From NCBI GenBank assembly GCA_965261455.1, contig OZ253453.1, positions 3,447,372 through 3,511,371 on the forward strand: a stretch of DNA of 64,000 bases, given 5' to 3'. Positions 1 through 64,000 of the stretch are shown here, piece by piece. The position numbers and the translations under genes are program-made. The stretch is from Dehalococcoidia bacterium (GTDB lineage: Bacteria; Chloroflexota; Dehalococcoidia; SHYB01). Under the pieces are notes generated by a model. That model searched no databases and was not told the origin of the DNA. It was given only the letters and a program-made list of their open reading frames with translations. How positions within the stretch are numbered: the stretch's first letter is position 1; each line of letters opens with the position of its first letter.

Positions 1-271
1 CATCCTGGGCAGAGGGGCCTTTGACGCTCTCACTCGACGATTTCGGCGTCAGTGGCTTGAGGGACGTGAGTTCAGCCGGGAACGGGCGCGTCAGCAGGAC
101 GGGGGTCCTAGCTATTACACGGTGCGGCGACACCGTGTCGGAGATGAGCTCATTGCTTTGGCCCGCCGGATGATGGCGTCCGGCGCGTTATCGACGTCAA
201 GATCCGCCAGAATTCTGGACGTCAAACCCCACCAAGTCCAGGCACTTCTCGGCCTTGGCGCGGTACGGTAG
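1..271 (+). CDS. 3' end of a gene entering from upstream of the window (partial). Hypothetical protein with an HTH-like C-terminus, possibly the partner of the DUF4411 gene that follows
   Basis: Reading frame is open from position 2 to a TAG at 269-271 (…ELIALARRMMASGALSTSRSARILDVKPHQVQALLGLGAVR*). The stop lies 7 nt before the DUF4411 start. Confidence 0.35.
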   Translation, partial: ILGRGAFDALTRRFRRQWLEGREFSRERARQQDGGPSYYTVRRHRVGDELIALARRMMASGALSTSRSARILDVKPHQVQALLGLGAVR

Positions 272-277
272 GGCTTC

Positions 278-760
278 TTGCTGTATCTCCTCGACGAGAA
301 TGTGCTCATTGACGCGCAGCGGGACTACTATCCCATCGACAGAGTTCCCCAATTCTGGGAGTTGCTCGTCCAAAAGGGATTTCTTGGGCAGGTCAAAGTT
401 CCACAGGAGGTCTACGAGAGGCTTACCGACCACCAGGATGATCCTCTCGCGGAGTGGCTGAAAGGCAACAAGGGTGCTTTGCTGCTCGACGAGGCTCTCC
501 CCAGCGGGTTGGTCGCCCGAGTGGTAGAGCAGGGTTATGCCAACGACCTGACCGACGACGAACTCGAGAAGATGGGCAACGACCCGTTCCTTGTCGCGTA
601 CGCGCTCGTCGCCCCTAATCATCGCCGCGTGGTGACGACCGAGCATTCAAAGCCGAATCGTAAGCGGGCGAATCGACACATCCCCGACGTGTGCGGTGGT
701 CTCGGGGTCCGCTGCATCGACACGTTTGAGCTTGTGCGGGCGTTGGACTTCAGGACTTGA
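278..760 (+). CDS. DUF4411-family PIN-like nuclease-domain protein
   Basis: 160-aa ORF (TTG start per the ORF track). Its N-terminus, MLYLLDENVLIDAQRDYYPIDRVPQFWELL, resembles the 49259..49738 paralog (MPDWLDSDTLIQPSRTYYSFALVPSFWSYL). The C-terminus, …RCIDTFELVRALDF, resembles …KCINLFELLTELG in that paralog. Confidence 0.65.
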   Translation: MLYLLDENVLIDAQRDYYPIDRVPQFWELLVQKGFLGQVKVPQEVYERLTDHQDDPLAEWLKGNKGALLLDEALPSGLVARVVEQGYANDLTDDELEKMGNDPFLVAYALVAPNHRRVVTTEHSKPNRKRANRHIPDVCGGLGVRCIDTFELVRALDFRT

Positions 761-936
761 TGAGGCCCGCCCGGCCCCGTCTTTCGTTGCGCGGGTAAAG
801 GGGTTGTGATAACCTTCGCGTTGCTCATTTTCAGGTGGACCGTGGGGCATCTGCGCCTAGGACCACCTACTGAAGGGGGTAGGCCCTGAAAGACTTCGAG
901 TATGTAGCTCCGGCCACTGTCGAGGACGCGGTCGGG

Positions 937-1755
937 TTGATGGCGGAGAAGGGGGCCAAGGCGCGGGCGCTGGCGGGTGGCACCGACCTGCTGATTCACC
1001 TGCGGGCCAAGGTCTTCGAGCTTGACCGCGTGGTCGACTTGAAGAAGATTCCCGAGCTAACCGAGATTGCCATCTCGGCGGGCGAGGGGCTGACTCTAGG
1101 GGCGGCGGCGCCCTGCTACCAGATCTATGAGAACCAAGCGGTGCGGGAGACCTACCCCGCGCTGTTCGACTCCGCGTGGATGATCGGCGGAATCCAGATT
1201 CAGGGCCGGGCCAGCGTGGGGGGCAACGTCGCCAACGCGTCGCCGAGCGGCGACACCATCCCGTCGGTCATTGTGCACCGCGGCGTGTGCGTCATCGTGG
1301 GCCCGAACGGGCGGCGCGAGGTGCCGGCGGCGGAGTTCTGCACGGGGCCGCGGCAGACGGTGCTCCAAGACGGCGAGATTCTGGTCTCGATCAAGTTCCC
1401 GCCGCCGATGAAGGGCGAGGGATCGCATTATCTGCGGTTCATCCCGCGCAACGAGATGGACATCGCGGTGGCGGGCACGGGGGCGTCGGTCGTCCTCAAT
1501 AACGGGACCATCGAGTCGGCGCTAATCGCGCTGGCCTCGGTGGCGCCGAAGCCGGTGGTGGCGACCGAGGCGCAGGAGTTCCTGGCCGGCAAGGAAGCGA
1601 CGGAAGAGAACATCGTCGAGGCTTCGGAGCTGGCGAAGAAGGTCGCGAGTCCGATTACCGATATGCGCGGCACGATCGAGCAGCGGGTGCATCTCGTCGG
1701 AGTGCTGACGAAGCGCGCGCTGCGCAAAGCCGTCGAGCGAGCCAAAGGGGCGTAA
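937..1755 (+). CDS. Molybdenum hydroxylase FAD-binding medium subunit (CoxM/CutM-like)
   Basis: 272-aa ORF with AGGTDLL and GGN motifs. The conserved N-terminal FEYVAPATVEDAVGL is in frame upstream, after a TAG at about 880. The true start is therefore probably a non-canonical codon (CTG) near 886. Confidence 0.85.
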   Translation: MMAEKGAKARALAGGTDLLIHLRAKVFELDRVVDLKKIPELTEIAISAGEGLTLGAAAPCYQIYENQAVRETYPALFDSAWMIGGIQIQGRASVGGNVANASPSGDTIPSVIVHRGVCVIVGPNGRREVPAAEFCTGPRQTVLQDGEILVSIKFPPPMKGEGSHYLRFIPRNEMDIAVAGTGASVVLNNGTIESALIALASVAPKPVVATEAQEFLAGKEATEENIVEASELAKKVASPITDMRGTIEQRVHLVGVLTKRALRKAVERAKGA

Positions 1756-1761
1756 CCGCAG

Positions 1762-2241
1762 ATGTCGAAGAAGATTCACGTTAACGCCAAGATCAACGGC
1801 GACGAGGCCGACTTCCTGGTCGAGGCCCGCCAAAGCCTTCTCGAAGTGCTGCGCGACGTCATCGGGCTCACCGGCACCAAGGAAGGCTGCAACGACGGCA
1901 ACTGCGGCGCGTGCACCATTTCCATGGACGGACGCATCGTCGATGCGTGCTGCGTGCTGGCCGTCGAGGCCGAGGGGTCGGACATTCTAACCATCGAAGG
2001 TGTTGCCTCCCCGGAGGGGCTGCACCCGGTACAGCAGGCTTTCCTGGAGCAGGCCGCCCTGCAGTGCGGCATCTGCACGCCCGGCTTCATCGTCGCCGCC
2101 AAGGCGCTGCTGGAGAAGGAGCCCGACGCCAGCGAACACCGCATCCGCCACTGGCTCGCGGGGAATCTCTGCCGTTGCACCGGCTACGACAAGATCATCC
2201 GCGCCGTCATGCAGGCGGGGGAGATGGCGCAGGCCAAGTAA
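1762..2241 (+). CDS. Molybdenum hydroxylase [2Fe-2S] small subunit (CoxS/CutS-like)
   Basis: 159 aa with the Cys motifs CNDGNCGACT and CGICTPGF…CRCTGY, placed between the medium and large subunit genes. Confidence 0.9.
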   Translation: MSKKIHVNAKINGDEADFLVEARQSLLEVLRDVIGLTGTKEGCNDGNCGACTISMDGRIVDACCVLAVEAEGSDILTIEGVASPEGLHPVQQAFLEQAALQCGICTPGFIVAAKALLEKEPDASEHRIRHWLAGNLCRCTGYDKIIRAVMQAGEMAQAK

Positions 2242-2403
2242 CGAATCTCGGGCGCGCGCCTGAGCGTAGTACGGGAAAGACCGAAGGGGCGCCGGCGCGC
2301 CTGGCGTGCCTGGCGCCTTTATCATTAAGGCGAAGGATGACAGAAAAGCGGCCCGTGCCGCGGGCCAGGGCTTCAGGCCCATTTCGGCTGAGGAGCAGAC
2401 GCT

Positions 2404-4695
2404 ATGACCACCACCGCTGACCCGCCCCCCGAGTTCAAGGTCCTTGGCACGAGACCGCTCCGCCACGATGGCATGGAGAAGGTGACCGGGCAGGCCCGCT
2501 ACGGCGCCGACATTCACCCGCCGGGCCTTCTGCAGGGCAAGATTCTGCGCAGCCCGCACGCCCACGCGCGGATCAAGTCGATCGACACGAGCAAGGCCGA
2601 GGCGCTCGACGGCGTGCGCGCCGTCATCACCAACGCGGACTACCCCATCGTCAGCAATACGCCGATCGACTTGGCGGAGGTGCTGATGAACGCGCGGGTC
2701 ATGGCGGAAAACGACCTTGCCGGCAAGAAGGTGCTCTACAAGGGGCATGCCGTTGTCGCCGTGGTGGCGGTGAGCCCGCATGTCGCCGAGGAGGCGCTCG
2801 ACCTGGTCGACGTGGAGTATGAAGTCCTCGACCCGCTCATGACGGTGGACGTGGCGATGGCGCCCGGCGCGCCGCTCCTGCACGAGGATATGACGACGCA
2901 TACCCTGGCGGCGCGGTTCACCCGCGGCACGGACACCGGCGAGCGCAGCAACATCGCGTCGCGGCTGCTGTTCGAGGGGGGCGACCGTGAGAAGGCGTTC
3001 ACTGAAGCGGACGTGATCGTCGAGCGGGACTTCCGCACCAAGGCGGTGCATCAGGGCTATATCGAGCCGCACAGCTCGACGGCGTCGTGGACGCCGGACG
3101 GGCACGTCACGATCTGGACCTCGACGCAAGGGGCGTTTGGGATCCGGAGCTCGGTGGCGGCGATCCTGCGGATCCCCGAGGCGAAGATCAAGGTAGTGCC
3201 ACTGGAGATGGGCGGCGGCTTCGGAGGCAAGATTTCCAGCTATCTCGACTCCGTCGCGGCCATCGCGTCGCGCAAGACGGGGCATCCGGTGAAGTTCACC
3301 ATGACGCGCAAGGAAGTCTTCGAGGGCACGGGGCCGACTTCGGGGACGCACATCAAGGCAAAGATCGGGGCCAAGAAGGACGGCACGATCGTCGCGGCCG
3401 ATCTGTGGCTTGCCTACGAGGCCGGCGCCTATCCGGGGTCGCCCGTGGGCGCCGGCGTCATGTACGGCATGGCGCCGTACGCCATCGAGAACTTCGCTGT
3501 GGACGGGTACGATGTGGTGGTGAACAAGCCGAAGGTGGCGGCCTACCGCGCGCCGGGTACGCCGCAAGCGGCGTTCGCGATGGAGCAGGTAGTGGACCAG
3601 CTCGCCCGCGAGCTCGGCATGGACCCGATCGAGCTCCGCCTGAAGAACGTGCAGCGTGAGGGCGGGCGGCAGGTGAACGGCATCCCGTTCGGAGCGATCG
3701 GCTGCGAAGAAGTCGAGCAAGCGATGCTCGAATCGGAGCACTACAAGAGCAAACTCGAAGGGCCGAACCGGGGCCGCGGCGTGGCCATGGGGTTCTGGGG
3801 CAACGGCGGCATGCACTCGGCGGCGACCCTGGCGGTGAACGCCGAGGGCACGGTAAACATGGTCACCGGCTCCGTCGATCTCTGCGGCACCCGCGTCGCT
3901 CTGGCGATGCAGGTGGCCGAGGTGCTCGGCCTGCGCGCCGAAGACATCGTGCCCAGCGTGGGCGATACCGACTCGGTGGGCTTCACCGCCGCTTCGGGCG
4001 GGAGCCGCACGGCGTTTGCCACCGGCATCGCGGTGATCCAGGCGGCGCATAAGATCGTCGATCATCTCAAGGCCTTCGCCGGACGCATGTGGGAACTGCC
4101 GCCCGAGGAGATCGCGTTCGAGAACGGGGTCTTCGTCAATCCCAAGGACGCCGAGGAGAACAAGACCTTCAAGCAGTTGGCCATGATGGCCTTCCGCCAG
4201 GGCGCGGTGACCGCCTCGGCATCGGTGAACCCGGGCGGCGTCGGCGTCGCCTACGCGGGGCACATCGCCGACGTCGAAGTCGATCCTGAGACGGGCAAGG
4301 TCACAGTGCTGCGCTACACCACCTTCCAAGACGTGGGCCGCGCCGTCCACCCGAGCTACGTCGAGGGGCAGATGCAGGGCGGGGCGGTGCAGGGCATCGG
4401 TTGGGCGCTCAACGAGGAGTATTTCTGGACGGACGACGGCACGATGGCAAACTCGTCGTTCCTCGATTACCGGATGCCGACGAGCCTCGACCTGCCGATG
4501 ATCGAGACGCAGATCGTGGAGAAGCCGAACCCCGGCCATCCCTTCGGCCTGCGGGGCGTGGGCGAGGTGTCGATCGTGCCGCCGATGGCCGCGATCGCCA
4601 ACGCCGTGGTCGACGCGGCCGGCGCTCGCTTGACGGAGCTGCCGATGTCGCCGGGAGCGGTGCTCAAGGCGATGCAAAAGCAGCAGGGCTCATAG
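2404..4695 (+). CDS. Molybdopterin-binding large subunit of a xanthine dehydrogenase / aldehyde oxidoreductase-family enzyme
   Basis: 763 aa. At the position where form I CO dehydrogenases carry VAYRCSFR, the motif here is AAYRAPGTPQ, which argues against a true CODH. Gene order M-S-L. Confidence 0.9.
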   Translation: MTTTADPPPEFKVLGTRPLRHDGMEKVTGQARYGADIHPPGLLQGKILRSPHAHARIKSIDTSKAEALDGVRAVITNADYPIVSNTPIDLAEVLMNARVMAENDLAGKKVLYKGHAVVAVVAVSPHVAEEALDLVDVEYEVLDPLMTVDVAMAPGAPLLHEDMTTHTLAARFTRGTDTGERSNIASRLLFEGGDREKAFTEADVIVERDFRTKAVHQGYIEPHSSTASWTPDGHVTIWTSTQGAFGIRSSVAAILRIPEAKIKVVPLEMGGGFGGKISSYLDSVAAIASRKTGHPVKFTMTRKEVFEGTGPTSGTHIKAKIGAKKDGTIVAADLWLAYEAGAYPGSPVGAGVMYGMAPYAIENFAVDGYDVVVNKPKVAAYRAPGTPQAAFAMEQVVDQLARELGMDPIELRLKNVQREGGRQVNGIPFGAIGCEEVEQAMLESEHYKSKLEGPNRGRGVAMGFWGNGGMHSAATLAVNAEGTVNMVTGSVDLCGTRVALAMQVAEVLGLRAEDIVPSVGDTDSVGFTAASGGSRTAFATGIAVIQAAHKIVDHLKAFAGRMWELPPEEIAFENGVFVNPKDAEENKTFKQLAMMAFRQGAVTASASVNPGGVGVAYAGHIADVEVDPETGKVTVLRYTTFQDVGRAVHPSYVEGQMQGGAVQGIGWALNEEYFWTDDGTMANSSFLDYRMPTSLDLPMIETQIVEKPNPGHPFGLRGVGEVSIVPPMAAIANAVVDAAGARLTELPMSPGAVLKAMQKQQGS

Positions 4696-4705
4696 GACCG
4701 CCGCG

Positions 4706-4972
4706 GTGGCTATCGTCTTCATTCCGTCGCTCATGCGCGACCTTACGGGGGGCGTGGATAAGGTGACCGTCGAAGGCGCGACACTGCGCCAGGTCATCAA
4801 CGCGCTCGAAGCGGCGCACCCCGGCACAAAGGACCGGTTGGTGGATGCGGAGGGGCGTATTCAGGAGGGCCTCGCCGTTGCCATCGACGGCGAGACGACG
4901 CACCTTGGCCTCATCGAGCCCGTCAAGGAGATGTCCGAGATTCACTTCATCCCAGCCATCGGCGGGGGATAA
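4706..4972 (+). CDS. MoaD/ThiS-family small sulfur-carrier-like protein
   Basis: 88 aa ending in a -GG C-terminus, with a ubiquitin-like fold signature (…IHFIPAIGGG). Lies immediately after the large-subunit gene. Confidence 0.65.
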   Translation: MAIVFIPSLMRDLTGGVDKVTVEGATLRQVINALEAAHPGTKDRLVDAEGRIQEGLAVAIDGETTHLGLIEPVKEMSEIHFIPAIGGG

Positions 4973-4978
4973 CGACCT

Positions 4979-5938
4979 ATGCTCGGCAAGGCGCTCATGG
5001 TCGTGGCCGTCGCCGCGCTGACGCTTTCGGCGTGCTCCTCAGGCGCCGACCCGACGCCGCTTCCGCCAACGTCCCCGCCTCCATCTCCGACGGCGACACC
5101 GGAACCAATGGCGACGCCGGAACCTGCGCCCACGGCCATGTCCGAGCCGACGTCGACCCCCGTGCCAACATGGACACCCGAGCCGACGTGGACGCCCGAG
5201 CCGACGTATACGCCCGCACCCACGGCGGCGCCCGCACCCACGGCGACGGCCGCACCAACGGCGACGGCCGCGCCGGTGTCGACGGCGACGCCGCTCCCTA
5301 CCGCCCCGCCCGCGCCGACAGCGACGGCCGCGCCGGTGTCGACGGTGACGCCGCTCCCTACGTCGACGGCCACCGCGACAGTTACACCGCAGCCCACCCC
5401 CACGCCCACGGTGATGGCGCCGACGACGCAGCAGGGCTGGGCGTGCGCCGAGGATCTCGGCGGAGTCAGGTGGACGTGCGGGGGCGACATCCTGCCCGAT
5501 AGGCCCGGGGAGGAAAGCTGGTCGTGCACCGGCGCCCGAGGGTTGTTCTGGACCTGCCGGAGCGACATCGACGTCGGGGAGCGTTACACGCAAAGCTGGT
5601 CGTGCACTCACCCACCGGCGGACGAGTGGGCGTGCAGCGGCGACGTTGCGTTCGGGACGGAATTTGGCGAGAAGTGGGCCTGCACGGGGGCCCAGGGCGG
5701 CGCCGCGTGGACGTGCACCGGCGATATTGTGACCGAGACCTTCCACGACGAGACCTGGTCGTGCAGCCTTGCCGCCGGGGCCTGGTTCTGCCACGGCAAC
5801 ATCCTGCCCGAGATCGCGAGCCAGACATGGTCGTGCAGTGCCGGCGCCGGGCGCGACTCGTGGATGTGCCAGGGCGGCCTGGGAGGGTTCGAGCCGGTTG
5901 TCGGGATGCCGTTCCTGTTCTTCGACAACAGGGAGTAG
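4979..5938 (+). CDS. Secreted lipoprotein with a Pro/Thr-rich linker and twelve W-x-C-x-G mini-repeats. Function unknown
   Basis: Signal peptide with lipobox LTLSAC. About 120 aa of PT-rich linker are encoded by tandem DNA repeats. Repeats WACAED/WTCGGD/WSCTGA/WTCRSD/WSCTHP/WACSGD/WACTGA/WTCTGD/WSCSLA/WFCHGN/WSCSAG/WMCQGG follow. Confidence 0.6.
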   Translation: MLGKALMVVAVAALTLSACSSGADPTPLPPTSPPPSPTATPEPMATPEPAPTAMSEPTSTPVPTWTPEPTWTPEPTYTPAPTAAPAPTATAAPTATAAPVSTATPLPTAPPAPTATAAPVSTVTPLPTSTATATVTPQPTPTPTVMAPTTQQGWACAEDLGGVRWTCGGDILPDRPGEESWSCTGARGLFWTCRSDIDVGERYTQSWSCTHPPADEWACSGDVAFGTEFGEKWACTGAQGGAAWTCTGDIVTETFHDETWSCSLAAGAWFCHGNILPEIASQTWSCSAGAGRDSWMCQGGLGGFEPVVGMPFLFFDNRE

Positions 5939-5968
5939 GCGGCGCCCTTTCGCCTTCCCCCGCGGCTG

Positions 5969-6781
5969 TTAACTGCCTTCTTTGAGGAAGGCGACGATGG
6001 CGGGCCAGGCGGCGGCGTCTTGCCAGAAGAAGACGTGGCCGCCTTCGAAGAGTTGGAGGCCCGCGTTGGGAATCGCGGCGGCTAGGGCCTCCAGGTTTTC
6101 CGGCGGGGCGATGCGGTCGTAGCGTCCACCGCAGACGAGGGCCGGCACGGAGATTGATCCCAAGCGGTCGTAGGTGTCGTGGCCGCGGCGGGCCTCGAGT
6201 TGGCGGCGTGCTCCGGCGGCGGTCTCCTGTTCTTCGGCCGATCCGGTTGACGGCTGGGTCTTCTTCATCGCCGTGAGTAGGGTGCCGATTTCGGCGGGGG
6301 CCGCGGCAGGGTCGGTCCCCTCGTAGCGCGAGTCGATGAGGCCGACGCCGAACGCGGCGGCTTCGTCCGGCGGAAGTGCCGCCAACTCGTGCAGGGGGTA
6401 GGAGGGTCTGCCCGCGCCGCCGCTCGACGTGCAGGCCAGCACGAGGCGGTCGACACGTTTGGGGTGACGAATAGCGAGCTCCTGCGCCACCATGCCGCCG
6501 AACGAGACGCCCACGACCGGGGCGCGGTCCCAACCGGCGAAGTCGAGCATCGCCGCGGCGTCGTCGGCGTAGTCGCGCATGGTGTAGGGGACGTCGGGCT
6601 TGGCGGACTGCCCGAGGCCCCGCTGGTCGTAGGCGAGAACGTCGAAGGCGTCTTCGAGGGGGCCGGCGAAGATGCGGGCGTCTCGGAGGTCGCCGCCGGT
6701 CCAGTTGAGATAGAGGAGCGGCGGGCCGGCCCCGGCGCGCTCGTAGTAGATGCGGATGCCGCGAACGTCAGCGAAGGGCAT
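5969..6781 (-). CDS. Alpha/beta-fold hydrolase
   Basis: 270 aa with nucleophile elbow GVSFGG and an HG oxyanion motif (…VLAYDQRGLGQS). Confidence 0.8.
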   Translation of the reverse strand: MPFADVRGIRIYYERAGAGPPLLYLNWTGGDLRDARIFAGPLEDAFDVLAYDQRGLGQSAKPDVPYTMRDYADDAAAMLDFAGWDRAPVVGVSFGGMVAQELAIRHPKRVDRLVLACTSSGGAGRPSYPLHELAALPPDEAAAFGVGLIDSRYEGTDPAAAPAEIGTLLTAMKKTQPSTGSAEEQETAAGARRQLEARRGHDTYDRLGSISVPALVCGGRYDRIAPPENLEALAAAIPNAGLQLFEGGHVFFWQDAAAWPAIVAFLKEGS

Positions 6782-6783
6782 GG

Positions 6784-7620
6784 CTATTCCCCGGCGAACT
6801 CGGGGTCGCGCTTTTCGAGGAAGGACCGGACGCCCTCCTCGCGGTCGCTGCTCTGGAAGGCGTTGCGGAGGGTGAACGACTCGTACTGAGCGAAGGTCTC
6901 CAGGTCTTGCCGCAGGCCCAGATAGACGGCGCGTTTCGCCATGGCCAGTGCGATGGGCGGGCCCTTAGCGAGGGTCAGCGCGACCTCGCGGGTGCGCTCG
7001 TAGAGCTTGTCGTGGGGGACGACCTCGTTGACCAGACCAATCTCGGCGGCTTCCTTGCTGTCGAGCATCTTGCCCATGAAGATGATCTCCATGGCCTTGG
7101 GCAGAGGCACGATCTGGGGCAGGGTGTAGGCGCCAAGGGCCTCGGGAGGAATCCCCCGCTTCAGCCAGGCCGCGCCGAACTTGGCCTCGGTGGAGGCGAT
7201 GCGCAGGTCGCAGGCCAGGGCAAGGGAGAAGCCGACGCCGACCGCGGGTCCGTTAACGGCGGCGATGACGGGTTGGGGGGCGTGGCGCAGCGCCCGCACG
7301 AAGCTGTCCTGGCCGGTGCGCGGGGTGAAGCGTTTCTTCAGCAAGGGATGTTCGCCGCGGCGAGGCTCCTTCAGGTCTTGGCCCGAGCAGAAGCCGCGCC
7401 CGGCGCCGGTGATCACGAGCACCCTGGCGTCGCTTTGGGCGACGTGCTCGATGGTGTCGAAAATCTCATCGAGCATCCCCGGGGCCGTGGCGTTGAGCCG
7501 TTCGGGACGGTTGAGCGTGATCGTGGCGATGCCGTCGCCGTCGGTATCGAGCAGGACTCGCTCGCTTGCCATGAAGGACTCCCTGGAACAATCGCGCCGA
7601 AGCGCCGTGGCGAAGATCAT
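6784..7620 (-). CDS. Enoyl-CoA hydratase/isomerase (crotonase) family protein
   Basis: 278 aa with crotonase fold motifs (ITGAGRGFCSGQDL, AAVNGPAVGVGFSLALACD). Confidence 0.85.
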   Translation of the reverse strand: MIFATALRRDCSRESFMASERVLLDTDGDGIATITLNRPERLNATAPGMLDEIFDTIEHVAQSDARVLVITGAGRGFCSGQDLKEPRRGEHPLLKKRFTPRTGQDSFVRALRHAPQPVIAAVNGPAVGVGFSLALACDLRIASTEAKFGAAWLKRGIPPEALGAYTLPQIVPLPKAMEIIFMGKMLDSKEAAEIGLVNEVVPHDKLYERTREVALTLAKGPPIALAMAKRAVYLGLRQDLETFAQYESFTLRNAFQSSDREEGVRSFLEKRDPEFAGE

Positions 7621-7666
7621 AGCCCCCGTGCGGGCGCCGCGCCAACCGCAGCCCTATAATCGGGCC

Positions 7667-8122
7667 ATGACGGTGGTGATACGCGACGCGGAGGAGGGCG
7701 ACCTGGAGCGCCTACGGGAGTTGTACGCCCAGCTTGCCCCCAGCGGCGACTCCCCCGAGCCGGGCGGCCCGCAGCGGTCGCTGGCGGCCCTTGAAGAGAT
7801 CACGGCGCGTGAGGGAGTCCGCCTGCTCGTGCTGGAGGCCGATGGGCGGGTCGAGGGCAGTGTAGTCTTGGTCATCGTCCCCAATCTGACCCACGGGGGC
7901 AGGCCATGGGCAGTGATTGAGCACATGATCGTCGATGAGTCACGGCAAGGTACGGGGATGGGGCGGCTACTGATCCGCCGCGTCGAGGATATCGTGGCCG
8001 AGGCGGGCTGCTACAAGCTCCAGTTCCTCAGCGCGTGGCGACGCAAGGACACGGCTCACCCCTTCTACGAGGCGATGGGTTACGAGTCGCCGGCGCGGGG
8101 GTTCCGGAAGCACTTCTCTTAG
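7667..8122 (+). CDS. GNAT-family N-acetyltransferase
   Basis: Internal ATG of track ORF 7181..8122. Sequence MTVVIRDAEEGDLERLRELY… with acetyl-CoA motif RQGTGMGRLL. Confidence 0.75.
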   Translation: MTVVIRDAEEGDLERLRELYAQLAPSGDSPEPGGPQRSLAALEEITAREGVRLLVLEADGRVEGSVVLVIVPNLTHGGRPWAVIEHMIVDESRQGTGMGRLLIRRVEDIVAEAGCYKLQFLSAWRRKDTAHPFYEAMGYESPARGFRKHFS

Positions 8123-8356
8123 CCCCAGTTTGCGGAGGGTGGGGGCGGTGCTATACTAGCCGCCCGGTTCAACGGAGCGTTCGGCCCAGCCTCCGACTTC
8201 GAGAGATGGGGGCTGGGATGCGCTTCGGTTTGGCTCCCACCGGCAAATCCGAAGATGGCGTTTTGGCGTTAGGTTAGGCGAAGTCCTGAGCACGCTCCTA
8301 TGGCTCGATAGACGGCGGCCTCGGTGCTCCGCATTTCCGTTAGGGATGGTGCATTG

Positions 8357-9598
8357 ATGGACCGTCGCGTCGCGGTCACCGGCCTCGGCCTTGTTACGCC
8401 GCTGGGGCTCGACCTAATGTCGACGTGGCGAGCGGCCCTGGCGGGCGTCTCGGGCGTCGATACCATCGCGGGGTTCGACGCTGAGTCCTTCGCCACGCGC
8501 ATCGCCGCCGAGGTGAAGGGCTTCGACCCGCTGGCCTGCATGGAGCGCAAGGAGGCCAAGAACACCGACCGCTTCGTGCAGTTTGCCACCGCGGCGGCGC
8601 TGGAGGCGCTGGCTCACGCCGGTCTGGACGTCGAGGGCAACGCCGACGAGGTGGGGTGCATCGTGGGCAGCGGCATCGGTGGGATCGGCACGCTGTCGAA
8701 GCAGGTGACGACGTTGAACGAGCGCGGGCCGAGCCGTGTCTCGCCATTCTTAGTCCCCATGATGATCGCGGACATGGCGTCGGGGCACCTCTCGATACGT
8801 CTGGGCGCCAAGGGGCCGAACTTCTGCACGACTTCGGCCTGTTCGAGCGGGGCCGACGCCATCGGCGTCTCGGCGGAGATGATCCGGCGAGGCGAGGCGA
8901 CGGCCATGATCACCGGCGGCGCCGAGGCCTGCGTGGTCCCCATCGGACTCGCCGGTTTCTCTTCCGCCGGCGCGCTCTCCAAACGCAACGATGAGCCGAC
9001 CAAGGCCTCCCGGCCGTTCGACGCCGACCGCGACGGGTTCATCCTGGGCGAGGGCTCGGGGATCTTGATTCTCGAAGAGATGGAGCACGCCAAGGCGCGG
9101 GGCGCCACGGTGCTCGCCGAAATGGCGAGCTACGCGGCCACCGCCGACGCGCATCACATCACGCAGCCCGCGGAGCGCGCCGAGGGCGCGGCGCGGGCGA
9201 TGCGCCACGCCCTGAAGAAGGCCGGACTCGGCGTCGACGAGATCGACTACATCAACGCGCACGGCACCTCGACGCCGCTTAACGACAAGTTCGAGACCAT
9301 GGCGATCCACGACGTCTTCGGCGACGAGGCGCCCAAAATCCCGATCAGCTCGACGAAGTCGATGACGGGGCACCTGATCGGTGCCGCGGGAGCGGTCGAG
9401 GCCGCCTTCTCGGTGCTGGCGATCCGGGACGGCGTCGTCCCGCCGACGATCAACCTCGAGACGCCCGACCCCGACTGCGATCTGGACTACACGCCGCACA
9501 TCCCCAAGCGCGGGCCGGTGCGCGCGGTGCTCTCGAACTCGCTGGGCTTTGGCGGCCACAACAGCTGCCTTGTCTTCCGCCGCTACGAGGGGTCGTGA
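8357..9598 (+). CDS. fabF: Beta-ketoacyl-ACP synthase II
   Basis: MDRRVAVTGLGLVTPLG… with active-site Cys in …TACSSGADAIG and His motifs NAHGTSTPLND / SMTGHLIGAAG. Confidence 0.9.
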   Translation: MDRRVAVTGLGLVTPLGLDLMSTWRAALAGVSGVDTIAGFDAESFATRIAAEVKGFDPLACMERKEAKNTDRFVQFATAAALEALAHAGLDVEGNADEVGCIVGSGIGGIGTLSKQVTTLNERGPSRVSPFLVPMMIADMASGHLSIRLGAKGPNFCTTSACSSGADAIGVSAEMIRRGEATAMITGGAEACVVPIGLAGFSSAGALSKRNDEPTKASRPFDADRDGFILGEGSGILILEEMEHAKARGATVLAEMASYAATADAHHITQPAERAEGAARAMRHALKKAGLGVDEIDYINAHGTSTPLNDKFETMAIHDVFGDEAPKIPISSTKSMTGHLIGAAGAVEAAFSVLAIRDGVVPPTINLETPDPDCDLDYTPHIPKRGPVRAVLSNSLGFGGHNSCLVFRRYEGS

Positions 9599-11325
9599 GC
9601 CTGAGCACGAGGCCGAAGCGCCTCTGGCGAACGCATCCCGAGCCTCCCGATTCCTACTTCGCGCGCATGGCGGCCTATCCGCCCATCGCGGCGCGAGTGC
9701 TCTACAACCGTGGGATCCGTGGCCCCGAGGAGGCGAAGGACTTCCTCGACGCGTCGCTTCCCGCGGGCGAGAGCGGGTCGCTGCTCCATGAGTTCCGGCC
9801 CGCAGTCGAACGGTTGGCGCGCGCCGTCGAACGTGGCGAGCGCATCGCCGTCTACGGCGACTTCGACGCCGACGGCGTCACCTCGGCGGCCATACTGACC
9901 AAGGGGCTGCGCGGCCTCGGCGTGACGGTCATGCCCTACATCCCAGACCGTGTTGCCGAAGGGCACGGCCTCAACGAGGGGGCGGTCCGCCTGCTGGCGG
10001 AGTCGGGCGCGGACCTGATCGTCACCGCCGACTGCGGGATCACCGACGCGGACGAGGTGGCGCTCGCCGCGGAGCTGGGCGTCGATACGATCGTGACCGA
10101 CCATCACTCGCCGCCGGCGCGCCTTCCCGACGCGGCGGCGGTGGTGAACCCCAAGCTGCCGGGCCAACCGGCGGCGTACCGCGAGCTCGCCTCCTGCGGC
10201 GTGGCCTACAAACTGATTGAGGCGCTGTACGAGCACGCGGGCAAGACGGTCGGCGAATCTCTTTCGGGGCTCGCCGCGCTGGGGACCATCGCGGACATGG
10301 CGCCGCTGACCGGCGGGAACCGCGCGCTGGTGCGCCAGGGGCTCGCCGCGCTGAACGGCGCCTGCGACGCGGGAATCAAGGCGCTCATCGAGGTGTCGAG
10401 GATCCGGGCTGGACGGGTCGACGCGGAGGCGGTCTCATTCTCCCTGGCGCCCCGCATCAATGCGCCGGGGCGCATGGGCCACGCTGAAGACGGCTACAAG
10501 CTGCTCACCGCCGAGTCGGCGGACGAGGCGGCGGCGCTGGCCAAGACGCTCGACGCGAAGAACCTGGAGCGGCGGACGGTGACGGCGGCGATTGTGGCCA
10601 AGGTGCTGGAGCGGCGGGCGGCGTTCGAGTCGAGCCCAATTATCATCCTTGGGGACGCGGACTTTCCGCCCGGCGTCGTCGGGCTGGCGGCGGGCAGGCT
10701 GACCGATCAGTACTACCGGCCCGCCATCGTGTGCACGACCGGCCCGGAGGAGACGCGAGGAAGCTGCCGGAGCATCCCGGAGTTCGACATGATCGAGGCG
10801 CTGCGGCGCGTGGACGGGGAGGCGGACGGCATCTTCCTGCGCTACGGCGGCCACGCGCAGGCGGCGGGCTTCACCGTCGCGGCGGACCGGTTCGCCGAGC
10901 TTACCGAACGTCTGACCGCGGTGGCCGCCGAGGAGTTGCGCGGGGTCGAGCTCGCCCCGCGCCTGGAGATCGACGCCGAGGTCCCGCTCGACCGGATCGA
11001 CGGCGCGACGATCAAGGCGCTGCGCCGGATGGAGCCCTACGGGCAGGGGAACCCTCCGCCGACCTTTCTGGCCCGCGGCGTCGAGGCACTCGACGCGCGC
11101 CCGCTAGGTGCAAGCGGGGACCACCTGCGGTTGAAGATCCGCGCCGGCAGGGTGACCTGGAACGCGATCTACTTCAACGCGGCGGTCCCGGCGGAGGCGG
11201 CGCGCGGCGCGCTCGACCTCGTCTTCGCGCTCAAGGTTGACCGCTTTGGGGAGCACGAGACGCTCCGGCTTGAAGTGCTGGACCTGGCCCTGCACACCGC
11301 CGGAGTGCAGACGGCGATGCTGTAG
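9595..11325 (+). CDS. recJ: Single-stranded-DNA-specific exonuclease RecJ (DHH/DHHA1)
   Basis: 576 aa with DHH motifs VYGDFDADGVTS, DHH at TDHHSPP, and GGHAQAAG. Overlaps fabF by 4 nt. Confidence 0.9.
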   Translation: MSLSTRPKRLWRTHPEPPDSYFARMAAYPPIAARVLYNRGIRGPEEAKDFLDASLPAGESGSLLHEFRPAVERLARAVERGERIAVYGDFDADGVTSAAILTKGLRGLGVTVMPYIPDRVAEGHGLNEGAVRLLAESGADLIVTADCGITDADEVALAAELGVDTIVTDHHSPPARLPDAAAVVNPKLPGQPAAYRELASCGVAYKLIEALYEHAGKTVGESLSGLAALGTIADMAPLTGGNRALVRQGLAALNGACDAGIKALIEVSRIRAGRVDAEAVSFSLAPRINAPGRMGHAEDGYKLLTAESADEAAALAKTLDAKNLERRTVTAAIVAKVLERRAAFESSPIIILGDADFPPGVVGLAAGRLTDQYYRPAIVCTTGPEETRGSCRSIPEFDMIEALRRVDGEADGIFLRYGGHAQAAGFTVAADRFAELTERLTAVAAEELRGVELAPRLEIDAEVPLDRIDGATIKALRRMEPYGQGNPPPTFLARGVEALDARPLGASGDHLRLKIRAGRVTWNAIYFNAAVPAEAARGALDLVFALKVDRFGEHETLRLEVLDLALHTAGVQTAML

Positions 11326-11353
11326 CCCGCGCGTCCGGCCTGGGCGCGTGGGC

Positions 11354-12670
11354 TCATTCTTCGACGTGCAGGCCGATCTTCTCCAGGTCGCCGTTGATCT
11401 CTTCGATATTGGCGTAGGGGCCGATCTTCGTCGCGACCACGACGCCGTCGGCGTCGATGACGTAGGTCGAGGGGACGCCGAAGAGGCCATAGCCTTGGTC
11501 CGCGATCATGCGGCCGTCGTCGATGACGACGTTGAGGGCAAGGCCGATCTCGTCAAAGAAGGCGGTGACAGCCTCGCCGGTCTCGTCGAGATCGACGGCG
11601 AGGAGGGTGAGTTCGTCGCCGAGGGTGTCGTGGACTCTCTGTAAGTCCGGCATTTCGGCGCGGCAGGGCCCGCACCAGGTGGCCCAGAAGTTGACGATGA
11701 CGGGCTGACCGCGGAGTTCGGCGAGGCTGAACTCCTCGCCGTCGTCGGAGGTGAAGCGGAAGTTGGGGGCGAGCTTGCCGGGCACGGCGCCGGCCTCGCC
11801 GCCGGGGGTGTCGGCGAGCCCGAGGGACTGGTAGATGGTGAAGCCCTCGCTCGCGTCTAAGGGCCGCTCCACGGCCGGGGGAGCGCTCTCTAGGAAGGAG
11901 AAGTATTCGTTGAGCTTGGTCAGCTGGTTGAAGAAGATGAGGAGGCCGATGAGCACCATCAGGATGCCGCTGGCGACGGTGATCGCGGGGAGGTAGCGGT
12001 TCACCTTCTTGAAGATAGGCGTGATCTGGCCCAGTGCCGCACCGGTGATGAGGAACGGGATGCTGAGGCCGGCGGTGTAGAAGGCAAGCAGGATGGTGGC
12101 CTGGCCCGCGGCGCTCCAGGCGTTTAGGGAGTTGCCGGCCTCGTTGAAGGCGAGGGTGAGGATCGCGCCGAGGAGGGGGGTAATGCACGGCGTCCAGCCG
12201 ACGCCGAACGCGCCGCCGACGATGGTCGAGCGCCAGTACGAGGGTGGGGCGTCCTCGCCGCCGATGTGGATGCGGCGTTCGCGGAAGTAGATTCCGTCGA
12301 GCCAGTTGGTAAGCGGTCCCAGCACGGTCCGCAGCACCGGGAGCTTGAATACCCCCGCCATGTAGAGGCCCACGGCTATGAGCAGGGCGCCGGCGATGCG
12401 CGCGATCAGGTCGCCATAGCCGCCGGCGGTCCCTCCGAGGACGCCGACGGTCGCGCCGAGAATGATGAATGGCACGGAAAAGCCGATGACGAAGCCGAGG
12501 CTGTGGAGGAACGTCGTCCGCCCGCCCTGGAGTTGTCCGTCCTTGATGGAGACGCCGGAGAGATGGCCCAGGAAGATCGGAACGAGCGGCAGGACGCACG
12601 GGGAGACGAAGGAGGCGATTCCCCCGACGAAGGCTACGATCAGGGCGACGAGTGAGAGGTCTTCGATCAT
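11354..12670 (-). CDS. Fusion of a cytochrome c biogenesis CcdA/DsbD-like membrane domain with a C-terminal TlpA/ResA-type thioredoxin
   Basis: N-terminal TM domain carries the Cys pair SPCVLPLVP. C-terminal domain carries WATWCGPCRAEMP (CxxC). Confidence 0.8.
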   Translation of the reverse strand: MIEDLSLVALIVAFVGGIASFVSPCVLPLVPIFLGHLSGVSIKDGQLQGGRTTFLHSLGFVIGFSVPFIILGATVGVLGGTAGGYGDLIARIAGALLIAVGLYMAGVFKLPVLRTVLGPLTNWLDGIYFRERRIHIGGEDAPPSYWRSTIVGGAFGVGWTPCITPLLGAILTLAFNEAGNSLNAWSAAGQATILLAFYTAGLSIPFLITGAALGQITPIFKKVNRYLPAITVASGILMVLIGLLIFFNQLTKLNEYFSFLESAPPAVERPLDASEGFTIYQSLGLADTPGGEAGAVPGKLAPNFRFTSDDGEEFSLAELRGQPVIVNFWATWCGPCRAEMPDLQRVHDTLGDELTLLAVDLDETGEAVTAFFDEIGLALNVVIDDGRMIADQGYGLFGVPSTYVIDADGVVVATKIGPYANIEEINGDLEKIGLHVEE

Positions 12671-12719
12671 GGTGGTGGACCCAGGTATGGGGTTATACGA
12701 CTCCGCGGATCAGATGGCT

Positions 12720-15128
12720 CTACCGATCATACGCGTGCGTCACGGCGGCGCCGTCGGCGTGCATGGCCGCGATCTCGTCGGCGGTGAAGCCGGTCTCTCT
12801 CAGGATGTTCGTGGTGTGCTCGCCCAGGTAGCAGTTCGCGCCCTCGTTGGCCGGCGTCAGGGAGAAGTCGAACGGCGCGGCGTGGCGCAGGTAGGCGCCG
12901 AGCGACGGGTGCTCGACTTGCTTCATCAGCCCAGCTTCGAGCGCCCAGGGCGTCTCTGTCATGAAGCGCCCGGTGTCGCGGTCGGCGAGGCGGACGCAGG
13001 GAACGCCGGCGGGCAGGAGGCGCCGCTCCCAGTCCTCGGCGGAGGCTTCGGCGAAGGCGAGTTCGAGTATCGCGGCGATTTGGGCGTCATGCTCGCGGCG
13101 ACCCTGCTTGGTCGAGAAGGCGGGGTCGGCGAGTCGCCCGCCGAGGGCGCCGGCGAGGGCGGCCCATTCGTCGTCCTGAGGGCAGGCCAAGAAGACCCAG
13201 CCCTCGCCGCAGCGGTAGATGCGGTAGACCGCGCTCAACCCGTTGAAGTCGGTGTCGGCAAGCGGGCGCTCGGGTTTGCCATCGTACTGGAGCGCGTCGT
13301 CGGCGTTGGCGTAGAGGTTGGCGCTCAGCATCGACGTCTCGATGTACTGGCCCTCGCCGGTGCGGGCGCGGTGGTAGAGGCCCATGAGGATGGCGGCGCA
13401 GTGGGTGAGGGCGGCGACGGGATCGGGGTTGGACTCGTTGGCGCGCCGGAGGATGTCGCTCATGGCCTTTACGCCGTCGAGGTCAAGCGGGACGTCGGAG
13501 GCCGTGGGCAGGTCGCCGCCAAGCTGGTACCGAGGCCCGCCGGTGATGGCGGCGGCGATGGGGTGGAAGCCGGTGCGGTGGGAGTGCGGCCCCGTCGAGC
13601 CGTAGGCCCCGGCGTAGAGGTAGACGATGCCGGGCCGGAGACGCTTGGCCGTTTCGTAGTCCATGCCCAACCGCTCGGGGACGCCGGGCCGGAAGTTGTG
13701 GAGAAGGACGTCGGTGTTTTCGATCAGCTTATGCAGGACGCGCCGCCCCCGTTCGTCCTTCAGGTCGATGGCGAGGGACTCCTTGCCCTGCAGGGTCTTG
13801 CACATGCGGGGGAAGCTCATGATGCGGTAGGCGTCGCCGGTGACAGGCTCGACCTTGATGACGCGGGCGCCGAGGTCGGCGAGGAGAGCGGTGGCGTAGG
13901 GGCCGGCGATGTAAGAGGCGAATTCGAGGACCTGCAAGCCTTCGAGCGGGGACCGCGGCGGGGTCGAGGTGGGCCGCGGCGCGGGGGACGCGGCGTGGTC
14001 GAGGCCGGCGAGAACGGCGGCGGTGTCGGCGCCGAGACGTGGCGCCGGGCCGCCGGCCTCCAGCGGAGTCGTGCCGAACTTGGCCAGGACGCCGAGCTGT
14101 TTGGTCGCGCCCGCGTCGGGATCGGGGAGGTCGATCACGTTGCGGTTGTGAATCGCTTGGGAATGCCGCATCCCTTCTTGCGTGGTGCGGAAGGGCTCGG
14201 CGGCGATGTCGTTCTCCATGAAGATGCGCATCCACTCGTCGCGGTCTTTTTCGAGCAGGGCTGCGAGGCAGAGGCGCTGGAGTTCGCGCAGGTCATCCCC
14301 TTTAGCGAAGACGGGCTGGTTGGCGTAGCGCTCGTCTTGGAGGGTCCAGTCTAGTCCTAACTGCTGCAGGAAGTTGAACAGCGTTTGGGGTGTGAGGTTG
14401 CCGAACTGGATCCAGTGGCCGTCTTTCGATCTGCCGGTCATGTAGGGCGGGACGCCGCCACCGTTGTAGCGGAACGGCCCGTTGAACTCGCCGCGGTCAT
14501 AGAGCTGCCAGCCGACGAAGTAGCTCAGGTCGAAGTTCATCGTCGCTTTGAGCAGGCTGGTCTCGACGCGCTGGCCTTGGCCGCAGCGCTCGCGGACGAC
14601 GAGGGCGGCGAGAATGGCCTGGACGGTGTTGAGCGCCGTGCCGTAGCTGGTGAGGAACTGGGCCGGGTAGGCGGGACGGTCGGCGCCGGTGGTCTCGTAG
14701 TGGGTGTCCATGCGTCCGGCGACGGCGTTGACGACGCCCTCGTAGGCGCGGACGTTGGCATAGGGGCCGGTGGAGCCGAAGCCGGTGAGGTCGGCGTAGA
14801 CGAGGCCGGGGTTGCGGGCGGCGAGGCCGTCGTAGTCCATGCCGAGACGGGCGGCCACGCCCGGGCGGAAGCCGGCGAGGACGACGTCGGCGGTGTCGGC
14901 GAGGCGCTGGGCGTCGGTGCGGCCTTCCTCTGTCTTGAGGTCGAGGACGACGCTGCGCTTGCCGCGGTGCCACATGAGGGCGGCGTAGTGCTCGCGGCTG
15001 GGATCGCCCTCCGGCGGCTCCACCTTAACGACCTCGGCGCCCGCGTCGGCGAGGACCATGGTGGCCAAGGCGCCGGTAAAGCTACGGGTGAGGTCGATGA
15101 CTCGCAGGCCCTGGCAAGGGGTCGGCAT
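12720..15128 (-). CDS. Tandem fusion of two family-III CoA-transferase (CaiB/BaiF) domains
   Basis: 802 aa. Two N-terminal Rossmann signatures, LRVIDLTRSFTGALATMVLADAGAEVVKVEPP and LQVLEFASYIAGPYATALLADLGARVIKVEPV, lie about 400 aa apart. Each is followed by the conserved Asp region. Confidence 0.85.
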   Translation of the reverse strand: MPTPCQGLRVIDLTRSFTGALATMVLADAGAEVVKVEPPEGDPSREHYAALMWHRGKRSVVLDLKTEEGRTDAQRLADTADVVLAGFRPGVAARLGMDYDGLAARNPGLVYADLTGFGSTGPYANVRAYEGVVNAVAGRMDTHYETTGADRPAYPAQFLTSYGTALNTVQAILAALVVRERCGQGQRVETSLLKATMNFDLSYFVGWQLYDRGEFNGPFRYNGGGVPPYMTGRSKDGHWIQFGNLTPQTLFNFLQQLGLDWTLQDERYANQPVFAKGDDLRELQRLCLAALLEKDRDEWMRIFMENDIAAEPFRTTQEGMRHSQAIHNRNVIDLPDPDAGATKQLGVLAKFGTTPLEAGGPAPRLGADTAAVLAGLDHAASPAPRPTSTPPRSPLEGLQVLEFASYIAGPYATALLADLGARVIKVEPVTGDAYRIMSFPRMCKTLQGKESLAIDLKDERGRRVLHKLIENTDVLLHNFRPGVPERLGMDYETAKRLRPGIVYLYAGAYGSTGPHSHRTGFHPIAAAITGGPRYQLGGDLPTASDVPLDLDGVKAMSDILRRANESNPDPVAALTHCAAILMGLYHRARTGEGQYIETSMLSANLYANADDALQYDGKPERPLADTDFNGLSAVYRIYRCGEGWVFLACPQDDEWAALAGALGGRLADPAFSTKQGRREHDAQIAAILELAFAEASAEDWERRLLPAGVPCVRLADRDTGRFMTETPWALEAGLMKQVEHPSLGAYLRHAAPFDFSLTPANEGANCYLGEHTTNILRETGFTADEIAAMHADGAAVTHAYDR

Positions 15129-15349
15129 AGGCGCTTCCGTTCAGGCGATGAACGCTCGACGAACGAGTATAGCATTCCGGCCCCAGCCGAGGCCCACTCG
15201 CGAGGGTGACGCGCTTCGATGGCCTTTGGCGGTTGCGGCGTTTGGTTGGCGGAAGGCGCACCGGGGCCAAGGGGGCGATCCCATTTAAAGAGTGAGAAGG
15301 AGCGGCCGGCGCGCCGGGGAGGGCGGCCGGCCCCACGAGCCCGGCGGGA

Positions 15350-15622
15350 TCAATGGGCCGAGCTTGCTCTCCCAGTCTCTCTTTCCAACTCGCGCAGCCA
15401 CGCTTCGCACAGGGCGTCGATGGCAGCGAAGGGTTCTTCAAGGCGTTCGCCGAAGGGCAGTTTCGCCTCGCGCAAGCGCCGACGGAGTCTCTCGTCGTCG
15501 AAATAGGAGACACGGGTATCTCGACGACCGGCGCTCGTTGTGCCTACGCGCTTGAGTTCCCGGAGGAAGGCGTGTTCCCACCGATTCCCGGGGAGTTCCC
15601 GTGGCTTATCGCGCGCGCCCAT
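15350..15622 (-). CDS. Hypothetical small protein
   Basis: Internal ATG of track ORF 15350..15691 (MGARDKPRELPGNRWEHAFLRELKRV…). Helical-looking sequence with no recognised family. Confidence 0.3.
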   Translation of the reverse strand: MGARDKPRELPGNRWEHAFLRELKRVGTTSAGRRDTRVSYFDDERLRRRLREAKLPFGERLEEPFAAIDALCEAWLRELERETGRASSAH

Positions 15623-15795
15623 GGCCAACCGGCGACCTCCGAGAGGAGAGGCCGTCAGTGGTTGGCCGGCACCGCTGGGCTGGGTGTGCATGAGGACATA
15701 GTAGGGGGTGGGGGCGGGGATGCGGAAGGGGCGGATGGCAGAGCGAGGGGGGCAGGGGCGTCATGCTATGATCCGGCGATGGCGGAGATAGGTCG

Positions 15796-16374
15796 GTGAA
15801 GGATACGGTCGACCTCGCGCGGCTCGGCGAGTGGCTGCGCCGCCGCGAGCGGTGGCGGGGCGCCGAGGGCGAGCGTCCCCGCGCCGCGGTGCTGATTCCG
15901 CTGTACGGCCCGGGCCCGGACTTCCGCGTCATCTACACGGTGCGCACGCAAGAGGTCGAGCACCACAAGGGCGAGATATCGTTCCCCGGCGGGGGCGTCG
16001 AGCCTGCCGACGAGTCGCTGGAGCACACGGCGCTCCGCGAGACCCACGAGGAGGTCGGCATCGCGCCCGCCGACATCACCCTCCTTGGGCGCTTGGACGA
16101 CATCATCACGATCTCGGACTTTCTGGTCACACCGGTGGTGGGGCGCGTCGAGGTGTTCCCCTACGCCTTCGCGCCGGCGCCGCTGGAGGTGGCGGAGGTG
16201 CTCGAAGTCCCCCTGTCGCACCTCCGGGACCCCGCGAACATTGAGGGGCATCCCAATCCACCCCCCGGACGGTCCCGCGCGAAGTTCCCCGCCTACCGCT
16301 TCGGCGAGCACCTGATCTTCGGCGCCACCGCGCTGATGACGACGTACCTTCTGCGCGCGCTCGCGGAGGGGTAG
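15796..16374 (+). CDS. NUDIX hydrolase, CoA-pyrophosphatase-like
   Basis: Nudix box GEISFPGGGVEPADESLEHTALRETHEEVGI. Length and layout resemble NudL-type CoA pyrophosphatases. Confidence 0.8.
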   Translation: MKDTVDLARLGEWLRRRERWRGAEGERPRAAVLIPLYGPGPDFRVIYTVRTQEVEHHKGEISFPGGGVEPADESLEHTALRETHEEVGIAPADITLLGRLDDIITISDFLVTPVVGRVEVFPYAFAPAPLEVAEVLEVPLSHLRDPANIEGHPNPPPGRSRAKFPAYRFGEHLIFGATALMTTYLLRALAEG

Positions 16375-16450
16375 GGGGTAGGGGGCCCAAGGCCTTTCTC
16401 GCAACTTGCTGGGCGCCCAACTGGCGCAGTCTTCAGAATGAGGTGAACCC

Positions 16451-17431
16451 GTGCCAGGCAAGAAGCGCCCATTCCTGCGAACGGCTTTCGCAAAGGCCCT
16501 CCAGTCCCACATGCAAACGTGGCGTGGCGATATTGGCAAACGTCCGCCGATGTGGGAGGAGTGGACCGAGGGAATCCATCCCAACTATCGAGGCTTAGCC
16601 GAGGAGACCCGGCGCGCCGATTCGGTGAAACTTCATAGTCACATCTCCGCGCTCATCAGTTCCCAGGCGTTTGCGTTCAATCTCTTCCTGCCGTTCCGGG
16701 AGGGGAAGCGAGGGCGGCTTTCCGAACGCATCGGCGAAATGGTCGGCGCCCGGCTGACCATTGATAAGGTGCGTTTCGAGTTTGTGCCCCCCGGTGAGTT
16801 GCTGTGTGAATTGGATGGCGCATACCCCGCCGCCGAACCCGCTACGGTGGTTGACGTAGTGCTGTGGGGATGGCTGGAGAATGGTCGCCGCGCTGCCGTC
16901 TTAGTCGAGGTCAAACTGAGTGAGAGAACGTTCTCAGATTGCAGCGGGTACATTAGCAAACACAACGAGCGTCAAGACGTCTGCGAGAACGCGAGGTTAT
17001 TCTTTAATGTGCGACCGTCCACGGCTAATGATCCAGACCGGAACGCCTGCTATATCCGCAGACCGAAGGGGAAGCAGCGGGACTGGCGCTATTGGGAGAT
17101 CTTCAGCAGGAGCTACGGCAGTGTTCGGGACGCCTTCCCCGGCGCGGAACTCGGCGGACGGTGTCCCTTCGCCCGTGACCTGTATCAGCCTATGCGAAAT
17201 CTCGCCATCGCCCGGGGTCTCGAACAGGAGGATATGGTCGAGAAGGCGTGGTTCGCGCTCTGCCTGCACGACAGGAACCCCGACATTCCCAAACATTGGG
17301 AAGAGTGGACAAGCCTTCTACCCGACCCATCTATGGCTCCATGTCTCCCTGCGTCGGAGATCGTCAGCGTCGGCGAAGCCGAGGGGCTGAACGGGTGGGC
17401 GGAATACATGCGCGAGCGCTATCAACTCTAG
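16451..17431 (+). CDS. Uncharacterised protein with PD-(D/E)xK nuclease-fold motifs (gene 1 of a two-gene module)
   Basis: 326 aa. Motif …VVDVVLWGWLENGRRAAVLVEVKLSE (D … E-V-K) is preceded by a helix ending FRE. Visibly lower G+C than the flanks. Confidence 0.6.
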   Translation: MPGKKRPFLRTAFAKALQSHMQTWRGDIGKRPPMWEEWTEGIHPNYRGLAEETRRADSVKLHSHISALISSQAFAFNLFLPFREGKRGRLSERIGEMVGARLTIDKVRFEFVPPGELLCELDGAYPAAEPATVVDVVLWGWLENGRRAAVLVEVKLSERTFSDCSGYISKHNERQDVCENARLFFNVRPSTANDPDRNACYIRRPKGKQRDWRYWEIFSRSYGSVRDAFPGAELGGRCPFARDLYQPMRNLAIARGLEQEDMVEKAWFALCLHDRNPDIPKHWEEWTSLLPDPSMAPCLPASEIVSVGEAEGLNGWAEYMRERYQL

Positions 17432-17438
17432 GAGGCCG

Positions 17439-18392
17439 ATGATGACGACGCCATACTACAACCGCGCTCCGTCGCCCCACTTGCAGGAGCTTCTGATGCC
17501 GGGAGGGCCTCTCTCGTGGCTCGTCGAGCTCAACGAGAGGAAAATTAGCGGCCGCGCATTCGACGTGCACTTCCGCAGCGGCGGCGAGGTTCACGTCTAC
17601 CACGGAGGGACAAGACTCCTCAAGGTGGAGAGGCTCAAATGGCCCAAGGGCTATGTGACGCTAACGGCAAATGATGAGTACAAGAAACAGCCATGTGCGA
17701 AGGGGCTCTTCCGGCGGCGGCGAATCGACGACCCAAAACTCCGAGAGGCTGCCGAAGCCTATCTCCGCGACGTGAAGATCGGGCCACGGTGGACTGAAGG
17801 GGAAGGGGCCATCCAGATGCTGTGGTCGCGGGTAACGAAGCCTTGGACGCCATTCGACCGTGAGGCCGTTCTGGGTGGTGCGTCCACACAATATCAGCAG
17901 ACTGCCAAGGTCGATGCGGCGCTAGATGAATTGATGGACATCTATACGGCCCATCAACATGCGGCCGGGCGGAAAAGATGGGCGAAGCCCAAGAAGAGCG
18001 GCAAGGAAGTGGACCAACTCGCGGTCGACTCGGATAGGCGCTTGGTGCTGATCGAAATCAAGGATGCTTCCAACCGGACTGCCGAGGTGTATTACGCGCC
18101 GTTCCAGCTTCTGCAGTACATCTGGGAGTGGCACGGCGCGCTCGGTGCGGTGGGGGCCGACCTGCACAAGCTGATTGACGCTCGCGTGGCGGTCGGTCTG
18201 ACGCCGCCCGGTGTTACCCGACTCACAGGCGACATACGAGCCGCCGTTGGATTTGGCCCCGATAGTCGGAGCAATGAAGTGAGGCGCCGCTACGGCATAG
18301 TCTTGGGCATCGTCAATAAACATCTCCCTCCCGGCGTCGGCCCCATAGAGACGTGGTCGATCACGGAGAACGGCCCGTGCCGAGTGGCGTGA
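17439..18392 (+). CDS. Uncharacterised protein with PD-(D/E)xK nuclease-fold motifs (gene 2 of a two-gene module)
   Basis: 317 aa. Motif …VDQLAVDSDRRLVLIEIKDASNR (D … E-I-K). Begins 8 nt after gene 1. Lower G+C. Confidence 0.6.
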   Translation: MMTTPYYNRAPSPHLQELLMPGGPLSWLVELNERKISGRAFDVHFRSGGEVHVYHGGTRLLKVERLKWPKGYVTLTANDEYKKQPCAKGLFRRRRIDDPKLREAAEAYLRDVKIGPRWTEGEGAIQMLWSRVTKPWTPFDREAVLGGASTQYQQTAKVDAALDELMDIYTAHQHAAGRKRWAKPKKSGKEVDQLAVDSDRRLVLIEIKDASNRTAEVYYAPFQLLQYIWEWHGALGAVGADLHKLIDARVAVGLTPPGVTRLTGDIRAAVGFGPDSRSNEVRRRYGIVLGIVNKHLPPGVGPIETWSITENGPCRVA

Positions 18393-18800
18393 GCATGCCT
18401 CGCTGAGGTGGAGGCGTAGGGGTTGGGAGCGCTTCGGGCGCCCGCGCGCCGCAGGCGCGCGCCCTCTCTTGGTCTCGCCCTAGAGAAACCTTGCGTAACC
18501 TCGTCGCGGAGGGAGCGGGCGCCCACGAGGGGCGCCCCTACGGGAGGGATGGATTCCCGCGAACGCGGGAATGACGGATATGGAGCAGAGGGGAGGGCGA
18601 TTCGCGAATCGCCCCTACGGGGAGCGCGGCGCGGGTTGGCGGGCTTCGATGGGCTTTGGTGGTTGCGAGGGTGCCCCTCATCTCAATCTTCTCCCGTGGG
18701 GAGAAGAGGCAAGACCTCCCGGCCCCGCCCATGCTTGCCCGTGGGCGGTTGTGCAGAGGTCTCCGTTGGGAGAGGGGGTAAGACTTCACCCCGCCGCGGT
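18393..18800. repeat. Cluster of mosaic intergenic palindromic repeat modules (families A/B/C)
   Basis: Contains gggcgcccctacgggagggatggattcccgcgaacgcgggaatgacggatatgg (module B) and cttcgatgggctttggtggttgcgagggtgcccctcatctcaatcttctcccgtggggagaagaggc (module C). Both recur elsewhere in the window. Track ORFs here are artefacts. Confidence 0.8.
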
Positions 18801-19783
18801 CAGGCTTGGCCGTGCTCGCGCTTTAGGGGGAGGGCGACTTCGTTGTAGAAGCGTTCCAGGGCGGTGTAGTCGTAGGGGTGGAGGGCTTGGACGGCGAAGT
18901 GGGTAAAGCCGTTGGCGATGTGCTCGCGGATGAGGGCGCTCATGTCGTCGGGGGTGCCGAGCATGTGGGTGCGGCGGAGGTCTTCGAGGGGGCGGTCGCC
19001 GATGGTGGAGCGTGAGCGCTCTTCGCGCCGGTGCTCGAGGAAGCGGGTCACGTCGGCGGGGTCGTCAGTCATGTGGATGTTGAGGAGCATGAGCGTCTTT
19101 TCGATGGAGTCGTAGTCGCGGCCCTCGGTCTGGCAGTGGCGGCGGAGGGCGCCGAGCTTGCGGGCGGCCTCGTCGGGGGTGGCGATGAAGTTCCAGGCGT
19201 CGGCGTAGCGGGCCACGTAGCGGGCGGTGAGCTGCTCGCCGCCGCCGCCGATCCAGATGGGGATATCGCCGTTGACGGGCTTGGGCTCGCAGATCGCGTC
19301 GTCGATCTGGTAGTAGCGGCCCTTGAACGACGGGCGCTCCTCCGTCCAGAGGGCGCGCATGATCTGGACGGCCTCGCCCATGCGATGCACCCGCTCGGCG
19401 GGCTTGGGGAAGTCGAAGCCGTACATGGCGTGCTCGGGCTGGTGCCATCCCGACCCGATGCCCATGTTTAGCCGCCCGCCGCTTATGTGGTCGATGGTGA
19501 CGGCCATCTTGGCGAGGAGCGCGGGGTTGCGGTAGCCGTTGCCGGTGATCATCACGCCGCAGCGGGCGCTCCGGGTGGAGGCGGCGAGCGCCGCGAGCGC
19601 GGTCCAGCCCTCGAAAACGGGGAGTTCGGGGCCGGGCAGGATCGAGGGGGTGACGTGGTCCGAGGTCCACAGGCTGTCGAAGCCGAGGTCGTCGGCGAAG
19701 CGCCAGACGCGGAGGAGCTCGTCCCAAGGCGCGCCCTCGGTGAGCGTTTCGAGTCCGAAGCGGAGGGGGTGGATGGTGGTCAA
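18800..19783 (-). CDS. LLM-class (luciferase-like) flavin/F420-dependent oxidoreductase
   Basis: 327 aa with TIM-barrel LLM signature (…FDSLWTSDHV…, GGRLNMGIGSGW). Confidence 0.85.
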   Translation of the reverse strand: MTTIHPLRFGLETLTEGAPWDELLRVWRFADDLGFDSLWTSDHVTPSILPGPELPVFEGWTALAALAASTRSARCGVMITGNGYRNPALLAKMAVTIDHISGGRLNMGIGSGWHQPEHAMYGFDFPKPAERVHRMGEAVQIMRALWTEERPSFKGRYYQIDDAICEPKPVNGDIPIWIGGGGEQLTARYVARYADAWNFIATPDEAARKLGALRRHCQTEGRDYDSIEKTLMLLNIHMTDDPADVTRFLEHRREERSRSTIGDRPLEDLRRTHMLGTPDDMSALIREHIANGFTHFAVQALHPYDYTALERFYNEVALPLKREHGQA

Positions 19784-19802
19784 GGGTGGGCTCCCAAGGG
19801 GT

Positions 19803-20495
19803 TCAGCGGCCGCCGGTCATCATGTCGCGGAAACCGTCGAGGGTGAAGCCGGGCGACTTGCAGTAGTCGATGATGCGGCGCTCGCGCTCCTCGACCTTCC
19901 GCGCCGCTTCGGGAAGCTCGCGCGCGGCCTCGATGGGGATGTTGGTAACGCCGTGCTCGTCGCCGTGGAGGAGGTCGCCGGGCTTCACGACGAGCCCGCC
20001 CACCTCGACGGAAACGCCGACGTCGATCAGGTGGTGGTAGGCGTGGGAGACGAGGACGCAGGAGGCGAAGGCGTGGAAGGGCATGGCCTCCATCTCGGGG
20101 AGGTCGCGGACGCCGCCGTTGGTGATGGTGCCCACGCAGCCGAGTGCCTTGAAGATATTGCCGTTGACCTCCCCCCAGAAGGAGCCGATGGGGTTGGGGT
20201 AGTCCATGTCCTGGATGACGAGCACCTTGGGGCCGGGCGTGGCGGCGACGTGCTCCCAGAGCTCGGTGACGCGGGTGCGGGGCTTGGGACTCGGCGGCAT
20301 CCGGGCGCTGATGATCGCGGTGCAGGCGTAGGCGACCAGAGGGTCGAGGTCCGGAAAGAGGCAGTTGATCTCCGGCCCCATGAAGCCTTCGGAGCGGGGG
20401 CGAAGGTCGAGGGTCTCGATGGCGTTGCAGACGGTGGGGCTGGTGATCTGCCGGAGCGCCTCGATCTCGTCGGCGGTGAGGGGGGCGTCGGTCAT
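19803..20495 (-). CDS. RraA-family protein (RNase E inhibitor / 4-hydroxy-4-methyl-2-oxoglutarate aldolase-like)
   Basis: 230 aa. Motifs …VLVIQDMDYPNPIGSFWGEVNGNIFKALGCVGTITNGGVRD… are typical of the RraA/MenG-like fold. Confidence 0.75.
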   Translation of the reverse strand: MTDAPLTADEIEALRQITSPTVCNAIETLDLRPRSEGFMGPEINCLFPDLDPLVAYACTAIISARMPPSPKPRTRVTELWEHVAATPGPKVLVIQDMDYPNPIGSFWGEVNGNIFKALGCVGTITNGGVRDLPEMEAMPFHAFASCVLVSHAYHHLIDVGVSVEVGGLVVKPGDLLHGDEHGVTNIPIEAARELPEAARKVEERERRIIDYCKSPGFTLDGFRDMMTGGR

Positions 20496-20499
20496 GGGT

Positions 20500-20944
20500 T
20501 GTCCTTCCCTCTCTCAATCTCTCCCAGAGGGAGAGAGGTTTAAGGTGCTCTCCCAGGGGGTTTAAGGTGCTCTCCCTAGGGGGAGAAAGGTGCTCTCCCA
20601 GGGGGAGAGAGGCTTATGGTGGCCCTCTCTCAGTCTCTCTCAGAGGAGACCTTTACGTAACCCTTGTCGCGAGGGAACGGGCGCCCACTAGGGGCGCCCC
20701 TACGGGAGGAGATGGATTCCCGCTTGCGCGGGAATGACGGATGGGGGCGGGGCCGGGCACTCAGAAGGCGAGAGTGGTGCGCTTCGATGGGCCTTGGTGG
20801 TTGTGAGGGGGCCCCTCATCTCAATCTTCTCCCGGGGGGGAGAAGAGGCCGGAGGGATGGGATGGATTCCCACTTGCGCGGGAAAGACGGATATGGGCGG
20901 GTCTTGCATGAGGTTTCCAGAGGGAGAGGCTTACGGTGTGGCGG
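20500..20944. repeat. Cluster of mosaic intergenic palindromic repeat modules (families A/B/C)
   Basis: Several copies of ccctctctcaatctctcccagagggagagagg (module A). Also module B (…atggattcccgcttgcgcgggaatgacgg…) and module C (cttcgatgggccttggtggttgtgagggggcccctcatctcaatcttctccc…). Confidence 0.8.
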
Positions 20945-21697
20945 CTAGAGGCGGCGGTCCTCGCCGCCGTCGATGAGGAGCACCTGCCCGGTCATGAAGT
21001 CGCTGTCGCGGGAGGCGAGGAAGACGAGGGCGCCCTGGAGGTCCTGGGGGGTGCCGAGGCGGCGCAGGGGCATGCGGGAGACGAGGTGGTCGAGTATTTG
21101 GGAGTCGATGGTGACGCGGGTGGACTCGGTGTCGATGGGGCCGGGGGCGATGCAGTTGACGTTGATGTTGTCTGGGCCGAGCTCGCTGGCGAAGCCGCGG
21201 GTGAGCCCGACGACGGCGAGCTTGGAGAGGACGTAGGGGCTGGAGCCGGCGACGTAGGCGGCGCCGGAGGACTGGAAGATGATCTTGCCGCCGCCGCGCT
21301 CGCGCATGGAAGGGACGACGGCGCGCGTCATCAGCATCTGGCCGGTCATGTTGACCGCCATGAAGTGCTCGAAATAGTCGAGATCGACAGTGCTGAAGGT
21401 GTCGGTGCGCATGCTGTGGTAGATGGCGCCGTTGTTCACGAGAATGTCGATGCAGCCGAAGCGGTCGACGACGGCGCCGGCGAGATCGAGGCAGCTCTGC
21501 TCTTGGGCGAGGTCGAGGGGCAGGTAGGTGGCCACGCCGCCGAGCTCGTTGATCTCCTCGGAGACCTGCTGGCCGGTATCGGGGTTGATCTCGGCGACGA
21601 CGACCTTTGCGCCCTCGTTGGCCAGGGTCTTGGCGTACTCCCGCCCGATGCCCTGGCCGGCGCCGGTAACGATGGCGACCTTGTCTTCGAGGCGCAT
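20945..21697 (-). CDS. SDR-family oxidoreductase
   Basis: 250 aa with TGAGQGIG Rossmann motif and catalytic YxxxK. Confidence 0.85.
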   Translation of the reverse strand: MRLEDKVAIVTGAGQGIGREYAKTLANEGAKVVVAEINPDTGQQVSEEINELGGVATYLPLDLAQEQSCLDLAGAVVDRFGCIDILVNNGAIYHSMRTDTFSTVDLDYFEHFMAVNMTGQMLMTRAVVPSMRERGGGKIIFQSSGAAYVAGSSPYVLSKLAVVGLTRGFASELGPDNINVNCIAPGPIDTESTRVTIDSQILDHLVSRMPLRRLGTPQDLQGALVFLASRDSDFMTGQVLLIDGGEDRRL

Positions 21698-21852
21698 GTT
21701 GAGTGTCTGCTTGGTCTGTCTAGGAGTGGAGGCGGCGGCGCGATACTAGCACAGGGGCCTGGGCGGGGTGAAGGGAGCGAAATAGCTTGCTATGCTAAAG
21801 CGAATCGACTAGTCTTAAGCCTAGTCAGCGGTGGCACTGCGGGAGGAAAAGT

Positions 21853-22113
21853 ATGGGCAAGGCGTGGCAGGTCCAAGACGCTAAGGCGAGGTTCAGCGAG
21901 TTTCTTGAAGCCAGCCTGGCGGATGGGCCGCAGATCGTGACTCGACGAGGCGTGGAAACGGCGGTGCTTCTTCCCATCGAGCAGTGGCGGAGGTTGGAGA
22001 AGATAACGAAGCCGGACCTGAAGGAGTTGTTGCTCGCGCCGGACGCGCGAACCGACTCGCTCACGCCGCCGCGCCGTGAGCATCGTCACCGAACACCCTC
22101 GGCCATCGAGTAG
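21853..22113 (+). CDS. Type II antitoxin, Phd/YefM family
   Basis: 86 aa (MGKAWQVQDAKARFSEFLEASLADGPQIVTRRGVETAVLLPIEQWRRL). Ends 5 nt before the PIN toxin gene. Confidence 0.8.
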   Translation: MGKAWQVQDAKARFSEFLEASLADGPQIVTRRGVETAVLLPIEQWRRLEKITKPDLKELLLAPDARTDSLTPPRREHRHRTPSAIE

Positions 22114-22117
22114 CCCG

Positions 22118-22525
22118 ATGTACCTGCTCGATACGAACGTGGTCTCGGAGCTGCGGCGTCCAAGGCCTCAGAGGGCCGTCTTAGACTGGATCGCGGACGT
22201 GCCCGCGGAGCAGCTCTTCATATCCGCGGTCACGGTTGGGGAGATCCAGGCAGGGATCGAAATCACTCGCGTGCAAGATGGGGCGAAGGCGGAGGAACTA
22301 GAAGCCTGGCTCGATAGAGTCCTCGCCTCCTATAGCGTCCTGTCGATGGACGCCGCTGCTTTCCGGGAGTGGGCACGGCTCATGCACGGAAAGTCGGACA
22401 CCATAACCGAGGACGCCATGATCGCGGCGACGGCTATCGTTCACAGGCTGACGGTGGTGACTCGGAACGTGGGTGACTTTCGCCAACTTGGCGTGGCGTT
22501 GCAGAATCCCTTCGACAACGAGTAG
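22118..22525 (+). CDS. vapC: Type II toxin VapC (PIN domain)
   Basis: MYLLDTNVVSELRRPRP… with PIN acidic residues (D5, E…, D near the C-terminus in …VTRNVGDF). Internal ATG of track ORF 22076. Confidence 0.85.
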   Translation: MYLLDTNVVSELRRPRPQRAVLDWIADVPAEQLFISAVTVGEIQAGIEITRVQDGAKAEELEAWLDRVLASYSVLSMDAAAFREWARLMHGKSDTITEDAMIAATAIVHRLTVVTRNVGDFRQLGVALQNPFDNE

Positions 22526-22526
22526 C

Positions 22527-22745
22527 TCCGATTCGGCCCTCTCTCAGTCTCTCCTTTTGGAGACCTTTGCGTAACTCGGCGGGCGGGCTTCAGCAAGGTC
22601 GCGCGGTCCCCGCCTCCCCCCGCCCTCTCTCAGTCTCCCCCAGAGGGGGAGAGGTTTAAGTGAATGCCACCTCCGCTCCGCCCACCAGGACCCCAGTCGG
22701 TTGTGCAAAGGGCTCCAGAGGGAGAGAGGTTTGTGGTGATCGCCG
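22527..22745. repeat. Intergenic repeat cluster (module A copies)
   Basis: ccctctctcagtctctccttttggagacctttgcgtaact…, ccctctctcagtctcccccagagggggagaggtttaagtg, …ccagagggagagaggtttgtggtg. Confidence 0.75.
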
Positions 22746-22756
22746 AGAGGAGGCGC

Positions 22757-23683
22757 TTAGCGGTGGAAGGGCGCGATGACTTCGCGGGCGGCGCGTTCGG
22801 TCTGGGCGAGGGTTTCTTCGGGGGGGCCGGCGTGGCGGAGGACGAACTTGGTGGCGCCGTTGTCGACGTAGCGCTGGACCATCGCGGCGATGTCGTCGGG
22901 GGTGCCGATGGCGGCGTAGTCGAAGGGGTCGAGCTCGGGGCGGAGGCGGCCCATGAGGTAGGGGGCCGCGGTCTCGACCGCCTTGGCCTTGGAGTCGTCG
23001 AGGCGGAAGCTGATGATCGTGCCGAAGTGGTCGTCGGGCACGGTGCGGCCGGCCTCTTCGGCGTAGTGGTGGATCCGCTCGATGCCGTGGCCGAGCTCGT
23101 CGGGGGTGAGGGAGGCGGTGAGCCAGCCGTCGCCTCTGCGCCCGACGCGGCGGAAGGCGGGCTCGGTGCGCCCGCCGATCCACACCGGCATCGGATCTTG
23201 GTGGGGCTTGGGCTGGATGGTGGCGTCGTGGACGGTGTAGTAGCGTCCCTCGAAGGTGACGTCGTCCGCGCTCCAAAACTTGCGCATAAGGTCGATGGCC
23301 TCGTCGGTCCTGCCGGCGCGCTGCTTGATATTGGAGCCGCACGCCTCGAACTCGTTGGGGGAGTCGGTCCCGAGGCCGACGGCGGGGAGCATGCGGCCCT
23401 TGCTGATGAAGTCGACGGTGGCGATTTCCTTGGCGAGGACGGCGGGGTTGCGGAGGGGCAGGGCGAGGACGCTGTTACCGAACTTCATGCGCTTGGTGCG
23501 GGCGGCGATGGCGGCCATGACCGTCATGGACTCCATGCTGTAGGCGGGTGCGACGATGCGGTCGGCCAGCCAGATCGAGTCGGCGGCGGAGTCCTCGACC
23601 ATGTCGATGTAGTCCCACAGCAGCTGGGGGTCCTTCTTGGCGAAGGGCCAGCCTAAGAAGCCAACGCCCAAGCGAACCTTCAT
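22757..23683 (-). CDS. LLM-class flavin/F420-dependent oxidoreductase
   Basis: 308 aa (MKVRLGVGFLGWP…SIWLADR…) with LLM-family signature. Confidence 0.85.
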   Translation of the reverse strand: MKVRLGVGFLGWPFAKKDPQLLWDYIDMVEDSAADSIWLADRIVAPAYSMESMTVMAAIAARTKRMKFGNSVLALPLRNPAVLAKEIATVDFISKGRMLPAVGLGTDSPNEFEACGSNIKQRAGRTDEAIDLMRKFWSADDVTFEGRYYTVHDATIQPKPHQDPMPVWIGGRTEPAFRRVGRRGDGWLTASLTPDELGHGIERIHHYAEEAGRTVPDDHFGTIISFRLDDSKAKAVETAAPYLMGRLRPELDPFDYAAIGTPDDIAAMVQRYVDNGATKFVLRHAGPPEETLAQTERAAREVIAPFHR

Positions 23684-23830
23684 GACGCGTGCCTTTCCCG
23701 CGGACGCCGTTCCGTCCGTCCGCCGCGCTGGGATGATACCAGGAGAGGGACGCGCCGTCCGATTGCTCGAAGCGAAGCGGCGCGCCTAGAATGACGCGCA
23801 CTCCATACCGACGCGGCGAGGCCGGTCCCC

Positions 23831-24660
23831 TTGCTCTGGGCCCACTTCATCAACTTCTTCGTCCCTGAGACAAAGGCCGACGCTGCCCTGCATCGGGCTT
23901 GGGAGCGCTGCTACGAGCCGCTGCTGGCCCTGATCGCCGCGCATCCCCGGGCGCGCTTGACGTGCAACGTCGATGGGTCGTTCATCCGGCGGCTGCTCGA
24001 CGCGGGGCTGGGCGCGGGGGTCGCGGCGATCCGGCGGCTCGCCGAGTCGGGACAGGTGGAGCTGACGGCGAGCGCGACGGCGGCCCCGTCCTGGGGCCGA
24101 TGAGCGACGACGCGATCGGGGGCGCGGTGGCCCGCGGTGTCGAGGCGGCGCGAGAGGCGTTCGGCGAGGTCTATGCGCCCGTAGGCTTCTTCCCGCCGGA
24201 GATGTCGTACGACCGGAACGTGGGCGCGGTGACGGCGCGCCTCGGCTTCGAGTGGATGCTGCTCGACGAGATGTCGCACTCCGGCAAGCCGGGGTCGGTG
24301 TCGTGGGACCGGGCCTACCGGCTCGATACGGGGCCGGATACGGCGGACCCGAGACTGAAGCTCCTGTTCCGGGACCGGTCGCTCAGCCAGGGCATGGTCT
24401 ACGGGTCGTTTGACGCGCCGGCGGTGCTGGCGTCGGCGGCGGCGAGCGCCGCACCGGACCGCGTCTACGCCTTCACCGGCGTCGAGGCGGATATCTATGG
24501 AACGCGGCGAGTGCAGCCGAGGGAGTTCCTCGCCGCCATGTTCGAGTACGATGCGTGGGAGATGGTGACAGTGTCGGAGCTTCTGGGGAGGCTCGGCGAC
24601 ACGGAGCCGGTGACGCCGTCGCCGGCGTCGTGGTCGGCGTGGGACACGCTGGCGTTCTAG
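23831..24660 (+). pseudogene. GH57-like glycoside hydrolase family protein, apparently frameshifted near 24070-24100
   Basis: N-part (23831..24103, …SGQVELTASATAAP) and C-part (frame of track ORF 23899, containing GFFPPEMSY, compare GH57 GFWLPE) lie in different frames and overlap by about 30 nt. Confidence 0.45.
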
Positions 24661-24673
24661 AAGGAGTGGCATC

Positions 24674-25663
24674 ATGGACTCCAAGCTGGGGCTTGTGCTC
24701 TACCACGGCTTTGAAAGCGGGGCGGAGTTGGCGCGGTACGCCGAGATCGCGGAGCGCGAGGGGTATGAGAGCCTGTGGATGACGGAGCGCAGCGGCCACG
24801 AGGAGGCCTTCGCGACGCTGGGCTACGCGGCGGCGTCGACGAGCCGGCTGCGGCTGGGGCTCGGCGTGGCCAACGCCTACTCGCGCCATCCGGTGCTGCT
24901 GGCGATGGCGGGCGCGACCCTCGACCGGCTCTCCGGCGGCCGCTTCATCCTGGGCTTGGGCGCGAGCGACCGCGATGTAATCGAGGGGAAGCTGGGCATC
25001 CCGCACGAGCGGCCGATCGCGGAGCTGGAACGCGCCGTCCGGTCGCTGCGGGCCCTGTTCGCAGGGGAAACGGTCGATGAGGAAGCGGGGCGGAGCAAGA
25101 TACGCGGCGTCCGGCTGGGCGTGCATCCCGTGGCCGAGCCGCTGCCGCTCTATGTGGCGGCGGCGGGGCCTAGGGCGCTGGCGATGGCGGGTCGGACCGC
25201 CGACGGGATCATCCTGAATACCTACAGCCCGACGTCGTACGTGCGGTGGGCGGTCGCGACGGCGCGGCGGGCGGCGGAGGAGTCGGGGCGCGACCCCGCG
25301 TCGCTCGACGTGGTGTGCATGCTGGTGGTGCGGCTCACCGACGATCCCTCATCGCTCTACCCCATGTTCAAGGAGCGGGTGGCGCGGCTGTTGTCGGAGC
25401 CCCACGGCGGCGAGCTGCTGCTGAAGGACAGCGACTTCGATCCTGTCCTAGCGGGCCGCGTCCGCGAGGCGGCCTCGGACGGGGGGACGAAGGCGGCCGC
25501 CACGCTGATTCCCGAGGCGATGGTGGAGGAGTTCTACGTCCTCGGCGACGCGGCCCGGTGCAAGCAGCGCATCAAGGAGTACCGGGCGGCGGGGGTGGAC
25601 CAACCGCTGCTGCTGCCTCGGCTGGAGGACTTCGAGGCGGTGGCGTCGGCGTTCGCGGGGTAG
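24674..25663 (+). CDS. LLM-class flavin/F420-dependent oxidoreductase
   Basis: 329 aa (…ESLWMTERSGHE…). Its last 128 nt are duplicated at 28119..28248. Confidence 0.85.
   Translation: MDSKLGLVLYHGFESGAELARYAEIAEREGYESLWMTERSGHEEAFATLGYAAASTSRLRLGLGVANAYSRHPVLLAMAGATLDRLSGGRFILGLGASDRDVIEGKLGIPHERPIAELERAVRSLRALFAGETVDEEAGRSKIRGVRLGVHPVAEPLPLYVAAAGPRALAMAGRTADGIILNTYSPTSYVRWAVATARRAAEESGRDPASLDVVCMLVVRLTDDPSSLYPMFKERVARLLSEPHGGELLLKDSDFDPVLAGRVREAASDGGTKAAATLIPEAMVEEFYVLGDAARCKQRIKEYRAAGVDQPLLLPRLEDFEAVASAFAG
25537..25663 (+). repeat. Direct repeat copy 1 (3' end of the LLM gene) bounding the HEPN-STAND island
   Basis: ctacgtcctcggcgacgcggcccggtgcaagcagcgcatcaaggagtaccgggcggcgggggtggaccaaccgctgctgctgcctcggctggaggacttcgaggcggtggcgtcggcgttcgcggggtag. 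Five mismatches versus copy 2. The 3' 85 nt or so are identical. Confidence 0.85.
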
Positions 25664-25714
25664 GAGCGCGGGGCCATGGACGCCTAAGCCGGAAACCGCC
25701 GAACCTGGCCTTCG

Positions 25715-28048
25715 CTAGGCGTTAAGGTAGCCGCGCAAGTCAGGGAATCGATACAGAAGTCGCTCTTTCTCCGACGCTGCATCGGCATCGTGGGGGTGTT
25801 CTTTCCCCCAGCTTATCAAAGACTGAGATAGCATCTTGAGAGAGCGATGCCGTTGATCGGCCTCTTGGTGAGCTTCACTGATGCGTGCCAGGCGCTCGTA
25901 GTTCAGCACGATAGCACGACATACCTGACTGCGGGACTGATATGGACCATGCTCGAACTCTTCCGGATCCGAGAGTGCATCCTTGAGATGAGTCTCCGCT
26001 TTACGTGCTTCTTGTATTGCTCGGTCGTACTGAACTTGTTGGTACAAGTCCTGAGCCAATCGGCTTCGAGCATATCCAGCCAGGAAGGAAAGCCGCTCGG
26101 AGGGGCCGACGTTCTTGAGGCCGTTTTCAGCAGACCGGGCTGCTGCAGTCCACTCTTGTCGATCACCCTCCATGCTTGACCAGTGCCTGTAGGTTTCCAT
26201 GTTTGAGGACTTAAACTTCGATGCCCGCTCGAAGTGGTAGCGGGCGTCGGTGTAACGGGGCTGCGGTTTCCAGGCTTTGTAAACCCAGCCTAGCATTCCA
26301 TGCAGGTCAGGGTTGTCGGGGTACACGTTCAAGGCGTTGAGAAGAGTCTCTCGGGCATCAGAGTGTTTGTCCAATTTCACTAGGCTGATGGCTTGCCTAA
26401 TATATTGGCCGATACGCCCACGGTCTGCAGGTGACGGTCGCGCCTTGTCCTTGAAGAGCTTGAGAGCGCTTGCTATGCGGCGAGTCAGGTCCGATCCTTC
26501 ATAGACGTCCCGCACCAGTTTTCGCGTGTTCGAATTCAGTGAAAACCTGGACTGTCCTTCGACGAGGTGCGGGGCAGGCAACAAGAATAACTCCTGTAGC
26601 TGCTCAACCGAGTCCTTGCATTCACTTTCCGATAGGTCAGCGACATCCTGTATTTCGGCCAGGGATATCTCTCCCGGATAGAGCGCGCAAGTCAGTAGTG
26701 CCTTCTGGGCTGGAGGTGAGAGCATGTCGAACTCTCTTCCCAAGGCATACCTACGAGCGTCCTCCCCTCCATTATCACGCCATTTATTTGTCGCCATATG
26801 AGGGGTCTCACCCACCTTGCACAAACGCAGCAAGTCTTGAACAAAGAGCGGGCTTCCTTCGCACACCTTCAAGATTTCACGGATGGTGGAACGTGTAAAT
26901 TGACTGGGTTCTAAACCGTACATAGCCACGCGGCTCTTGACAAACTCTATTCCGTCATTTTCAACCTCGAAACCCTTCACCTGTGTCCGTTCCATGGCAT
27001 AGCGAGCTCGGCGTGAGGTAAGCAGGAACTTTGACGGTGTCTTCGTGCGATTCAGAAAGAAGGATACCGCCTCGTCGCTTTCAAGAGAGTCTATGTCGTC
27101 AAGGATAACCAAAGCTGGTAGCAACGAGAGTGATTGACGACACTCGCCTTCTTTCTCTGGAATACCCATGCCTTCGATGTCGGGGCAACCATAGGCACGG
27201 AGGATACAGTCGATGGCGGAATCAAGATTCCAGAAATCCGGTGCTTCGATGTCGACGGTACGGCCTGCTTCGAACCGGCGAGCCTTGGCGCTCATCCAAA
27301 TGATGTATTGAAGGTCAGGAGGTGGATCTTGTGTCACTGACACAGCAAACTGGTAGGCGATGGCGGTTTTGCCTTTCCCTCCGTCGCCCGCCAATAGCCA
27401 GGCGCTGGAATAAGGATCGTTGACCCACTCATGTAGTTGTTGGAGCTCCGCTTTCCTACCGACGAATTGCAGCGCCACCGATTCTCGTGGTGGCAAGGTG
27501 TTCTCCAGCAATCTCTTCTCTGCTATAGCTGCGCTGTTGAATGCTATGCCGCTGATGGATTCGTAGAGAGTTAGAATCTGCTTAGCGGCTTCCATATCAA
27601 TATGGTCCAAGATACGCCTAGCAGAATCCAGCAACATGAGTGCGTCTTTGTCATCCACATCAGCTTCTGCTGGGTGTCCGACGATCGGATTCCGAAGGGT
27701 GGCCACAGTTCTTGCCCACCCAAGGACCGCTTGTCGCCTATCTTTTGTGGGAACTGGCGCCTCTTGATGACTGGGAAATAGGTCGTTGAAGTATTTCTCG
27801 AATAAGTTGAAGAAGTGATGCGCATCTAGCAGATCTGCATCATCCCTAAGTGGTGTCTCAAGTTCACCGGTCGCTCGGACCGTTGCAGCTTTTTCCTTGA
27901 TCCCGGGCCATTCCTTTTGGAATGATGCGGCAATCCTCGTTTGCCAGTCGCCCGGGTATTTTTCGCTCAGCATGTTGCGAATGTGGTTCACGACGGCATT
28001 GCGATAGATTCGGAGTCCGTCAAAGCAAATTGTGTTTGTGGAGGGCAT
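25715..28048 (-). CDS. Tripartite conflict-system-type protein: N-terminal Swt1-like HEPN RNase domain, STAND (NB-ARC-like) P-loop NTPase, C-terminal TPR repeats
   Basis: 777 aa. HEPN R-x5-H in …ATLRNPIVGHPAE…. Walker A LLAGDGGKGKTAIA, Walker B LVILDDIDSL, sensor LLTSRRA. TPR-like C-terminus (…LLNALNVYPDNPDLHGMLGWVYKAW…). Markedly lower G+C than the flanks. Confidence 0.8.
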   Translation of the reverse strand: MPSTNTICFDGLRIYRNAVVNHIRNMLSEKYPGDWQTRIAASFQKEWPGIKEKAATVRATGELETPLRDDADLLDAHHFFNLFEKYFNDLFPSHQEAPVPTKDRRQAVLGWARTVATLRNPIVGHPAEADVDDKDALMLLDSARRILDHIDMEAAKQILTLYESISGIAFNSAAIAEKRLLENTLPPRESVALQFVGRKAELQQLHEWVNDPYSSAWLLAGDGGKGKTAIAYQFAVSVTQDPPPDLQYIIWMSAKARRFEAGRTVDIEAPDFWNLDSAIDCILRAYGCPDIEGMGIPEKEGECRQSLSLLPALVILDDIDSLESDEAVSFFLNRTKTPSKFLLTSRRARYAMERTQVKGFEVENDGIEFVKSRVAMYGLEPSQFTRSTIREILKVCEGSPLFVQDLLRLCKVGETPHMATNKWRDNGGEDARRYALGREFDMLSPPAQKALLTCALYPGEISLAEIQDVADLSESECKDSVEQLQELFLLPAPHLVEGQSRFSLNSNTRKLVRDVYEGSDLTRRIASALKLFKDKARPSPADRGRIGQYIRQAISLVKLDKHSDARETLLNALNVYPDNPDLHGMLGWVYKAWKPQPRYTDARYHFERASKFKSSNMETYRHWSSMEGDRQEWTAAARSAENGLKNVGPSERLSFLAGYARSRLAQDLYQQVQYDRAIQEARKAETHLKDALSDPEEFEHGPYQSRSQVCRAIVLNYERLARISEAHQEADQRHRSLKMLSQSLISWGKEHPHDADAASEKERLLYRFPDLRGYLNA

Positions 28049-28118
28049 TGGGAAGTCGCTTTAGGGCAGCTGTGAGGCCGTCGCGAGTCTAGTTGCATTG
28101 ATGGAGTCCTGCAAGTGC

Positions 28119-28248
28119 CTACCTCCTCGGCGACGCGGCCCGCTGCAAGCAGCGGATCGAGGAGTACCGGGAGGCGGGGGTGGACCAACCGCTGCTGCTG
28201 CCTCGGCTGGAGGACTTCGAGGCGGTGGCGTCGGCGTTCGCGGGGTAG
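28119..28248 (+). repeat. Direct repeat copy 2 (displaced copy of the LLM gene 3' end), distal border of the island
   Basis: ctacctcctcggcgacgcggcccgctgcaagcagcggatcgaggagtaccgggaggcgggggtggaccaaccgctgctgctgcctcggctggaggacttcgaggcggtggcgtcggcgttcgcggggtag. Confidence 0.85.
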
Positions 28249-28258
28249 GCGTGCGGCG

Positions 28259-30133
28259 CTAGCGGTTGCCTTCGACCACTACGGTGATGATGTCGATCTG
28301 GTGATACTTGCGGTGCTGCACGGAAGAGGCGTAGTGCCGCAGTAGGCGGAATGAGATCTCGCGGTCGTCCTGGATCTCGGGCTGATCGCTCAGGTACGCC
28401 TGCCGGTCTTCGAGGTTTTCTTCGTCCGCGGCAGCCGCGAACTCCATCTCGATCTTTCCATTGATGCGGCGTGCGTTGATGATCAAGCTTCGTTTGTCGC
28501 CGTCTTGGTCCTGAGGCAGCAAACTCTCCAGCGTCTCCTCACCGGCTGAACGCAGCCTGTCCGTTGAGGCCTCGTTCCAGCCCGCCTTGGAGGCAACGTC
28601 GCTCAGGAACGCGTCTATTTGGGGAAGCGCGGCGACATTCAGCTCTACGTTCAACCGTCTGCGCCGGGAGCCGCCAAGCTCCAGCAAGAGAGTGAAGGCG
28701 ATCAAACTCACGGCGCCAACGGTCAGGCCGTTGCCAAGGAGGGTTTCTAACGTCCCGCTGAGGACGTCGGAGAAGATCAGGTCGTTCTGGAAGCCTACGC
28801 CCAGCCAGAAGGAGACACCGACCGCGAGAGCTTTCTTCGGGTCGAGGCCGTCGCCGATGACCAACTTCATGCCCTGCACGAACAGCAACGCCAGTGTGAC
28901 GGTCACATAGGCGCCGAAGACGGCGCCGGGGATGGCGGTAATGAGGGCTATCAGCTTGGGAAGGAAGGCCACCGCGATGAGAATGGCCCCGCCGTAGACG
29001 CTGATGCGGCGCGCGGCGACCCCGGTGATGAGGGTCCGCGGGGCATTGCTCGGTGGGGCCATGTTGGGGAGCGATCCAAGGGCGGCGGACATGAGGTTGG
29101 TGAGGCCGATGACATTCAACGTGCCTTGGACGACGCGGAAATCGGCGGCGCGCGGCCTGCGCCACGAGACCTGTTGAATGGCAACCATGTCGCTAATGCC
29201 GTAGAGCGTGGTGGAGAGGGTCACGATGATGAAGCCGGGCAGGAGGCCCCAGAATTCCGTGCCCAGACCGAAATCGAAGTTTGGCCGCGCATCGAGGGGC
29301 AGGCCGATCCAGGCCGCGTCGAGGAAGGGCTGAACGTCAAAGAGGCCGAACGGCGCTGCAACGACACAGCCGGCCACGATGGCAATGACCGGCGTCCACT
29401 GCTGCAAGATAGGGGTGCCAAATAAGCGCAGCGCGATAAGGAGGGCGAACGTCGCTCCCGCGATGGTGGGAGCGGCATGGCTGGCCGCGCCTTCGGGGGT
29501 TGCCGACAGCCTGCTGAGGAGGACCGACATGACGGTGCCCGCCAGCAGCATGAGGACGGAGCCGGTGACCGTCGGGGTGATGATGCGGCGCAAGAGGGAG
29601 AGCCTCGAGACCAGCACGAACTGAAAGATCGCGGAAACGACGATGAGGCTCGACAGCATGGCGGGTCCGCCCGCCACCAACGCGCTGATGGCGACCGCGA
29701 TGTAGGCGGAGCCGTTGGAGACGCCCAGTGGATACCCCGCCCCGAATCGCCAGATTCTGAAGGACAGAAGGATGGTGCCGAATCCACATATCGCCAGGGA
29801 GCAGAAAAAGACCCACGACAGGTAGCTTTCGGGTTGGCCGCTTGCCTGAACGATGATGGCGGTGGAGGCGGCCATCCCCGACAGCCGGCTCATAACGCTC
29901 TGGAAGCCCTGGCCAAGGGCCACCATGGGAGGCGGCTCTTCGTCCGGCTCGTAGAGGATGTAGTCGTTTGTCTGCGGCGCGGCCAAGTCCGTTCTCGAGT
30001 TGCTGCTTGTGGGGACCGCTTCCGTTGACGGCGCTTTCAGGGCCGGGATACGGGACGGGCGGTGGGATAGCAGACCGCCGATGGCGGCACACCCGCGGAA
30101 GCGGCGGCGGATGGTGGGCGGGGACCCCCTCAA
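28259..30133 (-). CDS. Nucleobase/anion permease-family membrane transporter (NCS2/SulP-like core) with a C-terminal cytoplasmic domain
   Basis: About 12 predicted TM segments rich in G/A/L/I, then a soluble tail of about 150 aa. The first 69 codons are low-complexity, so the start is probably the internal ATG near 29926 (MVALGQGFQSV…). Confidence 0.65.
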   Translation of the reverse strand: MRGSPPTIRRRFRGCAAIGGLLSHRPSRIPALKAPSTEAVPTSSNSRTDLAAPQTNDYILYEPDEEPPPMVALGQGFQSVMSRLSGMAASTAIIVQASGQPESYLSWVFFCSLAICGFGTILLSFRIWRFGAGYPLGVSNGSAYIAVAISALVAGGPAMLSSLIVVSAIFQFVLVSRLSLLRRIITPTVTGSVLMLLAGTVMSVLLSRLSATPEGAASHAAPTIAGATFALLIALRLFGTPILQQWTPVIAIVAGCVVAAPFGLFDVQPFLDAAWIGLPLDARPNFDFGLGTEFWGLLPGFIIVTLSTTLYGISDMVAIQQVSWRRPRAADFRVVQGTLNVIGLTNLMSAALGSLPNMAPPSNAPRTLITGVAARRISVYGGAILIAVAFLPKLIALITAIPGAVFGAYVTVTLALLFVQGMKLVIGDGLDPKKALAVGVSFWLGVGFQNDLIFSDVLSGTLETLLGNGLTVGAVSLIAFTLLLELGGSRRRRLNVELNVAALPQIDAFLSDVASKAGWNEASTDRLRSAGEETLESLLPQDQDGDKRSLIINARRINGKIEMEFAAAADEENLEDRQAYLSDQPEIQDDREISFRLLRHYASSVQHRKYHQIDIITVVVEGNR

Positions 30134-30227
30134 GCGTGCGTAGGCTATACTCCGCGCGGGCTACCTTCTGTAGCCCGCCCCTTCTGTTGCCTGAGGGTTC
30201 TGGTTACAACGCGGAAGGGGATGAACC

Positions 30228-30514
30228 ATGGCGGGCTACGTGATCACTGAAGTTGAGATAACGGACGCGGAACGGTACGCGGAGTTTCTCGGGCAGGTGA
30301 CGGCAACGGTTGAGGGTCACGGGGGCAAGTTCATCGCGCGGGGCGGCGCCATTGACGTCGTCGAGGGCGATTGGACGCCTTCGCGGCTCGCGATACTGAA
30401 TTCGACAGCGCCGAGCAGGCGAAGGCGTGGCTGAACTCTCCCGAGTACACCGCGCTCAACGAGCTTCGCACCAGCTCCGCCAACATCAACATGGTGGTCG
30501 TCGAGGGCTTGTAG
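30228..30514 (+). pseudogene. DUF1330-family protein with an apparent 1-nt deletion frameshift near 30390
   Basis: MAGYVITEVEITDAERYAEFLGQV…GDWTPSRLAIL, then the frame shifts. The continuation (E)FDSAEQAKAWLNSPEYTALNELRTSSANINMVVVEGL* is in the +1 frame. Confidence 0.55.
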
Positions 30515-30537
30515 CTCCGCCCTTCGTCCGCGCCGTC

Positions 30538-30585
30538 CTATTCCCGCGGCACGCCGCCGGCCTCGAATTCGGTGAGGGCGGCTTT
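30538..30585 (-). repeat. Degenerate displaced copy of the amidohydrolase (31296..32720) 3' end, distal border of the VapBC cassette
   Basis: The minus strand would encode KAALTEFEAGGVPRE*. The real gene terminus at 31296..31343 encodes KAALNEFEAAGGPRGE*. Confidence 0.6.
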
Positions 30586-30595
30586 GCGCGGCTAT

Positions 30596-30997
30596 CTAGG
30601 GGGTCTCTAGGCCCTCGGCGAGAGCGGCCCCCGCCAGTTTTCTATCCAGCGTGGCCAGTGTCGTTCCCAGCCGTTTGGCCAACTCCAAGTACAGGGCATC
30701 GTAGAAGGACAGGCCATGTTCTCTCGCGAGATTGAAGGCCGCCTGGAGGTTGGTGTCACCGTCGGTGCGTATGGGCAATGCCTTTAGGGAATCCAGACGC
30801 TCCGTGGTCCCATTCTGGGACACTCGGCCCCGACGCTCCGCTGCCAGCAGCGCGTTGCGCACCTCGTCGTGCCAGAGCGGCGGCACGATCGCCCCATCCC
30901 GCCGGAGCCGCGTCAACGCGTCGGCGGCCCTTGGTTCAAACTCGTCGTCCAAGAGCCAATCGGCGGTGATCGACGCATCGAGAACGAGACGGCTCAT
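30596..30997 (-). CDS. vapC: Type II toxin VapC (PIN domain)
   Basis: MSRLVLDASITADWLLDDE… with the PIN acidic quartet. Overlaps the antitoxin by 4 nt. Confidence 0.85.
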   Translation of the reverse strand: MSRLVLDASITADWLLDDEFEPRAADALTRLRRDGAIVPPLWHDEVRNALLAAERRGRVSQNGTTERLDSLKALPIRTDGDTNLQAAFNLAREHGLSFYDALYLELAKRLGTTLATLDRKLAGAALAEGLETP

Positions 30998-31245
30998 ACG
31001 CGGCGGCCCTCGCGGTGGGCGGTCACGATTTCGTCGAGGGACATTCCGGTGGGCTCCCAACCGGCCCGCAGTTGTAGGAACCGGTCCACGGCTGCCTCGC
31101 GATCGGCCCGGGCTTGGGTGTGGGCCGGGACCAAGTGGGCGATGGTCGCGCCGTGGCGCGTGATTGCGACGGTCTCGCCGTGTTCGACACTTCGCAGGAG
31201 CTCGGCGAGGCGTGTCTTTGCTTCCGTAGCTTGAACTTTACGCAT
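30994..31245 (-). CDS. Type II antitoxin, Phd/YefM family
   Basis: 83 aa (MRKVQATEAKTRLAELLRSVEHGETVAITRHGATIAHLVP). Confidence 0.8.
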   Translation of the reverse strand: MRKVQATEAKTRLAELLRSVEHGETVAITRHGATIAHLVPAHTQARADREAAVDRFLQLRAGWEPTGMSLDEIVTAHREGRRV

Positions 31246-31295
31246 GACGCACTTCCAACCGGTTAGTTTGACCAGTTTTATTGTAGCAGCTCCGG

Positions 31296-32720
31296 CTACT
31301 CGCCGCGCGGCCCGCCGGCCGCCTCGAACTCGTTGAGGGCGGCCTTGACCCAGGCGAGGTCGTCGGTGGCGGCGCGTTGGCGAGCCGCTTCGGGGTCGAT
31401 GCCGTAGACGCGGGCGGCGTTGAGGCCGAGGATCTTGGCCTTGATGCGCGGGGTGAGCTCGGGGTAGCCGTGGCGCTCGCGCAATTCCTGGGGGATTTGG
31501 AAGGCGCGGAAGGCGTCGATCAGGGGCTGGGGCGAGCCGTACCAGATTGAATCGCTGCCCCAGAGGACGTTGTCTTCGCCGACGGCGAGGAGGAGCTTAC
31601 CGAGGACGTGGGCGGCCTCGCGGGGGCGGCGCACGAGGACGAACCAGGTGCTGCCAAGCTCGGCGTAGACGTTGGCGCCGGGCGGGATTCCGGCGTCGGC
31701 GAGGCTCTTCACGAGGCGGTCCGTCCCGCCGCCGGACTGGTCGTAGGGGCCTTCCTCCTCGTCGGCCACGGGGGTCTCGTAGCCGGAGTGGTAGACGAGG
31801 AACTTGATGTCGGGGAAGGCCGCGGCGGCGGGGCCGACGTCGCGGGGCGAGCCGGCGGGGGCGAGGGCGCTGAGACCCTTGTGGGCGCAGACGATCCCGA
31901 CGCCGAGCTCGCGGCTGCGTTCCAGCAGGGGCAGGCCGTGGGCCTCGTCGTCGAGCTGCCAGCCGGGTTCGCCGTTCCAGCCGTGGGCGGTGTAGACCTT
32001 CCACGCCACGGGCTTGTTGCGTTCCTTGATCCGGTCGAGGCGGTCGATTTCGCCTGGCGCGTTGGGATGGACGATGGCGTGGCTGAGGAGGCGGCCGGTG
32101 CCGGCGAACCGGTCGATCAGCTCGCGGGAGCCGGCGATCTCGGGGTTGGTGAGGATGTTGCGGCGCTCGTCGCCCGGAGCCGAGGTCAGCACCGCCACCG
32201 CCGTCTCACTTTCAAGGAAGACGTGGCGGAGGTAGTTGGTGAAGTCAAGGTGAATGCGTGGGTCGAGGCCCTTCCAGCGGTCGGGGGCGACGTTGCGGAT
32301 GAAGCCCATGACGCCGGCGACGCCGTGGGCTTCGGCGCGGTGCCGCGCGACATAATGCGTCTGCACGTCGATGACAAGCTCGTCGCCGGCGAAGGCGGCG
32401 TTGGCGGCCTCGGGATCGGTCTCCGCCTCGGGTGGGACGTGGTAGTAGCCGCCGCCCCAGGCGTCGTCGATGGCGCGGAGGGCCGCTGCGCCGCCGCGGC
32501 GGCTCTCCGCGAAACGGCGTTGGTCAAGCAGTGTGCGGCTCTCGGCCACGGCGCGGGCGGCAGTCCGTCCTACAGCGGCAAGGTCGCGCTCCGACCAGAG
32601 GAGCGGGCGGAACTCGTCGTTGCCGCGGCGCTGGAGGACAAGCGGCAGGGGCGGGGTCGTCATGCGGCGCATTCTAGCGCACGAGGTGCCCCGCGCCGTT
32701 AAGAAGAAGGCCCCCGCCAC
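31296..32720 (-). CDS. Amidohydrolase-2 family metal-dependent hydrolase
   Basis: 474-aa ORF (GTG at 32720 per the track). The real start is probably the internal Met about 17-20 codons in. Sequence …VIDVQTHYV…, …HSGYE…. Confidence 0.8.
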   Translation of the reverse strand: MAGAFFLTARGTSCARMRRMTTPPLPLVLQRRGNDEFRPLLWSERDLAAVGRTAARAVAESRTLLDQRRFAESRRGGAAALRAIDDAWGGGYYHVPPEAETDPEAANAAFAGDELVIDVQTHYVARHRAEAHGVAGVMGFIRNVAPDRWKGLDPRIHLDFTNYLRHVFLESETAVAVLTSAPGDERRNILTNPEIAGSRELIDRFAGTGRLLSHAIVHPNAPGEIDRLDRIKERNKPVAWKVYTAHGWNGEPGWQLDDEAHGLPLLERSRELGVGIVCAHKGLSALAPAGSPRDVGPAAAAFPDIKFLVYHSGYETPVADEEEGPYDQSGGGTDRLVKSLADAGIPPGANVYAELGSTWFVLVRRPREAAHVLGKLLLAVGEDNVLWGSDSIWYGSPQPLIDAFRAFQIPQELRERHGYPELTPRIKAKILGLNAARVYGIDPEAARQRAATDDLAWVKAALNEFEAAGGPRGE

Positions 32721-32748
32721 TGCTGGCGGGGGCCTTCTTTCGCGCCGG
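32712..32748 (-). terminator. Strong hairpin downstream of the ABM gene, likely a rho-independent terminator
   Basis: aagaaggcccccgcc actgct ggcgggggccttcttt: a perfect stem of about 15 bp with T-rich flanks. Confidence 0.5.
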
Positions 32749-32759
32749 TCGGCCTGTGG

Positions 32760-33056
32760 TTAGGCGGCGTGGCGCTCGCCGGTCACCGTGAGGATCTGCT
32801 CGCGGAGATCGGGCTGGCTGAACCGGTGGATGCGGGACCGCACCGCGATGGTGTGGGGCTGGGTCGCGGCATGGTCGGCGTCTTCGCGGCTCTCCCAGAT
32901 GGAGACCCGCCCGAGCGAGCCGGTGGTCTCGAGCTCGTAGCTCTCGACGAAACCGGGCTGCTTCGCCAGGTAGCCGTCGAGCTCATCGAGGAGCTCGTGC
33001 AACGCGCCGGTGGCGCCGTTCTTGGGGTGGATAAGAGTGGATCGCAGGACCTTCAT
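32760..33056 (-). CDS. Antibiotic-biosynthesis-monooxygenase (ABM/Dabb) domain protein
   Basis: C-terminal 98 codons of track ORF 32760..33518 (MKVLRSTLIHPKNGATGALHELLDELDGYLAKQPGFVESYE…). Confidence 0.65.
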   Translation of the reverse strand: MKVLRSTLIHPKNGATGALHELLDELDGYLAKQPGFVESYELETTGSLGRVSIWESREDADHAATQPHTIAVRSRIHRFSQPDLREQILTVTGERHAA

Positions 33057-33333
33057 CAGACCTCTCCGGCGCCTCGGCGCCTTCCCCGCCGTCTGGCGGG
33101 GCGTAATATGACGATATGAGTCTATGCCTCGCCGCTGAGAGGCGTCAAAATCACAAGACCCCGCGAAATCAATCGAAAGTGCTACAAAGTGGGCGGTGAA
33201 TGCGTCTATCTTTCGTCCACATTGTGAAACGCATCGCAATACGTTACGAATATCGTCACGCTTTACGAAGGTCAAGAGAGACGATATTCGTTTAGCTGCG
33301 CAATGAGGCAGGCCGTCGAGCCGAGCTGGCGGA

Positions 33334-34101
33334 TCACGAAAGCCACGAGCCTGCGTTGACGTGGAGCGTCTGCCCGGTGATGTGGCGCGCCTCGTCGGAG
33401 ACAAGGAAGAGTACGGCGTTGGCCTGGTCGCTCGGTTCGAGATAGACGCCCATCGCGGTCTTGAGGATCGAGTCGGTGGCCGCCTGGCGCATGGCGTCGT
33501 CGGTCTTGAATGATGCACGGGTCATAGGGGTGTCGGTGAGCCCCGGCGCGATGGTGTTCACCCTGATGTTCTCGGCGCCGAGGTCGTAGGCGAGGCTGCG
33601 GGAGACGTGGGCCACGGCGGCCTTGGACGCGCCGTAGGCGAGGCTGCGCCCCGAGGGGCGAAAGCCGGAGCCCGAGGAGAAGTTGACGATGACGCCGCCG
33701 CCCCGCCGGCGCAGGTGGGGGAGGGCGGCCTGGCAGAAGAACATCACGCCCTTGAGGTTGACGGCGAGGATGCGGTCCCACTGCTCCTCGGTCACGTCGT
33801 CGATGGCGCCGCTCCCGGCGATGGCGGCGCAGTTCACCAGAATGTCGAGGCCGCCGAAGCGCTCGGCGGCGCGGGCCACGGCGCGCTCGACGGCGGCCTT
33901 GTCGGAGGCGTCGGCCTGCATACCGATGGCGTCGCCACCGGCGGCGGTGATCTCCTCGGCGACGCGCTGCACACCGTCGGCGTCGATGTCGGCGAGTGCG
34001 ACGGCGGCGCCCTCACGGGCGAGGGTCGCGGCGGTAGCGCGTCCGATTCCCGAAGCGCCGCCGGTGATGATCGCGACTTTGCCCTGAACTCGGCCCACCA
34101 T
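33334..34101 (-). CDS. SDR-family oxidoreductase
   Basis: 255 aa with TGGASGIG motif. Confidence 0.85.
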   Translation of the reverse strand: MVGRVQGKVAIITGGASGIGRATAATLAREGAAVALADIDADGVQRVAEEITAAGGDAIGMQADASDKAAVERAVARAAERFGGLDILVNCAAIAGSGAIDDVTEEQWDRILAVNLKGVMFFCQAALPHLRRRGGGVIVNFSSGSGFRPSGRSLAYGASKAAVAHVSRSLAYDLGAENIRVNTIAPGLTDTPMTRASFKTDDAMRQAATDSILKTAMGVYLEPSDQANAVLFLVSDEARHITGQTLHVNAGSWLS

Positions 34102-34152
34102 GTGGTGAGGATACCACGGGCGCGTCCCTGTCCCGTGGGGGCCCCTGATAAG

Positions 34153-34188
34153 AAAAAGCCCCCGTGAAGGCGGGGGCTCGTCGTTCGC
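34153..34188 (-). terminator. Rho-independent terminator for the small gene 34201..34365
   Basis: The minus strand reads gcccccgccttcacgggggc followed by ttttt. Confidence 0.6.
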
Positions 34189-34200
34189 GTTGGGCGCGGG

Positions 34201-34365
34201 CTAGCTGTTGTCGTCGAGGGTCTTGGGCCAGGGGGCCTTCCCGGTGAGGACTTCCATTGAAATCTCGCGGGTCTTCTGGCCGTCGTTGGACCGCTTGCGG
34301 GAGATACCGCCGCGCTTGCCGCCGCGAACCTTCTTGACGCCCTTCATCTGTGCTTTGTGTGACAT
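34201..34365 (-). CDS. Small basic hypothetical protein (54 aa)
   Basis: MSHKAQMKGVKKVRGGKRGGISRKRSNDGQKTREI… Followed by a terminator. Internal ATG of the track ORF. Confidence 0.4.
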   Translation of the reverse strand: MSHKAQMKGVKKVRGGKRGGISRKRSNDGQKTREISMEVLTGKAPWPKTLDDNS

Positions 34366-34534
34366 GCCTAGTTCCGCTCGCCGTGGTGGAGTGTGTTTGT
34401 AATTGTACCGCACCGGCCCAGGGGCGGCAACGCGGCTGGGGGGACGTGTGCGACGCACGGTGGTTGCGGGGATGTACTCCTTCAGCTATATGCTGTCAAA
34501 CAATTTGGACATACCCAATACGGCGAATTGATAG

Positions 34535-34831
34535 GTGACCGATATGCAAGTAAAACCCCGTAAGCTGCCCACACTTTTCAACCTGCCTCGGTCTCTTTCA
34601 GTGAAAGGGCTCATTGAAGAGTCCTTGGCCCCAGGCGAATTTGAGGTCACTCTGAATTTCGGGGACGCGGAGTTCTATATCCTGGCGCCAGTCTCCAAGG
34701 TCAACCTCGATGCCGGTACTTTGGAAGTAAACCTTGTCGGAGAGACTGAAAACGAGTTTTGGGTGAGTTTCCCTGGGGAGGTCGAGAACGGCATGTCCAC
34801 CGCTCTCGTACCGAAGAAGTTCCTGAAGTAG
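34535..34831 (+). CDS. Hypothetical protein (98 aa)
   Basis: Lower-GC ORF lying 12 nt upstream of the dCTP-deaminase-like gene. Confidence 0.45.
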   Translation: MTDMQVKPRKLPTLFNLPRSLSVKGLIEESLAPGEFEVTLNFGDAEFYILAPVSKVNLDAGTLEVNLVGETENEFWVSFPGEVENGMSTALVPKKFLK

Positions 34832-34843
34832 AGCGAAGGGACG

Positions 34844-35395
34844 ATGCGGCTCTCCCGGCCATCCATAATCAGGGAGTTGGATTCCGGGCGATTGTCATTC
34901 GATCCTCCGTTGGAGCCAGGCCAGCTCGGGGCCTCTTCGATCGATCTGCGCTTGGGAGAGACATTTACCCATCTTGATCGCGAGTTGGCCGAGGAGCGGG
35001 GTGCGGGCGCCAGAGTCCACTGGTACGTACAGGACGCGAAGTGGGGTCTTTTCGCCAAGAAGTACGGACGAACCCAACACATTGCTGTGGGAGACGAGAT
35101 TGAATTGACGCCCGGTAAGTTGATTCTAGGGTTCACTCAAGAGTATGTCCGGATCCCGCAGACCCTAGCCGGCCGGGTCGAAGGCAAGAGCGGCATCGCG
35201 CGGCGCGGCCTGTTGATTCATATCACGGCCCCGACAATTCAAGTCGGCTTTGAGGGACAGATACAGTTGGAGCTTTACAATCTTGGGCCTGCGCCGCTGC
35301 TGCTTCTTCCCGGAAAGCCCATCTGCCAACTTGTGTTGGAGCAGGTCACGGACACCGAGCAGTATGAGGGGCAGTTCTCGAAGCAGCGTGCGTAG
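34844..35395 (+). CDS. dCTP deaminase (Dcd) / dUTPase-fold family protein
   Basis: MRLSRPSIIRELDSGRLSFDP…SIDLRLG… and …GRVEGKSGIARRGLLIHITAPTIQVGFEGQIQLELYN…. These align to the Dcd motifs GRSSLAR and VLEFYN. Visibly lower G+C. Confidence 0.8.
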   Translation: MRLSRPSIIRELDSGRLSFDPPLEPGQLGASSIDLRLGETFTHLDRELAEERGAGARVHWYVQDAKWGLFAKKYGRTQHIAVGDEIELTPGKLILGFTQEYVRIPQTLAGRVEGKSGIARRGLLIHITAPTIQVGFEGQIQLELYNLGPAPLLLLPGKPICQLVLEQVTDTEQYEGQFSKQRA

Positions 35396-35411
35396 CGTTC
35401 GCCCTGTCGCG

Positions 35412-35759
35412 TTAGCCCATCTGGCCGCTGAGTTGACGTCCGCCGAGGACGTGCATGTGGAGGTGGGCGACGCTCTGGCCGCCTTCCACGCCGGTGTTGA
35501 TGACGAGGCGGTAGCCGGATTCGGCGAGGCCGGCGGCCTTCGCGGCGCGGTTGGCCATGAGGGTCATGTTTTGCATGAGCGCGGCGTTGTGCTCGCCGAA
35601 GTCGGCCACGGAGACGAGGTGCTCGAAGGGAATGACGAGGAGGTGCGTCGGCGCTTGGGGGGCGATGTCGGCGATCACGAAGACGGCGCCGTCGTCGTGC
35701 AGCTTCTCGCTGGGAATCTCACCCGACGCGATCTTGCAGAAGATGCAATCGTCCGCCAT
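35412..35759 (-). CDS. HIT-family (histidine triad) nucleotide hydrolase
   Basis: MADDCIFCKIASGEIPS… …HLHMHVLGG. C-terminal 115 codons of the artefactual 481-aa track ORF. Confidence 0.85.
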   Translation of the reverse strand: MADDCIFCKIASGEIPSEKLHDDGAVFVIADIAPQAPTHLLVIPFEHLVSVADFGEHNAALMQNMTLMANRAAKAAGLAESGYRLVINTGVEGGQSVAHLHMHVLGGRQLSGQMG

Positions 35760-35854
35760 GAGGCTCCTCGCCGGGCGCCGCCGCGCCGCCCGATTCCCGC
35801 CGGTAAAGAAGAAGCCCGGCGCGTGCCGGGCTTCTTGCCAGCCGTTCGTTTGGT

Positions 35855-36985
35855 CTAGATGCCGAGGTGCTGCGCCACCAGCTCGCGGTGGTAGTCGCCG
35901 TCGCCGAAGGCGAGTTCGGCGGCCTTGGCGCGGCGGAAGTAGAGCTGCATGTCGTGCTCTTTGGTGAAGCCGATGCCGCCGTGGATCTGGTGGCCCAGTG
36001 CGCAGACCCGCCGGTAAGCGTCGCTGACCCAAGCCTTGGCCATGGAGACTTCCTTGGAGGCTTCCATGCCTTCGCTGACCCGCCAGATCGCCTCGTAGGC
36101 GATGTAGCGCGAGCCGTCGACGTCGGTGACCATGTTGGCGCAGTGGTGCTGGATGGCCTGGAAGCTGCCGATAGGGCGGCCGAACTGCACGCGCTGCTTG
36201 GCGTACTCGACGCTCATTTCGAGCACTTCCTGCGCACCGCCGACCATCTCGGCGCACTTGCCGGCGGCGCCCCACTCGGCGATCTTCTGCACGACCGTCC
36301 AGCCGCCGTTCTCCTCGCCCAGCACGTTGGCGGCGGAGACCTTGACGTTGTCGAACGTGATCTCGACCTGGTGGTCGGAGGCGATGGTCTTCAGCGGCTC
36401 GTAGGAGATACCGGAGCTCTTGGCGTCTACGAGGAAGAGCGTGATGCCGTCCTCGCCCTTGCCTTCTTTGGTGCGGGCGACGACGAGGAGCTGGTCGGCG
36501 GTGCCGCCGTAGGAGATAAACAGCTTCGTCCCGTTGAGGCTGTAGCCGTCGCCGTCCTTGGCCGCGGTGAGCTCGACGCCGGAGGCCTCCCAAGTGGCGG
36601 AGGGCTCGGTCTGGGCGTAGACCCAGATCTCGTCGCCGCCGGCGATCTTCTTGAGGTGGGCGTCCTTCTGGGCATCGGAGCCGAACTCGAGGATGGGCAG
36701 GCCGCAGAGCACAACGGTACTGAAGAAGGGCGAGGGGGTGAGGTTGCGGCCCATCTCTTCGAGGAGCACGGCGAGGTCGAGGAAGCTGAAGCCGTCGCCG
36801 CCGTACTTCTCGGGGAAGACCATGCCCATCCAGCCCTGGCCGGCCATCTCTTTCCACAGCTCGGGAGGATAGCCGAGGTCGTCTTCCTCCATCGCCCGCA
36901 CGACCTCTTTGGACGACTTCTCCGCGAGAAACTCGCGCGCCGAGGTCTGGATCATTTGTTGCTCTTCGCTAAGACCGAGATCCAT
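35855..36985 (-). CDS. Acyl-CoA dehydrogenase
   Basis: 376 aa with typical ACAD N-, middle and C-terminal domains (…GQGWMGMVFPEKYGG…, …IHGGIGFTKE…). Confidence 0.9.
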   Translation of the reverse strand: MDLGLSEEQQMIQTSAREFLAEKSSKEVVRAMEEDDLGYPPELWKEMAGQGWMGMVFPEKYGGDGFSFLDLAVLLEEMGRNLTPSPFFSTVVLCGLPILEFGSDAQKDAHLKKIAGGDEIWVYAQTEPSATWEASGVELTAAKDGDGYSLNGTKLFISYGGTADQLLVVARTKEGKGEDGITLFLVDAKSSGISYEPLKTIASDHQVEITFDNVKVSAANVLGEENGGWTVVQKIAEWGAAGKCAEMVGGAQEVLEMSVEYAKQRVQFGRPIGSFQAIQHHCANMVTDVDGSRYIAYEAIWRVSEGMEASKEVSMAKAWVSDAYRRVCALGHQIHGGIGFTKEHDMQLYFRRAKAAELAFGDGDYHRELVAQHLGI

Positions 36986-37157
36986 CCATCTCCTCCTTGG
37001 AGTCCGTAACGACCCGCCGCCGTGCGGCGATGCCGAGGGTCTTCGTTGGCTCGTTCAGGGGCGGCTCAAAAAGGCCCCGTACAGTATATGCGGTTGGCCC
37101 GTCCAAGCAAGAGTGGGCGCGGCGAGTGAGGGGCGGGCATGGAAACCTGCGGCGCGC

Positions 37158-37394
37158 TCAGATGGACACCGAGAGGCAACTAACGGTCCGCACGATACCC
37201 GACACGGTGTGGACTTGGCTGGTGACGGCCTCGCCGATGCCTTCGAGGCTGTCGGCCTCGATGACGGCGATGATGTCGTAGGGGCCGGTGACGGCGTCGA
37301 CACGGACGACTTGACTCATGCCGGTGAGCGCTTGGACCACCTGCTTGGTCTTCCCGACCGAAGTCTCGATCAAAACGAAGGCTTGTGTCGCCAT
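37158..37394 (-). CDS. Small Lrp/AsnC-type ligand-binding (RAM) domain protein
   Basis: 78 aa (MATQAFVLIETSVGKTKQVVQALTGMSQVVRVDAVTGPYDIIAVIEADSLEGIGEAV…). Confidence 0.55.
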   Translation of the reverse strand: MATQAFVLIETSVGKTKQVVQALTGMSQVVRVDAVTGPYDIIAVIEADSLEGIGEAVTSQVHTVSGIVRTVSCLSVSI

Positions 37395-37489
37395 CGGATA
37401 CTCCTTGAGGTTCGGGCGGGGGGCCATCGGTATTCTAGGGCGGGCCCGCGGGGGTGTCAAACCTGTTGCGGGCCGCGACAGCGGGCGGT

Positions 37490-38641
37490 CTAGGCGGTGC
37501 GGAGAGGCCGGAAGAAGGCGCGGACGTCCTCGATGAGCAGCTCCGGCTCCTCCATCGAGGCGAAGTGGCCGCCCCTGTCAAACACGGTGTAGCGCCGGAG
37601 GTTGGGGAACTTGCGCTCGACGGCGACGCGCGGCGGCTGGGAGACATCCGCGGGAAAGAGGGCCGCCGCCGCGGGCGTATCGATGACGACGGGACGGACC
37701 GCCGCCGGAGGCCGCCGCCGGTGCTCGTAGTAGAAGTGTGCCGACGAGCGGATGGTCCCGGTCACCCAGTAGATCATGACGTTGGTCAGCAGCTCGTCCT
37801 TGGTGAAGCGGCGCTCGACGTCGCCGCCGCAATCGCTCCACGCGCGCCACTTCTCCACGATCCACGCGGCCAGCCCCGCTGGCGAGTCGTTCAGACCGTA
37901 GCCCAGCGTCTGCGGTTTGGTGCTCTGGATGCCCATGTAGCCGCCCTCGGCGGCGCGCCATGCCGTTTGACGTTCGAGCCAGGCGCGCTCCTCGGGGCGG
38001 CGCTCGGCCTCCGGGCTTGGGATGGCGAGGCCCATGTTGAGGTGGATGCCTGCGACGTTGGCGGCGTGCCGGCTGCCCAGTCCGGCGGAGACGAAGGCGC
38101 CGCGGTCGCCGCCCTGCGCGCCGAAGCGCGGATAGCCCAAGGTGTCGACCATGAGGTCGCGGAAGACATCGGCGGCGCGGTCGGCGTTGAAACCGGGCTC
38201 GCGGGGGGCGTCGGAGAAGCCGTGGCCGGGAATGGATGGAATGACGACGTGGAAGGCGTCGGCGGGGTCGCCGCCGTGGGTGGCAGGGTCGGCGAGGGGC
38301 CCGGCGATCTTATACATCTCGAAGTAGGAGCCGGGCCAGCCGTGGATGAGCAGCAGCGGGAACGGGTCGGGGCCCTTGCCGGGAAGATGGGCGAAGTGAA
38401 TGCCGAGGCCGCCGATCTCGGCGCGGAAGCTGGGCAGGCGCTCATTCAGCATACGTTCCTGGGCGCGCCAGTCGTAGCCGCCGCGCCAATATTCGACGAG
38501 CTCGCGGACGTAGGCGAGCGGCGTGCCGTCGTCCCACCCTATGTCCGTGAGCTCGTCGGGAAAGCGGACGCGGTCGAGGCGGCGGCGCAGGTCGTCGAGA
38601 ACGCCGTCGGGGACGTGGATGGGCCAAGGGGAGACGGTCAT
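37490..38641 (-). CDS. Epoxide hydrolase (alpha/beta hydrolase with microsomal-EH-type N-terminal domain)
   Basis: MTVSPWPIHVPDGVLDDLRRRLDRVRFPDE… …LLLIHGWPGSYFEM…. Confidence 0.85.
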   Translation of the reverse strand: MTVSPWPIHVPDGVLDDLRRRLDRVRFPDELTDIGWDDGTPLAYVRELVEYWRGGYDWRAQERMLNERLPSFRAEIGGLGIHFAHLPGKGPDPFPLLLIHGWPGSYFEMYKIAGPLADPATHGGDPADAFHVVIPSIPGHGFSDAPREPGFNADRAADVFRDLMVDTLGYPRFGAQGGDRGAFVSAGLGSRHAANVAGIHLNMGLAIPSPEAERRPEERAWLERQTAWRAAEGGYMGIQSTKPQTLGYGLNDSPAGLAAWIVEKWRAWSDCGGDVERRFTKDELLTNVMIYWVTGTIRSSAHFYYEHRRRPPAAVRPVVIDTPAAAALFPADVSQPPRVAVERKFPNLRRYTVFDRGGHFASMEEPELLIEDVRAFFRPLRTA

Positions 38642-38934
38642 GGGCGGCTCCGGACGGGCGTCTGCGCGGATTCTATGCGGCGCGGCGCCAGCGGGCAACG
38701 CGGCGCCTTAGCTCCACTTCGTCGGGCGCGTCAACACGTAGCCGTCGGGCTTGACGACTCTGTCGGGCAACTGGCTGTCCCTGAACGCATCACGGCCTAT
38801 GGTGAAGGATGCCGTCGCCGCTTTACGTAGGTGCTTGGATGCACGGTTGGGTGGGAAAGCAGCAACTACTCGCTTCTTGGGGAATCGCTCGCGGACAGCG
38901 GTTACCGGACGAGTCAGGTCGTTGCCGCCGCATA

Positions 38935-39170
38935 GCGCCGGTGCTATGGTGAGCGCACCACCCCAGCGATAGCATCGCTGGCCCGACGCTCCCATCCGGG
39001 GGCGTCTCTTTGTGTGACGAGCTTCTTTCTGTCTCTTGTATTAGTAGCATGGCGCTGCTGGCAATCCCTAACGCCGGTGCTATCCGGTGTTATAGTTAGC
39101 ACACCCCCCCAGCGATAGCATCGCTGGGCCGACGTCCCCACCCGGGGGCGTCTCTTTTTGCCCTTGACAC
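38935..39170 (+). repeat. Two tandem units of about 85-95 bp, each with a perfect hairpin cagcgat-agc-atcgctg plus a terminator-like GC hairpin and T-tract. Candidate small RNA or leader elements
   Basis: Unit 1: ccggtgctatggtgagcgcaccaccccagcgatagcatcgctggcccgacgctcccatccgggggcgtctctttgtg. Unit 2: ccggtgctatccggtgttatagttagcacacccccccagcgatagcatcgctgggccgacgtccccacccgggggcgtctctttttg. Confidence 0.5.
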
Positions 39171-39314
39171 TTGCTCAGGACGGTCTTGGAGCGGGCTCGC
39201 CACCCTGCTGAACCGCCGCAAGCAGCCGGGCCATTGTACTCGTCCGACAACGCCCGCCCGCCTTGCTACGATGTGGGGCGTAGCCGTAGACTTGCCGCGT
39301 CAGGGAGGTCTGTA

Positions 39315-39650
39315 TTGGCGGGAGAGGTCAGGTTCGTCAAGGCGGCCCGGGAGGGTGAGATACCCGTGGGCCGCGGCAAGATGGTGTTCGGCCCGCACGA
39401 CAAGCCGATCGCGCTCTTCCACCATGAGGACGGCGGTTACTACGCGGTGAACTACGTCTGTCCGCACATGGGTGGGCCTATTGGCGAGGGCAAGCTGCAC
39501 GGCTACATCGTCGATTGCCCCTGGCATGGCTGGAGCTACGACATTCGCGACGGCAAGGACCCGACGCCGCCGGGCCACGACATCACCGCCTACGAGGTCA
39601 AAGTGGAGGACGGTGTCGTCCTCGTGGGCTGGGTGAAGCCGCCCGCCTAG
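39315..39650 (+). CDS. Rieske [2Fe-2S] domain protein
   Basis: CPH…CPWHGW motifs (VCPHMGGPIGEG…DCPWHGWSYD). TTG start 7 nt after GGGAGG. Internal start of track ORF 39171. Confidence 0.75.
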   Translation: MAGEVRFVKAAREGEIPVGRGKMVFGPHDKPIALFHHEDGGYYAVNYVCPHMGGPIGEGKLHGYIVDCPWHGWSYDIRDGKDPTPPGHDITAYEVKVEDGVVLVGWVKPPA

Positions 39651-39673
39651 CGCGCAAGCGCCCAAACTCTGGG

Positions 39674-40108
39674 ATGAAAGCCACCTCGATGTCCGCCGAA
39701 ACGACGCTTACGAAGACCTTCGAGTTCTCCTCGTCGCACCGGTACTTCCGGGCCGAGTGGACGCAGGAGGAGAACGAGCGGGTCTTCGGCGCCTGCGCCC
39801 GCCCCAACGGCCACGGGCACAACTACTTGCTCGACGTCACGGTCAAGGGCCCCGTCGATCCCGTCACCGGCATGGTGATCAACATCGTGGACGTGAAGGC
39901 GGTGGTGGAGGATGTCCTGGAAGAGTTCGATCATCACCATCTGAACTACGATATGCCGTACTTCGAGGACCGTGTGCCCACGACGGAGAACCTGGCGGCC
40001 ACGCTGTGGGAGCTGATCGCGCCGCGCCTGCCCGCGGGGTCAGCCCTCGCCGGCGTCCTGCTGCGTGAGGACGAGGACCTCGCGGTCGAATACCGGGGCG
40101 GCGCGTGA
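39674..40108 (+). CDS. 6-pyruvoyl-tetrahydropterin synthase / QueD-family protein (paralog 1)
   Basis: …SSSHRYF…CARPNGHGHNY… and EFDHHHLN (Zn-binding His triad, Cys/His-Asp-His catalytic pattern). Confidence 0.85.
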   Translation: MKATSMSAETTLTKTFEFSSSHRYFRAEWTQEENERVFGACARPNGHGHNYLLDVTVKGPVDPVTGMVINIVDVKAVVEDVLEEFDHHHLNYDMPYFEDRVPTTENLAATLWELIAPRLPAGSALAGVLLREDEDLAVEYRGGA

Positions 40109-40590
40109 CTGCCGAACGGACGACGGGCGAAGGGGCGGGAAGCGTCTACTTGACGCGGCGGTACCGGTTCTCCGCGACGCACCGGCTGTACAGCGAGGCG
40201 TTGTCCGACGCGGCCAACCGCGAGATCTACGGCAAGTGCGCCAACGACAACGGCCACGGCCACAATTACCAGGTCTTCATTACGATGAAGGGGCCCATCG
40301 ATCCCGTCACCGGCATGTGCTGCGACCTCGACGCGCTGGATGCGCTGGTGGGGGAGCGGGTGATTGACCGCTACGACCACCGGCACCTGAACCTCGACGT
40401 CGAGGACTACGTCGATCTGGTGCCGACGGGCGAGAACATCGTGCGGCGTATCTGGGACCTCCTTGCGGAGGCGCCGCCTCGGAGCGGGGTGCGCGGCGAC
40501 CAGGCGGCGGGTCCACGCCTGCACAAGGTTCGGCTGGTGGAGACCCGCGACAATGCCTTCGAGTTCACCGGCGGGGCGACCGAGCCGTAG
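40105..40590 (+). CDS. 6-pyruvoyl-tetrahydropterin synthase / QueD-family protein (paralog 2)
   Basis: …SATHRLY…CANDNGHGHNY… and RYDHRHLN. Overlaps paralog 1 by 4 nt. Confidence 0.85.
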   Translation: MTAERTTGEGAGSVYLTRRYRFSATHRLYSEALSDAANREIYGKCANDNGHGHNYQVFITMKGPIDPVTGMCCDLDALDALVGERVIDRYDHRHLNLDVEDYVDLVPTGENIVRRIWDLLAEAPPRSGVRGDQAAGPRLHKVRLVETRDNAFEFTGGATEP

Positions 40591-40665
40591 CGCGGCAACA
40601 TCCCGGAATAGCATCTCCCCCTCTGGGGGAGAACGAGAGAGGGAAGTGAAAGAGAGGAACGGCGC

Positions 40666-41373
40666 ATGGCGTCCATGAGCGGGCGGGCGTGTCTGATTAC
40701 CGGCGGATCGAGCGGCATCGGGCTCGCGATCGCGCGGCGCTTCGTCGAGGACGGGGCGTCGGTGTGCATCGCGTCGCGTTCGCGGGAACGGCTCGACGCC
40801 GCGGCGGCGTCGCTGGGCGGCGTGGGCTCGGTCACCGCGGACGTGTCGACGGCGTCGGGTGCGGCGTCCGCCGCGGACTACGCGCTGGAGCGGTTGGGGC
40901 GCATCGACGTGCTGGTCAACGCCGCCGGCGCGGCCTACTTCACCCCTCTCCACGAGACCACCGAGGAGCTGTGGGACGCCACCATCGACGGCAACTTGAA
41001 GTCGGTCTTTCTGATGTGCAAGGCGGTCGCGCCGCGCATGCTGGAGGCGGGGCGCGGCGACATCGTGAACATCGCCTCGATCGCCGGACATCAGGGCTTC
41101 GACGCGAGCACGGCCTACTGTGCCTCGAAGCACGGCGTGATCGGCTTCTCGAAGGCACTGGCGATGGAAGTGCGGCGGCAGGGCTTGCGGGTGATCACCG
41201 TCACGCCGGGCGCCGTCGATACGCCATTGTGGGACGCAGCCGGCGCCGACTTCGACCGCTCCCGCATGCTGACCCCGGGCGACGTGGCGGAGGCGGTGTA
41301 CGGCGCGCTGACCTTCTCGGCGTCGGCGGTGCAGGACGAGGTGCTGGTGATGCCCGCGGACGGGGTGCTCTAG
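40666..41373 (+). CDS. SDR-family oxidoreductase (possible sepiapterin-reductase-like partner of the PTPS genes)
   Basis: ITGGSSGIGLAIA Rossmann motif. Catalytic YCASKHG. Confidence 0.8.
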   Translation: MASMSGRACLITGGSSGIGLAIARRFVEDGASVCIASRSRERLDAAAASLGGVGSVTADVSTASGAASAADYALERLGRIDVLVNAAGAAYFTPLHETTEELWDATIDGNLKSVFLMCKAVAPRMLEAGRGDIVNIASIAGHQGFDASTAYCASKHGVIGFSKALAMEVRRQGLRVITVTPGAVDTPLWDAAGADFDRSRMLTPGDVAEAVYGALTFSASAVQDEVLVMPADGVL

Positions 41374-41384
41374 CCGCGCGCTTG

Positions 41385-41600
41385 CAGCGCGTACCCTCTC
41401 TCAATCTCCCCCAAAGGGGGAGAGGCCGGAGGGGAGGGCGCCCACAAGGGGTGCCCCTACTAGAGCCGCAGGGCGTGGGCCGGATGGGCTTTGGTGGTTG
41501 CGAGGCGGCCCCTCATCTCAATCTTCTCCCGTTGGGAGAAGAGGCAAGACCTCCCGGCCCCACCCATGATTGAGCCTGCGGGCGGGTCGTGCAAAGCACT
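41385..41600. repeat. Intergenic repeat cluster (modules A, B, C)
   Basis: ccctctctcaatctcccccaaagggggagaggccggagggg …gggcgcccacaaggggtgcccctac… cttcgatgggctttggtggttgcgaggcggcccctcatctcaatcttctcccgttgggagaagaggc. Confidence 0.8.
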
Positions 41601-41966
41601 CTACAGGCCGTGGCTGTGCAGCCACTCGTCGCCGAAGCCGAAGTAGTGGCCCACCTCGTGGATGACGGTGCGGCGGATCTCGTCCACGAGCGACTCCTCA
41701 GAGGCGGCGTTGTGCTCGATGGGGCGGCGGAAGATCGTGATGCGGTCGGGGAGGACGTTGCCGTAGCCGTAGCCCCGGTCGGGGAGCGGCACGCCTTCGT
41801 AGAGTCCGAGTAGGCCGTACCGGCTGCGGATCCTGTTCTCGCGCATCTGCGTCCGAGTGGGAAAGTCCTGGACGAGAATAGCGACGTTCTCGATGAGGCT
41901 GGCGACGTCGTCGGGCAGCGACTCCAGCGCCGCGGCCACCGATTCCTCGAACTCTTCGAGCGTCAT
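41601..41966 (-). CDS. Minimal zincin-like metallopeptidase (HExxH; COG3824-like)
   Basis: MTLEEFEESVAAALESLPDD… …IHEVGHYFGFGDE. Confidence 0.55.
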   Translation of the reverse strand: MTLEEFEESVAAALESLPDDVASLIENVAILVQDFPTRTQMRENRIRSRYGLLGLYEGVPLPDRGYGYGNVLPDRITIFRRPIEHNAASEESLVDEIRRTVIHEVGHYFGFGDEWLHSHGL

Positions 41967-42553
41967 CGGCGCGTCCGCCTGCCGCCCTCGTCGACCCACC
42001 AGCTTCTCGACTCGGGGCCGAAGCCCCAGGGCGGGCCGCTCGCCTTGCCGAGGCGCGTGGGGAACCAAAGGAGCCGGTGGCTCGGGTTGCGGTCGAGGCG
42101 GTGGACCATTTCGAGCTCGCGGAAGCCGCGCCGCTCGAAGAGGCGCAGCGCGGGATAGGTCTTGAGGTCTTTGACGAAGAGGCGGGTGGCGACGGACCCC
42201 CTGGCGCGCTCGACGGCGGCGTCGAGCAGGGCGTGTCCGATGCCGCGTCGCCGGTGTTCGGGGGCGACGAGAATCTCGCGGACGGTGGCGTAGGGGCCAT
42301 GCTGATCTTGCAGGAAGCGCATCCGCACGACGCCGGCGGCGTCGCCGTCCACGGCGGCGACGATCCAGTTCTCGGGGTCGTTGGCGAGGCTCAGAAGATG
42401 GAGCCGCATCTCGTGCTCGACGTAGTCCTTGTCCTCGGGGGGGGCGACCTGGGCGGCGAAGACGGCCTTCTCGGCGAGGCCAACGCGTAGGATGGCGGCG
42501 ACGGCGGCTTCGTCCCCGGCGTCGTATGGGCGGATGTGGGTGGGTTCAGGCAA
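41963..42553 (-). CDS. GNAT-family N-acetyltransferase
   Basis: …ILVAPEHRRRGIGHALLDAAVERA… acetyl-CoA-binding motif. Confidence 0.75.
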   Translation of the reverse strand: MPEPTHIRPYDAGDEAAVAAILRVGLAEKAVFAAQVAPPEDKDYVEHEMRLHLLSLANDPENWIVAAVDGDAAGVVRMRFLQDQHGPYATVREILVAPEHRRRGIGHALLDAAVERARGSVATRLFVKDLKTYPALRLFERRGFRELEMVHRLDRNPSHRLLWFPTRLGKASGPPWGFGPESRSWWVDEGGRRTRR

Positions 42554-42568
42554 TGATGCGCTCGTGTG

Positions 42569-43866
42569 TCATAAGAGGTCGAGGACGAGGGTGGACCATC
42601 CGAACCGTTCGGCGCCATAGCCCTCGCCGGTATGAGGATTATAGAACTCTCGGAAGCCTGATTTGAGCGTCAGCCCGATGGTGCGCCGGGCGAGCTCGCC
42701 GGCCTCGTCGCCGTAGCCGTGCTTGCGGAGCCCGCGGATGAGCACCCAGTTCGTGTTGATCCAGGTCGGCCCCCGCCAGATGAGGAAGCGCTCGCTTGGC
42801 CGAAAGCTGGGCTCGGTCATCGCTACCGACGGGACGGGGTAGTCGGGCCAGAAGCGGCGAGGGTCGCGCAGTTGGCGGACGATGCCCTCGGCGCGCTCCG
42901 GAGGGAGCGAGTCGAGTAGGAGCGGCGCGAGGCTGGAGACGGTCAGCGTCCGCAGGGGACGCCCGCCGGGGTCCCTGAGCGACCAGAATGCGCCGTCGTC
43001 CTCGTGGAAGCAGCGGTCGAGGATGGCGCGCTCGGCGCGGTCGGCGAGGCGGGAGTAAGGAGTCGCGGCTCGGCTGGTCGCCGGCCATGGCGCAGAGCCG
43101 GGCGACACAGCGCAGCCCCTCGGCGTAGAGGCAGTTGAAGAGCACGTCTTCGACGTTGAAACGGCCGCGCTCGAAGATCGTGGACAGCCGGTAGTTGCGT
43201 CCCAAGACCAGGTTGGCGGCGTCGAGGAGACGGAGCCTGACCTGCAGGCCGAGGCGGGAGGGGTTGGGCGCGCCGAGGGCCTCGTCGTAGGCGGGGAGGT
43301 GGTCCATGCCCGTTTCGTAGGGTGTGATGCACGAGACGAGGCCGTCGGCGTCGGGGTCGCGGTGGTCGCGCAGCCAGAGGTAGTAGCGCTTGCAGCGGTC
43401 GAGGGCCTCGGCGAGGAAAGCGTCGTCACCGCCGCGCTCGGCGACCTTGAGCGCGGCCTGCGCCAGAACCGGCGGTTGGACGAGGGCGCTGTGCCGCGGC
43501 CTCCAAGAGAGGCGGCACTGGAGATGCGCCGGCGGGAGCAAGATGCCCGCGCCCCAGTGGATAACGTGCGGGATGAAGCCATCGGGGGCCTGAGCGGCCC
43601 ACAGCGTCCGGAGCTCGCGCCGCGCCGCGGCCGGGTCGAGGTGACTCAACGCGATGGCGTGGAAGCAGGAGTCCCAGAACCACTGCCACGGATAGCCGCC
43701 GGCCGCCGAGGGGCAGACGTAGTCGTACTCGATGCCTGTGGCGGCATCGACTCCGCGCTTGACGTTGCCGGCGAGCACGTCCGCGGCGCCGCGGCGGAGC
43801 GCCTCGGCCTCGGAAGCGGTGATGCGCGGGGGCAAAGTGCCTCCGTCGAGATCCTGGACCCGGGGG
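42569..43866 (-). pseudogene. (alpha/alpha)6-barrel glycoside hydrolase (GH63/glycogen-debranching-like), apparently frameshifted near 43060-43090
   Basis: N-part is in the frame of track ORF 42639..44060 (…GYPWQWFWDSCFHAIAL…FNCLYAEGLRCVARLCAMAGD). C-part is in the frame of 42569..43582 (…YSRLADRAERAILDRCFHEDDG…WRGPTWINTNWVLIRGL…). Confidence 0.5.
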
Positions 43867-44172
43867 CTACCGCCAGTCGGCGTCGGTGGGGTGGAGGTTG
43901 GTGCAGCGGACGACGGAGGCGGAGGCGCGGATATCCTTCGTCGCCTCGTTCCAGCGGGCGTAGTGGGCCGTTTGGGTGTGGGCCTTGAACGCGTCTTCGT
44001 CGCGGTAGACCTCGACGAAGACGAAGCGCTTGGGGTCCGCCTGGTCCTGGTAGGCGTCAAAGCGCACGCAGCCTGGCTCCTGCACAGAGTTCGAGGCGTC
44101 GTCCAGCGCGGCTTTGAGGAAGGCGTCCTCAGCGCCGGGATTGCATTCGAGGTTTACGACGATGGCGTACAT
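43867..44172 (-). CDS. Antibiotic-biosynthesis-monooxygenase (ABM) domain protein
   Basis: 101 aa (MYAIVVNLECNPGAEDAFLKAALD…FVFVEVYRDEDAFKAHTQTAHY). Confidence 0.7.
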   Translation of the reverse strand: MYAIVVNLECNPGAEDAFLKAALDDASNSVQEPGCVRFDAYQDQADPKRFVFVEVYRDEDAFKAHTQTAHYARWNEATKDIRASASVVRCTNLHPTDADWR

Positions 44173-44184
44173 AGGTTTCTCCCG

Positions 44185-44330
44185 TGTTTGGTTGTTTTCT
44201 TACTCTCTCTCCCCTGAGGGAGACCTCTACTTAACCTTGCCGTGGAGGAAAGGCGCCCTTCGGGCGCCCGCGCGCCTGTGGCGCGCGCCCTCTCTCTAAT
44301 CTCCCCCTGAGGGGGAGAGGCCGGAGGGGG
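44185..44330. repeat. Intergenic repeat cluster (module A plus a GC palindrome)
   Basis: …ctctctcccctgagggagacctctacttaacc… ggcgcccgcgcgcctgtggcgcgcgcc ctctctctaatctccccctgagggggagaggccggaggggg. Confidence 0.75.
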
Positions 44331-44775
44331 CGTTGCGTTCGCGGTCGAGCACTTTGTTGAGGCGGCGCACGTGGCGCTCCTCGCCGGTGAAGGCGGCGCT
44401 CATGAACGCGGTGATGAGCTCGCGTTCGACCTCGGCGCCGACGACGCGCCCGCCGACGCAGAGGATGTTCATGTCGTCGTGCTCGACGCCTTGATGCGCG
44501 GAGTAGGTGTCGTGGCAGACGGCGGCGCGCACGCCGGAGACTTTGTTGGCTGCGACGCTTGCGCCGACGCCGCTCCCGCAGGCGAGCACCCCGCGCTCGA
44601 CCTCGCCGGCGGCGACGGCGTCGGCCAGCCGGAAGACGAAGTCGGGGTAGTCGTCCGCCGGGTCGTACGACGCCGGGCCGTAGTCGACGACGTCGTGGCC
44701 GAGGCCACGCAGGACCTCGGCGGCGAAGTTCTTGGACTCGAAGCCGGCGTGATCGCCGGCCACCCCAACGCGCAT
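44296..44775 (-). CDS. rpiB: Ribose-5-phosphate isomerase B
   Basis: MRVGVAGDHAGFE…ACGSGVGASVAANK… RpiB/LacAB signature. Confidence 0.85.
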   Translation of the reverse strand: MRVGVAGDHAGFESKNFAAEVLRGLGHDVVDYGPASYDPADDYPDFVFRLADAVAAGEVERGVLACGSGVGASVAANKVSGVRAAVCHDTYSAHQGVEHDDMNILCVGGRVVGAEVERELITAFMSAAFTGEERHVRRLNKVLDRERNAPSGLSPSGGD

Positions 44776-44888
44776 GGCGGCTCCTTACTGGCGCGGTGCT
44801 GAGGCATAGTAGCCCGGCGGCGGCGCACCCGGCAAGGCGAGTCGGCGCGGCCGGGCGGGGCGTATACTTTCCCTCTTGACCGCTTTGC

Positions 44889-46325
44889 TTGTGGCCATGG
44901 CGAGGCGAAAGGGTATCGTTGGCGCGCGTCCAGGACTCCGACTCCCCATCCGCCGCCGAAGGGCGCAGGTTCCGCCTCATCCTCTTTGGCGTCGCCTTGG
45001 GGACGATGCTCGCGCCGTTGAACACCACGCTGGTGGCTCTGGCGCTGCCCGATATCAGCGGCGATTTCGACGCCAGCCTCGACGCCGTCACCTGGACCAT
45101 TACCGCCTACGTCATCGCGATGGCGGTCGTCCAGCCGATCGGCGGGAAGGTGGGCGACCTCTACGGGCGGCGCAGGCTTTACCTCTTCTCGATGCTGGGC
45201 TTCGGCGTGGCGAGCATTCTTGCGGCGCTATCCACCGACCTGACGATGCTGATCGTGACGCGCGTCGTCCAGGCACTCACGGCCGCGATGATGCTGCCCA
45301 CCGGCGCGGCGCTGGTGCGGCAGGTGTTCCCGGTCGAGCGCCGGGCCGCGGCCTTCGGTGTCGTGGGGGCGGCGGCGGGCCTCGCGGCGGGGATCGGGCC
45401 GGTCTTGGGCGGCGGCATCCTCGCGCTCGGCGGATGGCGGGCTATGTTTTGGATGAACATTCCGATCGTCGTGCTGGGTCTGGTCGTGGCCTATCGCTAC
45501 TTCCCACCCGCCGCGAAGCGGGGCGCGCGTCCGCCCTTCGATCTCGTGGGCGCGGCGCTGCTGGGCGCGGCGATGATCACGTTCGCGCTGGCGCTCAGCC
45601 TTGCCGGCAGCGCGTCCCTGAGCTTGACGGCCGGCCTTGCCGGAGCCGCGGCCGCGCTCTTGGCGCTCTTCGCCGTCAACGAGCGCCGTGTCGTGGAGCC
45701 GCTCACCGATCCGCGGCTGCTTGGCAACCGCTCCTTCGTAGGGGCGACGGGCACGATTCTCTTCTCCACCATCGGGCTGTACGCCATCGTCCTCGTCCTA
45801 CCGTTACTCCTCAAGGTGGTGCAGGAGCGGGGTTCGGCTGAAACCGGCCTCATCATGGCGGCGATGTCGGCGCCGATCTTTGTCCTCGCTCGCGTAGGGG
45901 GCCGTTTGGCGGACCGCTTTGGCCGACGGCGGCCGGCGATGGCCGGCGGCGTGCTGCAGGCGGCCGGCGCGGCGGTACTGCTTCTTTCGGACCTCGATGC
46001 GAGCGCCTGGCCGGTCGTGGCGGCGCTGCTGCTCATGGGCGCGGGGCTGGCGCTGCAGATTCCCGCCGCGCAGACCGCCGCCGTGGAGGCGGTGGGGGAG
46101 CGCGACGCGGGAATGGCGAGCGGGGTGTACTCGATGGGGCGTTACATCGGAAGCCTTATTGGAGCGGCGGCGCTCGGCGCGCTCGTCGGGGTCGCCGCCG
46201 TCGAGAACATCGGCAGCGGCGACCTGACGCCGGTCTTCATCATGGTCGCGGCGGCAACCACCGCGTCGATTGGGTCGGCGTGGTTTATCAGGTCGCGCGG
46301 CGCGTCCCCGGCGGCGCGCAACTAA
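44889..46325 (+). CDS. MFS transporter (DHA2/EmrB-like, about 14 TMS)
   Basis: …GDLYGRRRLYLFSMLGFGVASILAA… MFS motif A. Start codon uncertain (TTG at 44889 per the track). Confidence 0.8.
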   Translation: MWPWRGERVSLARVQDSDSPSAAEGRRFRLILFGVALGTMLAPLNTTLVALALPDISGDFDASLDAVTWTITAYVIAMAVVQPIGGKVGDLYGRRRLYLFSMLGFGVASILAALSTDLTMLIVTRVVQALTAAMMLPTGAALVRQVFPVERRAAAFGVVGAAAGLAAGIGPVLGGGILALGGWRAMFWMNIPIVVLGLVVAYRYFPPAAKRGARPPFDLVGAALLGAAMITFALALSLAGSASLSLTAGLAGAAAALLALFAVNERRVVEPLTDPRLLGNRSFVGATGTILFSTIGLYAIVLVLPLLLKVVQERGSAETGLIMAAMSAPIFVLARVGGRLADRFGRRRPAMAGGVLQAAGAAVLLLSDLDASAWPVVAALLLMGAGLALQIPAAQTAAVEAVGERDAGMASGVYSMGRYIGSLIGAAALGALVGVAAVENIGSGDLTPVFIMVAAATTASIGSAWFIRSRGASPAARN

Positions 46326-47497
46326 CGGGGGAGGCCGAGGCCGCGCTGGGCGATGATGTTTCGCTGAATCTCCTGGCTGCCGCCGCCGACTTTGCAGGCG
46401 GAGCGGAGGTAGGAGCGTTCGACGGCGCCGCCCATGGGAATGGCGCGCCCGCCGGCGGGGTCGAGCTGGCCGAAGAGCCCCATGATCTCCATCGACGCGA
46501 GGGAGACGTTGCTGCGGACTTCGACGGCGAAGACCTTGGCCAGCGAGGCTTCCATGTTGGGGACCTCGCCCCTCGCCTGCATGCCGATGACTCGGTAGGA
46601 GAGCATGCGGGAGACCTGAATCTGCACCGCCATGTCGGCGAGTTTGTGGCGTACGGTGCTCCCCGCGAGGAGCGTGCGCCCGAAAGCGTCGCCGGCGAGG
46701 TAGGCCATGAGGTCGTCGAAGTCGCGGCGGTAACCGGCCATCGAGGCGACGTTGGAGCGCTCGAAGTCGAGCGTCGTGGTGGCGACGTACCAGCCGCGGT
46801 GCAGCTCGCCGAAGAGGCCGTCGCGGGGGACGCGCACGTTGTCGAAGTAGACCTCGTTGAAACCTTGGCCGTTGTCCATCTGCCGGATCGGTTTGACGGT
46901 GACGCCCGGCGATTTCATGGGGAAGAGGAAGTAGGAGATGCCGCGGTGCTTGGGGGCGTCGGGGTCGGTGCGGGCGAGGAGGTGGATGTAGTCGGCGTTG
47001 TGGGCGCTGGAAGTCCAGATCTTCTGCCCGTTGATGACGAAGTCGTCGCCGTCCTGCTCGGCGCGGGTCTGAAGGGAGGCGAGGTCGGAGCCGGCGTTGG
47101 GCTCGGAGAAGCCCTGGCACCACCGGCTCTCGCCGCTCGCGATGCGTCCGATGTGCTCGCGCTTCTGGGCCTCGGTGCCGTGGACGATGAGGGCGGGGCC
47201 GAGCTGGTAGGCCTGGGGGTCGATGCCGGGGCAGCGGGCGTAGGACATCTCCTCTCGGAGGATGGCCTGGTAGGTGAGGGAGCGGTCCTGGCCGCCGTAC
47301 TCTTTGGGCCAGGACATGGCGATCCAGCCGCGGGCGCCGATCTTCATGCGCAGCGCGCGCACCCGACCGGCGAGGCCGGGATCGGTGGCGTCGCCCTGTG
47401 CCCCCGCCAGTGCGAGATCCTCGGGCATCTCTTCGTCGATGAACCGGCGAACCTCGCCCCGGTAGGCGTCTTCTTCGGGAGTGAAGCGGAAGTCCAT
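46322..47497 (-). CDS. Acyl-CoA dehydrogenase
   Basis: MDFRFTPEEDAYRGEVRRFIDE… …ILREEMSYARCP… ACAD domains. Internal ATG of track ORF. Confidence 0.85.
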   Translation of the reverse strand: MDFRFTPEEDAYRGEVRRFIDEEMPEDLALAGAQGDATDPGLAGRVRALRMKIGARGWIAMSWPKEYGGQDRSLTYQAILREEMSYARCPGIDPQAYQLGPALIVHGTEAQKREHIGRIASGESRWCQGFSEPNAGSDLASLQTRAEQDGDDFVINGQKIWTSSAHNADYIHLLARTDPDAPKHRGISYFLFPMKSPGVTVKPIRQMDNGQGFNEVYFDNVRVPRDGLFGELHRGWYVATTTLDFERSNVASMAGYRRDFDDLMAYLAGDAFGRTLLAGSTVRHKLADMAVQIQVSRMLSYRVIGMQARGEVPNMEASLAKVFAVEVRSNVSLASMEIMGLFGQLDPAGGRAIPMGGAVERSYLRSACKVGGGSQEIQRNIIAQRGLGLPR

Positions 47498-47631
47498 GGC
47501 GTCCTCGTGGATAGGCGGGCGGATGGTGGGGAGCATAGCAAACGCGGCGGGCGTGGCAAACCGCCCGCGGCTTGACCCTGCGGAGCGCCCCGGTTATAAG
47601 ATGAGGCCGCCTATCGAGGAGGAAGCCGTCC

Positions 47632-48066
47632 ATGAACTATGCGTCGCCGCGGTTCGATGAGCTGGAGGCCGGTCAGGAGTTGCCTCCGCTGGTGAAGACG
47701 CCCAGCGAAGTCCAGCTCTTCATGTTCAGCGCGATCACGTGGGATACCCACCGCACCCATTTCGACACGCCCTATTCGGTCGACGAAGAGTCGCTGCCCG
47801 GCATCCTTGTGCACGGACATCTGCAGGGTGCCTTCCTCTCGCAGTACGCCGCCAACTGGGCCGGCAAGGCGGGGCGGCTGCGTTTGCTGGACTATCAGAA
47901 CCGAGGCATGGTGATCCCGGGCGAGCGGCTGACGGTGAAGGCGAAGATCACCGGCAAGTCCCAAGAGGCGGACGTGGGCGTGGTGACGATGGACATGTGG
48001 TTGGAGAAGGACGGCGGCGATATCCCGACCACCGGGAACGTCGTCATCGAGATTCCGCTGGACTAG
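47632..48066 (+). CDS. MaoC-like (hot-dog fold) dehydratase
   Basis: 144 aa (…ITWDTHRTHFDTPYSVDEESLPGILVHGHLQ…). Confidence 0.8.
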   Translation: MNYASPRFDELEAGQELPPLVKTPSEVQLFMFSAITWDTHRTHFDTPYSVDEESLPGILVHGHLQGAFLSQYAANWAGKAGRLRLLDYQNRGMVIPGERLTVKAKITGKSQEADVGVVTMDMWLEKDGGDIPTTGNVVIEIPLD

Positions 48067-48154
48067 CCCACACGAGCGCCTCCGTTTCCGTTGACACCGC
48101 CGAAAGGGCGGTGCTACCGTCGAGCCTCGAAGCGCTTTCCCCTGGAGGCGGCCC

Positions 48155-49243
48155 GTGGCCGAATTCACCTGCATCTCCGCCGATTCGCACATTGTGGAGC
48201 CCGGCAACCTGTGGCTCGACTATATCGCCCCCGCGTACCGGGACCGCGCCCCGCGCGTCGTCCGCGAGGACGACCGCGACATCTACATGTGCGAGGGGAT
48301 GCGGCTGATCTCGATGCAGGGGGCGGCGAGCGCGGGGCGGCCCAGCGAGGCGCTTGGCTTCAAGGGCCGTGAGCGCGATGTCCCCCAGGGGGCGTGGGAC
48401 CCGAAGGCGCGTCTGGCCGAGATCGAGCCCGACGGCGTGCAGGCCGAGGTCTTGTATCCCACGATGACGCTGCGCCTGTTCGCGGTCGAGGACACGGGAC
48501 TGCAGGACGCGTGCTTCCAGGCGTATAACGACTGGCTCACCGACTTCTGCAAGGAGGTCCCCGGCCGGTTCAAGGGCATCGGCGTGATCAACCTCGACGA
48601 TGTCCCCGGCGCCATCGTCGAGATGCAACGCTGCTTGGAGATCGGGCTGCCCGGTGTGAGCATCGCGCTGTATCAGGACCAGGAGCGGCACTACGGGCAT
48701 CCCGACTTCGACCCGTTCTGGGCCGCCGCCGAGGATACGGGCGCGCCGGTGAGCCTGCACATCCTGACGGAGCGCCGCCGCGCCTCGAGTATCTATCGGA
48801 GTCCCGCCGACGGGGTCTGCGAGGCGGACACGATCCAACGCTCGCTGGCGCACATGACGTTCAACGGTGTCTTCGAGCGGTTCCCCAAGCTGCGCGTCGT
48901 CTCCGCCGAAAACGACATCGGATGGATGCCGTACTACCTCGAACGCATGGACTACGTCTTTGACCGGCGGCGCAATCTCTATCAGATGAACCTCTCGCGG
49001 GAGACCCCGCCCAGCGAGATGGTCAAGCGCAACGTCTTCCTCACGTTCATGCGGGACAAGGCGGGCGTGATGAACCGCGGCCTGATCGGCGTGGACCGGA
49101 TCATGTGGTCGAGCGACTACCCCCACGGCGACAGCACGTGGCCCCGCTCGCAGGAGATGATCGACTACCTGATGGACGACGTCCCCGCCGACGAACAGGC
49201 CCGCATTCTCGTCGACAACGCGCGGGGGCTCTACGGGTTCTAG
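48155..49243 (+). CDS. Amidohydrolase-2 family hydrolase
   Basis: MAEFTCISADSHIVEP… …MWSSDYPHGDSTWP. Paralog of 50963..52108. Confidence 0.8.
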   Translation: MAEFTCISADSHIVEPGNLWLDYIAPAYRDRAPRVVREDDRDIYMCEGMRLISMQGAASAGRPSEALGFKGRERDVPQGAWDPKARLAEIEPDGVQAEVLYPTMTLRLFAVEDTGLQDACFQAYNDWLTDFCKEVPGRFKGIGVINLDDVPGAIVEMQRCLEIGLPGVSIALYQDQERHYGHPDFDPFWAAAEDTGAPVSLHILTERRRASSIYRSPADGVCEADTIQRSLAHMTFNGVFERFPKLRVVSAENDIGWMPYYLERMDYVFDRRRNLYQMNLSRETPPSEMVKRNVFLTFMRDKAGVMNRGLIGVDRIMWSSDYPHGDSTWPRSQEMIDYLMDDVPADEQARILVDNARGLYGF

Positions 49244-49258
49244 ACGCCCAGGCGCTGC

Positions 49259-49738
49259 TTAAAAGCTGGCACCGAGCTCTGTGAGCAGCTCGAAAAGATT
49301 GATGCATTTGACCCCGTAATGATCGGCTACATCTGGAATCTTGGGTTTCGTTGACTGTGACTCGCGCTTTTCGAAAGTCACGACACGTCCGCCCTCTACG
49401 GCGGCGTGGGCAATCAGCCAAGCGTCCGCTTTCGCTAGAAAACGAGCAACGTGGTGTTGCGCGAAGCGATGATCGGCTTTTACCGAATCGGCGATCTGCC
49501 CGAAAACCCGCTGGACTTCTTCACTTGGTTGTCTGAAGAAGGACTCCTGGACGTTCGTGGCCCATGCATTCAGATCATCGTCGACCTCCTTGAGTTCACC
49601 AAAGACCCGCTCAGGTGCCGCGAAGACCTGTTCCTGAACCTTCCGGTCCAGGTAGCTCCAGAATGAAGGGACTAGTGCAAAGCTATAGTAAGTGCGGCTT
49701 GGCTGGATGAGCGTGTCCGAATCAAGCCAATCAGGCAT
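49259..49738 (-). CDS. DUF4411-family PIN-like nuclease-domain protein
   Basis: 159 aa. Paralog of 278..760. Overlaps the upstream ImmA gene. Low G+C. Confidence 0.7.
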   Translation of the reverse strand: MPDWLDSDTLIQPSRTYYSFALVPSFWSYLDRKVQEQVFAAPERVFGELKEVDDDLNAWATNVQESFFRQPSEEVQRVFGQIADSVKADHRFAQHHVARFLAKADAWLIAHAAVEGGRVVTFEKRESQSTKPKIPDVADHYGVKCINLFELLTELGASF

Positions 49739-50912
49739 GCGCCGGTCCGCTGCCCAGCAATCGGGCTTCGAGCCTGTCGTAGGTTGCTGAAGTGCTGATG
49801 TTCAGTAGAGACGCCGCTTCTCGATAGGGGACCTTCCCTTCGGCCACGGCGGTGAGCACGGTCATCGTGAAGGTGCGGCTATTCCGGCTCAGGACGTTGT
49901 TGTGGTAGTTGCCGCCACCATCTGTGCCCGCTTGCTGCAAGTCGTTTTTGAACTCGTTTAGCTTTTCGGCATAGGCGCTTGACTCAACCCGTCCATAGTC
50001 ATACGCCGACCGCAGTATGACAAACCTACTTACACGGTATTGACGCGATAGCTTCGCGATATTCTCGTCAAGCCCGATTGTGTCATCCCACCGCATGCTG
50101 AAGTTGTTCGGCGGAACGAGCACCTGAGCGGCAATCCGGTCGCATTGCCGCTCAGCGGGGTTGTTTTGTCGACTTGCACTTTTCGAATAGTCAGGGTTGG
50201 ATATTCCGCTCTGGCCGATCCAGAGATGCGCCAATTCGTGAGCGAGCGTGAATATCTGCGCGGACTTTGCATCTTTGGAGTTAATGAAGACCAGTGGAGC
50301 AAGTGGATCGTTGATTGCAAACCCTCTGAATTCACTCACATCTAGTGGCCTATGCGTGTTGTTGCCCACGATGCCACTTCGGAGAACTAGCACCCCGGCG
50401 TCTTCGGCCCGCCTTACAAACTCCGTTAGGAACTGCTCCCAATTTCCCGTATCGGCCCGCATGCGATCGTCAATACGCAATGCACTTGTGAGATCCGAAG
50501 CAACTACGGAAACCGGTTCGTTGAGGGTGTATTTACCAACAAACGGCAGCGACTCGGCACCCTTATCTTGTAGATACTCCCGGTACCAATCCTGTTTCCG
50601 AAGAGCATCTTCCAAAACTTCCAAGAAATCAGGGCTTGGATGCTCTGACGTGTCGGGTAACAGGGTGCGCAGGTCGGGCAGAGGGAGCTCTTCGGATGGG
50701 GGCTGTGCAAGGAAGAGATAGCCAAACGGGACGTTCAACTTGTCAGCAATGCCACCCGCCTTCTTGAAGGTCGGGCGTGATTCGCCACGTTCCCAACGCT
50801 GCAGCGTTGGCGCTACGACCCCCAGCCTCTTGGCTGCGGACGGGATGTCAAGACCCATCCGCTGCCGTGCCCATGTAAGGATCTCCGGCGTTACAAACGC
50901 TTCAGTCGTCAT
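49731..50912 (-). CDS. XRE-family HTH fused to an ImmA/IrrE-family (COG2856) zinc metallopeptidase
   Basis: N-terminal HTH (…LGVVAPTLQRWERGESRPTFKK…). HExxH in FTLAHELAHLWIGQ. Low G+C. Confidence 0.8.
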   Translation of the reverse strand: MTTEAFVTPEILTWARQRMGLDIPSAAKRLGVVAPTLQRWERGESRPTFKKAGGIADKLNVPFGYLFLAQPPSEELPLPDLRTLLPDTSEHPSPDFLEVLEDALRKQDWYREYLQDKGAESLPFVGKYTLNEPVSVVASDLTSALRIDDRMRADTGNWEQFLTEFVRRAEDAGVLVLRSGIVGNNTHRPLDVSEFRGFAINDPLAPLVFINSKDAKSAQIFTLAHELAHLWIGQSGISNPDYSKSASRQNNPAERQCDRIAAQVLVPPNNFSMRWDDTIGLDENIAKLSRQYRVSRFVILRSAYDYGRVESSAYAEKLNEFKNDLQQAGTDGGGNYHNNVLSRNSRTFTMTVLTAVAEGKVPYREAASLLNISTSATYDRLEARLLGSGPAHA

Positions 50913-50962
50913 GAATTACCATCGAGTTTCTTGGATGGCTTTTCCGCAGAGACCGGCCCCAC

Positions 50963-52108
50963 TTAGCCGCCGTTGAGGTTGAAGACCTTGACGGCGTTGT
51001 CGACGAGGACTTGGCGTCGCTCCGCTTCCGACCAATCGCCGATGGCGCGCTCGATGTACCACTGCGACTTGGGGAAGGTGCTCGTCGGGTGGGGGAAGTC
51101 GGACGACCACATGATGTTGTCCATCCCGATGACGTCGCGCATGCGGAGGCCGACGGCCTCGAACCAGAAGTTGATGTAGCACTGACGGTGGAAGTAGTCG
51201 CTGGGCTTGATCTTCAGGCTGCCCCGCACCTTGAGGTTCTGCGCCTCCCACTGATGGTCGGCGACTTCGAGGAGGTAGGGCGCCCAGCCCAAGCCGCTCT
51301 CGGACGAGACGACCTTGAGCGCGGGGAAGCGTTCGAGGATGCCGGAGAAGAGGATGGTGCTCATCACCATGATGTTCGCCGAGATCGTGCGGGTGGAGCC
51401 GTCGGAGAGCCTGGTGACGGCGTTGTGGCCCTCCCAGGGCGCGGGGAACGAGATGCCCTGGGCCCCGCCGGAGCCGATGTGAAAGTTGACCGACATTTTC
51501 GTCTCTTGCGCCGCGTCCCAGAGCGGGTCCCAGTAGGGGTCGCAGACGTCGGGGTAGCCGAACTGCTGAGGGAAGGCGATGGCGATGCCGTTCATCTTGC
51601 GCTCGACGGCGCGGCGCAGCTCGGCGACGGCGAGGTCGAGGTCCCACATGGGTAGCTGGGCGAGCGTGATGAATCGCCCAGGGTAGGGCTCGGCGTACTC
51701 CTCGACCTGGAAGTCGTTGTAGGCGCGGATGCAGTCGAGGCGGAAGTCGGCGGGCCAGTCGGCGTTGTAGAAGGTGTTGCCGGCGATGCCGGCGACGTTG
51801 GCGAAGAAGGTGTGCACGTCCACGCCGTCCGCTTCCATGGCCTTCACCCGCTCGGCGGGGATGTAGGCTTTTGGGGGCATCTCGTCGAAGTTGACCGCGC
51901 TGGCGGTGCGGTCGGCCATGGTGGCGTGGACGCTGCCCGGCCCCTTCACGGCGCGGGGTTCTCCGTTGATCCACCAGGTGTCACCGCCGTCGGCGTCGCG
52001 GACGACGTGGGGGATCTTGTCGCCCCACTTCGCCGCGCTCATCCGCGCCGTCCAAGTATCGGGCTTCTCTTGCAGGTGGTCGTCGGTCGAGATGCAGTTG
52101 TACCGCAT
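50963..52108 (-). CDS. Amidohydrolase-2 family hydrolase
   Basis: MRYNCISTDDHLQE… …MWSSDFPHPTSTFP. Internal ATG of track ORF 50963..52171. Confidence 0.8.
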   Translation of the reverse strand: MRYNCISTDDHLQEKPDTWTARMSAAKWGDKIPHVVRDADGGDTWWINGEPRAVKGPGSVHATMADRTASAVNFDEMPPKAYIPAERVKAMEADGVDVHTFFANVAGIAGNTFYNADWPADFRLDCIRAYNDFQVEEYAEPYPGRFITLAQLPMWDLDLAVAELRRAVERKMNGIAIAFPQQFGYPDVCDPYWDPLWDAAQETKMSVNFHIGSGGAQGISFPAPWEGHNAVTRLSDGSTRTISANIMVMSTILFSGILERFPALKVVSSESGLGWAPYLLEVADHQWEAQNLKVRGSLKIKPSDYFHRQCYINFWFEAVGLRMRDVIGMDNIMWSSDFPHPTSTFPKSQWYIERAIGDWSEAERRQVLVDNAVKVFNLNGG

Positions 52109-52255
52109 CGTCTGCTCCTTCGCGTCTCTAGGGAATGCCGGAATTGTAGGAGTGCCCGCGGGCAGGGTCAAACGAGGCCGCCGGCGCGTGGGCGCGGGCG
52201 TGTAGTATAGGCAGCGCTACGAAACCGCGCCGCGCTCCGGCGCCCGGAGGGCCCC

Positions 52256-53128
52256 ATGCACATTGGACTCACCGCGGGTCTGCAGATCTTCTCCATGCCA
52301 CCGTCCGACACGCTGAGCATCGCCCAGCGCGCTGAGGCCGCCGGCTTTGAATCGATATGGATACCGGACCATCCGGTTATCCCCGAGGCGATACCGCCGC
52401 AGTATCCCTACAACGACACCGGCGAGCCCCCGTTCAACAACAACTCGCCCTGGTTGGAGCCGACGTCTATGCTCACCTTCCTGGCGGCGGGAACGAAGAC
52501 GCTCGGCCTCGGCACCGGCATCTACATCGTGCCGCTGCGCAATCCGCACCTGCTGGCGCGCAGCCTCTCGACGGTGGACTGGCTGTCGAACGGACGCCTG
52601 CTGCTCGGTGTGGGGGTCGGCTGGATGCCCGACGAGGCCGCCGCCACCGAGACCGACTTCGACAACCGGGGCAAGCGGACCGAAGAGATCCTGCACATCA
52701 TGGTACGGCTGTGGACGGAGGACGTGGTCGAGCACACCGGCGCGTACTACTCCTTCGGCAGGGTGAAGCTGAACCCGAAGCCGGTGCGTAAGCCGCACCC
52801 GCCGATACTCTACGGCGGGCATACGCCCGTCGCGCTCCGCCGGGCGGCGCAGCTCTGCGACGGGTGGATCGGCATGGGCTACACGCCGGAGCAGTTGCCC
52901 GCCTACCTGGAACGGCTGACCGAGCTTCGGAAACGGCACGGCCGCGACGGAGAGGCGTTCGACATCACGGTGACGCCCGCCGTTCCCCCCACGCTCGACG
53001 CGGTCAAACGGTTCAAGGATCTCGGCGTGACGCGCCTCAAGCTGACCCCATTCAAGCGGGACGCCGACGCCGCGGCCTGCCTCGAAGGCATCGACCGGTT
53101 CGGCGACGAGGTGATCGCGAGGCTCTAG
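52256..53128 (+). CDS. LLM-class flavin/F420-dependent oxidoreductase
   Basis: MHIGLTAGLQIF…ESIWIPDHPV…. Confidence 0.85.
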   Translation: MHIGLTAGLQIFSMPPSDTLSIAQRAEAAGFESIWIPDHPVIPEAIPPQYPYNDTGEPPFNNNSPWLEPTSMLTFLAAGTKTLGLGTGIYIVPLRNPHLLARSLSTVDWLSNGRLLLGVGVGWMPDEAAATETDFDNRGKRTEEILHIMVRLWTEDVVEHTGAYYSFGRVKLNPKPVRKPHPPILYGGHTPVALRRAAQLCDGWIGMGYTPEQLPAYLERLTELRKRHGRDGEAFDITVTPAVPPTLDAVKRFKDLGVTRLKLTPFKRDADAAACLEGIDRFGDEVIARL

Positions 53129-53167
53129 CTTCCCGGCCCGGCGGCCCGGAGCCGGGGGGAGAACAAC

Positions 53168-53395
53168 GTGACTGGCTCTATCCGACTGTCACCCGAAACC
53201 GAGCAGCGGCTTGCCTTGCTGGCTTCGCAGACCGGGCGCACGAAGGCCTTCTACCTGCGTGAGCTCATTGGCCGTGGTCTTGAGGACATAGAAGACTACT
53301 ACCTCGCCGCGGACGTTCTCGAACGTATCCGCAAAGGGCGGGAACAAGTACATGCCGCCGCGGATGCGAGGAAAGAGCTCGGTCTGGGCGATTGA
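53168..53395 (+). CDS. Ribbon-helix-helix type II antitoxin (RelB/ParD-like), apparently orphan
   Basis: 75 aa (MTGSIRLSPETEQRLALLASQTGRTKAFYLRELIGRG…). No intact toxin gene follows. Confidence 0.5.
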   Translation: MTGSIRLSPETEQRLALLASQTGRTKAFYLRELIGRGLEDIEDYYLAADVLERIRKGREQVHAAADARKELGLGD

Positions 53396-53465
53396 CTACA
53401 TTGCGTTCGTGCCCTGCCGGCCGTGCTACGCGGCCGCCGGCTGAGGCGCCACGCTCGTCCTGGGC

Positions 53466-54257
53466 TTAGAGCATGGTGAAGCCGCCGCTGACGCTGAAGG
53501 TCTGGCCGGTCACGAACGAGGCGGCGTCGGAGGAGAGGTAGAGGACGGCGTTGGCGGTGTCGTCGCCGTGGCCGAGCCGTCCCAGGGGGTAGTGCGCCGT
53601 GGCGCGTTGCATGCGGTAGTCGGGCGACCCGCGTTCCTCGCCGCGCCACGGTCCGGTCAGCGTCTCGATGTGCGTGCCCTCGGGCTGCGTCGCGCCGGTG
53701 CAGACGACGTTGACGCGCACGCCCTGCGGCGCGACTTCCTTGGCGATCGACTTGCAGGCGGCGATGACGGCCCCGCGAGCACCCGAGTAGACCGCGGCCT
53801 TGAACTCGCCCACCCGCCCAGCCTCGGATGAGATGGCGACGATGTTGCCTGAGCCCTGGCGGACCATGTGCGGGAGGGCGGCGTGGATGGTGTTGAGCAC
53901 GGCGATGAAGTTGCTGTGGACGATTTTGGTCCAGGTGTCAGGGTCGTTGTTAATGAAGAAGGCGCGGCCCGCCCAGTGCGCCATGGCGGTGACGAGGACG
54001 TCGAGGCGCCCCGTCGCCTCGACGGCGCGGTCAATGACCACCTGGGCCTCGGCGCGCGAGGCGGCGCCGGCGTGGATGGTGGTGATGGCGAGGCCGGCGG
54101 CTTCGACGTCCCGCCGGACGGACTCGAGCATGGTCTCGTCCTCGGCGGAGAGAAAGACGCGGGAGCCCTCGGCGGTGTAGAGCAAGGCCAGCGAGCGTCC
54201 GAGCTTCGAGCCGCCGCCGGCGATGACGACGGTCTTGTCTTCAAGTCCTAGGCGCAT
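53466..54257 (-). CDS. SDR-family oxidoreductase
   Basis: 263 aa with IAGGGSKLG Rossmann-like motif and YxxxK. Confidence 0.8.
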   Translation of the reverse strand: MRLGLEDKTVVIAGGGSKLGRSLALLYTAEGSRVFLSAEDETMLESVRRDVEAAGLAITTIHAGAASRAEAQVVIDRAVEATGRLDVLVTAMAHWAGRAFFINNDPDTWTKIVHSNFIAVLNTIHAALPHMVRQGSGNIVAISSEAGRVGEFKAAVYSGARGAVIAACKSIAKEVAPQGVRVNVVCTGATQPEGTHIETLTGPWRGEERGSPDYRMQRATAHYPLGRLGHGDDTANAVLYLSSDAASFVTGQTFSVSGGFTML

Positions 54258-54351
54258 GGTTGGGAGAGTCGGCGTTGCCCGGCAGCCCGGGCCCGTTTGA
54301 CGCTAGGCCGCGGGGCGCGGCGTGTCAAGCGCGGCGCTTCGGCGCACCACA

Positions 54352-54392
54352 AAGAGAGAGGCGGCCCCTGGGGACCGCCTCTCCTTGCGAGT
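54352..54392 (-). terminator. Terminator hairpin downstream of the ABC substrate-binding protein gene
   Basis: The minus strand reads gagaggcggtcccc agg ggccgcctctc followed by tctttgtgg. Confidence 0.45.
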
Positions 54393-54407
54393 CTGTCTGT
54401 TGGCGGG

Positions 54408-56435
54408 TCAGTTACTTCCGGGGACGTAGTTCGGCGAGCCGCCGTCGGTCTTGTCGCCGAAAGGCGTGAAGTCCCGGTCGATCCAGAGTTGCTCCATGTC
54501 CTCGACGACGTCGGCGACGGTGCAGCACTGGGTCAGCGGCATGTTGCGCAACGAGGGCCACCAGGAGTGGAAGCGCTTGGTGCGGAAGAGGGGGACGAAG
54601 ATGCGGCGTTCGAGCAAGTCGATCTGGATCTCCTCGGCGATGGCCAACTGTTCGTCGAAGGTCCGGGCTTGGAGGAAGTCTACCCAAAGCTGACCGACTG
54701 GGCCGAGGTCCCAGTGCTCGGTGAAGTACCCCTCGTCGTTGAACGTCGGGCCGTACTGGAGGCGCATGTTGGCGCCGGGGAAGGGGGAGCCCGAGAAGAG
54801 GAAGAACCAGCCCACGTCCCAGTTCTTGGTGCGCAGCTCGTCGAAGTCGCTCGAGCCGGGGATCACGAGACCCTCGCCGGTGGGCACGACCCAGATGTCG
54901 GCCAGGGAGTCGATGGCGATCTGCATGGCCTCCTGGGAGGAGAGGCGGGCGACGAACCGCAGCTCAAGCGGATTGTCGGGGCTGAAGCCGGCGGCTCTCA
55001 TGAGCTGACGGGCGGCGAGGACGTCGCGGGCGCGGTCGACCTGGTTATCGGCGTAGCCGGGGCGGCCCTCGAACATCTGTCGAGGCAGGGCCCAGGCGCC
55101 GTTCAACTCGGCGGGGATACCGACGCCGTGGAGGACGATGGCGGTCTCCGGGCCGTAGGCGAGGTCGCGGACGGCGAACCGGTCGACGGCGATGTCGATG
55201 GCTTCACGGACACGGGGGTCCCTGAGGGCCGGGTTGCGGTTGTTGAGGAACAAGGAGTTCAAGGTGGACGCCATGTTCGCATGTTGCCAACCGGGGATGG
55301 AGTTGGTCAGCTCGGCGTTTCGTCCCGCCAAACGGTTGGTGACGACGGGCCGCTGCCAGAGGACGTTGCCCGAGGTGAAGGCGCCGATGATCGCGGTGGT
55401 GTCCGAGATGATGAAGATCTCGATGGCGTCGAGGTAGGGGATCTGCCGCCCCGCGGCGTCGGTCTTCCAATGGTCGGGGCTGGCTTCCATGGCGAACTTC
55501 ACGTCCGCCTCGGAGGAGACGAAGCGGAAGGGCCCGGTACCGTTGCCCTTCTCGTTGACATCGCCTGGCCTGACGTCGGAGGGGAGGATGTAGAGCGTCC
55601 GAGTGAGTTCGAGGAGCTGGTTGAAGAACGCGCTGCTGAACTCCTTGAGGCGAATTTCGACGGTGGTGTCGTCGATGGCGACGGCCGCGTCGACGACGGC
55701 CATGGCGGCGGCGTTCCCCGGGTCACGGAGCCTCGAAGGGGCGCCGCCGTCGCCTTCCGTCTGACTCTCATACTTCTCGGCGTTCTTCATCCGGTCCATG
55801 CTGTAGACGACATCTTCGGCGGTAAAGGCGGAACCGTCGTGGAACGTGACGCCCTCGCGGAGTTTGAAGGAGTAGACCTTCCCGTCGGAGCTCAGGGACC
55901 ATTCCGTCGCGAGGTCGGGGACGGCGCTCGCCCCGTCGAATTTGCTCGGTTCGATGAGCTTGTCGTACATGGGGCGGATGGGGGTGACGATGCCGGTGCT
56001 GATCCGCAGGAATGGATCGAGGCCGCGGGCGTTCAGTTGCTGCACCGCGGTGAGGGTGCCGCCGCGGATGGGATCGACGCCGGGAACCGCGGTGGGCACC
56101 GGCACGGGCGTGGCGGTGGGGGCGCGGGTCGGGGGTACGGCGGTGGGCGTGGCCCCGGGCATGGAGGTGGCCGCTGGCATGGCGGTAGCCGCGGGCATGG
56201 CGGTGGCCGCTGGCATGGAGGTAGCCCCGGGCATGGCGGTGGCCGCTGGCATGGCGGTAGCCGCGGGCATGGCGGTAGCCGCGGGCATAGCGGTAGCCGG
56301 CGCGGCCGTCGGCTGCGGCGCGGCCGTGGGTTGGGGTGCCTCGGTGGGATCGCCGCCGCCGCACGAGGCGACGATCAGCAGCATGACCCCGAGCGCGGCG
56401 ACAAACGAGAAGAGTCTGCGGTGCCGTGTGAGCAT
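54408..56435 (-). CDS. ABC transporter substrate-binding lipoprotein, family 5 (peptide/nickel, DppA/OppA-like)
   Basis: Lipobox LIVASCGG. (ATAMPA)n linker encoded by 18-nt tandem repeats. SBP_bac_5-type body. Confidence 0.85.
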   Translation of the reverse strand: MLTRHRRLFSFVAALGVMLLIVASCGGGDPTEAPQPTAAPQPTAAPATAMPAATAMPAATAMPAATAMPGATSMPAATAMPAATAMPAATSMPGATPTAVPPTRAPTATPVPVPTAVPGVDPIRGGTLTAVQQLNARGLDPFLRISTGIVTPIRPMYDKLIEPSKFDGASAVPDLATEWSLSSDGKVYSFKLREGVTFHDGSAFTAEDVVYSMDRMKNAEKYESQTEGDGGAPSRLRDPGNAAAMAVVDAAVAIDDTTVEIRLKEFSSAFFNQLLELTRTLYILPSDVRPGDVNEKGNGTGPFRFVSSEADVKFAMEASPDHWKTDAAGRQIPYLDAIEIFIISDTTAIIGAFTSGNVLWQRPVVTNRLAGRNAELTNSIPGWQHANMASTLNSLFLNNRNPALRDPRVREAIDIAVDRFAVRDLAYGPETAIVLHGVGIPAELNGAWALPRQMFEGRPGYADNQVDRARDVLAARQLMRAAGFSPDNPLELRFVARLSSQEAMQIAIDSLADIWVVPTGEGLVIPGSSDFDELRTKNWDVGWFFLFSGSPFPGANMRLQYGPTFNDEGYFTEHWDLGPVGQLWVDFLQARTFDEQLAIAEEIQIDLLERRIFVPLFRTKRFHSWWPSLRNMPLTQCCTVADVVEDMEQLWIDRDFTPFGDKTDGGSPNYVPGSN

Positions 56436-56718
56436 TCTTGCCTCCTGATAAGGGGCGCCTTCAAAGCGCGTCCTCTGAAGTCTCACCCGCGAGGACGCGC
56501 AGAACGCCCGCAGTCGGCACGATAGCAGGGGGCTTTCGCTTCTGTCAATGCGCGTAGGCGCAGCCCGCGGAGGGCGAAATCGGCATGCTTGACGCTCCCA
56601 GAGGGGCGTACTACAGTTCGCGCACGCTCACGCGCCGGCGGAGCGCGCCCGCGGCCCAGGCGTCTATCCGACTAGGTTTGGAAGGAGTGCGCCTCACCGG
56701 CGCTCCGGTTCCCGCCTC

Positions 56719-57687
56719 ATGCAGAAGTACATCGCCCGCCGGCTCCTGCTTTTCGTTCCAACGCTCTTCCTTGCGTCGGTGCTGGTCTTCCTCATCGTGC
56801 GGGTCGCGCCCGGCGATCCGGTGGACACGTTCTTTGGGACCGACCCCACGCTCGACGCGGGGGTCTCGTTCTCGCAGGAGCAGCGCGACGCGCTCCGGGA
56901 GGAGCTGGACCTCGACCACAACGTCGTGGTGCAGTACGGCCTCTGGGTGGCGGACGTCTTCACGCTGAACCCAGGAGAGTCGTTCCGCACCCAGGAAGAG
57001 GTCCTCGACGTGGTGAAGTCGTCGCTGCCGCTGACCCTGGAGCTTGCCTTTGCGACCATGATCATCGCGGTGTTGGTGGCGCTACCCTTGGGGATCATCA
57101 GCGCGATACGTCAGGACACCTGGCTCGACTACGGGTTGCGGGTCTTCAGCATCGGCTTTCTGGCGATGCCGATTTTCTGGACGGGGATCATCGCCTTGGT
57201 GATCGCCTTCGAGACGTTCAGATGGGGGCCGCCGGTGGACTACGCCGACATCTGGGAGGACCCGTGGCTCAATATAAGGAAGCTGTGGCTGCCGGTGTTG
57301 ATTCTGGCGCTCAACTCGGCGGCGGTGCTCGCCCGGATGCTGCGCTCCGCCACCCTGGAAGTGCTGCGCCAGGACTACGTGCGCACGGCCTTCGCCAAGG
57401 GCCTGCGGGAACGGACGGTGGTGGCGCGGCACGTGGTGAAGAACTCGCTGCTGCCCGTGGTAACGGTGGCGGGTATCCAGTTCGCGGTTCTCTTCAGCGG
57501 CACGGTCATTACCGAGCAGCTCTTCAACCTCCCTGGCGTGGGCAAGAAGCTGATCCTGTCTCTTGATACCAACGACTTCCCCATCATCCAGTTCGTGGTG
57601 GTGCTGGTGGCGCTGTTCGTCACCATCATCAACCTTCTGGTGGACTTGCTCTACGGCTACCTCGACCCTCGGATTCGGTACGAATAG
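56719..57687 (+). CDS. ABC transporter permease (DppB/OppB-like)
   Basis: 322 aa, 6 TMS, with permease EAA-like loop …AFAKGLRERTVVARHVVKNSLLPVVT. Confidence 0.9.
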   Translation: MQKYIARRLLLFVPTLFLASVLVFLIVRVAPGDPVDTFFGTDPTLDAGVSFSQEQRDALREELDLDHNVVVQYGLWVADVFTLNPGESFRTQEEVLDVVKSSLPLTLELAFATMIIAVLVALPLGIISAIRQDTWLDYGLRVFSIGFLAMPIFWTGIIALVIAFETFRWGPPVDYADIWEDPWLNIRKLWLPVLILALNSAAVLARMLRSATLEVLRQDYVRTAFAKGLRERTVVARHVVKNSLLPVVTVAGIQFAVLFSGTVITEQLFNLPGVGKKLILSLDTNDFPIIQFVVVLVALFVTIINLLVDLLYGYLDPRIRYE

Positions 57688-57699
57688 GCGCGCCGCCCC

Positions 57700-58713
57700 A
57701 TGACGATGAAGGCACCGCTGCAAGAACAGGCCCGCCACCCCGCGGCGTGGGCGCTCGACCGGGCGCGCACGCTGCCGGCGTCCCTGTGGGGCTTTTCCCG
57801 AAGCAAGCCGCTGGGCGGCATCGGCTTGGCCATCCTGGTAGGCTTGGTCCTAATAGGGATCTTCCGAGGTGTCATCGCGCCCTACGATCCGGAGCGGGTG
57901 TTCAACCAGACGACGGAGACGGCGGACAAGCCGGCGGAGACCCTGCGCCTCCGCGGCCCCTTCACCAGCGGCACGGTGTCCGAGATACCGGACGACGCGG
58001 TCACGGTCGACGACATCATCGTCGAGGACGTCTTCTTCTTGCTGGGAACGGACCAGCTGAGCAAGGACGTCTTCAGCCGGCTGGTACACGGGGCGTGGAC
58101 GGCGACCAAGCTCTCCCTGAGCGCCGTCGTGCTGGCGACTCTGGCCGGTTCGCTAGTCGGCCTGCTGAGCGGCTATTACGGGGGGAGGCTCGATCTGTTC
58201 GCGCAGCGCGTTGTCGACGCCTGGCTCTCGATACCGGGGCTGATCCTGGCGATCGCCATCGTCGGCGGCATCGGGGCGAGCACGCTCACGATCATCATTG
58301 CTATTTCCTCCTTCCTCTGGCCGGCGACCTCACGCGTCATCCGGTCGGTCACGCTCAGCGTGAAGGAGTCGCAGTACGTGGAGGCGGCGCGTGCGCTGGG
58401 GGCCGGCGACGTGCGCATCATGCTCCGCCACGTGCTCCCGCAGACGATGGCGCCCCTGATGATCATGGCCTCCTCCATCGTGGGCATCGCCATCACCGTG
58501 GAGGCGGCGCTGGCCTTCCTTGGAGTCGGCATTCCGCCGGGGCAGGCCTCGTGGGGGCAGATGCTTTCGGGCCAAGTGGTGACGCACGCCCGCACCGAGC
58601 CGCTGCTCGTCGTCTGGCCCGGACTGGTAATCACCGCCGCCGTGTTCGGGGCCAACCTGCTCGGCGACTCGCTCCGCGACGTGCTCGACCCCAGGCTCCG
58701 CGGCGCCCAATAG
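57700..58713 (+). CDS. ABC transporter permease (DppC/OppC-like)
   Basis: 337 aa. …EAARALGAGDVRIMLRHVLPQTMAPLMI. Confidence 0.9.
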   Translation: MTMKAPLQEQARHPAAWALDRARTLPASLWGFSRSKPLGGIGLAILVGLVLIGIFRGVIAPYDPERVFNQTTETADKPAETLRLRGPFTSGTVSEIPDDAVTVDDIIVEDVFFLLGTDQLSKDVFSRLVHGAWTATKLSLSAVVLATLAGSLVGLLSGYYGGRLDLFAQRVVDAWLSIPGLILAIAIVGGIGASTLTIIIAISSFLWPATSRVIRSVTLSVKESQYVEAARALGAGDVRIMLRHVLPQTMAPLMIMASSIVGIAITVEAALAFLGVGIPPGQASWGQMLSGQVVTHARTEPLLVVWPGLVITAAVFGANLLGDSLRDVLDPRLRGAQ

Positions 58714-58814
58714 CCTGCTGACCGTTGCGGGGCCATCGGGTACAATTCCGTAAGCGAATGACCGGTCGCGCAAGAGTGGCGGAGCGGCGGGCGGGCCGCC
58801 GGAAGGGGACTCGG

Positions 58815-60512
58815 ATGCAGTACGACCTCGTGATCAAGAACGGCACCGTCGTCGATGGGACGGGACTGCCCAAGCAGCAGGCCGACGTGGCGATCAAGGA
58901 TGGGCTGATCCAGCAGGTCGGCCGGATCAACGCCCCGGCGAACGAGACTATCGACGCTGAAGGGCTGATCGTCTCCCCAGGCTTCATCGACCCGCACACG
59001 CACTACGACGGCCAGCTTACCTGGGACCCGCTGGCGCTTTCGTCGTCGTGGCACGGGGTTACCACGGTGGTGATGGGGAACTGCGGCTACACGCTCGCGC
59101 CCTGCCGCCCCAGTGACAAAGAGCACGAGTACATGAGCAAAACGTTTGCCAAGGTGGAGGGCATGTCGCTCTCCGCCCTCGAGGCGGGCGTCCCGTGGAC
59201 GTGGGAGACGTACGCCGAGTACCTCGACACCCTCGACGCGCGCCTCGGCGTCAACGCCGTCCCCTACATCGGCCACACCGCGGTCCGGCGCTACGTGATG
59301 GGCGAGGAGTGCTTCGAGCGCGAGGCCAACGACGACGAGATCCAGCGCATGCGCATGGAAGTGGGCAAGGGGATGGCGGCGGGCGCCTGCGGCTTCTCTA
59401 CGTCGCAAGCGTCAAGCCATGTTGGATATTACGAGGAGCCGATCCCCAGCCGCCTCGCCACCGACCGCGAGATCGAGGAGCTCTGCGGGGCCGTCGGCGA
59501 CGCCAATGCGGGCAACCTGATGGTCCTGTGCCGCAGCGCCATCGAGGGCATCAACGCCGACGACCGCAAGCTGCTCATCCGCCTCTCCGCCGACAACGGC
59601 CGCCCGGTGATCATCCAGGGCCGCCTGATCCAGGAGGCCATCGATGCCGGCGCCGGCGTGTTCGGGCTGCTGCAGGCGAGGCCCTTCGACCGCATCTTCA
59701 ATCTCAAGCACACCACTGTCCTCGACGGGCTGCTCACCTGGGGCACGGTGCTGCGTAAGCCCATGGACGAGCGTCTGCGCCTGCTCCGCGACCCCGAGAC
59801 CCGGGCCGCCATGCGCCACGACGTGGACCATCCCAATACCGACCGCAACAAGGGCGTCGTCCTGCCGGCCCCGCCGTGGGAGACGATCTTCGTCAACACG
59901 GTGAAGCTCGACAAGAACCGCGGCCTGGAAGGCAAGTCGGTGGTCGAGATCTCGAAAGAGACCGGCAAGCACATCGCCGACGTCATCATCGACCTGGCGC
60001 TGGAGGAAGACCTCGAAACGTTCTTCCGCTACTTCAAGGGCCGGACGGACGCCGAAGAAGAGAAGATGCTCCGTGACCTCCGGTCGCCGTACGCGGTCCT
60101 GGGCATCTCGGACGCAGGGGCGCACCTCGACCGCGACGACGGGGCCTACTATGCTACCCACTTCCTGCAGGAATACGTCCGCGATAAGGGACTGTTCTCG
60201 CTGGAGGAGGCGGTCCGCATGTTGACGTTCGTGCCCGCGGCGGTGTGGAACATCTACGACCGCGGCATTCTGCGTCCCGGCTACGCCGCCGACGTGACAA
60301 TCTTCGACGCCGCGAAGATCCGGCTCGTCTCCAAGGACATGTCGAACGACCTCCCCGGCGGCGACTACCGCTTCAGCGCGGTGCCCGACGGCGTGAACTA
60401 CACCATCGTCAACGGCCAGGTCCTCATCAAGGACAGGGAGCACCAGGGCGCGTACCCCGGCAAGGTGATCCGCTCGAACAAGGTGAGCCGCCCCGCCATC
60501 GGCGTAAGCTAG
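58815..60512 (+). CDS. D-aminoacylase / N-acyl-D-amino-acid deacylase family (amidohydrolase-3)
   Basis: MQYDLVIKNGTVVDGTG…SPGFIDPHTHYDGQ…GISDAGAHLD. Internal ATG of track ORF 58725. Confidence 0.8.
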   Translation: MQYDLVIKNGTVVDGTGLPKQQADVAIKDGLIQQVGRINAPANETIDAEGLIVSPGFIDPHTHYDGQLTWDPLALSSSWHGVTTVVMGNCGYTLAPCRPSDKEHEYMSKTFAKVEGMSLSALEAGVPWTWETYAEYLDTLDARLGVNAVPYIGHTAVRRYVMGEECFEREANDDEIQRMRMEVGKGMAAGACGFSTSQASSHVGYYEEPIPSRLATDREIEELCGAVGDANAGNLMVLCRSAIEGINADDRKLLIRLSADNGRPVIIQGRLIQEAIDAGAGVFGLLQARPFDRIFNLKHTTVLDGLLTWGTVLRKPMDERLRLLRDPETRAAMRHDVDHPNTDRNKGVVLPAPPWETIFVNTVKLDKNRGLEGKSVVEISKETGKHIADVIIDLALEEDLETFFRYFKGRTDAEEEKMLRDLRSPYAVLGISDAGAHLDRDDGAYYATHFLQEYVRDKGLFSLEEAVRMLTFVPAAVWNIYDRGILRPGYAADVTIFDAAKIRLVSKDMSNDLPGGDYRFSAVPDGVNYTIVNGQVLIKDREHQGAYPGKVIRSNKVSRPAIGVS

Positions 60513-60554
60513 CGCGGGGACTTTTCCCGCTCACGACGGCGGCGCCCCTGTTCT

Positions 60555-60720
60555 GGGGCGCCGCGCCTTAAGCCTCTCCCCCTCTGGGGGAGACTTAGAG
60601 AGGGCGCGCGCCGCGTGCGCGCGCCCTTAGGGCGCCGCCTCCCTCCGAAACCCGCCAACCCTGTCGAGGTCTGCCACTCCCGTAGCCTGGTTCTCCTAAG
60701 GAGAAAAACCTCGTAGCGTA
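60555..60720. repeat. Intergenic repeat cluster (module A plus a GC palindrome)
   Basis: ctctccccctctgggggagacttagagagggcgcgcgccgcgtgcgcgcgccc…. Confidence 0.7.
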
Positions 60721-60816
60721 TACTTGAAGAAGGAGCGTCGCGGGCCCGGAGGCAGGCTCGCGGCCCCCGATTCCGGCGCGTCCGACGGGCGCGCCCGTGC
60801 GAGCAGAGGTGAGGCA

Positions 60817-61647
60817 ATGCCGCTACGCGCCGTCTGGAAGGGCGCCATCAGCTTCGGCATGGTGGTCATCCCCGTAAAGCTCTACCCCGCGACCGAACAT
60901 CGCGACATCCGCTTCGTCAACCTTCACAAGGACACCCATACCCGCATCCGCATGAAGCGCTGGTCGCCCCACCACGACGTCGAGGTCGGCATGGAAGACC
61001 TCGTCAAGGGCTACGAGTACGGCAAGGACCAGTACGTCATCCTCGAGGAGTCTGACTTCGACGACCTCCCCGTGCCTTCCAAGCATTCCCTCGACATCAT
61101 CAAGTTCGTCGACATCAAGACCATCGACCCCATCTTCTTCGAGCGCACCTACGTCCTCGAACCGGAGGAGCTGGGCCGCAAGCCGTACGCTCTCCTCCGC
61201 CGGGTCATGGAATCGACGGGCCGCATCGCCGTGGGCAAGCTCTCCCTCCGTCAGAAAGAGCACCTCGTCACCCTCCGCCCCTACCAGAACGGCCTTGCCG
61301 TCGCCACCATGTTCTACGCCGACGAGATCCGCCCCACCGCGGAGATCTTCGACGAAGACGGCGCCGAGGTCTCCGACGCCGAGATCCAGATGGCGTCCAT
61401 GCTCGTCGATCAGCTCACCGGCGAGTTTGATCCCGAGGCCCACGAGGACGAGTACCGCGCCGCCCTCATGCAAGTGATCGAGAACAGGCTCGGCCAGGGA
61501 GGCCCCGTCGCCGCGGCCCCCGAGGCGCCCAAGACGACGGTGCTCGACCTGATGGAAGCCCTGAAGGCGTCGCTCGCCGGCGCCGAATCCGAGCCCGCGC
61601 CGGCCCCGGCCGCCAAGAGCCCCGTCAAGGCGCGCAAGGCGGTCTAG
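60817..61647 (+). CDS. ku: Ku protein (non-homologous end joining)
   Basis: MPLRAVWKGAISFGMVVIPVKLY… Ku core. RBS gaggtgagg is upstream. Lys/Ala-rich C-terminal tail. Confidence 0.9.
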   Translation: MPLRAVWKGAISFGMVVIPVKLYPATEHRDIRFVNLHKDTHTRIRMKRWSPHHDVEVGMEDLVKGYEYGKDQYVILEESDFDDLPVPSKHSLDIIKFVDIKTIDPIFFERTYVLEPEELGRKPYALLRRVMESTGRIAVGKLSLRQKEHLVTLRPYQNGLAVATMFYADEIRPTAEIFDEDGAEVSDAEIQMASMLVDQLTGEFDPEAHEDEYRAALMQVIENRLGQGGPVAAAPEAPKTTVLDLMEALKASLAGAESEPAPAPAAKSPVKARKAV

Positions 61648-62330
61648 CCGCCCCCGAGCCACGCTGGCGGCTCGCCCTCGATGCGCACCGCGAGCCGCTC
61701 CGGTCTCGCGAGATCGCCCTCTGCCGCGTGCGGCAGCACGATCAGCGGGACTTCGGCGTACCGCTCGCGGAAGAAGCGCAGGTTCTCCTGCTCGACCACC
61801 TCCGGCTCCGGCGATACGCCGCTGCAAATCAGCGCGTCGACCGCGAGACCACGGCGGGACGCCGCCTCCATGGTGAGCGCGGTATGGTTTAACGTCCCCA
61901 GGCCGGGCCGGACCACGATGGCGAGCCGTGCGCCCAGCCGCGCCGCGAGGTCGGCGAAGTCGCGCTCGTCGTCCAGCGGGACGAGCAGCCCGCCCGATCC
62001 CTCGACCAGCGTGAGGTCATGCGCCGCCGCGACTTCCTCGCACCGGCGGGCCAGCCCCTCGAAGTCCACCCGCCGCCCCGCCCGCCGCGCCGCGATCGAG
62101 GGCGCCAACGGCTCGGGGAACGCCAGTACCGTCTCGATTGCCGCGTCCACGCCTGCCAGCGCGGCGCGGTAGAAGGCCTCGTCGCCATCGACCTTGGGGT
62201 CTGTGCCGGTCTGCGCCGCCTTGATCAGCGCGACGCTGCCCGCGCGCGACGCCCGCCACGCCAGCCACGCCGCCGCCACCGTCTTCCCCACGCCGGTGTC
62301 GGTCCCGGTGACCAGGACGACCTCACCCAC
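61644..62330 (-). CDS. bioD: Dethiobiotin synthetase
   Basis: VTGTDTGVGKT P-loop. …EGSGGLLVP…. Confidence 0.85.
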   Translation of the reverse strand: MGEVVLVTGTDTGVGKTVAAAWLAWRASRAGSVALIKAAQTGTDPKVDGDEAFYRAALAGVDAAIETVLAFPEPLAPSIAARRAGRRVDFEGLARRCEEVAAAHDLTLVEGSGGLLVPLDDERDFADLAARLGARLAIVVRPGLGTLNHTALTMEAASRRGLAVDALICSGVSPEPEVVEQENLRFFRERYAEVPLIVLPHAAEGDLARPERLAVRIEGEPPAWLGGG

Positions 62331-63507
62331 GCGGCGCCTCCCACCCCTCCAACGCCGCGACGACCTGCCGGATGTGACCCGCGTCGTGGGCGGCGGTGAC
62401 GCCGAATCGGATACGCGAAGCCCCTCGCGGCGTCGCCGGTGGACGCACCGCCCGTGCCAGGATTCCCCGCTCCCGCAAATGCGCCTCGGCGGCGAGCGCC
62501 GCCGCCGGCTTCCCCAAGATCAGCGGCACGATCTGCGACGCCGAGGTCGAGGGCGGATAGCCCAGGTCCGTCAGTCCCACCCGCAGCGCCTCGCTCAGAC
62601 CCAGGGCGCGCTCCGCGAGCTCCGGCTCGGCGCGGGCGATGTCGAGCGCGGCCGACGCCGCGGCAACGGCGGACGGCGGGAGCGCCGTGTCGAAGATGAA
62701 CGTCCGCGCCCGGTTGATTAGATAGTCGATCAGGGCCGCGTCGCCGGCGGCGACGCCCCCAATCGAGCCCAGCGCCTTCGACAGCGTGCCCACCACGACG
62801 GCGCCCGGGCCCGCGCCGTGGGCCGCGAGGAGACCCCCGCCGAAGACGCCGACCGCGTGCGCCTCGTCCACAACCAGGAGTGCCTCGTGACGCAGCGCCG
62901 TGTCGCTCAACGCCTCCAGCGGCGCGAGGTCGCCGTCCATGCTGAATAGGCTCTCCGTCGCCACCAGACGGCGCCGCGCCGGCGTCCTGCGAAGCAGATC
63001 GTCCAGCCGTTCGGCGTCGTTGTGCGGATAGGAGACCGCCGCCGCACCCGAGAGCTTGGCCCCGTCGATGATCGAGGCGTGGGCCCGTTCGTCGTAGAAG
63101 ACAACGTCGCCGCCGCCGGCGAGCGCCCCGATCACGCCGAGGTTCGCCATGTAGCCGGAGCTGAACAGCAGCGCAGCCGTCTGCCCCGTCCACGCCGCCA
63201 GCCGTTCCTCCAGCGCCTCGTGCGCCGGCGTCGAACCATGCAGCAGGCGCGCGGATCTGGCCCCCGTGCCGTACCGCGAGGCGGCGGCGTTCGCCGCGTC
63301 GATGACCTCCGGCCGCGACGCCAGTCCTAGGTAGTCGTTCGAGGTGAAGGCGACGTACTCGCGCCCGCCGAGCGTGGCGTGGACTTCCCCCCGGCGCTCC
63401 GGCGTGACCACCGACCGGCGTAGGCCAAGCCGTCCGAGGCGGACGCGCTCCGCGCGAAGGAAGTCAGCCCACGCCGGGGGCAGACCGCGCGGCGTCGTCG
63501 AGTCCAT
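62323..63507 (-). CDS. bioF: 8-amino-7-oxononanoate synthase
   Basis: PLP lysine in …TLSKALGSIGG… and …SNDYLGL…. Overlaps bioD. Confidence 0.85.
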   Translation of the reverse strand: MDSTTPRGLPPAWADFLRAERVRLGRLGLRRSVVTPERRGEVHATLGGREYVAFTSNDYLGLASRPEVIDAANAAASRYGTGARSARLLHGSTPAHEALEERLAAWTGQTAALLFSSGYMANLGVIGALAGGGDVVFYDERAHASIIDGAKLSGAAAVSYPHNDAERLDDLLRRTPARRRLVATESLFSMDGDLAPLEALSDTALRHEALLVVDEAHAVGVFGGGLLAAHGAGPGAVVVGTLSKALGSIGGVAAGDAALIDYLINRARTFIFDTALPPSAVAAASAALDIARAEPELAERALGLSEALRVGLTDLGYPPSTSASQIVPLILGKPAAALAAEAHLRERGILARAVRPPATPRGASRIRFGVTAAHDAGHIRQVVAALEGWEAPRG

Positions 63508-64000
63508 ACCGCACCGCCTCGCAGATTTGCTCAAGCTCACGCTCCTCGATCGAGAGCGGCGGCATCACCACGATCGTCTCACCCAGCGGCCGGACGAAGA
63601 CTCCGCGGTCACGCGCACCCAGGCACGCCGACCACGCCGCCGGCGCCGACGAGACCTCGATCCCCGTCATCAGTCCCTGTTGGCGGACCTCCGCCACCAG
63701 CGGATGCCCCGCGATCATCTCGTGCAGCATCTCGCTCAACGCCGCCGACCGCCGGCCCACCCGCTCCAGCACCGGCTCGGACTCGAAGATGTCCAGGCTC
63801 GCCACCGCCGCCGCGCACGCGATCGGATTGCCGCCGTAGGTGTGCCCATGATAGAGCGTCTTGCCGTAGTCTTCGTCATCATAGAAGGCGTCGTACACTC
63901 GGTCCGCCGCCGCCGTCGCCGAAAGCGGCAGGTAGCCCCCGCTCAGGCCCTTCCCCAGCGCCATGATGTCCGGGGTCACGCCTTCCAGGTCGCAGGCGAA
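63464..64000 (-). CDS. bioA: Adenosylmethionine-8-amino-7-oxononanoate aminotransferase, C-terminal part (gene continues beyond the window)
   Basis: …GKGLSGGYLPLSA…HGHTYGGNP… class-III aminotransferase C-terminus. Confidence 0.8.
   Translation of the reverse strand, partial: FACDLEGVTPDIMALGKGLSGGYLPLSATAAADRVYDAFYDDEDYGKTLYHGHTYGGNPIACAAAVASLDIFESEPVLERVGRRSAALSEMLHEMIAGHPLVAEVRQQGLMTGIEVSSAPAAWSACLGARDRGVFVRPLGETIVVMPPLSIEERELEQICEAVRYGLDDAARSAPGVG

Follow-up and report, generated by a model that had tools for sequence, protein, structure and literature searches.

A rare Trp/Cys repeat domain on a predicted lipid-anchored stalk in a Dehalococcoidia bacterium

Introduction

The window analysed, a stretch of 64,000 nucleotides from a Dehalococcoidia (Chloroflexota) bacterium, encodes a predicted lipoprotein directly after coxM/S/L-like and ThiS/MoaD-like genes of a molybdenum hydroxylase operon. 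The locus raises the question of what kind of domain this lipoprotein carries outside the cell, and whether it has any part in the work of the enzyme encoded upstream. A sequence-only reading had described twelve short Trp/Cys units of no recognised family behind a repetitive linker and had suggested a cell-surface partner of the enzyme, for example in metal or cofactor handling.

Gene and domain organisation

The open reading frame on the plus strand is that of the earlier description and encodes 319 residues. The gene is real, and its product is a predicted lipid-anchored protein of the cell surface. The features of the N-terminal half are as follows.

4979..5938, plus strand: lipoprotein gene, 319 codons and a TAG stop, complete (open reading frame list and translation)
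4979..5035, plus strand: type II (lipoprotein) signal peptide, MLGKALMVVAVAALTLSA followed by C (read from the sequence)
5036..5434, plus strand: Pro/Thr/Ala-rich linker or stalk, residues 20-152 (133 residues), from composition
5168..5218, plus strand: three aromatic hexapeptides T-[W/Y]-T-P-E-P (TWTPEPTWTPEPTYTP) within the linker, encoded by an 18-nucleotide tandem repeat
5222..5371, plus strand: duplication with a period of 60 nucleotides, about 2.5 copies, within the linker (TRF)

A candidate Shine-Dalgarno sequence, GGGGGA, is located 9 nucleotides upstream of the start codon, within the final codons of the ThiS-like gene. Five orthologs, all from Dehalococcoidia (L006-L010), keep the same long reading frame with ATG or GTG as the start, the lipobox and all 12 W-x-C motifs. 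Identity over the C-terminal domain is 74-95% for these orthologs, and the domain is under purifying selection, with dN/dS of 0.10-0.19 in the sense frame as against 0.37-0.44 for the linker.

The N-terminal region, MLGKALMVVAVAALT-L-S-A-C19, comprises a positively charged n-region with Lys, a hydrophobic core and a lipobox of the type [LVI][ASTVI][GAS]C. The lipobox, LTLSAC as first read, places the predicted site of diacylglyceryl lipidation at Cys19. Orthologs have LTLSAC, LTVSAC or LTVAAC, and lipoboxes (LLGC, TVGC, LSGC, IAGC, VAC or FAGC) are present in six distant relatives. A lipobox is thus kept by every ortholog and by the majority of the distant relatives, in support of the assignment as a lipoprotein. 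NCBIfam lipoprotein models gave weak N-terminal matches far under their cut-offs. No C-terminal sorting signal of the PEP-CTERM, PGF-CTERM, LPXTG or similar type was recognised by any NCBIfam model at E-values up to 1; such signals have a transmembrane helix of about 20 residues followed by a basic cluster, whereas the hydrophobic part of the C-terminal tail amounts to no more than about 10-13 residues, includes proline and is followed by the acidic DNRE at the end.

The linker that had been noted after the lipobox is indeed rich in Pro (29%), Thr (27%) and Ala (18%), is without Lys or Arg, and if fully extended could reach up to about 41 nm. Its DNA has a GC content of 75% with negative GC skew, and its length differs among the orthologs always by multiples of three nucleotides. 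The T-[W/Y]-T-P-E-P motif, which lies in a region of period 18 at 5142-5216 (TRF), is retained in all five orthologs, and the remaining linker diverges. The repeat sequence quoted for this DNA does occur, as two exact copies of 41 nucleotides (5261-5301 and 5321-5361; 2 matches found by pattern search against 0 expected). The array of near-identical 45-nucleotide repeats to which it had been ascribed is instead the 60-nucleotide-period duplication listed above, with 18-nucleotide sub-repeats (TRF).

The Trp/Cys repeat

The C-terminal domain of 167 residues is acidic (pI 4.3). The 12 W-x-C motifs found between residues 154 and 297 take up all 12 cysteines other than that of the lipobox and 12 of the 14 tryptophans. 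Among 100,000 shuffles of the domain none had 12 such motifs, the maximum being 6, and a chance origin is excluded. The unit strings quoted earlier are all correct and W-x-C is present twelve times, but the fuller pattern W-[SAT]-C-x-G is too narrow, two motifs having F or M at the middle position and the Gly two residues after the Cys being present in 7 of 12.

The division into twelve units of 12-14 residues has also to be replaced. Since the spacing from Trp to Trp alternates between 9-11 and 15-16 residues, the true repeat is a double-motif unit of about 26 residues (24-27) with two cysteines, present in six copies. Its pattern is x-E-x-W-x-C-x(8-10)-C-x-G-[DN]-[IV]-D-x(5-7). The six units and the tail that follows them are given below.

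5429..5509, plus strand: unit 1, QQGWACAEDLGGVRWTCGGDILPDRPG, residues 151-177, Cys156 and Cys167 (HMM 154-171, 14.1 bits)
5510..5587, plus strand: unit 2, EESWSCTGARGLFWTCRSDIDVGERY, residues 178-203, Cys183 and Cys193 (HMM 179-198, 14.9 bits)
5588..5665, plus strand: unit 3, TQSWSCTHPPADEWACSGDVAFGTEF, residues 204-229, Cys209 and Cys219 (HMM 206-223, 17.0 bits)
5666..5746, plus strand: unit 4, GEKWACTGAQGGAAWTCTGDIVTETFH, residues 230-256, Cys235 and Cys246 (HMM 231-250, 16.4 bits)
5747..5818, plus strand: unit 5, DETWSCSLAAGAWFCHGNILPEIA, residues 257-280, Cys262 and Cys271 (HMM 257-275, 25.2 bits)
5819..5878, plus strand: unit 6, SQTWSCSAGAGRDSWMCQGG, residues 281-300, Cys286 and Cys297 (weak HMM match 283-299, 5.1 bits)
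5879..5935, plus strand: hydrophobic, Pro-containing C-terminal tail, LGGFEPVVGMPFLFFDNRE, family consensus G-x-L-x-P-[LIV]-[VM]-x-P-[VI]

The HMM was built from units of distant members only, so that the protein under study had no part in its training. It identifies exactly six units with a score of 63.8 bits, whereas none of 200 shuffled controls scored above 7.9 bits. An alignment of 42 units shows W4, C6 and C16 in every unit and G18 in over 90% of them; over the whole family the first Trp, both cysteines and the Gly after the second Cys are kept and the second Trp is variable. Unit 6 is truncated, with the C-terminal tail in place of the acidic loop. Among the orthologs the inter-hairpin loops, the Trp/Cys framework and the tail are conserved, and variation is concentrated in the hairpin turns and in unit 1, which is the most variable unit. 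The tail is near-invariant in the orthologs, the sole change being N317 to D, and its pattern is seen in all complete members of the family with P158 (alignment numbering) invariant. It may serve as a cap or plug.

Distribution and tethering of the family

The repeat corresponds to no named family, as had been supposed. Scans of the protein against Pfam (E-values up to 1) and NCBIfam matched none; in similar scans of 9-10 relatives the repeat region was unmatched, and only SLH domains and a weak FG-GAP match were obtained elsewhere. Sequence and profile searches of the PDB with the single sequence, a domain profile and a two-unit profile gave nothing significant, the best match being 3jx8 (E-value 0.71). 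Literature searches gave no description of such a Trp/Cys repeat, and tblastn searches of plasmids and phages revealed no relatives.

The family is very rare, with about 10 representatives among 1.84 billion proteins and 11 clusters among 5.8 billion proteins. A two-unit profile gave no match in the latter set, where the word filter passed 58 candidates, an outcome that reflects the tool and not the biology. As defined here the family comprises P0003-P0008, P0010-P0012 and P0014-P0019, and its signature is five or more units in tandem, 24-27 residues long and having W-x-C and C-x-G separated by 4-12 residues, then a conserved tail, and an N-terminal part that tethers the protein outside the cell. 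The protein from the window has all of these features and matches the listed members with phmmer E-values between 3.7e-12 and 9e-4. Two further hits of the exhaustive search, P0009 and P0013, are spurious, as they do not show the Cys pattern and owe their inflated scores to internal repeats of another kind.

Members have 5 or 6 units, and the relatives tether the domain outside the cell in various ways. P0005, P0007, P0008, P0011, P0012 and P0015 are lipoproteins with a linker, P0003, P0006 and P0010 have SLH domains and an S/T linker ahead of the repeat, and in P0004 and the protein of locus L014 the repeat follows FG-GAP-like repeats.

Predicted fold and disulfide pairing

Two independent AlphaFold2 runs, one of them on an alignment that left out the orthologs L007-L010, agreed on 12 strands and on a single hairpin in each unit that holds both of its cysteines. 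In model numbering the strands are 5-9 and 15-20 in unit 1, 31-37 and 41-47 in unit 2, 56-61 and 67-73 in unit 3, 82-88 and 94-100 in unit 4, 109-116 and 119-124 in unit 5, and 133-139 and 146-150 in unit 6, with a low-confidence helix (157-165) in the tail. The better run has a pLDDT of 64.7 and a pTM of 0.60, with no residue at pLDDT 90. On these models six β-hairpins, each stapled by a disulfide, are likely; at this moderate confidence the 12 strands could pack as an open sheet, a barrel or a solenoid.

The distribution of cysteines suggests the same pairing. In all 13 complete members examined the domain has an even number of cysteines, two per unit, and in P0018 and P0019 one unit is without both (WSV...FGDGDID and WDV...TGIGDIE). 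The length between the two cysteines of a unit ranges from 4 to 12 residues and that from the second Cys to the first Cys of the next unit is about 14-15, as expected of a hairpin whose turn is variable. Strict pairing within each hairpin together with the joint loss fits disulfides better than metal sites. From the two possibilities raised earlier, a disulfide-stapled or a metal-binding hairpin repeat, the former is thus the best structural reading and the latter appears less likely. For disulfides to form, the cell exterior has to be oxidising or the cell has to possess a Dsb or VKOR system.

Foldseek searches returned no significant neighbours, the best E-values being 0.07 (PDB) and 0.09 (BFVD) with TM-scores of at most 0.46. 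The β-trefoil, which also consists of six hairpins, was considered and rejected: the units do not alternate in a 3 x 2 manner, members with five units exist and no trefoil was found among the Foldseek matches.

Comparison with known systems

In architecture, though not in family, the protein resembles bacterial lipoproteins with Pro/Thr stalks, which also have a lipobox Cys, a fast-evolving low-complexity linker and a globular domain under purifying selection; it differs from them in displaying a domain that matches no named family. The aromatic hairpin arrays CW_binding_1 and MORN, with repeats of 20-23 residues, are similar in having a hairpin and a loop as the unit, conserved aromatic residues and Gly, and 5-6 or more copies. 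CW repeats are surface-located and are known to bind ligands between hairpins. With 24-27 residues, in most cases 26, the present unit is longer, and it contains an invariant pair of cysteines that CW and MORN repeats do not have. Viral proteins containing MORN repeats are among the non-significant Foldseek matches. Neither PF01473, PF02493, TSP_1 nor TSP_3 was identified: the protein matched no Pfam family at E-values up to 1, and in 10 relatives the repeat region was likewise without a match.

The top Foldseek matches, OAAH lectins (7umj, 4fbr, 4gu8), avidins, nitrobindin and FABPs, share an all-β meander of 8-12 strands, and the OAAH lectins are also made up of internal sequence repeats. 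These barrels have neither a disulfide per hairpin nor a periodicity of 26 residues, and sequence identity to them is at most 14% (E-value at least 0.07). Short repeats with regularly spaced cysteines are also known from the Tenebrio antifreeze β-helix (12-residue TCT coils) and from thrombospondin type 1 (WSxCSxxCG) and type 3 repeats; a Trp adjoins the Cys in the type 1 repeat and acidic D-x-D loops occur in type 3. Their motifs and spacings differ from those described here, and the AlphaFold2 models show hairpins rather than a helix of coils. The weak profile match 3jx8 mentioned above is a β-helical lipoprotein.

Function of the surface domain and competing explanations

We consider it an even call that the protein is a surface-displayed binding module on a lipid-anchored stalk, acting apart from the molybdenum hydroxylase. 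After export the lipid on Cys19 would anchor the protein in the cytoplasmic membrane from the outside, with the Pro/Thr/Ala stalk spacing the acidic domain off the membrane. Each unit would form one β-hairpin with E-x-W-x-C as the first strand and x-x-C-x-G-[DN]-[IV] as the second, the two cysteines being opposed across the hairpin to give one disulfide per unit and six in total (predicted as 156-167, 183-193, 209-219, 235-246, 262-271 and 286-297), with the flanking Trp residues probably packed round each disulfide. Linked by the conserved acidic loops and followed by the conserved hydrophobic tail at the end of the protein, the six hairpins would make a 12-stranded up-and-down sheet, possibly closed into a barrel. 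A role in binding is the most likely function by analogy with other surface-tethered aromatic β-hairpin repeat domains. Candidate ligands are a glycan or an envelope polymer, or a small molecule held at the conserved loop face or in a barrel lumen.

The location of the gene invites the alternative that the lipoprotein is a functional partner of the upstream operon, capturing extracellular metal (Mo, W or Cu) or cofactor, for example, or relaying electrons or thiols. Its start codon is indeed directly downstream, 6 nucleotides past the stop of the ThiS/MoaD-like gene, and no terminator is predicted between the two; co-transcription with the operon is therefore likely. An Rfam scan and folding of the gene neighbourhood revealed nothing. 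The gene order is kept in all five orthologous loci, and twelve regularly spaced cysteines could in principle bind metals. The orthologous regions are, however, collinear throughout the 16 kb, and their neighbouring genes show 80-99% identity, which makes their synteny uninformative. The conserved association is seen in this closely related clade only; the three distant members with usable context (L011, L012 and L014) have unrelated neighbours, with no molybdenum hydroxylase/cox or MoaD genes. CoxM, CoxS and CoxL have neither a Tat nor a Sec signal and are therefore probably cytoplasmic, so that, as far as the sequences tell, enzyme and lipoprotein would be on opposite sides of the membrane. 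The domain has no CxxC or His/Cys metal motifs, its cysteines are paired and jointly lost as described above, and the dN of the lipoprotein is about three times that of CoxL, which is atypical of a tightly co-adapted subunit. We regard this partnership, proposed in the sequence-only reading, as improbable. Slightly more so is a combined possibility, in which a stapled-hairpin 12-stranded barrel of an unseen fold class, plugged by its own tail, would in this Dehalococcoidia lineage have joined the operon of the molybdenum hydroxylase and the ubiquitin-like (ThiS/SAMP-type) gene, as a module for capture or redox reactions outside the cytoplasm. If that were true the adjacency would be functional and a substrate, metal or cofactor would be bound for the cytoplasmic enzyme. 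The present evidence says nothing on the function of the molybdenum enzyme.

Other explanations concern the domain itself. The six hairpins could form a closed soluble barrel of 12 strands, in the manner of lipocalin, FABP, avidin or nitrobindin, that sequesters a small hydrophobic molecule or cofactor with the tail as its lid or plug. Lipid-anchored barrel binders are known in bacteria, for example the lipocalin Blc, and the Foldseek matches of highest probability are meander barrels (nitrobindin 0.75, FABP5 and P2 0.6-0.69, avidins and OAAH lectins); the conserved and hydrophobic tail would suit such a role. These matches are all non-significant, though, on a model of moderate confidence, and no relation to calycins is detected by Pfam. 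Members with 5 or 6 units suit an open sheet or solenoid better, although barrels of 10 and 12 strands are both possible, and a closed barrel appears rather unlikely. A rigid structural envelope module, stabilised by disulfides and possibly by Ca2+ bound in G-D-I-D-x-x-D...E loops, which forms part of the S-layer or cell wall or docks to it instead of binding an external ligand, would agree with the SLH-anchored relatives, with the low pI and with the acidic consensus loop C-S-G-[DN]-[IV]-D-x-x-D...E-x-W, which is the best-conserved part among the orthologs. A canonical Ca2+ site is not retained in the protein from the window, where the loop Asp is mostly replaced (GDILPD, GDVAFG, GDIVTE, GNILPE); no Ca2+-binding repeat model of Pfam or NCBIfam was matched and the family is far too rare for a general envelope component, which leaves this explanation unlikely and marginally below the barrel. 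It is very doubtful, finally, that high GC content has produced the long reading frame as an artefact and that the actual protein has 174 residues, starting at an internal Met146, with an antisense gene over the linker. Gene callers do report a product of 174 residues and an antisense frame of 155 residues over the linker in five assemblies, cluster members are 131-174 residues long, and the linker dN/dS of about 0.4 in both the sense and the mirrored antisense frame does not separate the two. Antisense frames are, however, open everywhere merely because the GC content is 70-75%. The signal peptide and lipobox open a frame that continues through the length-variable linker in all six genomes, and in distant relatives signal peptide, linker and domain are encoded in single reading frames. 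In the divergent L007-L010 (...PTVAGPAPALGW, ...PTAAAPPPALGW) no Met is aligned to Met146, and the closest one upstream in the same frame is some 20-25 codons off, inside the linker; moreover, a cytoplasmic location would hardly suit a domain that has 12 cysteines and only exported relatives.

Implications

The extracellular repeat defined here is compact, very rare and as yet without a name, and has one predicted, Trp-flanked disulfide per 26-residue hairpin. Different bacteria tether it to the surface in three modes, through a lipid anchor, through SLH domains or behind FG-GAP-like repeats, and it would merit registration as a new domain family. With about 170 residues and six predicted disulfides the domain should be amenable to structure determination and is attractive as a minimal scaffold. 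The annotation of the gene by metagenome gene callers is systematically wrong, giving a truncation of 131-174 residues with an antisense reading frame over the linker. For the biology of Dehalococcoidia, the protein adds one more fast-evolving surface protein to the candidate factors for adhesion or uptake.

Gene structure and reading frame

The lipoprotein gene comprises a signal peptide, a linker rich in proline and threonine and an acidic domain ending in a short tail, with the following organisation.

4979-5938 (+): lipoprotein open reading frame, 319 codons
N-terminus of the lipoprotein: signal peptide MLGKALMVVAVAALTLSAC with the lipobox L-S-A-C and Cys19
Linker: 133 residues; P 29%, T 27%, A 18%; Lys and Arg absent
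Acidic domain: 167 residues; pI 4.3; W 7.2%, C 7.2%, G 15%
5879-5935, residues 301-319: C-terminal tail GGFEPVVGMPFLFFDNRE, near-invariant in orthologs and identifiable throughout the family
5414-5938 (+): short product reported by metagenome gene callers
4942-5409 (-): antisense frame of 155 aa over the linker, reported by metagenome gene callers

The domain is present in five Dehalococcoidia MAGs (74-95% identity), with all 12 W-x-C motifs retained. Each of these orthologs begins at a conserved ATG or GTG, and its frame runs without interruption across the signal peptide, whose lipobox reads LTLSAC, LTVSAC or LTVAAC; the linkers vary in length by whole codons only, remaining open throughout. 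The dN/dS values are 0.10-0.19 for the domain, 0.37-0.44 for the linker and 0.05-0.23 for adjacent genes. The sense frame of the domain is clearly favoured over the wobble-sharing antisense frame, and the linker value, about 0.4 in each frame, does not discriminate between the two.

Metagenome callers have reported, at the loci L001-L005, a C-terminal product of 174 aa (or 131-134 aa) from an internal methionine, Met146 for the 174-aa form. We have rejected this short product and the antisense frame as miscalls and regard the long form as the real gene, because four of the orthologous loci (L007-L010) have no Met aligned to Met146, their closest in-frame upstream Met lying about 20-25 codons off within the linker, because antisense frames are open everywhere at a GC content of 70-75%, and because distant relatives carry signal peptide, linker and domain inside a single open reading frame. 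That the long frame is itself an annotation artefact is highly improbable. Since the callers split the gene, public protein records of the family lack the signal peptide and lipobox.

The repeated linker DNA quoted in the sequence-only reading exists as two exact 41-nt copies (5261-5301 and 5321-5361) within a duplication of 60-nt period, with 18-nt sub-repeats upstream. Three aromatic hexapeptides T-[W/Y]-T-P-E-P (TWTPEPTWTPEPTYTP; 5168-5218, residues 64-80) lie within the otherwise fast-evolving linker; they are retained in all five orthologs and may be a functional part of the stalk.

The repeat unit and its predicted structure

The W-x-C motifs (residues 154-297) account for every cysteine but that of the lipobox, 12 in all, and for 12 of 14 tryptophans; none of 100,000 shuffles of the domain reached 12 such motifs, the maximum being 6. 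The W-to-W spacing alternates between 9-11 and 15-16 residues, which makes the repeat a double motif, some 26 residues long, in six copies. The sequence-only reading quoted every unit string correctly and erred in the period, which it took as twelve units of 12-14 residues. Alignment of 42 units gives the consensus x-E-x-W-x-C-x5-G-x-W-x-C-S-G-D-I-D-x5, with W4, C6 and C16 present in every unit and G18 in more than 90%. The Trp proposed for each motif thus holds for the first position (W4); at the second position members differ, with F, I, V, S and other residues in its place. Family members contain 5 or 6 units. An HMM trained solely on 37 units from distant members detects six units in the window protein, no more and no fewer, and scores 63.8 bits; the 200 shuffled controls reached 7.9 bits at most.

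AF2 modelling of the domain gave a pLDDT of 55.7 with 12 sequences and of 64.7 (pTM 0.60; all five models 59-65) with 19 sequences. Both runs predict an identical set of 12 strands with one hairpin per 26-residue unit, the two cysteines of the unit lying on its two strands, and this predicted secondary structure is reasonably supported; in three dimensions the hairpins may form an open sheet, a barrel or a solenoid. The number of cysteines in the domain is even in all 13 complete members examined, including P0015, P0017 and P0018, and in the relatives P0018 and P0019 one unit each has both cysteines substituted together. The Cys-Cys gap within a unit ranges from 4 to 12 residues and the distance to the following unit is constant. 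One disulphide per unit is thus supported at the sequence level.

The tail common to all members is hydrophobic and contains proline (G-x-L-x-P-[LIV]-[VM]-x-P); N317 to D is its sole change among orthologs. It is modelled as a short helix at low confidence, and its putative role is that of a cap or plug. A sortase or exosortase-type signal has been ruled out, the tail being too short and its end too acidic.

Family members and their surface tethers

A word-indexed search matched only the lipoprotein's own cluster. Exhaustive phmmer comparison with 1.84 billion representatives gave 13 matches, which include a 69-aa fragment from its own clade (P0002, 90% identical to the query) and ten distant relatives of 29-39% identity; P0009 and P0013 were dismissed as spurious. 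Among 5.8 billion clusters, a profile of the family matched 11. Members are called only 'hypothetical protein' in any source, and the lipoprotein matches the defining profile of no named family. The general kind, a surface-tethered repeat β-protein on a Pro/Thr stalk, is familiar; what is new, and very rare, is the repeat.

The relatives carry the domain as follows.

P0005, P0007, P0008, P0011, P0012, P0015: lipoproteins with low-complexity linkers
P0003, P0006, P0010: SLH domains (Pfam E-values 5e-10 to 8e-19) and a Ser/Thr linker ahead of the repeat
P0004, P0016 and the protein of locus L014: FG-GAP-like repeats ahead of the repeat

The occurrence of one domain on three unlike tethers leads us to argue for an extracytoplasmic, surface-displayed module.

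Two cysteines are conserved in each N-terminal SLH-like repeat of P0003, P0006 and P0010 (G-C-N-P-P-x-N-x-R-[YF]-C-P), a pair unusual for SLH domains, which suggests that these proteins as a whole are disulphide-rich exoproteins. A DsbD/CcdA-type membrane domain fused to a thioredoxin/TlpA-like domain is encoded at 11354-12670 (-), about 5.4 kb downstream of the lipoprotein. An extracytoplasmic protein of this thiol-redox kind could bear on the folding of Cys-rich exported proteins, but is probably only collinear here.

The molybdenum hydroxylase neighbourhood

The genes upstream of the lipoprotein are the following.

937-1755: FAD subunit
1762-2241: 2Fe-2S subunit
2404-4695 (+): Mo-binding subunit, 'CoxL', with the loop AYRAPGTPQ
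4706-4972 (+): ThiS/MoaD/SAMP-like protein, 88 aa, C-terminus I-G-G-G

The large-subunit loop AYRAPG differs from the signatures of both form I (AYxCSFR) and form II (AYRGAGR), and CO dehydrogenase is therefore rejected; 'Mo hydroxylase' is the correct label, 'cox' is nominal only, and by its sequence the operon is assigned to the xanthine-dehydrogenase family of hydroxylases. The best NCBIfam matches of the 88-aa protein are SAMP1 and archaeal-type MoaD, all under cut-off. A ubiquitin-like small modifier or sulphur carrier fused into such an operon is worth a separate look. The GC-rich 162-nt gap between coxS and coxL (2242-2403, +) contains several hairpins, with no Rfam match and a folding z-score of only -1.4. 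A DUF4411 gene (278-760 (+) and upstream) separates coxM from the alanyl-tRNA synthetase gene in some strains. It is present in the window, L004 and L005, with an M78 peptidase/HTH gene alongside in L004 and L005, and absent from L001-L003 and L006-L010, and it looks like a strain-variable insertion of toxin-antitoxin-like type.

The lipoprotein starts 6 nt past the stop codon of the ThiS-like gene with no terminator predicted in the gap, so that co-transcription with this gene, and with the operon, is likely. The suggestion made from this position, that the lipoprotein is a partner of the Mo enzyme, is not borne out and appears improbable. Tat or Sec signals are absent from all three enzyme subunits, and the amino-acid change of the lipoprotein is about three times that of CoxL (dN 0.12-0.14 versus 0.04-0.05). 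Since collinearity extends across 16 kb in the five orthologous loci, whose neighbouring genes share 80-99% identity, synteny among them is uninformative on a functional link. The three distant members with context adjoin unrelated genes.

L011: MFS transporter, Hcp-like gene, TPP enzyme
L012: amidohydrolase, FAA hydrolase
L014: adenylate cyclase, FIST, RDD and GNAT genes

The Hcp-like gene of L011 (8767-9384, +; Pfam T6SS_HCP) is directly downstream of P0008.

Proposed role

The lipid anchor would hold the protein at the cell surface, where the stalk, at most some 41 nm long, would display a rigid Trp-rich array of hairpins with six disulphides. The acidic loops between hairpins, the W/C framework and the tail are kept among orthologs, and the hairpin turns and unit 1 are variable, which points to the loop face or a lumen as the site of any functional surface; the opposite face would drift freely. 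The analogy with other tethered repeats of aromatic hairpins makes the domain a candidate binding module, a reading to which we give an even chance and whose architectural part is much more secure than its functional part. A calycin-like barrel for a small ligand is unlikely, and a structural or Ca2+-stabilised envelope element a shade more so. The repeat makes a clean new candidate for a domain family, and one suited to structural work.

Follow-up and report, generated by a model that had tools for sequence, protein, structure and literature searches.

The window, by which is meant the whole stretch of 64,000 nucleotides analysed here, holds two adjacent forward-strand genes, P1 (16451-17431) and P2 (17439-18392), encoding proteins of 326 and 317 amino acids. 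The two reading frames are as given in the preliminary description of this DNA, and the gap between them is 7 nt rather than the 8 nt stated there. P1 starts with GTG, and reading of the sequence places a Shine-Dalgarno-like GAGGTG (forward strand, 16440-16445) 5 nt 5′ of this codon. An alternative start for P2 is the second ATG at 17442, which yields 316 amino acids and is the start called in the relative P0001. The AGGAGG Shine-Dalgarno of P2 (forward strand, 17430-17435), also found by reading, overlaps the TAG stop codon of P1 (17429-17431), which indicates that translation of the two genes is coupled. Tight junctions are found at other loci too, with spacings of 7-25 nt or an overlapping ATGA. 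Scans for promoters and terminators gave nothing above shuffled expectation, and no Rfam match was found in 15000-22000.

P1 from the ORF list is by profile match a PD-(D/E)xK nuclease, scoring 70.5 bits against REase-ARP (PF22558) and 55.2 bits against PDDEXK_13 (PF20796), where the Pfam cutoff is 27 in both cases. The two domains are both present, as precomputed assignments, in 120/120 of the P1 homologs listed. The active-site segment from codon D135 to K155 (VVDVVL...LVEVKLSE; forward strand, 16853-16915) stands out by conservation among 121 sequences, in which D135 and K155 are invariant (121/121 each) and E153 is kept in 119/121; these three are the predicted catalytic residues. Five invariant cysteines (C164, C178, C200, C238 and C271) point to a possible metal or Fe-S site, and they mark the window-type P1 as a separate subfamily whose likeness to PDDEXK_13-type members is at profile level only (BLASTP E 0.27). 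By structure comparison the fold neighbours of P1 are Upx, the BspD6I subunits, FokI and NgoMIV. Its mean identity across phyla is 0.605. PADLOC-DB 2.0.0 profiles did not match P1, a Pfam search for ATPase domains detected none in either protein, and a literature search under the names 'REase-ARP' and 'PDDEXK_13' returned nothing.

The family of P2, also taken from the ORF list, is unnamed. P2 was without a match in Pfam, NCBIfam, PADLOC, PHROG and PDB sequences, and comparison of the P2 family profile with the PDB, and of Pfam with 25 members of the family, revealed no sequence-level link. In PADLOC-DB 2.0.0 the sole hit was PDC-S11 (E 0.025 over 27 residues), to which P2 homologs likewise gave motif-level matches only (E 0.001-0.025). 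The earlier statement that neither protein belongs to a nameable family is thus upheld for P2 and overturned for P1. More than 300 homologs of P2 were found, and the family comprises 653 cluster representatives out of 1.84 billion, a very sparse and patchy distribution. The AF2 model of P2 is of high score (pLDDT 93.1, pTM 0.91) and divides into an N-terminal alpha/beta domain of approximately residues 1-112 (forward strand, 17439-17774), with Y7, R9 and D42 invariant or nearly so, and a C-terminal NucS/RecB-like PD-(D/E)xK nuclease domain of approximately residues 115-317 (forward strand, 17781-18389), which carries E122 and the RecB-like motif set D, ExK and QxxxY as D192, E206-x-K208 and Q223-xxx-Y227. 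Structure comparison finds NucS, XisH, Upx and Shedu SduA as the nearest folds of the nuclease domain. With its modelled restriction-endonuclease-like core and D...(D/E)xK residues, P2 qualifies as a member of the PD-(D/E)xK superfamily. The N-terminal domain of the model resembles frataxin, YdhG and YjbR folds rather than SRA, PUA or EVE, the modified-base readers expected in modification-dependent Type IV REases of the MspJI or PvuRts1I type, and may serve to sense DNA or a ligand. No viral structural analogue of P2 was found at an E of 0.001 or better. The second nuclease domains of P0246 and P0242 aligned to P2 with hhalign probabilities of 33% and 0.4%.

Both motifs read from the sequence at the outset, VVDVVL...LVEVKLSE in P1 and AVDSD...LVLIEIKD in P2, are present, and the acidic and lysine residues are essentially invariant in 121 sequences per family. 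In P2, D192, E206 and K208 are present in 121/121, and Q223 is invariant as well. The first acidic residue had been sought in 'AVDSD', and D197 there is indeed conserved in 120/121, but the invariant aspartate is D192 (VDQ), 14 residues before E206. No characterised housekeeping family includes either protein.

P2 was found with a partner nuclease throughout 38 genome loci, the type of partner being unclassified at 2 of them. At 25/38 this partner is of P1 type, adjacent or fused in either order, and the expectation that homologs of the two proteins should be neighbours is thereby confirmed. A beta-CASP metallo-beta-lactamase (MBL) nuclease takes its place at 7/38, a sister PDDEXK_13 nuclease at 2/38 (L006 and L036), and an N4/N6 methylase with a SmaI-like REase at a further 2/38 (L023 and L031). 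It follows from this exchange among unrelated nucleases that P2, and not the pair, is the constant core. Where they occur together P1 and P2 co-evolve and are inherited as a conserved unit; their identity matrices are correlated (Mantel r 0.68), and 0/5000 permutations reached as high a value. The genes are fused as P1-P2 in P0344 and as P2-P1 in P0282, P0372, P0098, L008, L021 and L029, and from the fusions alone we infer that the two proteins interact physically. The only genes recurring across the 38 loci are P1, P2 and the MBL nuclease. Methyltransferases, ATPases or NTPases, helicases, integrases and transposases were all without recurrence, so that the reported lack of a methyltransferase, ATPase or helicase partner is sustained; a methyltransferase is present only at L023 and L031 (2/38), together with the SmaI-like partner. 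Single occurrences are a GIY-YIG ORF between P1 and P2 in L038 and an AlkB-type 2OG-Fe(II) oxygenase adjoining the module in L017.

The sister PDDEXK_13 clade, to which TY-Chap2 and HD_4 fusions are confined, displayed an unexpected feature, as nucleases of this clade are embedded in-frame in rpoB and rpoC at four different positions. In L036 a P2-like segment lies between direct repeats of 49-60 nt, in which the first rpoB codons reappear in degenerate form. Through this embedding the nucleases are connected with RNA polymerase biology or, alternatively, with intein-free selfish insertion.

In the window the module is neighboured by RraA and by a NUDIX gene, and the latter had been connected to the module. 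This connection is not borne out, since beyond the window a NUDIX gene was seen beside the pair only in L001 and L041, two near-identical relatives, and at no other locus. Its product has a Nudix domain match at residues 28-125 with an intact Nudix box and no detected HTH, and on that basis looks like a hydrolase; being neither conserved with the pair nor equipped with an HTH, it was rejected as a component of the system. The degenerate repeat of the terminal NUDIX codons that was noted past the module does exist, as CTCGCGGAGG..GTAGGGG against CTCGCTGAGGtggaggCGTAGGGG. However, the best ungapped match of 18 nt (83%, 20.6 bits) lies within the range obtained when the same flank was compared with random positions (maximum 25.3, median 19.0), and on this ground the NUDIX 3′ end was rejected as the source of a target-site duplication. 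The nearby intergenic repeats belong to a dispersed family (18670, 20808 and 41505) and appear unrelated to the cassette, since no flanking sequence is common to the cassettes of the window and of other loci. Toxin-antitoxin, R-M, AAA+HNH and IS genes are found within 10 kb in the three annotated neighbourhoods examined.

The low-GC pocket originally described is confirmed, with a G+C of 0.59-0.61 across the module and 0.68-0.70 on either side, or 0.605 compared to 0.675 in the 5 kb flanks. A STAND NTPase and an HTH-M78/DUF4411 pair are encoded in other such pockets of the window. Cassette G+C is below that of the flanks in 24/31 loci (mean difference -4.2 points, p = 3e-4) and does not track host G+C (rho 0.20). 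The hosts belong to Chloroflexota, Binatia, Alpha- and Gammaproteobacteria, Nitrospinota and Myxococcota, all of them uncultivated and represented by MAGs, and are probably sponge symbionts. The cassette thus moves horizontally across phyla and is compositionally foreign in most of its hosts. Two genomes hold two copies each, and where one genome carries two diverged copies the similarity covers the gene and ~60 nt upstream and stops 2 nt past the stop codon. Decay is also evident. L001 lacks 577 nt (window 16669-17245), including the active-site segment of P1, and P1 is apparently disrupted in L001, L005, L009, L016, L027 and L030 and P2 in L016 and L034, some of these disruptions being possibly MAG assembly errors. 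The plasmid, phage and viral-contig (IMG/VR) collections searched gave no cassette match, so that every copy found is on a chromosomal contig.

Among the nearest folds of the P2 nuclease domain is XisH, the fdxN element excision-controlling factor, which works with XisI and a recombinase. It is a single domain of 129 residues (PDB 2okf), and P2 has neither a sequence relation to it nor an XisI-like partner. NucS/EndoMS (PDB 2vld) is a mismatch- or branch-specific repair endonuclease with lineage-wide occurrence; P2 has the RecB-like motif set in common with it, is sporadic and horizontally transferred, shows no profile-level sequence relation to it and is obligatorily joined by a second nuclease. 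Shedu (SduA, DUF4263/PF14082) is an anti-phage system of one gene, whose nuclease product detects free DNA ends (bioRxiv 10.1101/2023.08.10.552762; PDB 8ps4). The SduA_C profile (PF14082) matches 1/25 members of the P2 family, at E 0.22; the N-terminal domain of P2 differs, and Shedu acts alone whereas P2 is always accompanied by, or fused to, a second nuclease. The heterodimeric Type IIS enzymes of the R.BspD6I type (large nicking and small subunit; PDB 2ewf and 2p14) have cognate methyltransferases, unlike P1/P2, and the P2 partner can be a beta-CASP nuclease, which is not an REase.

The REase-ARP/PDDEXK_13 family itself corresponds to the 'previously unknown rapidly evolving REase' described from ARG-centric systems, for which, their REase included, a role against viral ADP-ribosylation was predicted (Iyer et al. 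2022, Viruses 14:1977, PMC9503650). P1 is in agreement with this family in exceeding both cutoffs, in keeping D...ExK and in its variable, horizontally transferred context. The core of ARG systems consists of ARG, a Nudix- or WYL-HTH regulator, a rhodanese-phosphatase or HD phosphatase, TY-Chap chaperones and ARPP (PMC9503650), and in contrast none of these components recurs beside P1/P2. An ARG gene was neither recurrent in the 38 loci nor present in the annotated neighbourhoods, and no HTH regulator, rhodanese- or HD phosphatase or TY-Chap was found coupled to P1. The proposal of an undescribed nuclease-based conflict system is consequently upheld in that a conserved mobile unit with conflict-system hallmarks is present, but not in its novelty as regards P1, whose family had been described.

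The explanation that we favour, with slightly less than even confidence, is that P1 and P2 form a self-contained mobile two-nuclease conflict module, centred on P2 and independent of methylation, that would defend against incoming DNA. P1 and P2 would assemble into a hetero-oligomer, in which the N-terminal domain of P2 and its NucS/Shedu-like nuclease domain would respond to some feature of the structure of foreign DNA and not to its methylation state. Free ends and branched, mismatched or otherwise unusual DNA are candidate targets. P1, with its restriction-endonuclease fold and putative cysteine-bound metal site, would make the main or second-strand cut, and the target DNA would be degraded. 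Since discrimination would not be based on self-modification, no methyltransferase would be needed. The complete active sites of both proteins, the coupled genes and the fusions in both orders are consistent with such a module, as are the independent prediction of the P1 family as a conflict-system effector (PMC9503650), horizontal transfer and the decay or interruption of copies in several loci. The correlated identity matrices, the fold neighbours of both proteins, the toxin-antitoxin, R-M, AAA+HNH and IS genes of the three neighbourhoods and the contents of the other low-GC pockets of the window also count in its favour. The interchangeability of partners is counted as a further hallmark of conflict systems, because it represents modularity. 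Several observations speak against defence. PADLOC 2023 matches no component except the SmaI-like partner, and for the fused form, the MBL partner and the homologs PADLOC gave either nothing or an E of 0.001 or weaker. There is no visible discrimination of self from non-self, and a host should be endangered by two nucleases that are constitutively active and have no methylase beside them. P1 is well conserved at the mean identity given above, while REase-ARP was described as 'rapidly evolving', and the neighbourhoods hold mainly metabolic genes and not dense defence islands.

The main rival, which we consider unlikely, is a selfish homing-like cassette that cuts cassette-free DNA and is copied in by repair, defence being incidental. 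The minimal transferred unit, its foreign composition, the lack of a recurrent integrase or transposase and the two genomes with two copies each are all in line with homing, and so are the GIY-YIG ORF in L038, the in-frame nucleases of the sister clade in rpoB and rpoC and the repeats around the P2-like segment in L036. Homing would entail one conserved target with empty and occupied alleles, but the site of the window-type cassette differs in nearly every genome, no flanking motif, target or non-coding ends are shared across loci, and no empty allele was seen. The module is present in both of the close relatives, L001 and L041, and metagenome-contig relatives of the NUDIX gene are at most 51% identical, too distant for an empty-site comparison. 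Flanking duplications did not exceed controls in 35/36 loci tested, L010 being the exception, and three strains sharing 97-99% identity retain the cassette in the same place. Moreover, homing needs one nuclease and not a co-evolving pair with interchangeable partners. Free-standing homing genes are abundant in phages and viruses, and the present cassette was absent from the phage and viral collections searched.

A wider and quite improbable scheme may be mentioned, in which P2 would define a new class of 'nuclease-hub' system, being a structure-sensing nuclease that licenses interchangeable primary nucleases (REase-ARP, PDDEXK_13, beta-CASP and SmaI-like), with a cassette that self-propagates by its nuclease activity. 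The sister clade may then have colonised RNA polymerase genes in-frame, and a nuclease tethered on RNAP beta/beta′ could guard an enzyme that phages ADP-ribosylate.

Still more doubtful is a toxin-antitoxin-like addiction module, in which one protein would be a toxic nuclease restrained by the other and cells losing the pair would be killed. The tight operon with coupled translation and the richness of the window and related loci in toxin-antitoxin pairs would fit. The more frequent apparent disruption of P1 (six loci) than of P2 (two loci) is also the pattern expected if P1 is costly and P2 harmless alone, although assembly errors may account for some of it. However, P2 retains an invariant nuclease site and at 317 amino acids is unlike typical antitoxins, and P1 and P2 are fused in both orders, single-polypeptide fusions being unusual among toxin-antitoxin pairs. 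A role as specific inhibitor is hard to reconcile with one P2 family that is combined with four structurally unrelated nucleases.

We give little credence to an orphan heterodimeric Type II or Type IV restriction enzyme, with its methyltransferase elsewhere or with only modified DNA being cut. In its favour, P2 of L023 and L031 is linked with a full SmaI-like R-M pair, but the window module lacks the cognate methyltransferase of Type II R-M and 36/38 loci lack one as a recurrent gene. No GTPase or AAA partner resembling the AAA+/GTPase motor subunit of McrBC is present, with no NTPase gene recurring, the P2 N-terminal domain as modelled seems closer to other folds than to those of modified-base readers, and a beta-CASP partner is unfit for a classical restriction enzyme. 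SNM1 and Artemis, which are repair enzymes, have the beta-CASP fold. An accessory repair pair, in which a NucS-like structure-specific nuclease and a second nuclease act on damaged, mismatched or cross-linked DNA, is nevertheless the least probable reading, for beyond the beta-CASP partner and the AlkB-type oxygenase in L017 it is at odds with the very sparse distribution, the cross-phylum transfer with foreign composition and frequent decay, the lack of sequence-level membership of P2 in NucS or any repair family, and the Type II R-M linkage.

Should P1 and P2 be a defence module as favoured here, they would represent a methylase-free two-nuclease design, not represented in PADLOC 2023, in which P2 is constant and is combined with at least four unrelated nucleases. 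It would provide the first functional context for P2, a family of ~650 clusters without annotation in the libraries searched, and would show the REase-ARP fold at work beyond the systems against ADP-ribosylation from which it was defined. Since its hosts are MAGs of several phyla that are probably sponge symbionts, the cassette also marks gene exchange within that community.

The two proteins of the module, P1 (326 aa, window 16451-17431, GTG start) and P2 (317 aa, 17439-18392), are encoded on the same strand in a pocket with a G+C of 0.59-0.61 compared to 0.68-0.70 in both flanks. The adjacent ORFs and low-GC pocket of the preliminary description are real, and the two nuclease motifs quoted there were recovered, one in each protein; the intergenic gap measures 7 nt and not 8 nt. 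A GAGGTG Shine-Dalgarno sequence is located 5 nt 5′ of the P1 start, and an AGGAGG overlaps the TAG stop of P1. From there it is 3 nt to the first ATG of P2 and 6 nt to the second, which makes the pair a translationally coupled operon.

No match to P2 was found in Pfam, NCBIfam, PADLOC, PHROGs or PDB sequences, either with the single sequence or with the family profile, in agreement with the earlier statement that it belongs to no nameable family. P2 nevertheless has more than 300 homologs, and with 653 cluster representatives among 1.84 billion the family is both rare and unnamed. The AF2 model of P2 is very confident (pLDDT 93.1, pTM 0.91). Residues D192, E206, K208 and Q223 were present in 121 of 121 sequences and Y227 in 117, constituting the D, ExK and QxxxY set of RecB/NucS-type motifs. 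The motif previously proposed is present, but the invariant first acidic residue of P2 is D192 and not D197, itself found in 120 of 121. In architecture and motifs P2 resembles NucS and Shedu, the proteins closest to it in structure; by sequence it belongs to neither family.

P1, in contrast to what had been stated, belongs to named families, as it clears the curated cut-offs of two Pfam models, PF22558 'REase-ARP' (70.5 bits) and PF20796 'PDDEXK_13' (55.2 bits). A 9-residue insertion, VRPSTANDP (window 17006-17038, P1 residues about 186-196), occurs in the window P1 lineage and the database homolog P0121, is missing from all other aligned homologs, and falls within a low-confidence loop between two of the invariant cysteines. 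The meaning of the name REase-ARP was reached through the co-deposited TY-Chap2 domain, and the family apparently corresponds to the 'previously unknown rapidly evolving REase' of Iyer et al. 2022, a variable effector of predicted host systems countering viral ADP-ribosylation (PMC9503650). The core of those systems comprises an ADP-ribosylglycohydrolase (ARG), Nudix- or WYL-HTH regulators, rhodanese-phosphatase or HD phosphatases and TY-Chap chaperones (PMC9503650). P1 is a REase-ARP/PDDEXK_13 member, but its locus in the window does not qualify as an ARG-centric system: a search for the core genes that define such systems found none of them.

Scanning a single genome for each species yielded 38 usable P2 loci, all in MAGs, from Chloroflexota/Dehalococcoidia, Binatia, Alpha- and Gammaproteobacteria, Nitrospinota and Myxococcota. 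A window-type P1 was adjacent or fused to P2 in 25 loci, and a beta-CASP metallo-beta-lactamase nuclease of about 415 aa was directly upstream in seven. The partner was a sister PDDEXK_13-type nuclease in two (L006, L036), an N4/N6 methylase followed by a SmaI-like REase preceded P2 in two (L023, L031), and two had no assigned partner (L015, IS-flanked; L013, with a weak DpnII-like match). P2 is the constant element and its partner nucleases are interchangeable. Where P2 came first, the pair formed a single ORF (L008, L021, L029), and database proteins include both P1-P2 (P0344) and P2-P1 fusions (P0282, P0372, P0098). The identity matrices of P1 and P2 were correlated (Mantel r 0.68, reached by 0 of 5000 permutations), P2 being the faster-diverging (mean identity 0.475 versus 0.605). 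P1 and P2 are a coupled, co-inherited and often fused nuclease pair with complete predicted active sites. Clustering of all flanking ORFs across the 38 loci revealed no other recurring family, be it methyltransferase, ATPase, helicase, integrase or ARG-system component, and 36 of the loci lacked a methylase.

The beta-CASP/RNase J-like genes (L010, L017, L019, L020, L025, L035, L037) occupy the roughly 1.25 kb immediately upstream of P2, with a further entry at L026 3781-5031, and it is in these cassettes that G+C falls furthest below the flanks (by 6.5 to 12.8 points). The N6_N4 methylase and SmaI-like REase form a complete Type II R-M pair before P2 (L023 6142-8942, L031 6148-8942), and this whole 6.3 kb block is duplicated in one alphaproteobacterial genome with 93% identity. 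MAG names of the SB06xx_bin series match those of a set including sponge-associated Entoporibacteria (PMC7883664). These MAG names, together with an ankyrin-repeat gene just upstream of the L023 module, suggest that the hosts may largely be sponge symbionts.

A sister PDDEXK_13/REase-ARP clade occurs as in-frame parts of RNA polymerase genes. The nuclease is found at the RpoB N-terminus in three independent assemblies (L036, P0241, P0242), inside RpoB just 5′ of the conserved '...STPVFDG' segment (P0279), inside RpoC following 'TFHIGG' (P0243) and at the RpoC C-terminus (P0277). By comparison with the subunits of E. coli, both internal sites seem to fall in lineage-variable regions. L036 6858-13487 (+) is one ORF of 2210 aa comprising REase, linker, P2-like domain, linker and RpoB, with no in-frame start codon ahead of RpoB. 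Its P2-like segment is bracketed by direct repeats of 49-60 nt with 75-88% identity (7881-8009, 8981-9165), which contain the first rpoB codons in degenerate form (KKRSRKDSGKRSSI versus RKRIRKDFGKRPSI) and are the scar of an event, duplication or insertion, at the 5′ end of rpoB. A 2024 survey of RNA polymerase insertional domains does not mention nucleases (PMC11515920). The embedded nucleases may be functionally linked to RNA polymerase, or they may be selfish elements that insert into conserved genes without an intein.

In most hosts the G+C of the P1/P2 cassette departs from that of its surroundings. It was below that of the flanks in 24 of 31 loci, on average by 4.2 points (Wilcoxon p = 3e-4), and was uncorrelated with host G+C (rho 0.20). 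Two diverged copies in one genome share 77% similarity over the gene and about 60 nt upstream only, ending 2 nt past the stop codon. No flanking motif common to the loci and no cassette-free site were found. At 35 of 36 loci, the window included, flanking direct repeats were no stronger than at control positions, and searches of 72,556 plasmids, 50,697 phage genomes and the IMG/VR contigs turned up neither protein. The duplication of the NUDIX 3′ end suggested in the preliminary description is at chance level, with 20.6 bits where the controls reach 25.3. The NUDIX gene, with an intact Nudix box and no HTH, is a bystander, since apart from the window it adjoins the pair in L001 and L041 alone, two strains that share 97-99% identity with the window across the region; this shared region also implies that the cassette is older than the split of the three strains. 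The intergenic repeat GGNGCCCCTCATCTCAATCTTCTCCC (window 18670-18695, 20808-20833, 41505-41530), within longer GC-rich repeat clusters (18400-18800, 20550-20950), looks like a REP or MITE element and appears unrelated to the cassette because cassettes elsewhere share no flanking sequence with the window.

Copies of the cassette decay. L001, with about 97% identity to the window, has lost 577 nt of P1 and with them the catalytic core (9771-9804, window 16669-17245), beside an intact P2 (98% protein identity). P1 is also interrupted by a collagen-repeat/trypsin-like gene in L005 (6312-7325), a GIY-YIG ORF separates P1 from P2 in L038 (6580-6972), and a DDE transposase flanks the partnerless P2 of L015 (6817-7722). 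Apparent frameshifts affect P1 (L009, L016, L027; two ORFs in L030) and P2 (L016, L034), some of which may be assembly errors. Short adjacent fragments in L040 (7816-8246; MAG labelled Klebsiella pneumoniae), similar to P1 residues 64-121 (40% identity) and P2 residues 105-182 (38%), may be what remains of a degenerate copy, or else a relative that is distant and fused.

Cassette neighbours are for the most part metabolic genes; toxin-antitoxin, R-M, AAA+HNH, IS or Type ISP fragments lie less than 10 kb away in the three annotated neighbourhoods examined. The window has a PhdYeFM antitoxin gene (21853-22113, +) 3.5 kb from the module, followed by a PIN-domain toxin in L001 and L041. Its lowest-GC pocket (25715-28048, -; 0.52-0.58) encodes a 777 aa NB-ARC/AAA_16 and TPR STAND-type NTPase, a candidate antiviral STAND protein. 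Another (49259-50912, -) holds an HTH and Peptidase_M78 (ImmA/IrrE-like) gene overlapping a DUF4411 gene, a candidate toxin-antitoxin-like or abortive-infection pair, and a third (34844-35395, +; 0.57-0.60) a dCTP deaminase-like gene (DCD/dUTPase fold).

The pair resembles heterodimeric Type IIS enzymes such as R.BspD6I, but enzymes of that type have methylases and P1/P2 do not. Among the rival readings, a selfish, homing-like cassette is unlikely and a toxin-antitoxin-like addiction module distinctly improbable. An orphan enzyme of Type II or Type IV is slightly less probable again, and an accessory DNA repair pair is the most doubtful reading. We tentatively favour a defence-type two-nuclease module, at somewhat under an even chance. 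P1 and P2 would assemble into a complex in which P2, by analogy with NucS and Shedu, which both recognise structural DNA properties, would sense ends, branches or mismatches in the target, and P1 would make the principal or second-strand cut. Such structural recognition would make self-methylation unnecessary for discrimination. No component except the SmaI-like partner has a model in PADLOC-DB 2.0.0, and no description of the pairing was found in the literature. The candidate nuclease-based conflict module initially proposed is partly supported and sharpened, and represents a putative methylase-independent nuclease defence built around the unnamed P2 family.

Follow-up and report, generated by a model that had tools for sequence, protein, structure and literature searches.

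Mosaics of REP-like hairpin repeats in Dehalococcoidia whose orientation tracks replication-type GC skew

Intergenic DNA of Neisseria meningitidis carries NIMEs (Neisseria intergenic mosaic elements), which contain dRS3 repeats. The dRS3 pattern, ATTCCC-N8-GGGAAT, corresponds to the CGTC-1 class of REP elements, and a 2013 survey recorded CGTC repeats in five phyla, with Chloroflexi not included (PMC3733652). The REP/BIME elements of enterobacteria and the REPIN-RAYT systems of Pseudomonas are built from GC-rich hairpins of 20-25 nt with an unpaired GTAG directly 5' of the stem, and known REPs occur mostly as inverted pairs (head-to-head or tail-to-tail), with head-to-tail arrangements "absent or under-represented" (PMC3333891, PMC3116915, PMC3733652). 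Within the Chloroflexi, Thermomicrobium roseum carries the GTAG-tagged family GTAG-23, which is mostly clustered, forms large blocks at few loci and associates with small GC-rich palindromes (CCGSSCC N3-4 GGSSCGG) (PMC3733652). IS200/IS605 elements and their palindrome-bearing miniature derivatives have hairpins instead of terminal inverted repeats and generate no target duplication, and replication-linked orientation is documented for these single-strand transposons (PMC3971601, PMC3333891).

The DNA analysed here is a window of 64,000 nt from a Dehalococcoidia bacterium (GCA_965261455.1 OZ253453.1:3447372-3511371), in which many gene spacers are filled with short hairpin-forming repeats. An initial annotation had described three recurring modules, A, B and C, at seven spacers, and this recurrence is borne out, with none arising in shuffled sequence. 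When at most three mismatches are allowed, the 32-nt module A has five matches (20507+, 22623+, 40612-, 41394+ and 60573-; 0.00 in shuffles), and a sixth copy at 44289-44321 has a 1-nt indel. The module B hairpin lies at 18549 and again at 20712, and 20854-20901 holds a degenerate copy. Module C occupies 18643-18737, 20781-20849 and 41483-41572 at 93-94% identity, and an isolated fragment of its outer arm lies on the minus strand at 15200-15237 (83-92% identical to 20768-20803 and to 18643-18667). When the seven spacers are compared with the window by BLASTN, matches, at 83-100% identity, are confined to these spacers and the 15.2-kb fragment. Thus, the similarity reflects multi-module homology rather than GC-rich low complexity, which had been named as the outcome that would overturn the claim. 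All seven spacers stand, the last being smaller than first described, with repeats only at 60539-60627 rather than 60555-60720. Also confirmed are the spurious proteins of the ORF track, which share the peptides EEMDSRLRGNDG and ASMGLGGCEGAPHLNLLP, and the accessory genes that adjoin some copies.

The three-module scheme itself needs revision, because there are more than three types of unit, and the modules are better recast as small hairpins of four kinds: GTAG-tagged REPs, CGTC-tagged REPs, untagged polypyrimidine/purine hairpins and GC palindromes (GCGCGCC-N3-5-GGCGCGC). RNA folding returns hairpins of the expected form. In the GTAG-REPs, bodies of the form GGGC...GCCC span 20-21 nt with stems of 7-10 bp, and in most of 112 hairpins an unpaired GTAG stands immediately 5' of the stem, on one strand only. 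A perfect stem of at least 7 bp is present at 102 of 160 GTAGGGGC sites. The stems come in several variants (GATTC, GCGTC, GAGTC, AACC, GACC and GCCC), and compensation exceeds that of all 500 shuffles at two pairs per length class, resembling the compensated stem subfamilies of REP/BIME/REPIN elements. The CGTC units have a CGTC tag, an 8-bp stem starting with AT, a 4-nt loop and a CCA tail. For example, the minus strand of 18549-18577 reads CCGTC-ATTCCCGC-GTTC-GCGGGAAT-CCAT, and the copy at 20713-20739 has the same form. This arrangement, CGTC-ATTCCCGC-N4-GCGGGAAT-CCA, fits the dRS3/CGTC-1 definition feature for feature (PMC3733652). The polypyrimidine hairpins (TCTCYCCC-N3-GGGRGAGA plus YTGAGAGAGGG) carry no known tag and constitute module A, the core of module C and a further unit, "E". 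Their sole variable stem position is Watson-Crick paired in 390 of 396 cells (298 C-G, 92 T-A). Each unit is therefore a short hairpin whose stem is preserved by compensating changes. Rfam covariance models gave no matches in the window at the gathering score, and only sub-threshold noise in 18300-22800.

Joined head-to-tail, these units make mosaics, with up to a dozen stacked in one spacer and tandem arrays having periods of 22, 30-31 and 169 nt. Spacer 1 (18393-18799, minus) lies between two convergent gene ends and follows a REase-ARP/PD-(D/E)xK ORF (16451-17431) and a second ORF without a Pfam match (17439-18392). Read along the plus strand, a GC palindrome (18443-18461) comes first and an E-like unit (18460-18500) next. 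They are followed by a GTAG-REP with its tag on the minus strand (18517-18541), a CGTC-REP (18550-18576) whose hairpin spans 18553-18572, another GTAG-REP (18595-18618) and finally module C, with its core hairpin at 18687-18707. Spacer 2 (20496-20944, minus), between two minus-strand genes, opens with module A (20507-20538). The GAGAGAGGG tail of this copy is 11 nt upstream of an ATG at 20495. Next come a 22-nt mini-tandem (20537-20605), unit E (20621-20661), a GTAG-REP (20679-20703), the CGTC-REP at 20713-20739, module C and a degenerate CGTC-REP (20863-20889). Spacer 3 (22526-22756, minus) follows the PIN toxin gene of a Phd/PIN toxin-antitoxin pair and carries E (22535-22575), module A (22623-22660) and a partial A (22698-22735).

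Spacer 4 (40591-40665, plus) holds a lone module A (40612-40643), with the purine-tail orientation on the plus strand, directly upstream of the start of an SDR gene (40666). In spacer 5 (41374-41600, minus), located between convergent genes, module A (41394-41425) follows a GC palindrome (41375-41393) and precedes a GTAG-REP (41436-41460), with module C beyond it. Spacer 6 (44173-44329, minus) has an E-like unit (44195-44235), GC hairpins at 44252-44268 and 44269-44287, and the A variant at 44289-44321. In spacer 7 (60539-60627, plus), upstream of a Ku gene, a GC hairpin (60539-60564) and a GC palindrome (60601-60627) flank a module A (60573-60604) whose orientation is opposite to that of the majority.

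The family had been thought genome-specific, a view that does not hold: its modules are also present in at least six further Dehalococcoidia genomes at species level, with 98 loci in six metagenome-assembled genomes of this uncultured group. These loci were picked by the module A pattern, so counts of other modules, such as the 97 GTAG-REPs in 866 kb or the nine CGTC units restricted to the window's species and a single further genome, are no unbiased census. Identity of repeats between genomes and window copies reaches 96.6% (116 nt) and 98.6% (69 nt), and the sole coding match to those loci is 76% identical. The best reading is that the family belongs to the whole clade of high-GC Dehalococcoidia. 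IS481-like and IS110-like insertion sequences are found in or beside module-rich spacers.

The mosaics sit mainly after gene ends. Spacers with module A are convergent in 38 cases, co-directional in 73 and divergent in nine, compared with a background of 92, 297 and 88, respectively, and 597 of 771 perfect hairpins are intergenic, where intergenic DNA makes up 29% of the total. REP/BIME/REPIN elements are likewise extragenic, high in copy number, located after gene ends and rare in divergent spacers, and they too form clustered, strain-variable mosaics without target duplications. Among strains 92.5-97.6% identical over 20 kb, two of three compared module spacers (5 and 6) differ. In L111, L113 and L114, two short hairpin units replace everything after module A in spacer 5, and the composite of spacer 6 is missing whole from L113 and L114, where a mini-palindrome of about 25 nt stands instead. 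Spacer 4 has no indel of at least 12 nt among five strains. In L107, which is 91% identical in coding DNA, the order of modules after the same gene is different, and at one spacer two species have the filled state and a third the empty one. The filled and empty alleles differ by replacement of a mini-palindrome of about 22-26 nt, not by clean insertion, and no target-site duplication was present at the compared filled/empty or strain-variant sites. Mosaics are thus gained, lost and swapped between strains without target duplications, and the earlier suggestion that the spacers mark recombination hotspots is upheld in that they are hot spots of structural change between strains. The mini-palindromes at empty sites recall those associated with GTAG-23, a family compared here by description rather than by sequence; it comes from the same phylum and shares the GTAG tag and clustering, but forms large blocks at few loci, whereas our units occupy many spacers.

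What sets this family apart from known REPs is that nearly all units point one way relative to chromosome replication. The modules had been described as occurring in different orientations, but within a cluster they are strictly co-oriented. Adjacent GTAG-REPs are head-to-tail in 22 cases and inverted in one, unlike the inverted pairs of BIMEs and REPINs; adjacent module A copies are head-to-tail 35:0, and different modules agree 76:2, 70:0 and 42:0. The CGTC units are single or co-oriented with an adjacent GTAG-REP (10:1). They share with NIMEs the interleaving of a CGTC unit with other repeat families in large intergenic mosaics, but differ from dRS3 in host phylum, in being single or head-to-tail rather than head-to-head, and in being rare. 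Co-orientation within a cluster could arise by tandem duplication alone, and only the bias between loci is independent evidence.

That bias is about 4-5:1 overall (p ~1e-12 to 1e-15). Against transcription-corrected CDS skew, module A gives 116:24 by copy (p 1e-15) and 64:16 by locus, and the bias persists when the skew is computed from nothing but long genes free of repeats (97:23) or third codon positions (99:23). The C-rich strand carries the tags (GTAG 70:14, CGTC 8:0) and also CACCTTAARCC (79:4), and YTGAGAGAGGG gives 141:26. The bias holds in both gene orientations (19:6 and 34:3), whereas orientation relative to co-directional flanking genes is only 43:30. On three large contigs orientation and skew domains flip together, as they also do around 60 kb in the window; spacer 7 is located where CDS-based GC skew switches sign, and module A of spacer 4 is the sole window copy against the rule. 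Within genes, the 8-mer GTAGGGGC has the opposite bias (16:2 on the G-rich strand), and thus the polarity is not a passive effect of composition. Unit orientation therefore tracks replication-type GC skew, not the direction of neighbouring genes. The leading strand is usually G-rich. Under this rule the tag-bearing strand is the leading-strand template, opposite to the IS608 model, which places the active strand on the lagging-strand template. Marker genes conflict on which strand is leading, as gyrB lies on the G-rich strand but 16S rRNA and rplQ on the C-rich one.

We consider it probable that the mosaics are clusters of REP-type, non-autonomous hairpin elements, REP/NIME-like, whose spread or retention is coupled to replication. 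This reading agrees with the initial description of a mosaic family of REP-like repeats, as two unit types bear the GTAG or CGTC tag of published REP superfamilies and fit their definitions. As folded single strands, the units might be mobilised, amplified or kept in concert with replication, and the enzyme responsible, with its gene elsewhere in the genome, would likely be a hairpin-specific HUH/Y1 protein of RAYT or IS200/IS605 type. The mosaics may then diversify by tandem duplication and recombination between copies. By analogy with GTAG-tagged systems one would expect a RAYT gene flanked by REPs (a REPtron), but no RAYT or Y1 transposase gene was found in the window or among 866 kb from related loci, which sample part of each genome (tblastn with E. 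coli RayT; motif scan), and thus the enzyme is hypothetical. The replication-biased orientation, hairpins in place of terminal inverted repeats and lack of target duplication are shared with IS200/IS605 elements (PMC3971601), but tnpA/tnpB were not found nearby by the same searches, no conserved target tetranucleotide was seen, and the tag strand is opposite to the model's prediction under the usual skew rule.

It is unlikely that the repeats are instead RNA-level elements kept for function as factor-independent terminators, 3'-end stabilisers or devices that sequester or supply Shine-Dalgarno sequences. Enrichment after gene ends, depletion in divergent spacers and stable folding would suit such a role. 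Moreover, the purine tail GAGAGAGGG lies 11-22 nt before a start codon in two spacers, one of which is spacer 4, where no indel of at least 12 nt separates five strains, and in the first sequence folded a pyrimidine arm is able to pair with either of two purine tracts. However, the asymmetric units follow skew whichever way genes point, near-identical strains differ in module content after the same gene, and a dozen units far exceeds what one terminator needs. Like Rho-independent terminators, the repeats are GC-rich hairpins after stop codons, but they are stacked in arrays and their sequences have no T-runs. A terminator scan of 18000-36500 found no site within the three repeat spacers of that region (18393-22756), whereas classic T-tailed bidirectional terminators exist elsewhere in the window (32704-32739 and 35809-35836). 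The earlier suggestion of terminators or mRNA stabilisers thus finds no support as an organising principle. If the units are REP-type elements, any influence on the ends of mRNAs would be secondary co-option, as would a ribosome-binding role for the purine tail (20496-20538 and 40612-40665).

Another proposal, which we find decidedly unlikely, is that host selection maintains the orientation of polar DNA signals for a strand-specific machine, such as FtsK/SpoIIIE KOPS/SRS, Chi-like, or priming and fork-handling sites. The skew-domain bias is strong and consistent across several species, orientation flips exactly where skew flips, and the most conserved asymmetric motifs, typified by YTGAGAGAGGG, are purine-rich and resemble SRS (GAGAAGGG) and KOPS (GGGNAGGG). 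A KOPS-like signal should nevertheless share the strand of intragenic GGGNAGGG and GAGAAGGG, which favour the G-rich strand (68:19 and 20:8), and the purine tail is on the C-rich one. In addition, purine runs appear on both strands of every hairpin, copies concentrate in few spacers rather than being evenly spread, and their presence varies among strains, unlike that of an essential architectural signal.

Replication slippage, template switching at hairpins and homologous recombination or gene conversion, with spread by recombination between strains, might also operate with no dedicated enzyme. Fork template switching is intrinsically strand-asymmetric, the tandem arrays and cassette-like allele replacements fit, and recombination could yield the replaced mini-palindromes without a transposase. 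As a full account this is quite improbable, as it leaves unexplained the same units at about 100 unrelated spacers in several genomes, the invariant non-pairing GTAG and CGTC tags, and repeats up to 97-99% identical where the sole coding match is 76% identical.

The earlier label "MITE-like", in the sense of elements that derive by deletion from an insertion sequence with a DDE transposase and are mobilised by way of terminal inverted repeats, is highly improbable despite composite units of 100-170 nt bounded by similar hairpins and the insertion sequences nearby, because filled sites have about 25 nt of target replaced and no duplication, there are no terminal inverted repeats beyond the hairpins themselves, units recombine freely with no fixed element moving as one, and the 1.33-kb IS481-like element stops before the modules start, making them flanking DNA rather than element ends.

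The copies had all been called intergenic, which requires one exception. The copy at 44289 overlaps rpiB (44296-44775) and provides its final codons and stop; the product has 159 aa here, compared with 153 aa in strains that lack the element.

The mosaic of hairpin repeats is real. Within the window, the 32-nt module A has five matches with three or fewer mismatches and none in shuffled sequence, and a sixth copy, at 44289, carries a 1-nt indel. Recurrence in the window was also confirmed for the ATTCCCGC hairpin of module B and for the long module C. When compared with the window by BLASTN, the seven repeat-bearing spacers matched only each other and a fragment at 15200-15237, with 83-100% identity. 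Together, the module matches and the self-comparison bear out the multi-locus recurrence claimed in the initial annotation, whose description was largely right except for its "genome-specific", "MITE" and "terminator" readings, which are unsupported. A gene map based on GC3 places the copies between genes, as had been stated for all of them, but the copy at 44289 overlaps the last codons and stop of rpiB. ORFs running through the repeats do encode the peptides that had been called bogus, and the repeats generate spurious ORFs (EMDSRLRGNDG-type peptides). The window has a G+C content of ~67% and contains no tRNA genes, and a relation of the repeats to tRNA or tmRNA was rejected. An Rfam search over the window yielded no match that reached the gathering score; what appeared at E<1 was noise.

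Although the three modules originally described do recur, the A/B/C scheme masks smaller units. When perfect hairpins are counted across the window and 800 kb of related DNA, four recurrent kinds emerge. The first is a polypyrimidine/purine hairpin (TCTCYCCC-N3-GGGRGAGA), preceded by CACCTTAARCC and followed by YTGAGAGAGGG, which composes module A, the core of module C (CTTCTCCC...GGGAGAAG plus TTGAGATGAGGGG) and a further unit, "E", and which is also found as tandem runs with a period of 22 or 30-31 nt. The second, a GGGC...GCCC hairpin flanked on just one side by an unpaired GTAG, forms the first half of module B and occurs again at 18595-18618. The second half of module B is the third kind, CGTC-ATTCCCGC-N4-GCGGGAAT-CCA, and the fourth is a GC palindrome, GCGCGCC-N3-5-GGCGCGC. 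The GTAG and CGTC units fit published sequence definitions of REPs (short tagged hairpin repeats), and on these grounds their assignment to that class is well supported.

In the polypyrimidine stem, the single position that varies reads C-G or T-A in 390 of 396 cells, and the GTAG-REP stems vary between subfamilies with a degree of compensation that exceeds all 500 shuffles. Compensating changes thus keep both kinds of stem intact. Single-strand folding gives the expected hairpins.

A degenerate module A pattern was searched against a collection of species-representative genomes. The matches listed include more than 105 stretches, at least 98 of which lie in six high-GC Dehalococcoidia MAGs, none of them the genome of the window. 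The repeats match loci from these MAGs with identities of up to 96.6% (116 nt) and 98.6% (69 nt), and the sole coding match reaches 76%. Thus, the family is clade-wide rather than genome-specific, and is far more conserved than the coding match. CGTC units are patchy, being present only in the species of the window and one other genome among the loci examined. Six matches to module A in low-GC genomes were discarded as chance matches in coding DNA. In a 34%-GC Ignavibacteria contig (L034), the module A match is a chance one inside an ABC ATPase gene. A 62%-GC MAG labelled 'uncultured proteobacterium' (L060, 4250-4450) has the module A and GC palindrome arrangement seen in Dehalococcoidia; either this MAG is mislabelled or misbinned, or the family extends beyond this class. 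Module A was not found in viral contigs, spacer 1 (18393-18799) had no match in a plasmid collection, and a full-text search found the module sequences in no published paper.

Relatives of the window's species were recovered via a flanking protein and are 92.5-97.6% identical to the window over 20 kb; strains differ at two of the three module spacers in this interval. In spacer 5 (41374-41600), the GC palindrome and module A are kept in all strains compared, and beyond them lie a GTAG-REP and module C in the window and strain L112, or two short hairpin units in strains L111, L113 and L114. Spacer 6 (44173-44329) lacks a 125-nt composite in L113 and L114. In its place these strains carry a mini-palindrome of ~25 nt, and their rpiB has another C-terminus, an example of how the repeats rewrite gene 3' ends. 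In a metagenome contig whose coding DNA is 91% identical, module order and orientation differ after the same gene. A spacer compared across species is filled in two genomes, by one hairpin in the first and two in tandem in the second; a third genome has an empty site, again with a mini-palindrome. No target-site duplication was found at any filled/empty or strain-variable site compared. The family was initially termed REP/MITE-like; the MITE part is unsupported, as the filled and empty sites lack both such duplications and, apart from the hairpins, terminal inverted repeats. Assemblies of Dehalococcoidia MAGs are likely to break at the repeats.

The same strains vary elsewhere, including at three accessory segments (34443-35410, 47559 and 49249-50955). 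In the first of these, a region overlapping a dCTP-deaminase-like gene (34844-35395) is missing in L112. A 453-bp insertion with an NYN-domain gene is present at 38919 in L113 and L114, and position 47559 carries a 1.36-kb low-GC insert in L111 and an 830-bp insert in L113 and L114. Only the window and L112 have all or some of a 1.7-kb segment (49249-50955), whose L112 copy bears DUF4276 and AAA_21 ATPase genes. An MGH1-like glycoside hydrolase (42569-44060, minus strand) occupies two overlapping frames in the window and is an intact 421-aa gene in L111-L113; either the gene is a frameshifted pseudogene or the sequence contains an error.

The unexpected result is the polarity of the repeats. 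Within clusters, asymmetric units all point in one direction, with same-to-opposite ratios for neighbours of 22:1 among GTAG-REPs, 35:0 among module A copies, 76:2 for A against GTAG-REP, 70:0 for A against C and 42:0 for C against GTAG-REP. Between loci, unit orientation tracks GC skew after subtraction of a sense-strand component (-0.035) estimated from genes on both strands. Of 140 copies of module A, 116 have the pyrimidine-first form on the G-rich strand (p 1e-15), as do 64 of 80 loci, and the C-rich strand carries the GTAG tag (70:14), the CGTC tag (8:0) and CACCTTAARCC (79:4). The rule persists when skew is taken only from long repeat-free genes (97:23) or third codon positions (99:23), and for flanking genes on either strand (19:6 and 34:3). 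Genes have no strand preference (48:52).

Repeat orientation and residual skew switch together in CBDBNG contig_1 (320-392 kb), OZ220083 (128-312 kb) and OZ242299 (1.62-1.70 Mb). The skew of the window switches at ~60 kb, where the module A copy at 60573 is likewise reversed. Here the CDS-based, transcription-corrected skew passes from positive to negative at ~58000-61000, beside a Ku gene (60724-61647). This switch may mark a border between replichores or a site of rearrangement, and a search for a dif-like site there found none. Leading- and lagging-strand markers (r-proteins, rRNA, gyrB, dnaA and tRNAs) are few and conflicting. With a G-rich leading strand, the bias would run opposite to what is expected from IS608.

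The 8-mer GTAGGGGC inside genes favours the G-rich strand by 16:2, the reverse of its orientation in REPs, so the repeat bias is not passive. G-rich oligomers in 380 kb of genic DNA from related loci also strongly prefer the G-rich strand (GGGNAGGG, 68:19; GAGGGGG, 84:15; GTAGGGG, 55:9) and are candidates for KOPS-like polar motifs of the clade.

Head-to-tail pairs are reported to be absent or negligible in known REP families (PMC3733652), whereas the units described here are organised head to tail, and we found no literature report of replication-linked REP polarity. Replication-linked orientation has been documented in IS200/IS605, which transpose as single strands (PMC3971601). For REPs, a link between processing and the lagging-strand template has been proposed; the REP-associated transposase RAYT cleaves REP DNA in vitro, with movement in vivo and the replication link proposed rather than shown (PMC3333891). 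CGTC-type repeats have no known dedicated transposase (PMC3733652). The simplest mechanism that would unite the hairpins with non-pairing tags, the lack of terminal inverted repeats and target-site duplications, the clade-wide conservation, the strain turnover and the replichore polarity is one in which a hairpin-specific enzyme of the HUH/Y1 type would act on the units in folded, single-stranded form as replication proceeds, to be followed by tandem duplication and recombination. A search of 866 kb with E. coli RayT (tblastn) and a Y..NP..G motif scan found no gene of this type, with only the Ignavibacteria contig matching.

It is possible, if somewhat doubtful, that REP-type copies are placed or retained on one replication strand only, producing strictly head-to-tail, replichore-polar mosaics across the clade, or that they act as polar host chromosomal signals. 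If placement or retention is indeed strand-specific, the clade would provide natural genomic evidence that REP-class hairpins are processed single-stranded at the replication fork, and that this processing includes CGTC units and a new polypyrimidine/purine hairpin family that has no tag. The way in which REPs spread is under debate, and this clade, where three hairpin types (GTAG, CGTC and one more) are co-oriented along replichores, offers a direct handle on it. Such co-orientation predicts one strand-specific process for all three, which can be tested on the filled and empty sites already available among strains.

Roles at the RNA level may exist for individual copies and do not explain the family. 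Spacers with module A comprise 38 convergent, 73 co-directional and 9 divergent gene pairs against a background of 92, 297 and 88, and such gene-end bias is the usual REP pattern (PMC3733652). The suggestion that the repeats are terminators is not borne out, in that no unit carries a T-run in the three repeat spacers scanned and textbook bidirectional terminators are present elsewhere in the window. Two copies have a purine tail just ahead of the start codons at 20495 and 40666. The latter, a fixed copy preceding an SDR gene, is an exception to the polarity and was perhaps co-opted as a 5' leader.

An integron attC array was considered for the polar arrays and their toxin-antitoxin and GNAT neighbours, and was provisionally dropped since the units flank ordinary metabolic genes in both directions and lack the R''/R' architecture of attC sites. 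A 1.33-kb IS481-like element (405-aa transposase) occurs at least four times in module-rich spacers of one genome (04bbb1fd; L015, L022, L029 and L081), with one copy adjoining a five-copy, 169-nt tandem array of module C and the GC palindrome; it was rejected as the mobiliser because its ends fall outside the modules. An IS110-like gene adjoins a GTAG-REP in another locus (L020, 513-1544), and insertion sequences seem to accumulate in, or target, module-rich spacers. A DUF559 (Vsr-like endonuclease) gene at 4275-4610 sits in a ~2 kb spacer made almost entirely of stacked modules (L076, 3600-6700), and was dismissed as a recurrent partner on account of this single occurrence in the sample.

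Elsewhere in the window, a low-GC (53%) 2.4-kb island at 25534-28259 contains one 777-aa STAND-type NTPase ORF (25715-28048, minus strand) with NB-ARC, AAA_16 and TPR matches. It is flanked by 141-nt direct repeats (25534-25674 and 28119-28259, 94% identical), the first being the 3' end of a luciferase-like monooxygenase gene, and resembles a defence-type gene that inserted and duplicated its target. An 18-nt tandem repeat of ~8-9 copies at 56108-56323, in a long ORF (54408-56486 on the minus strand or 54297-56525 on the plus strand), consists of low-complexity coding sequence and has no relation to the intergenic modules. Two 77-nt units at 38938-39160, upstream of a Rieske gene (39171), are 87% identical, lie 146 nt apart and have no Rfam match, and each contains a CCAGCGAT-AGC-ATCGCTGG hairpin.
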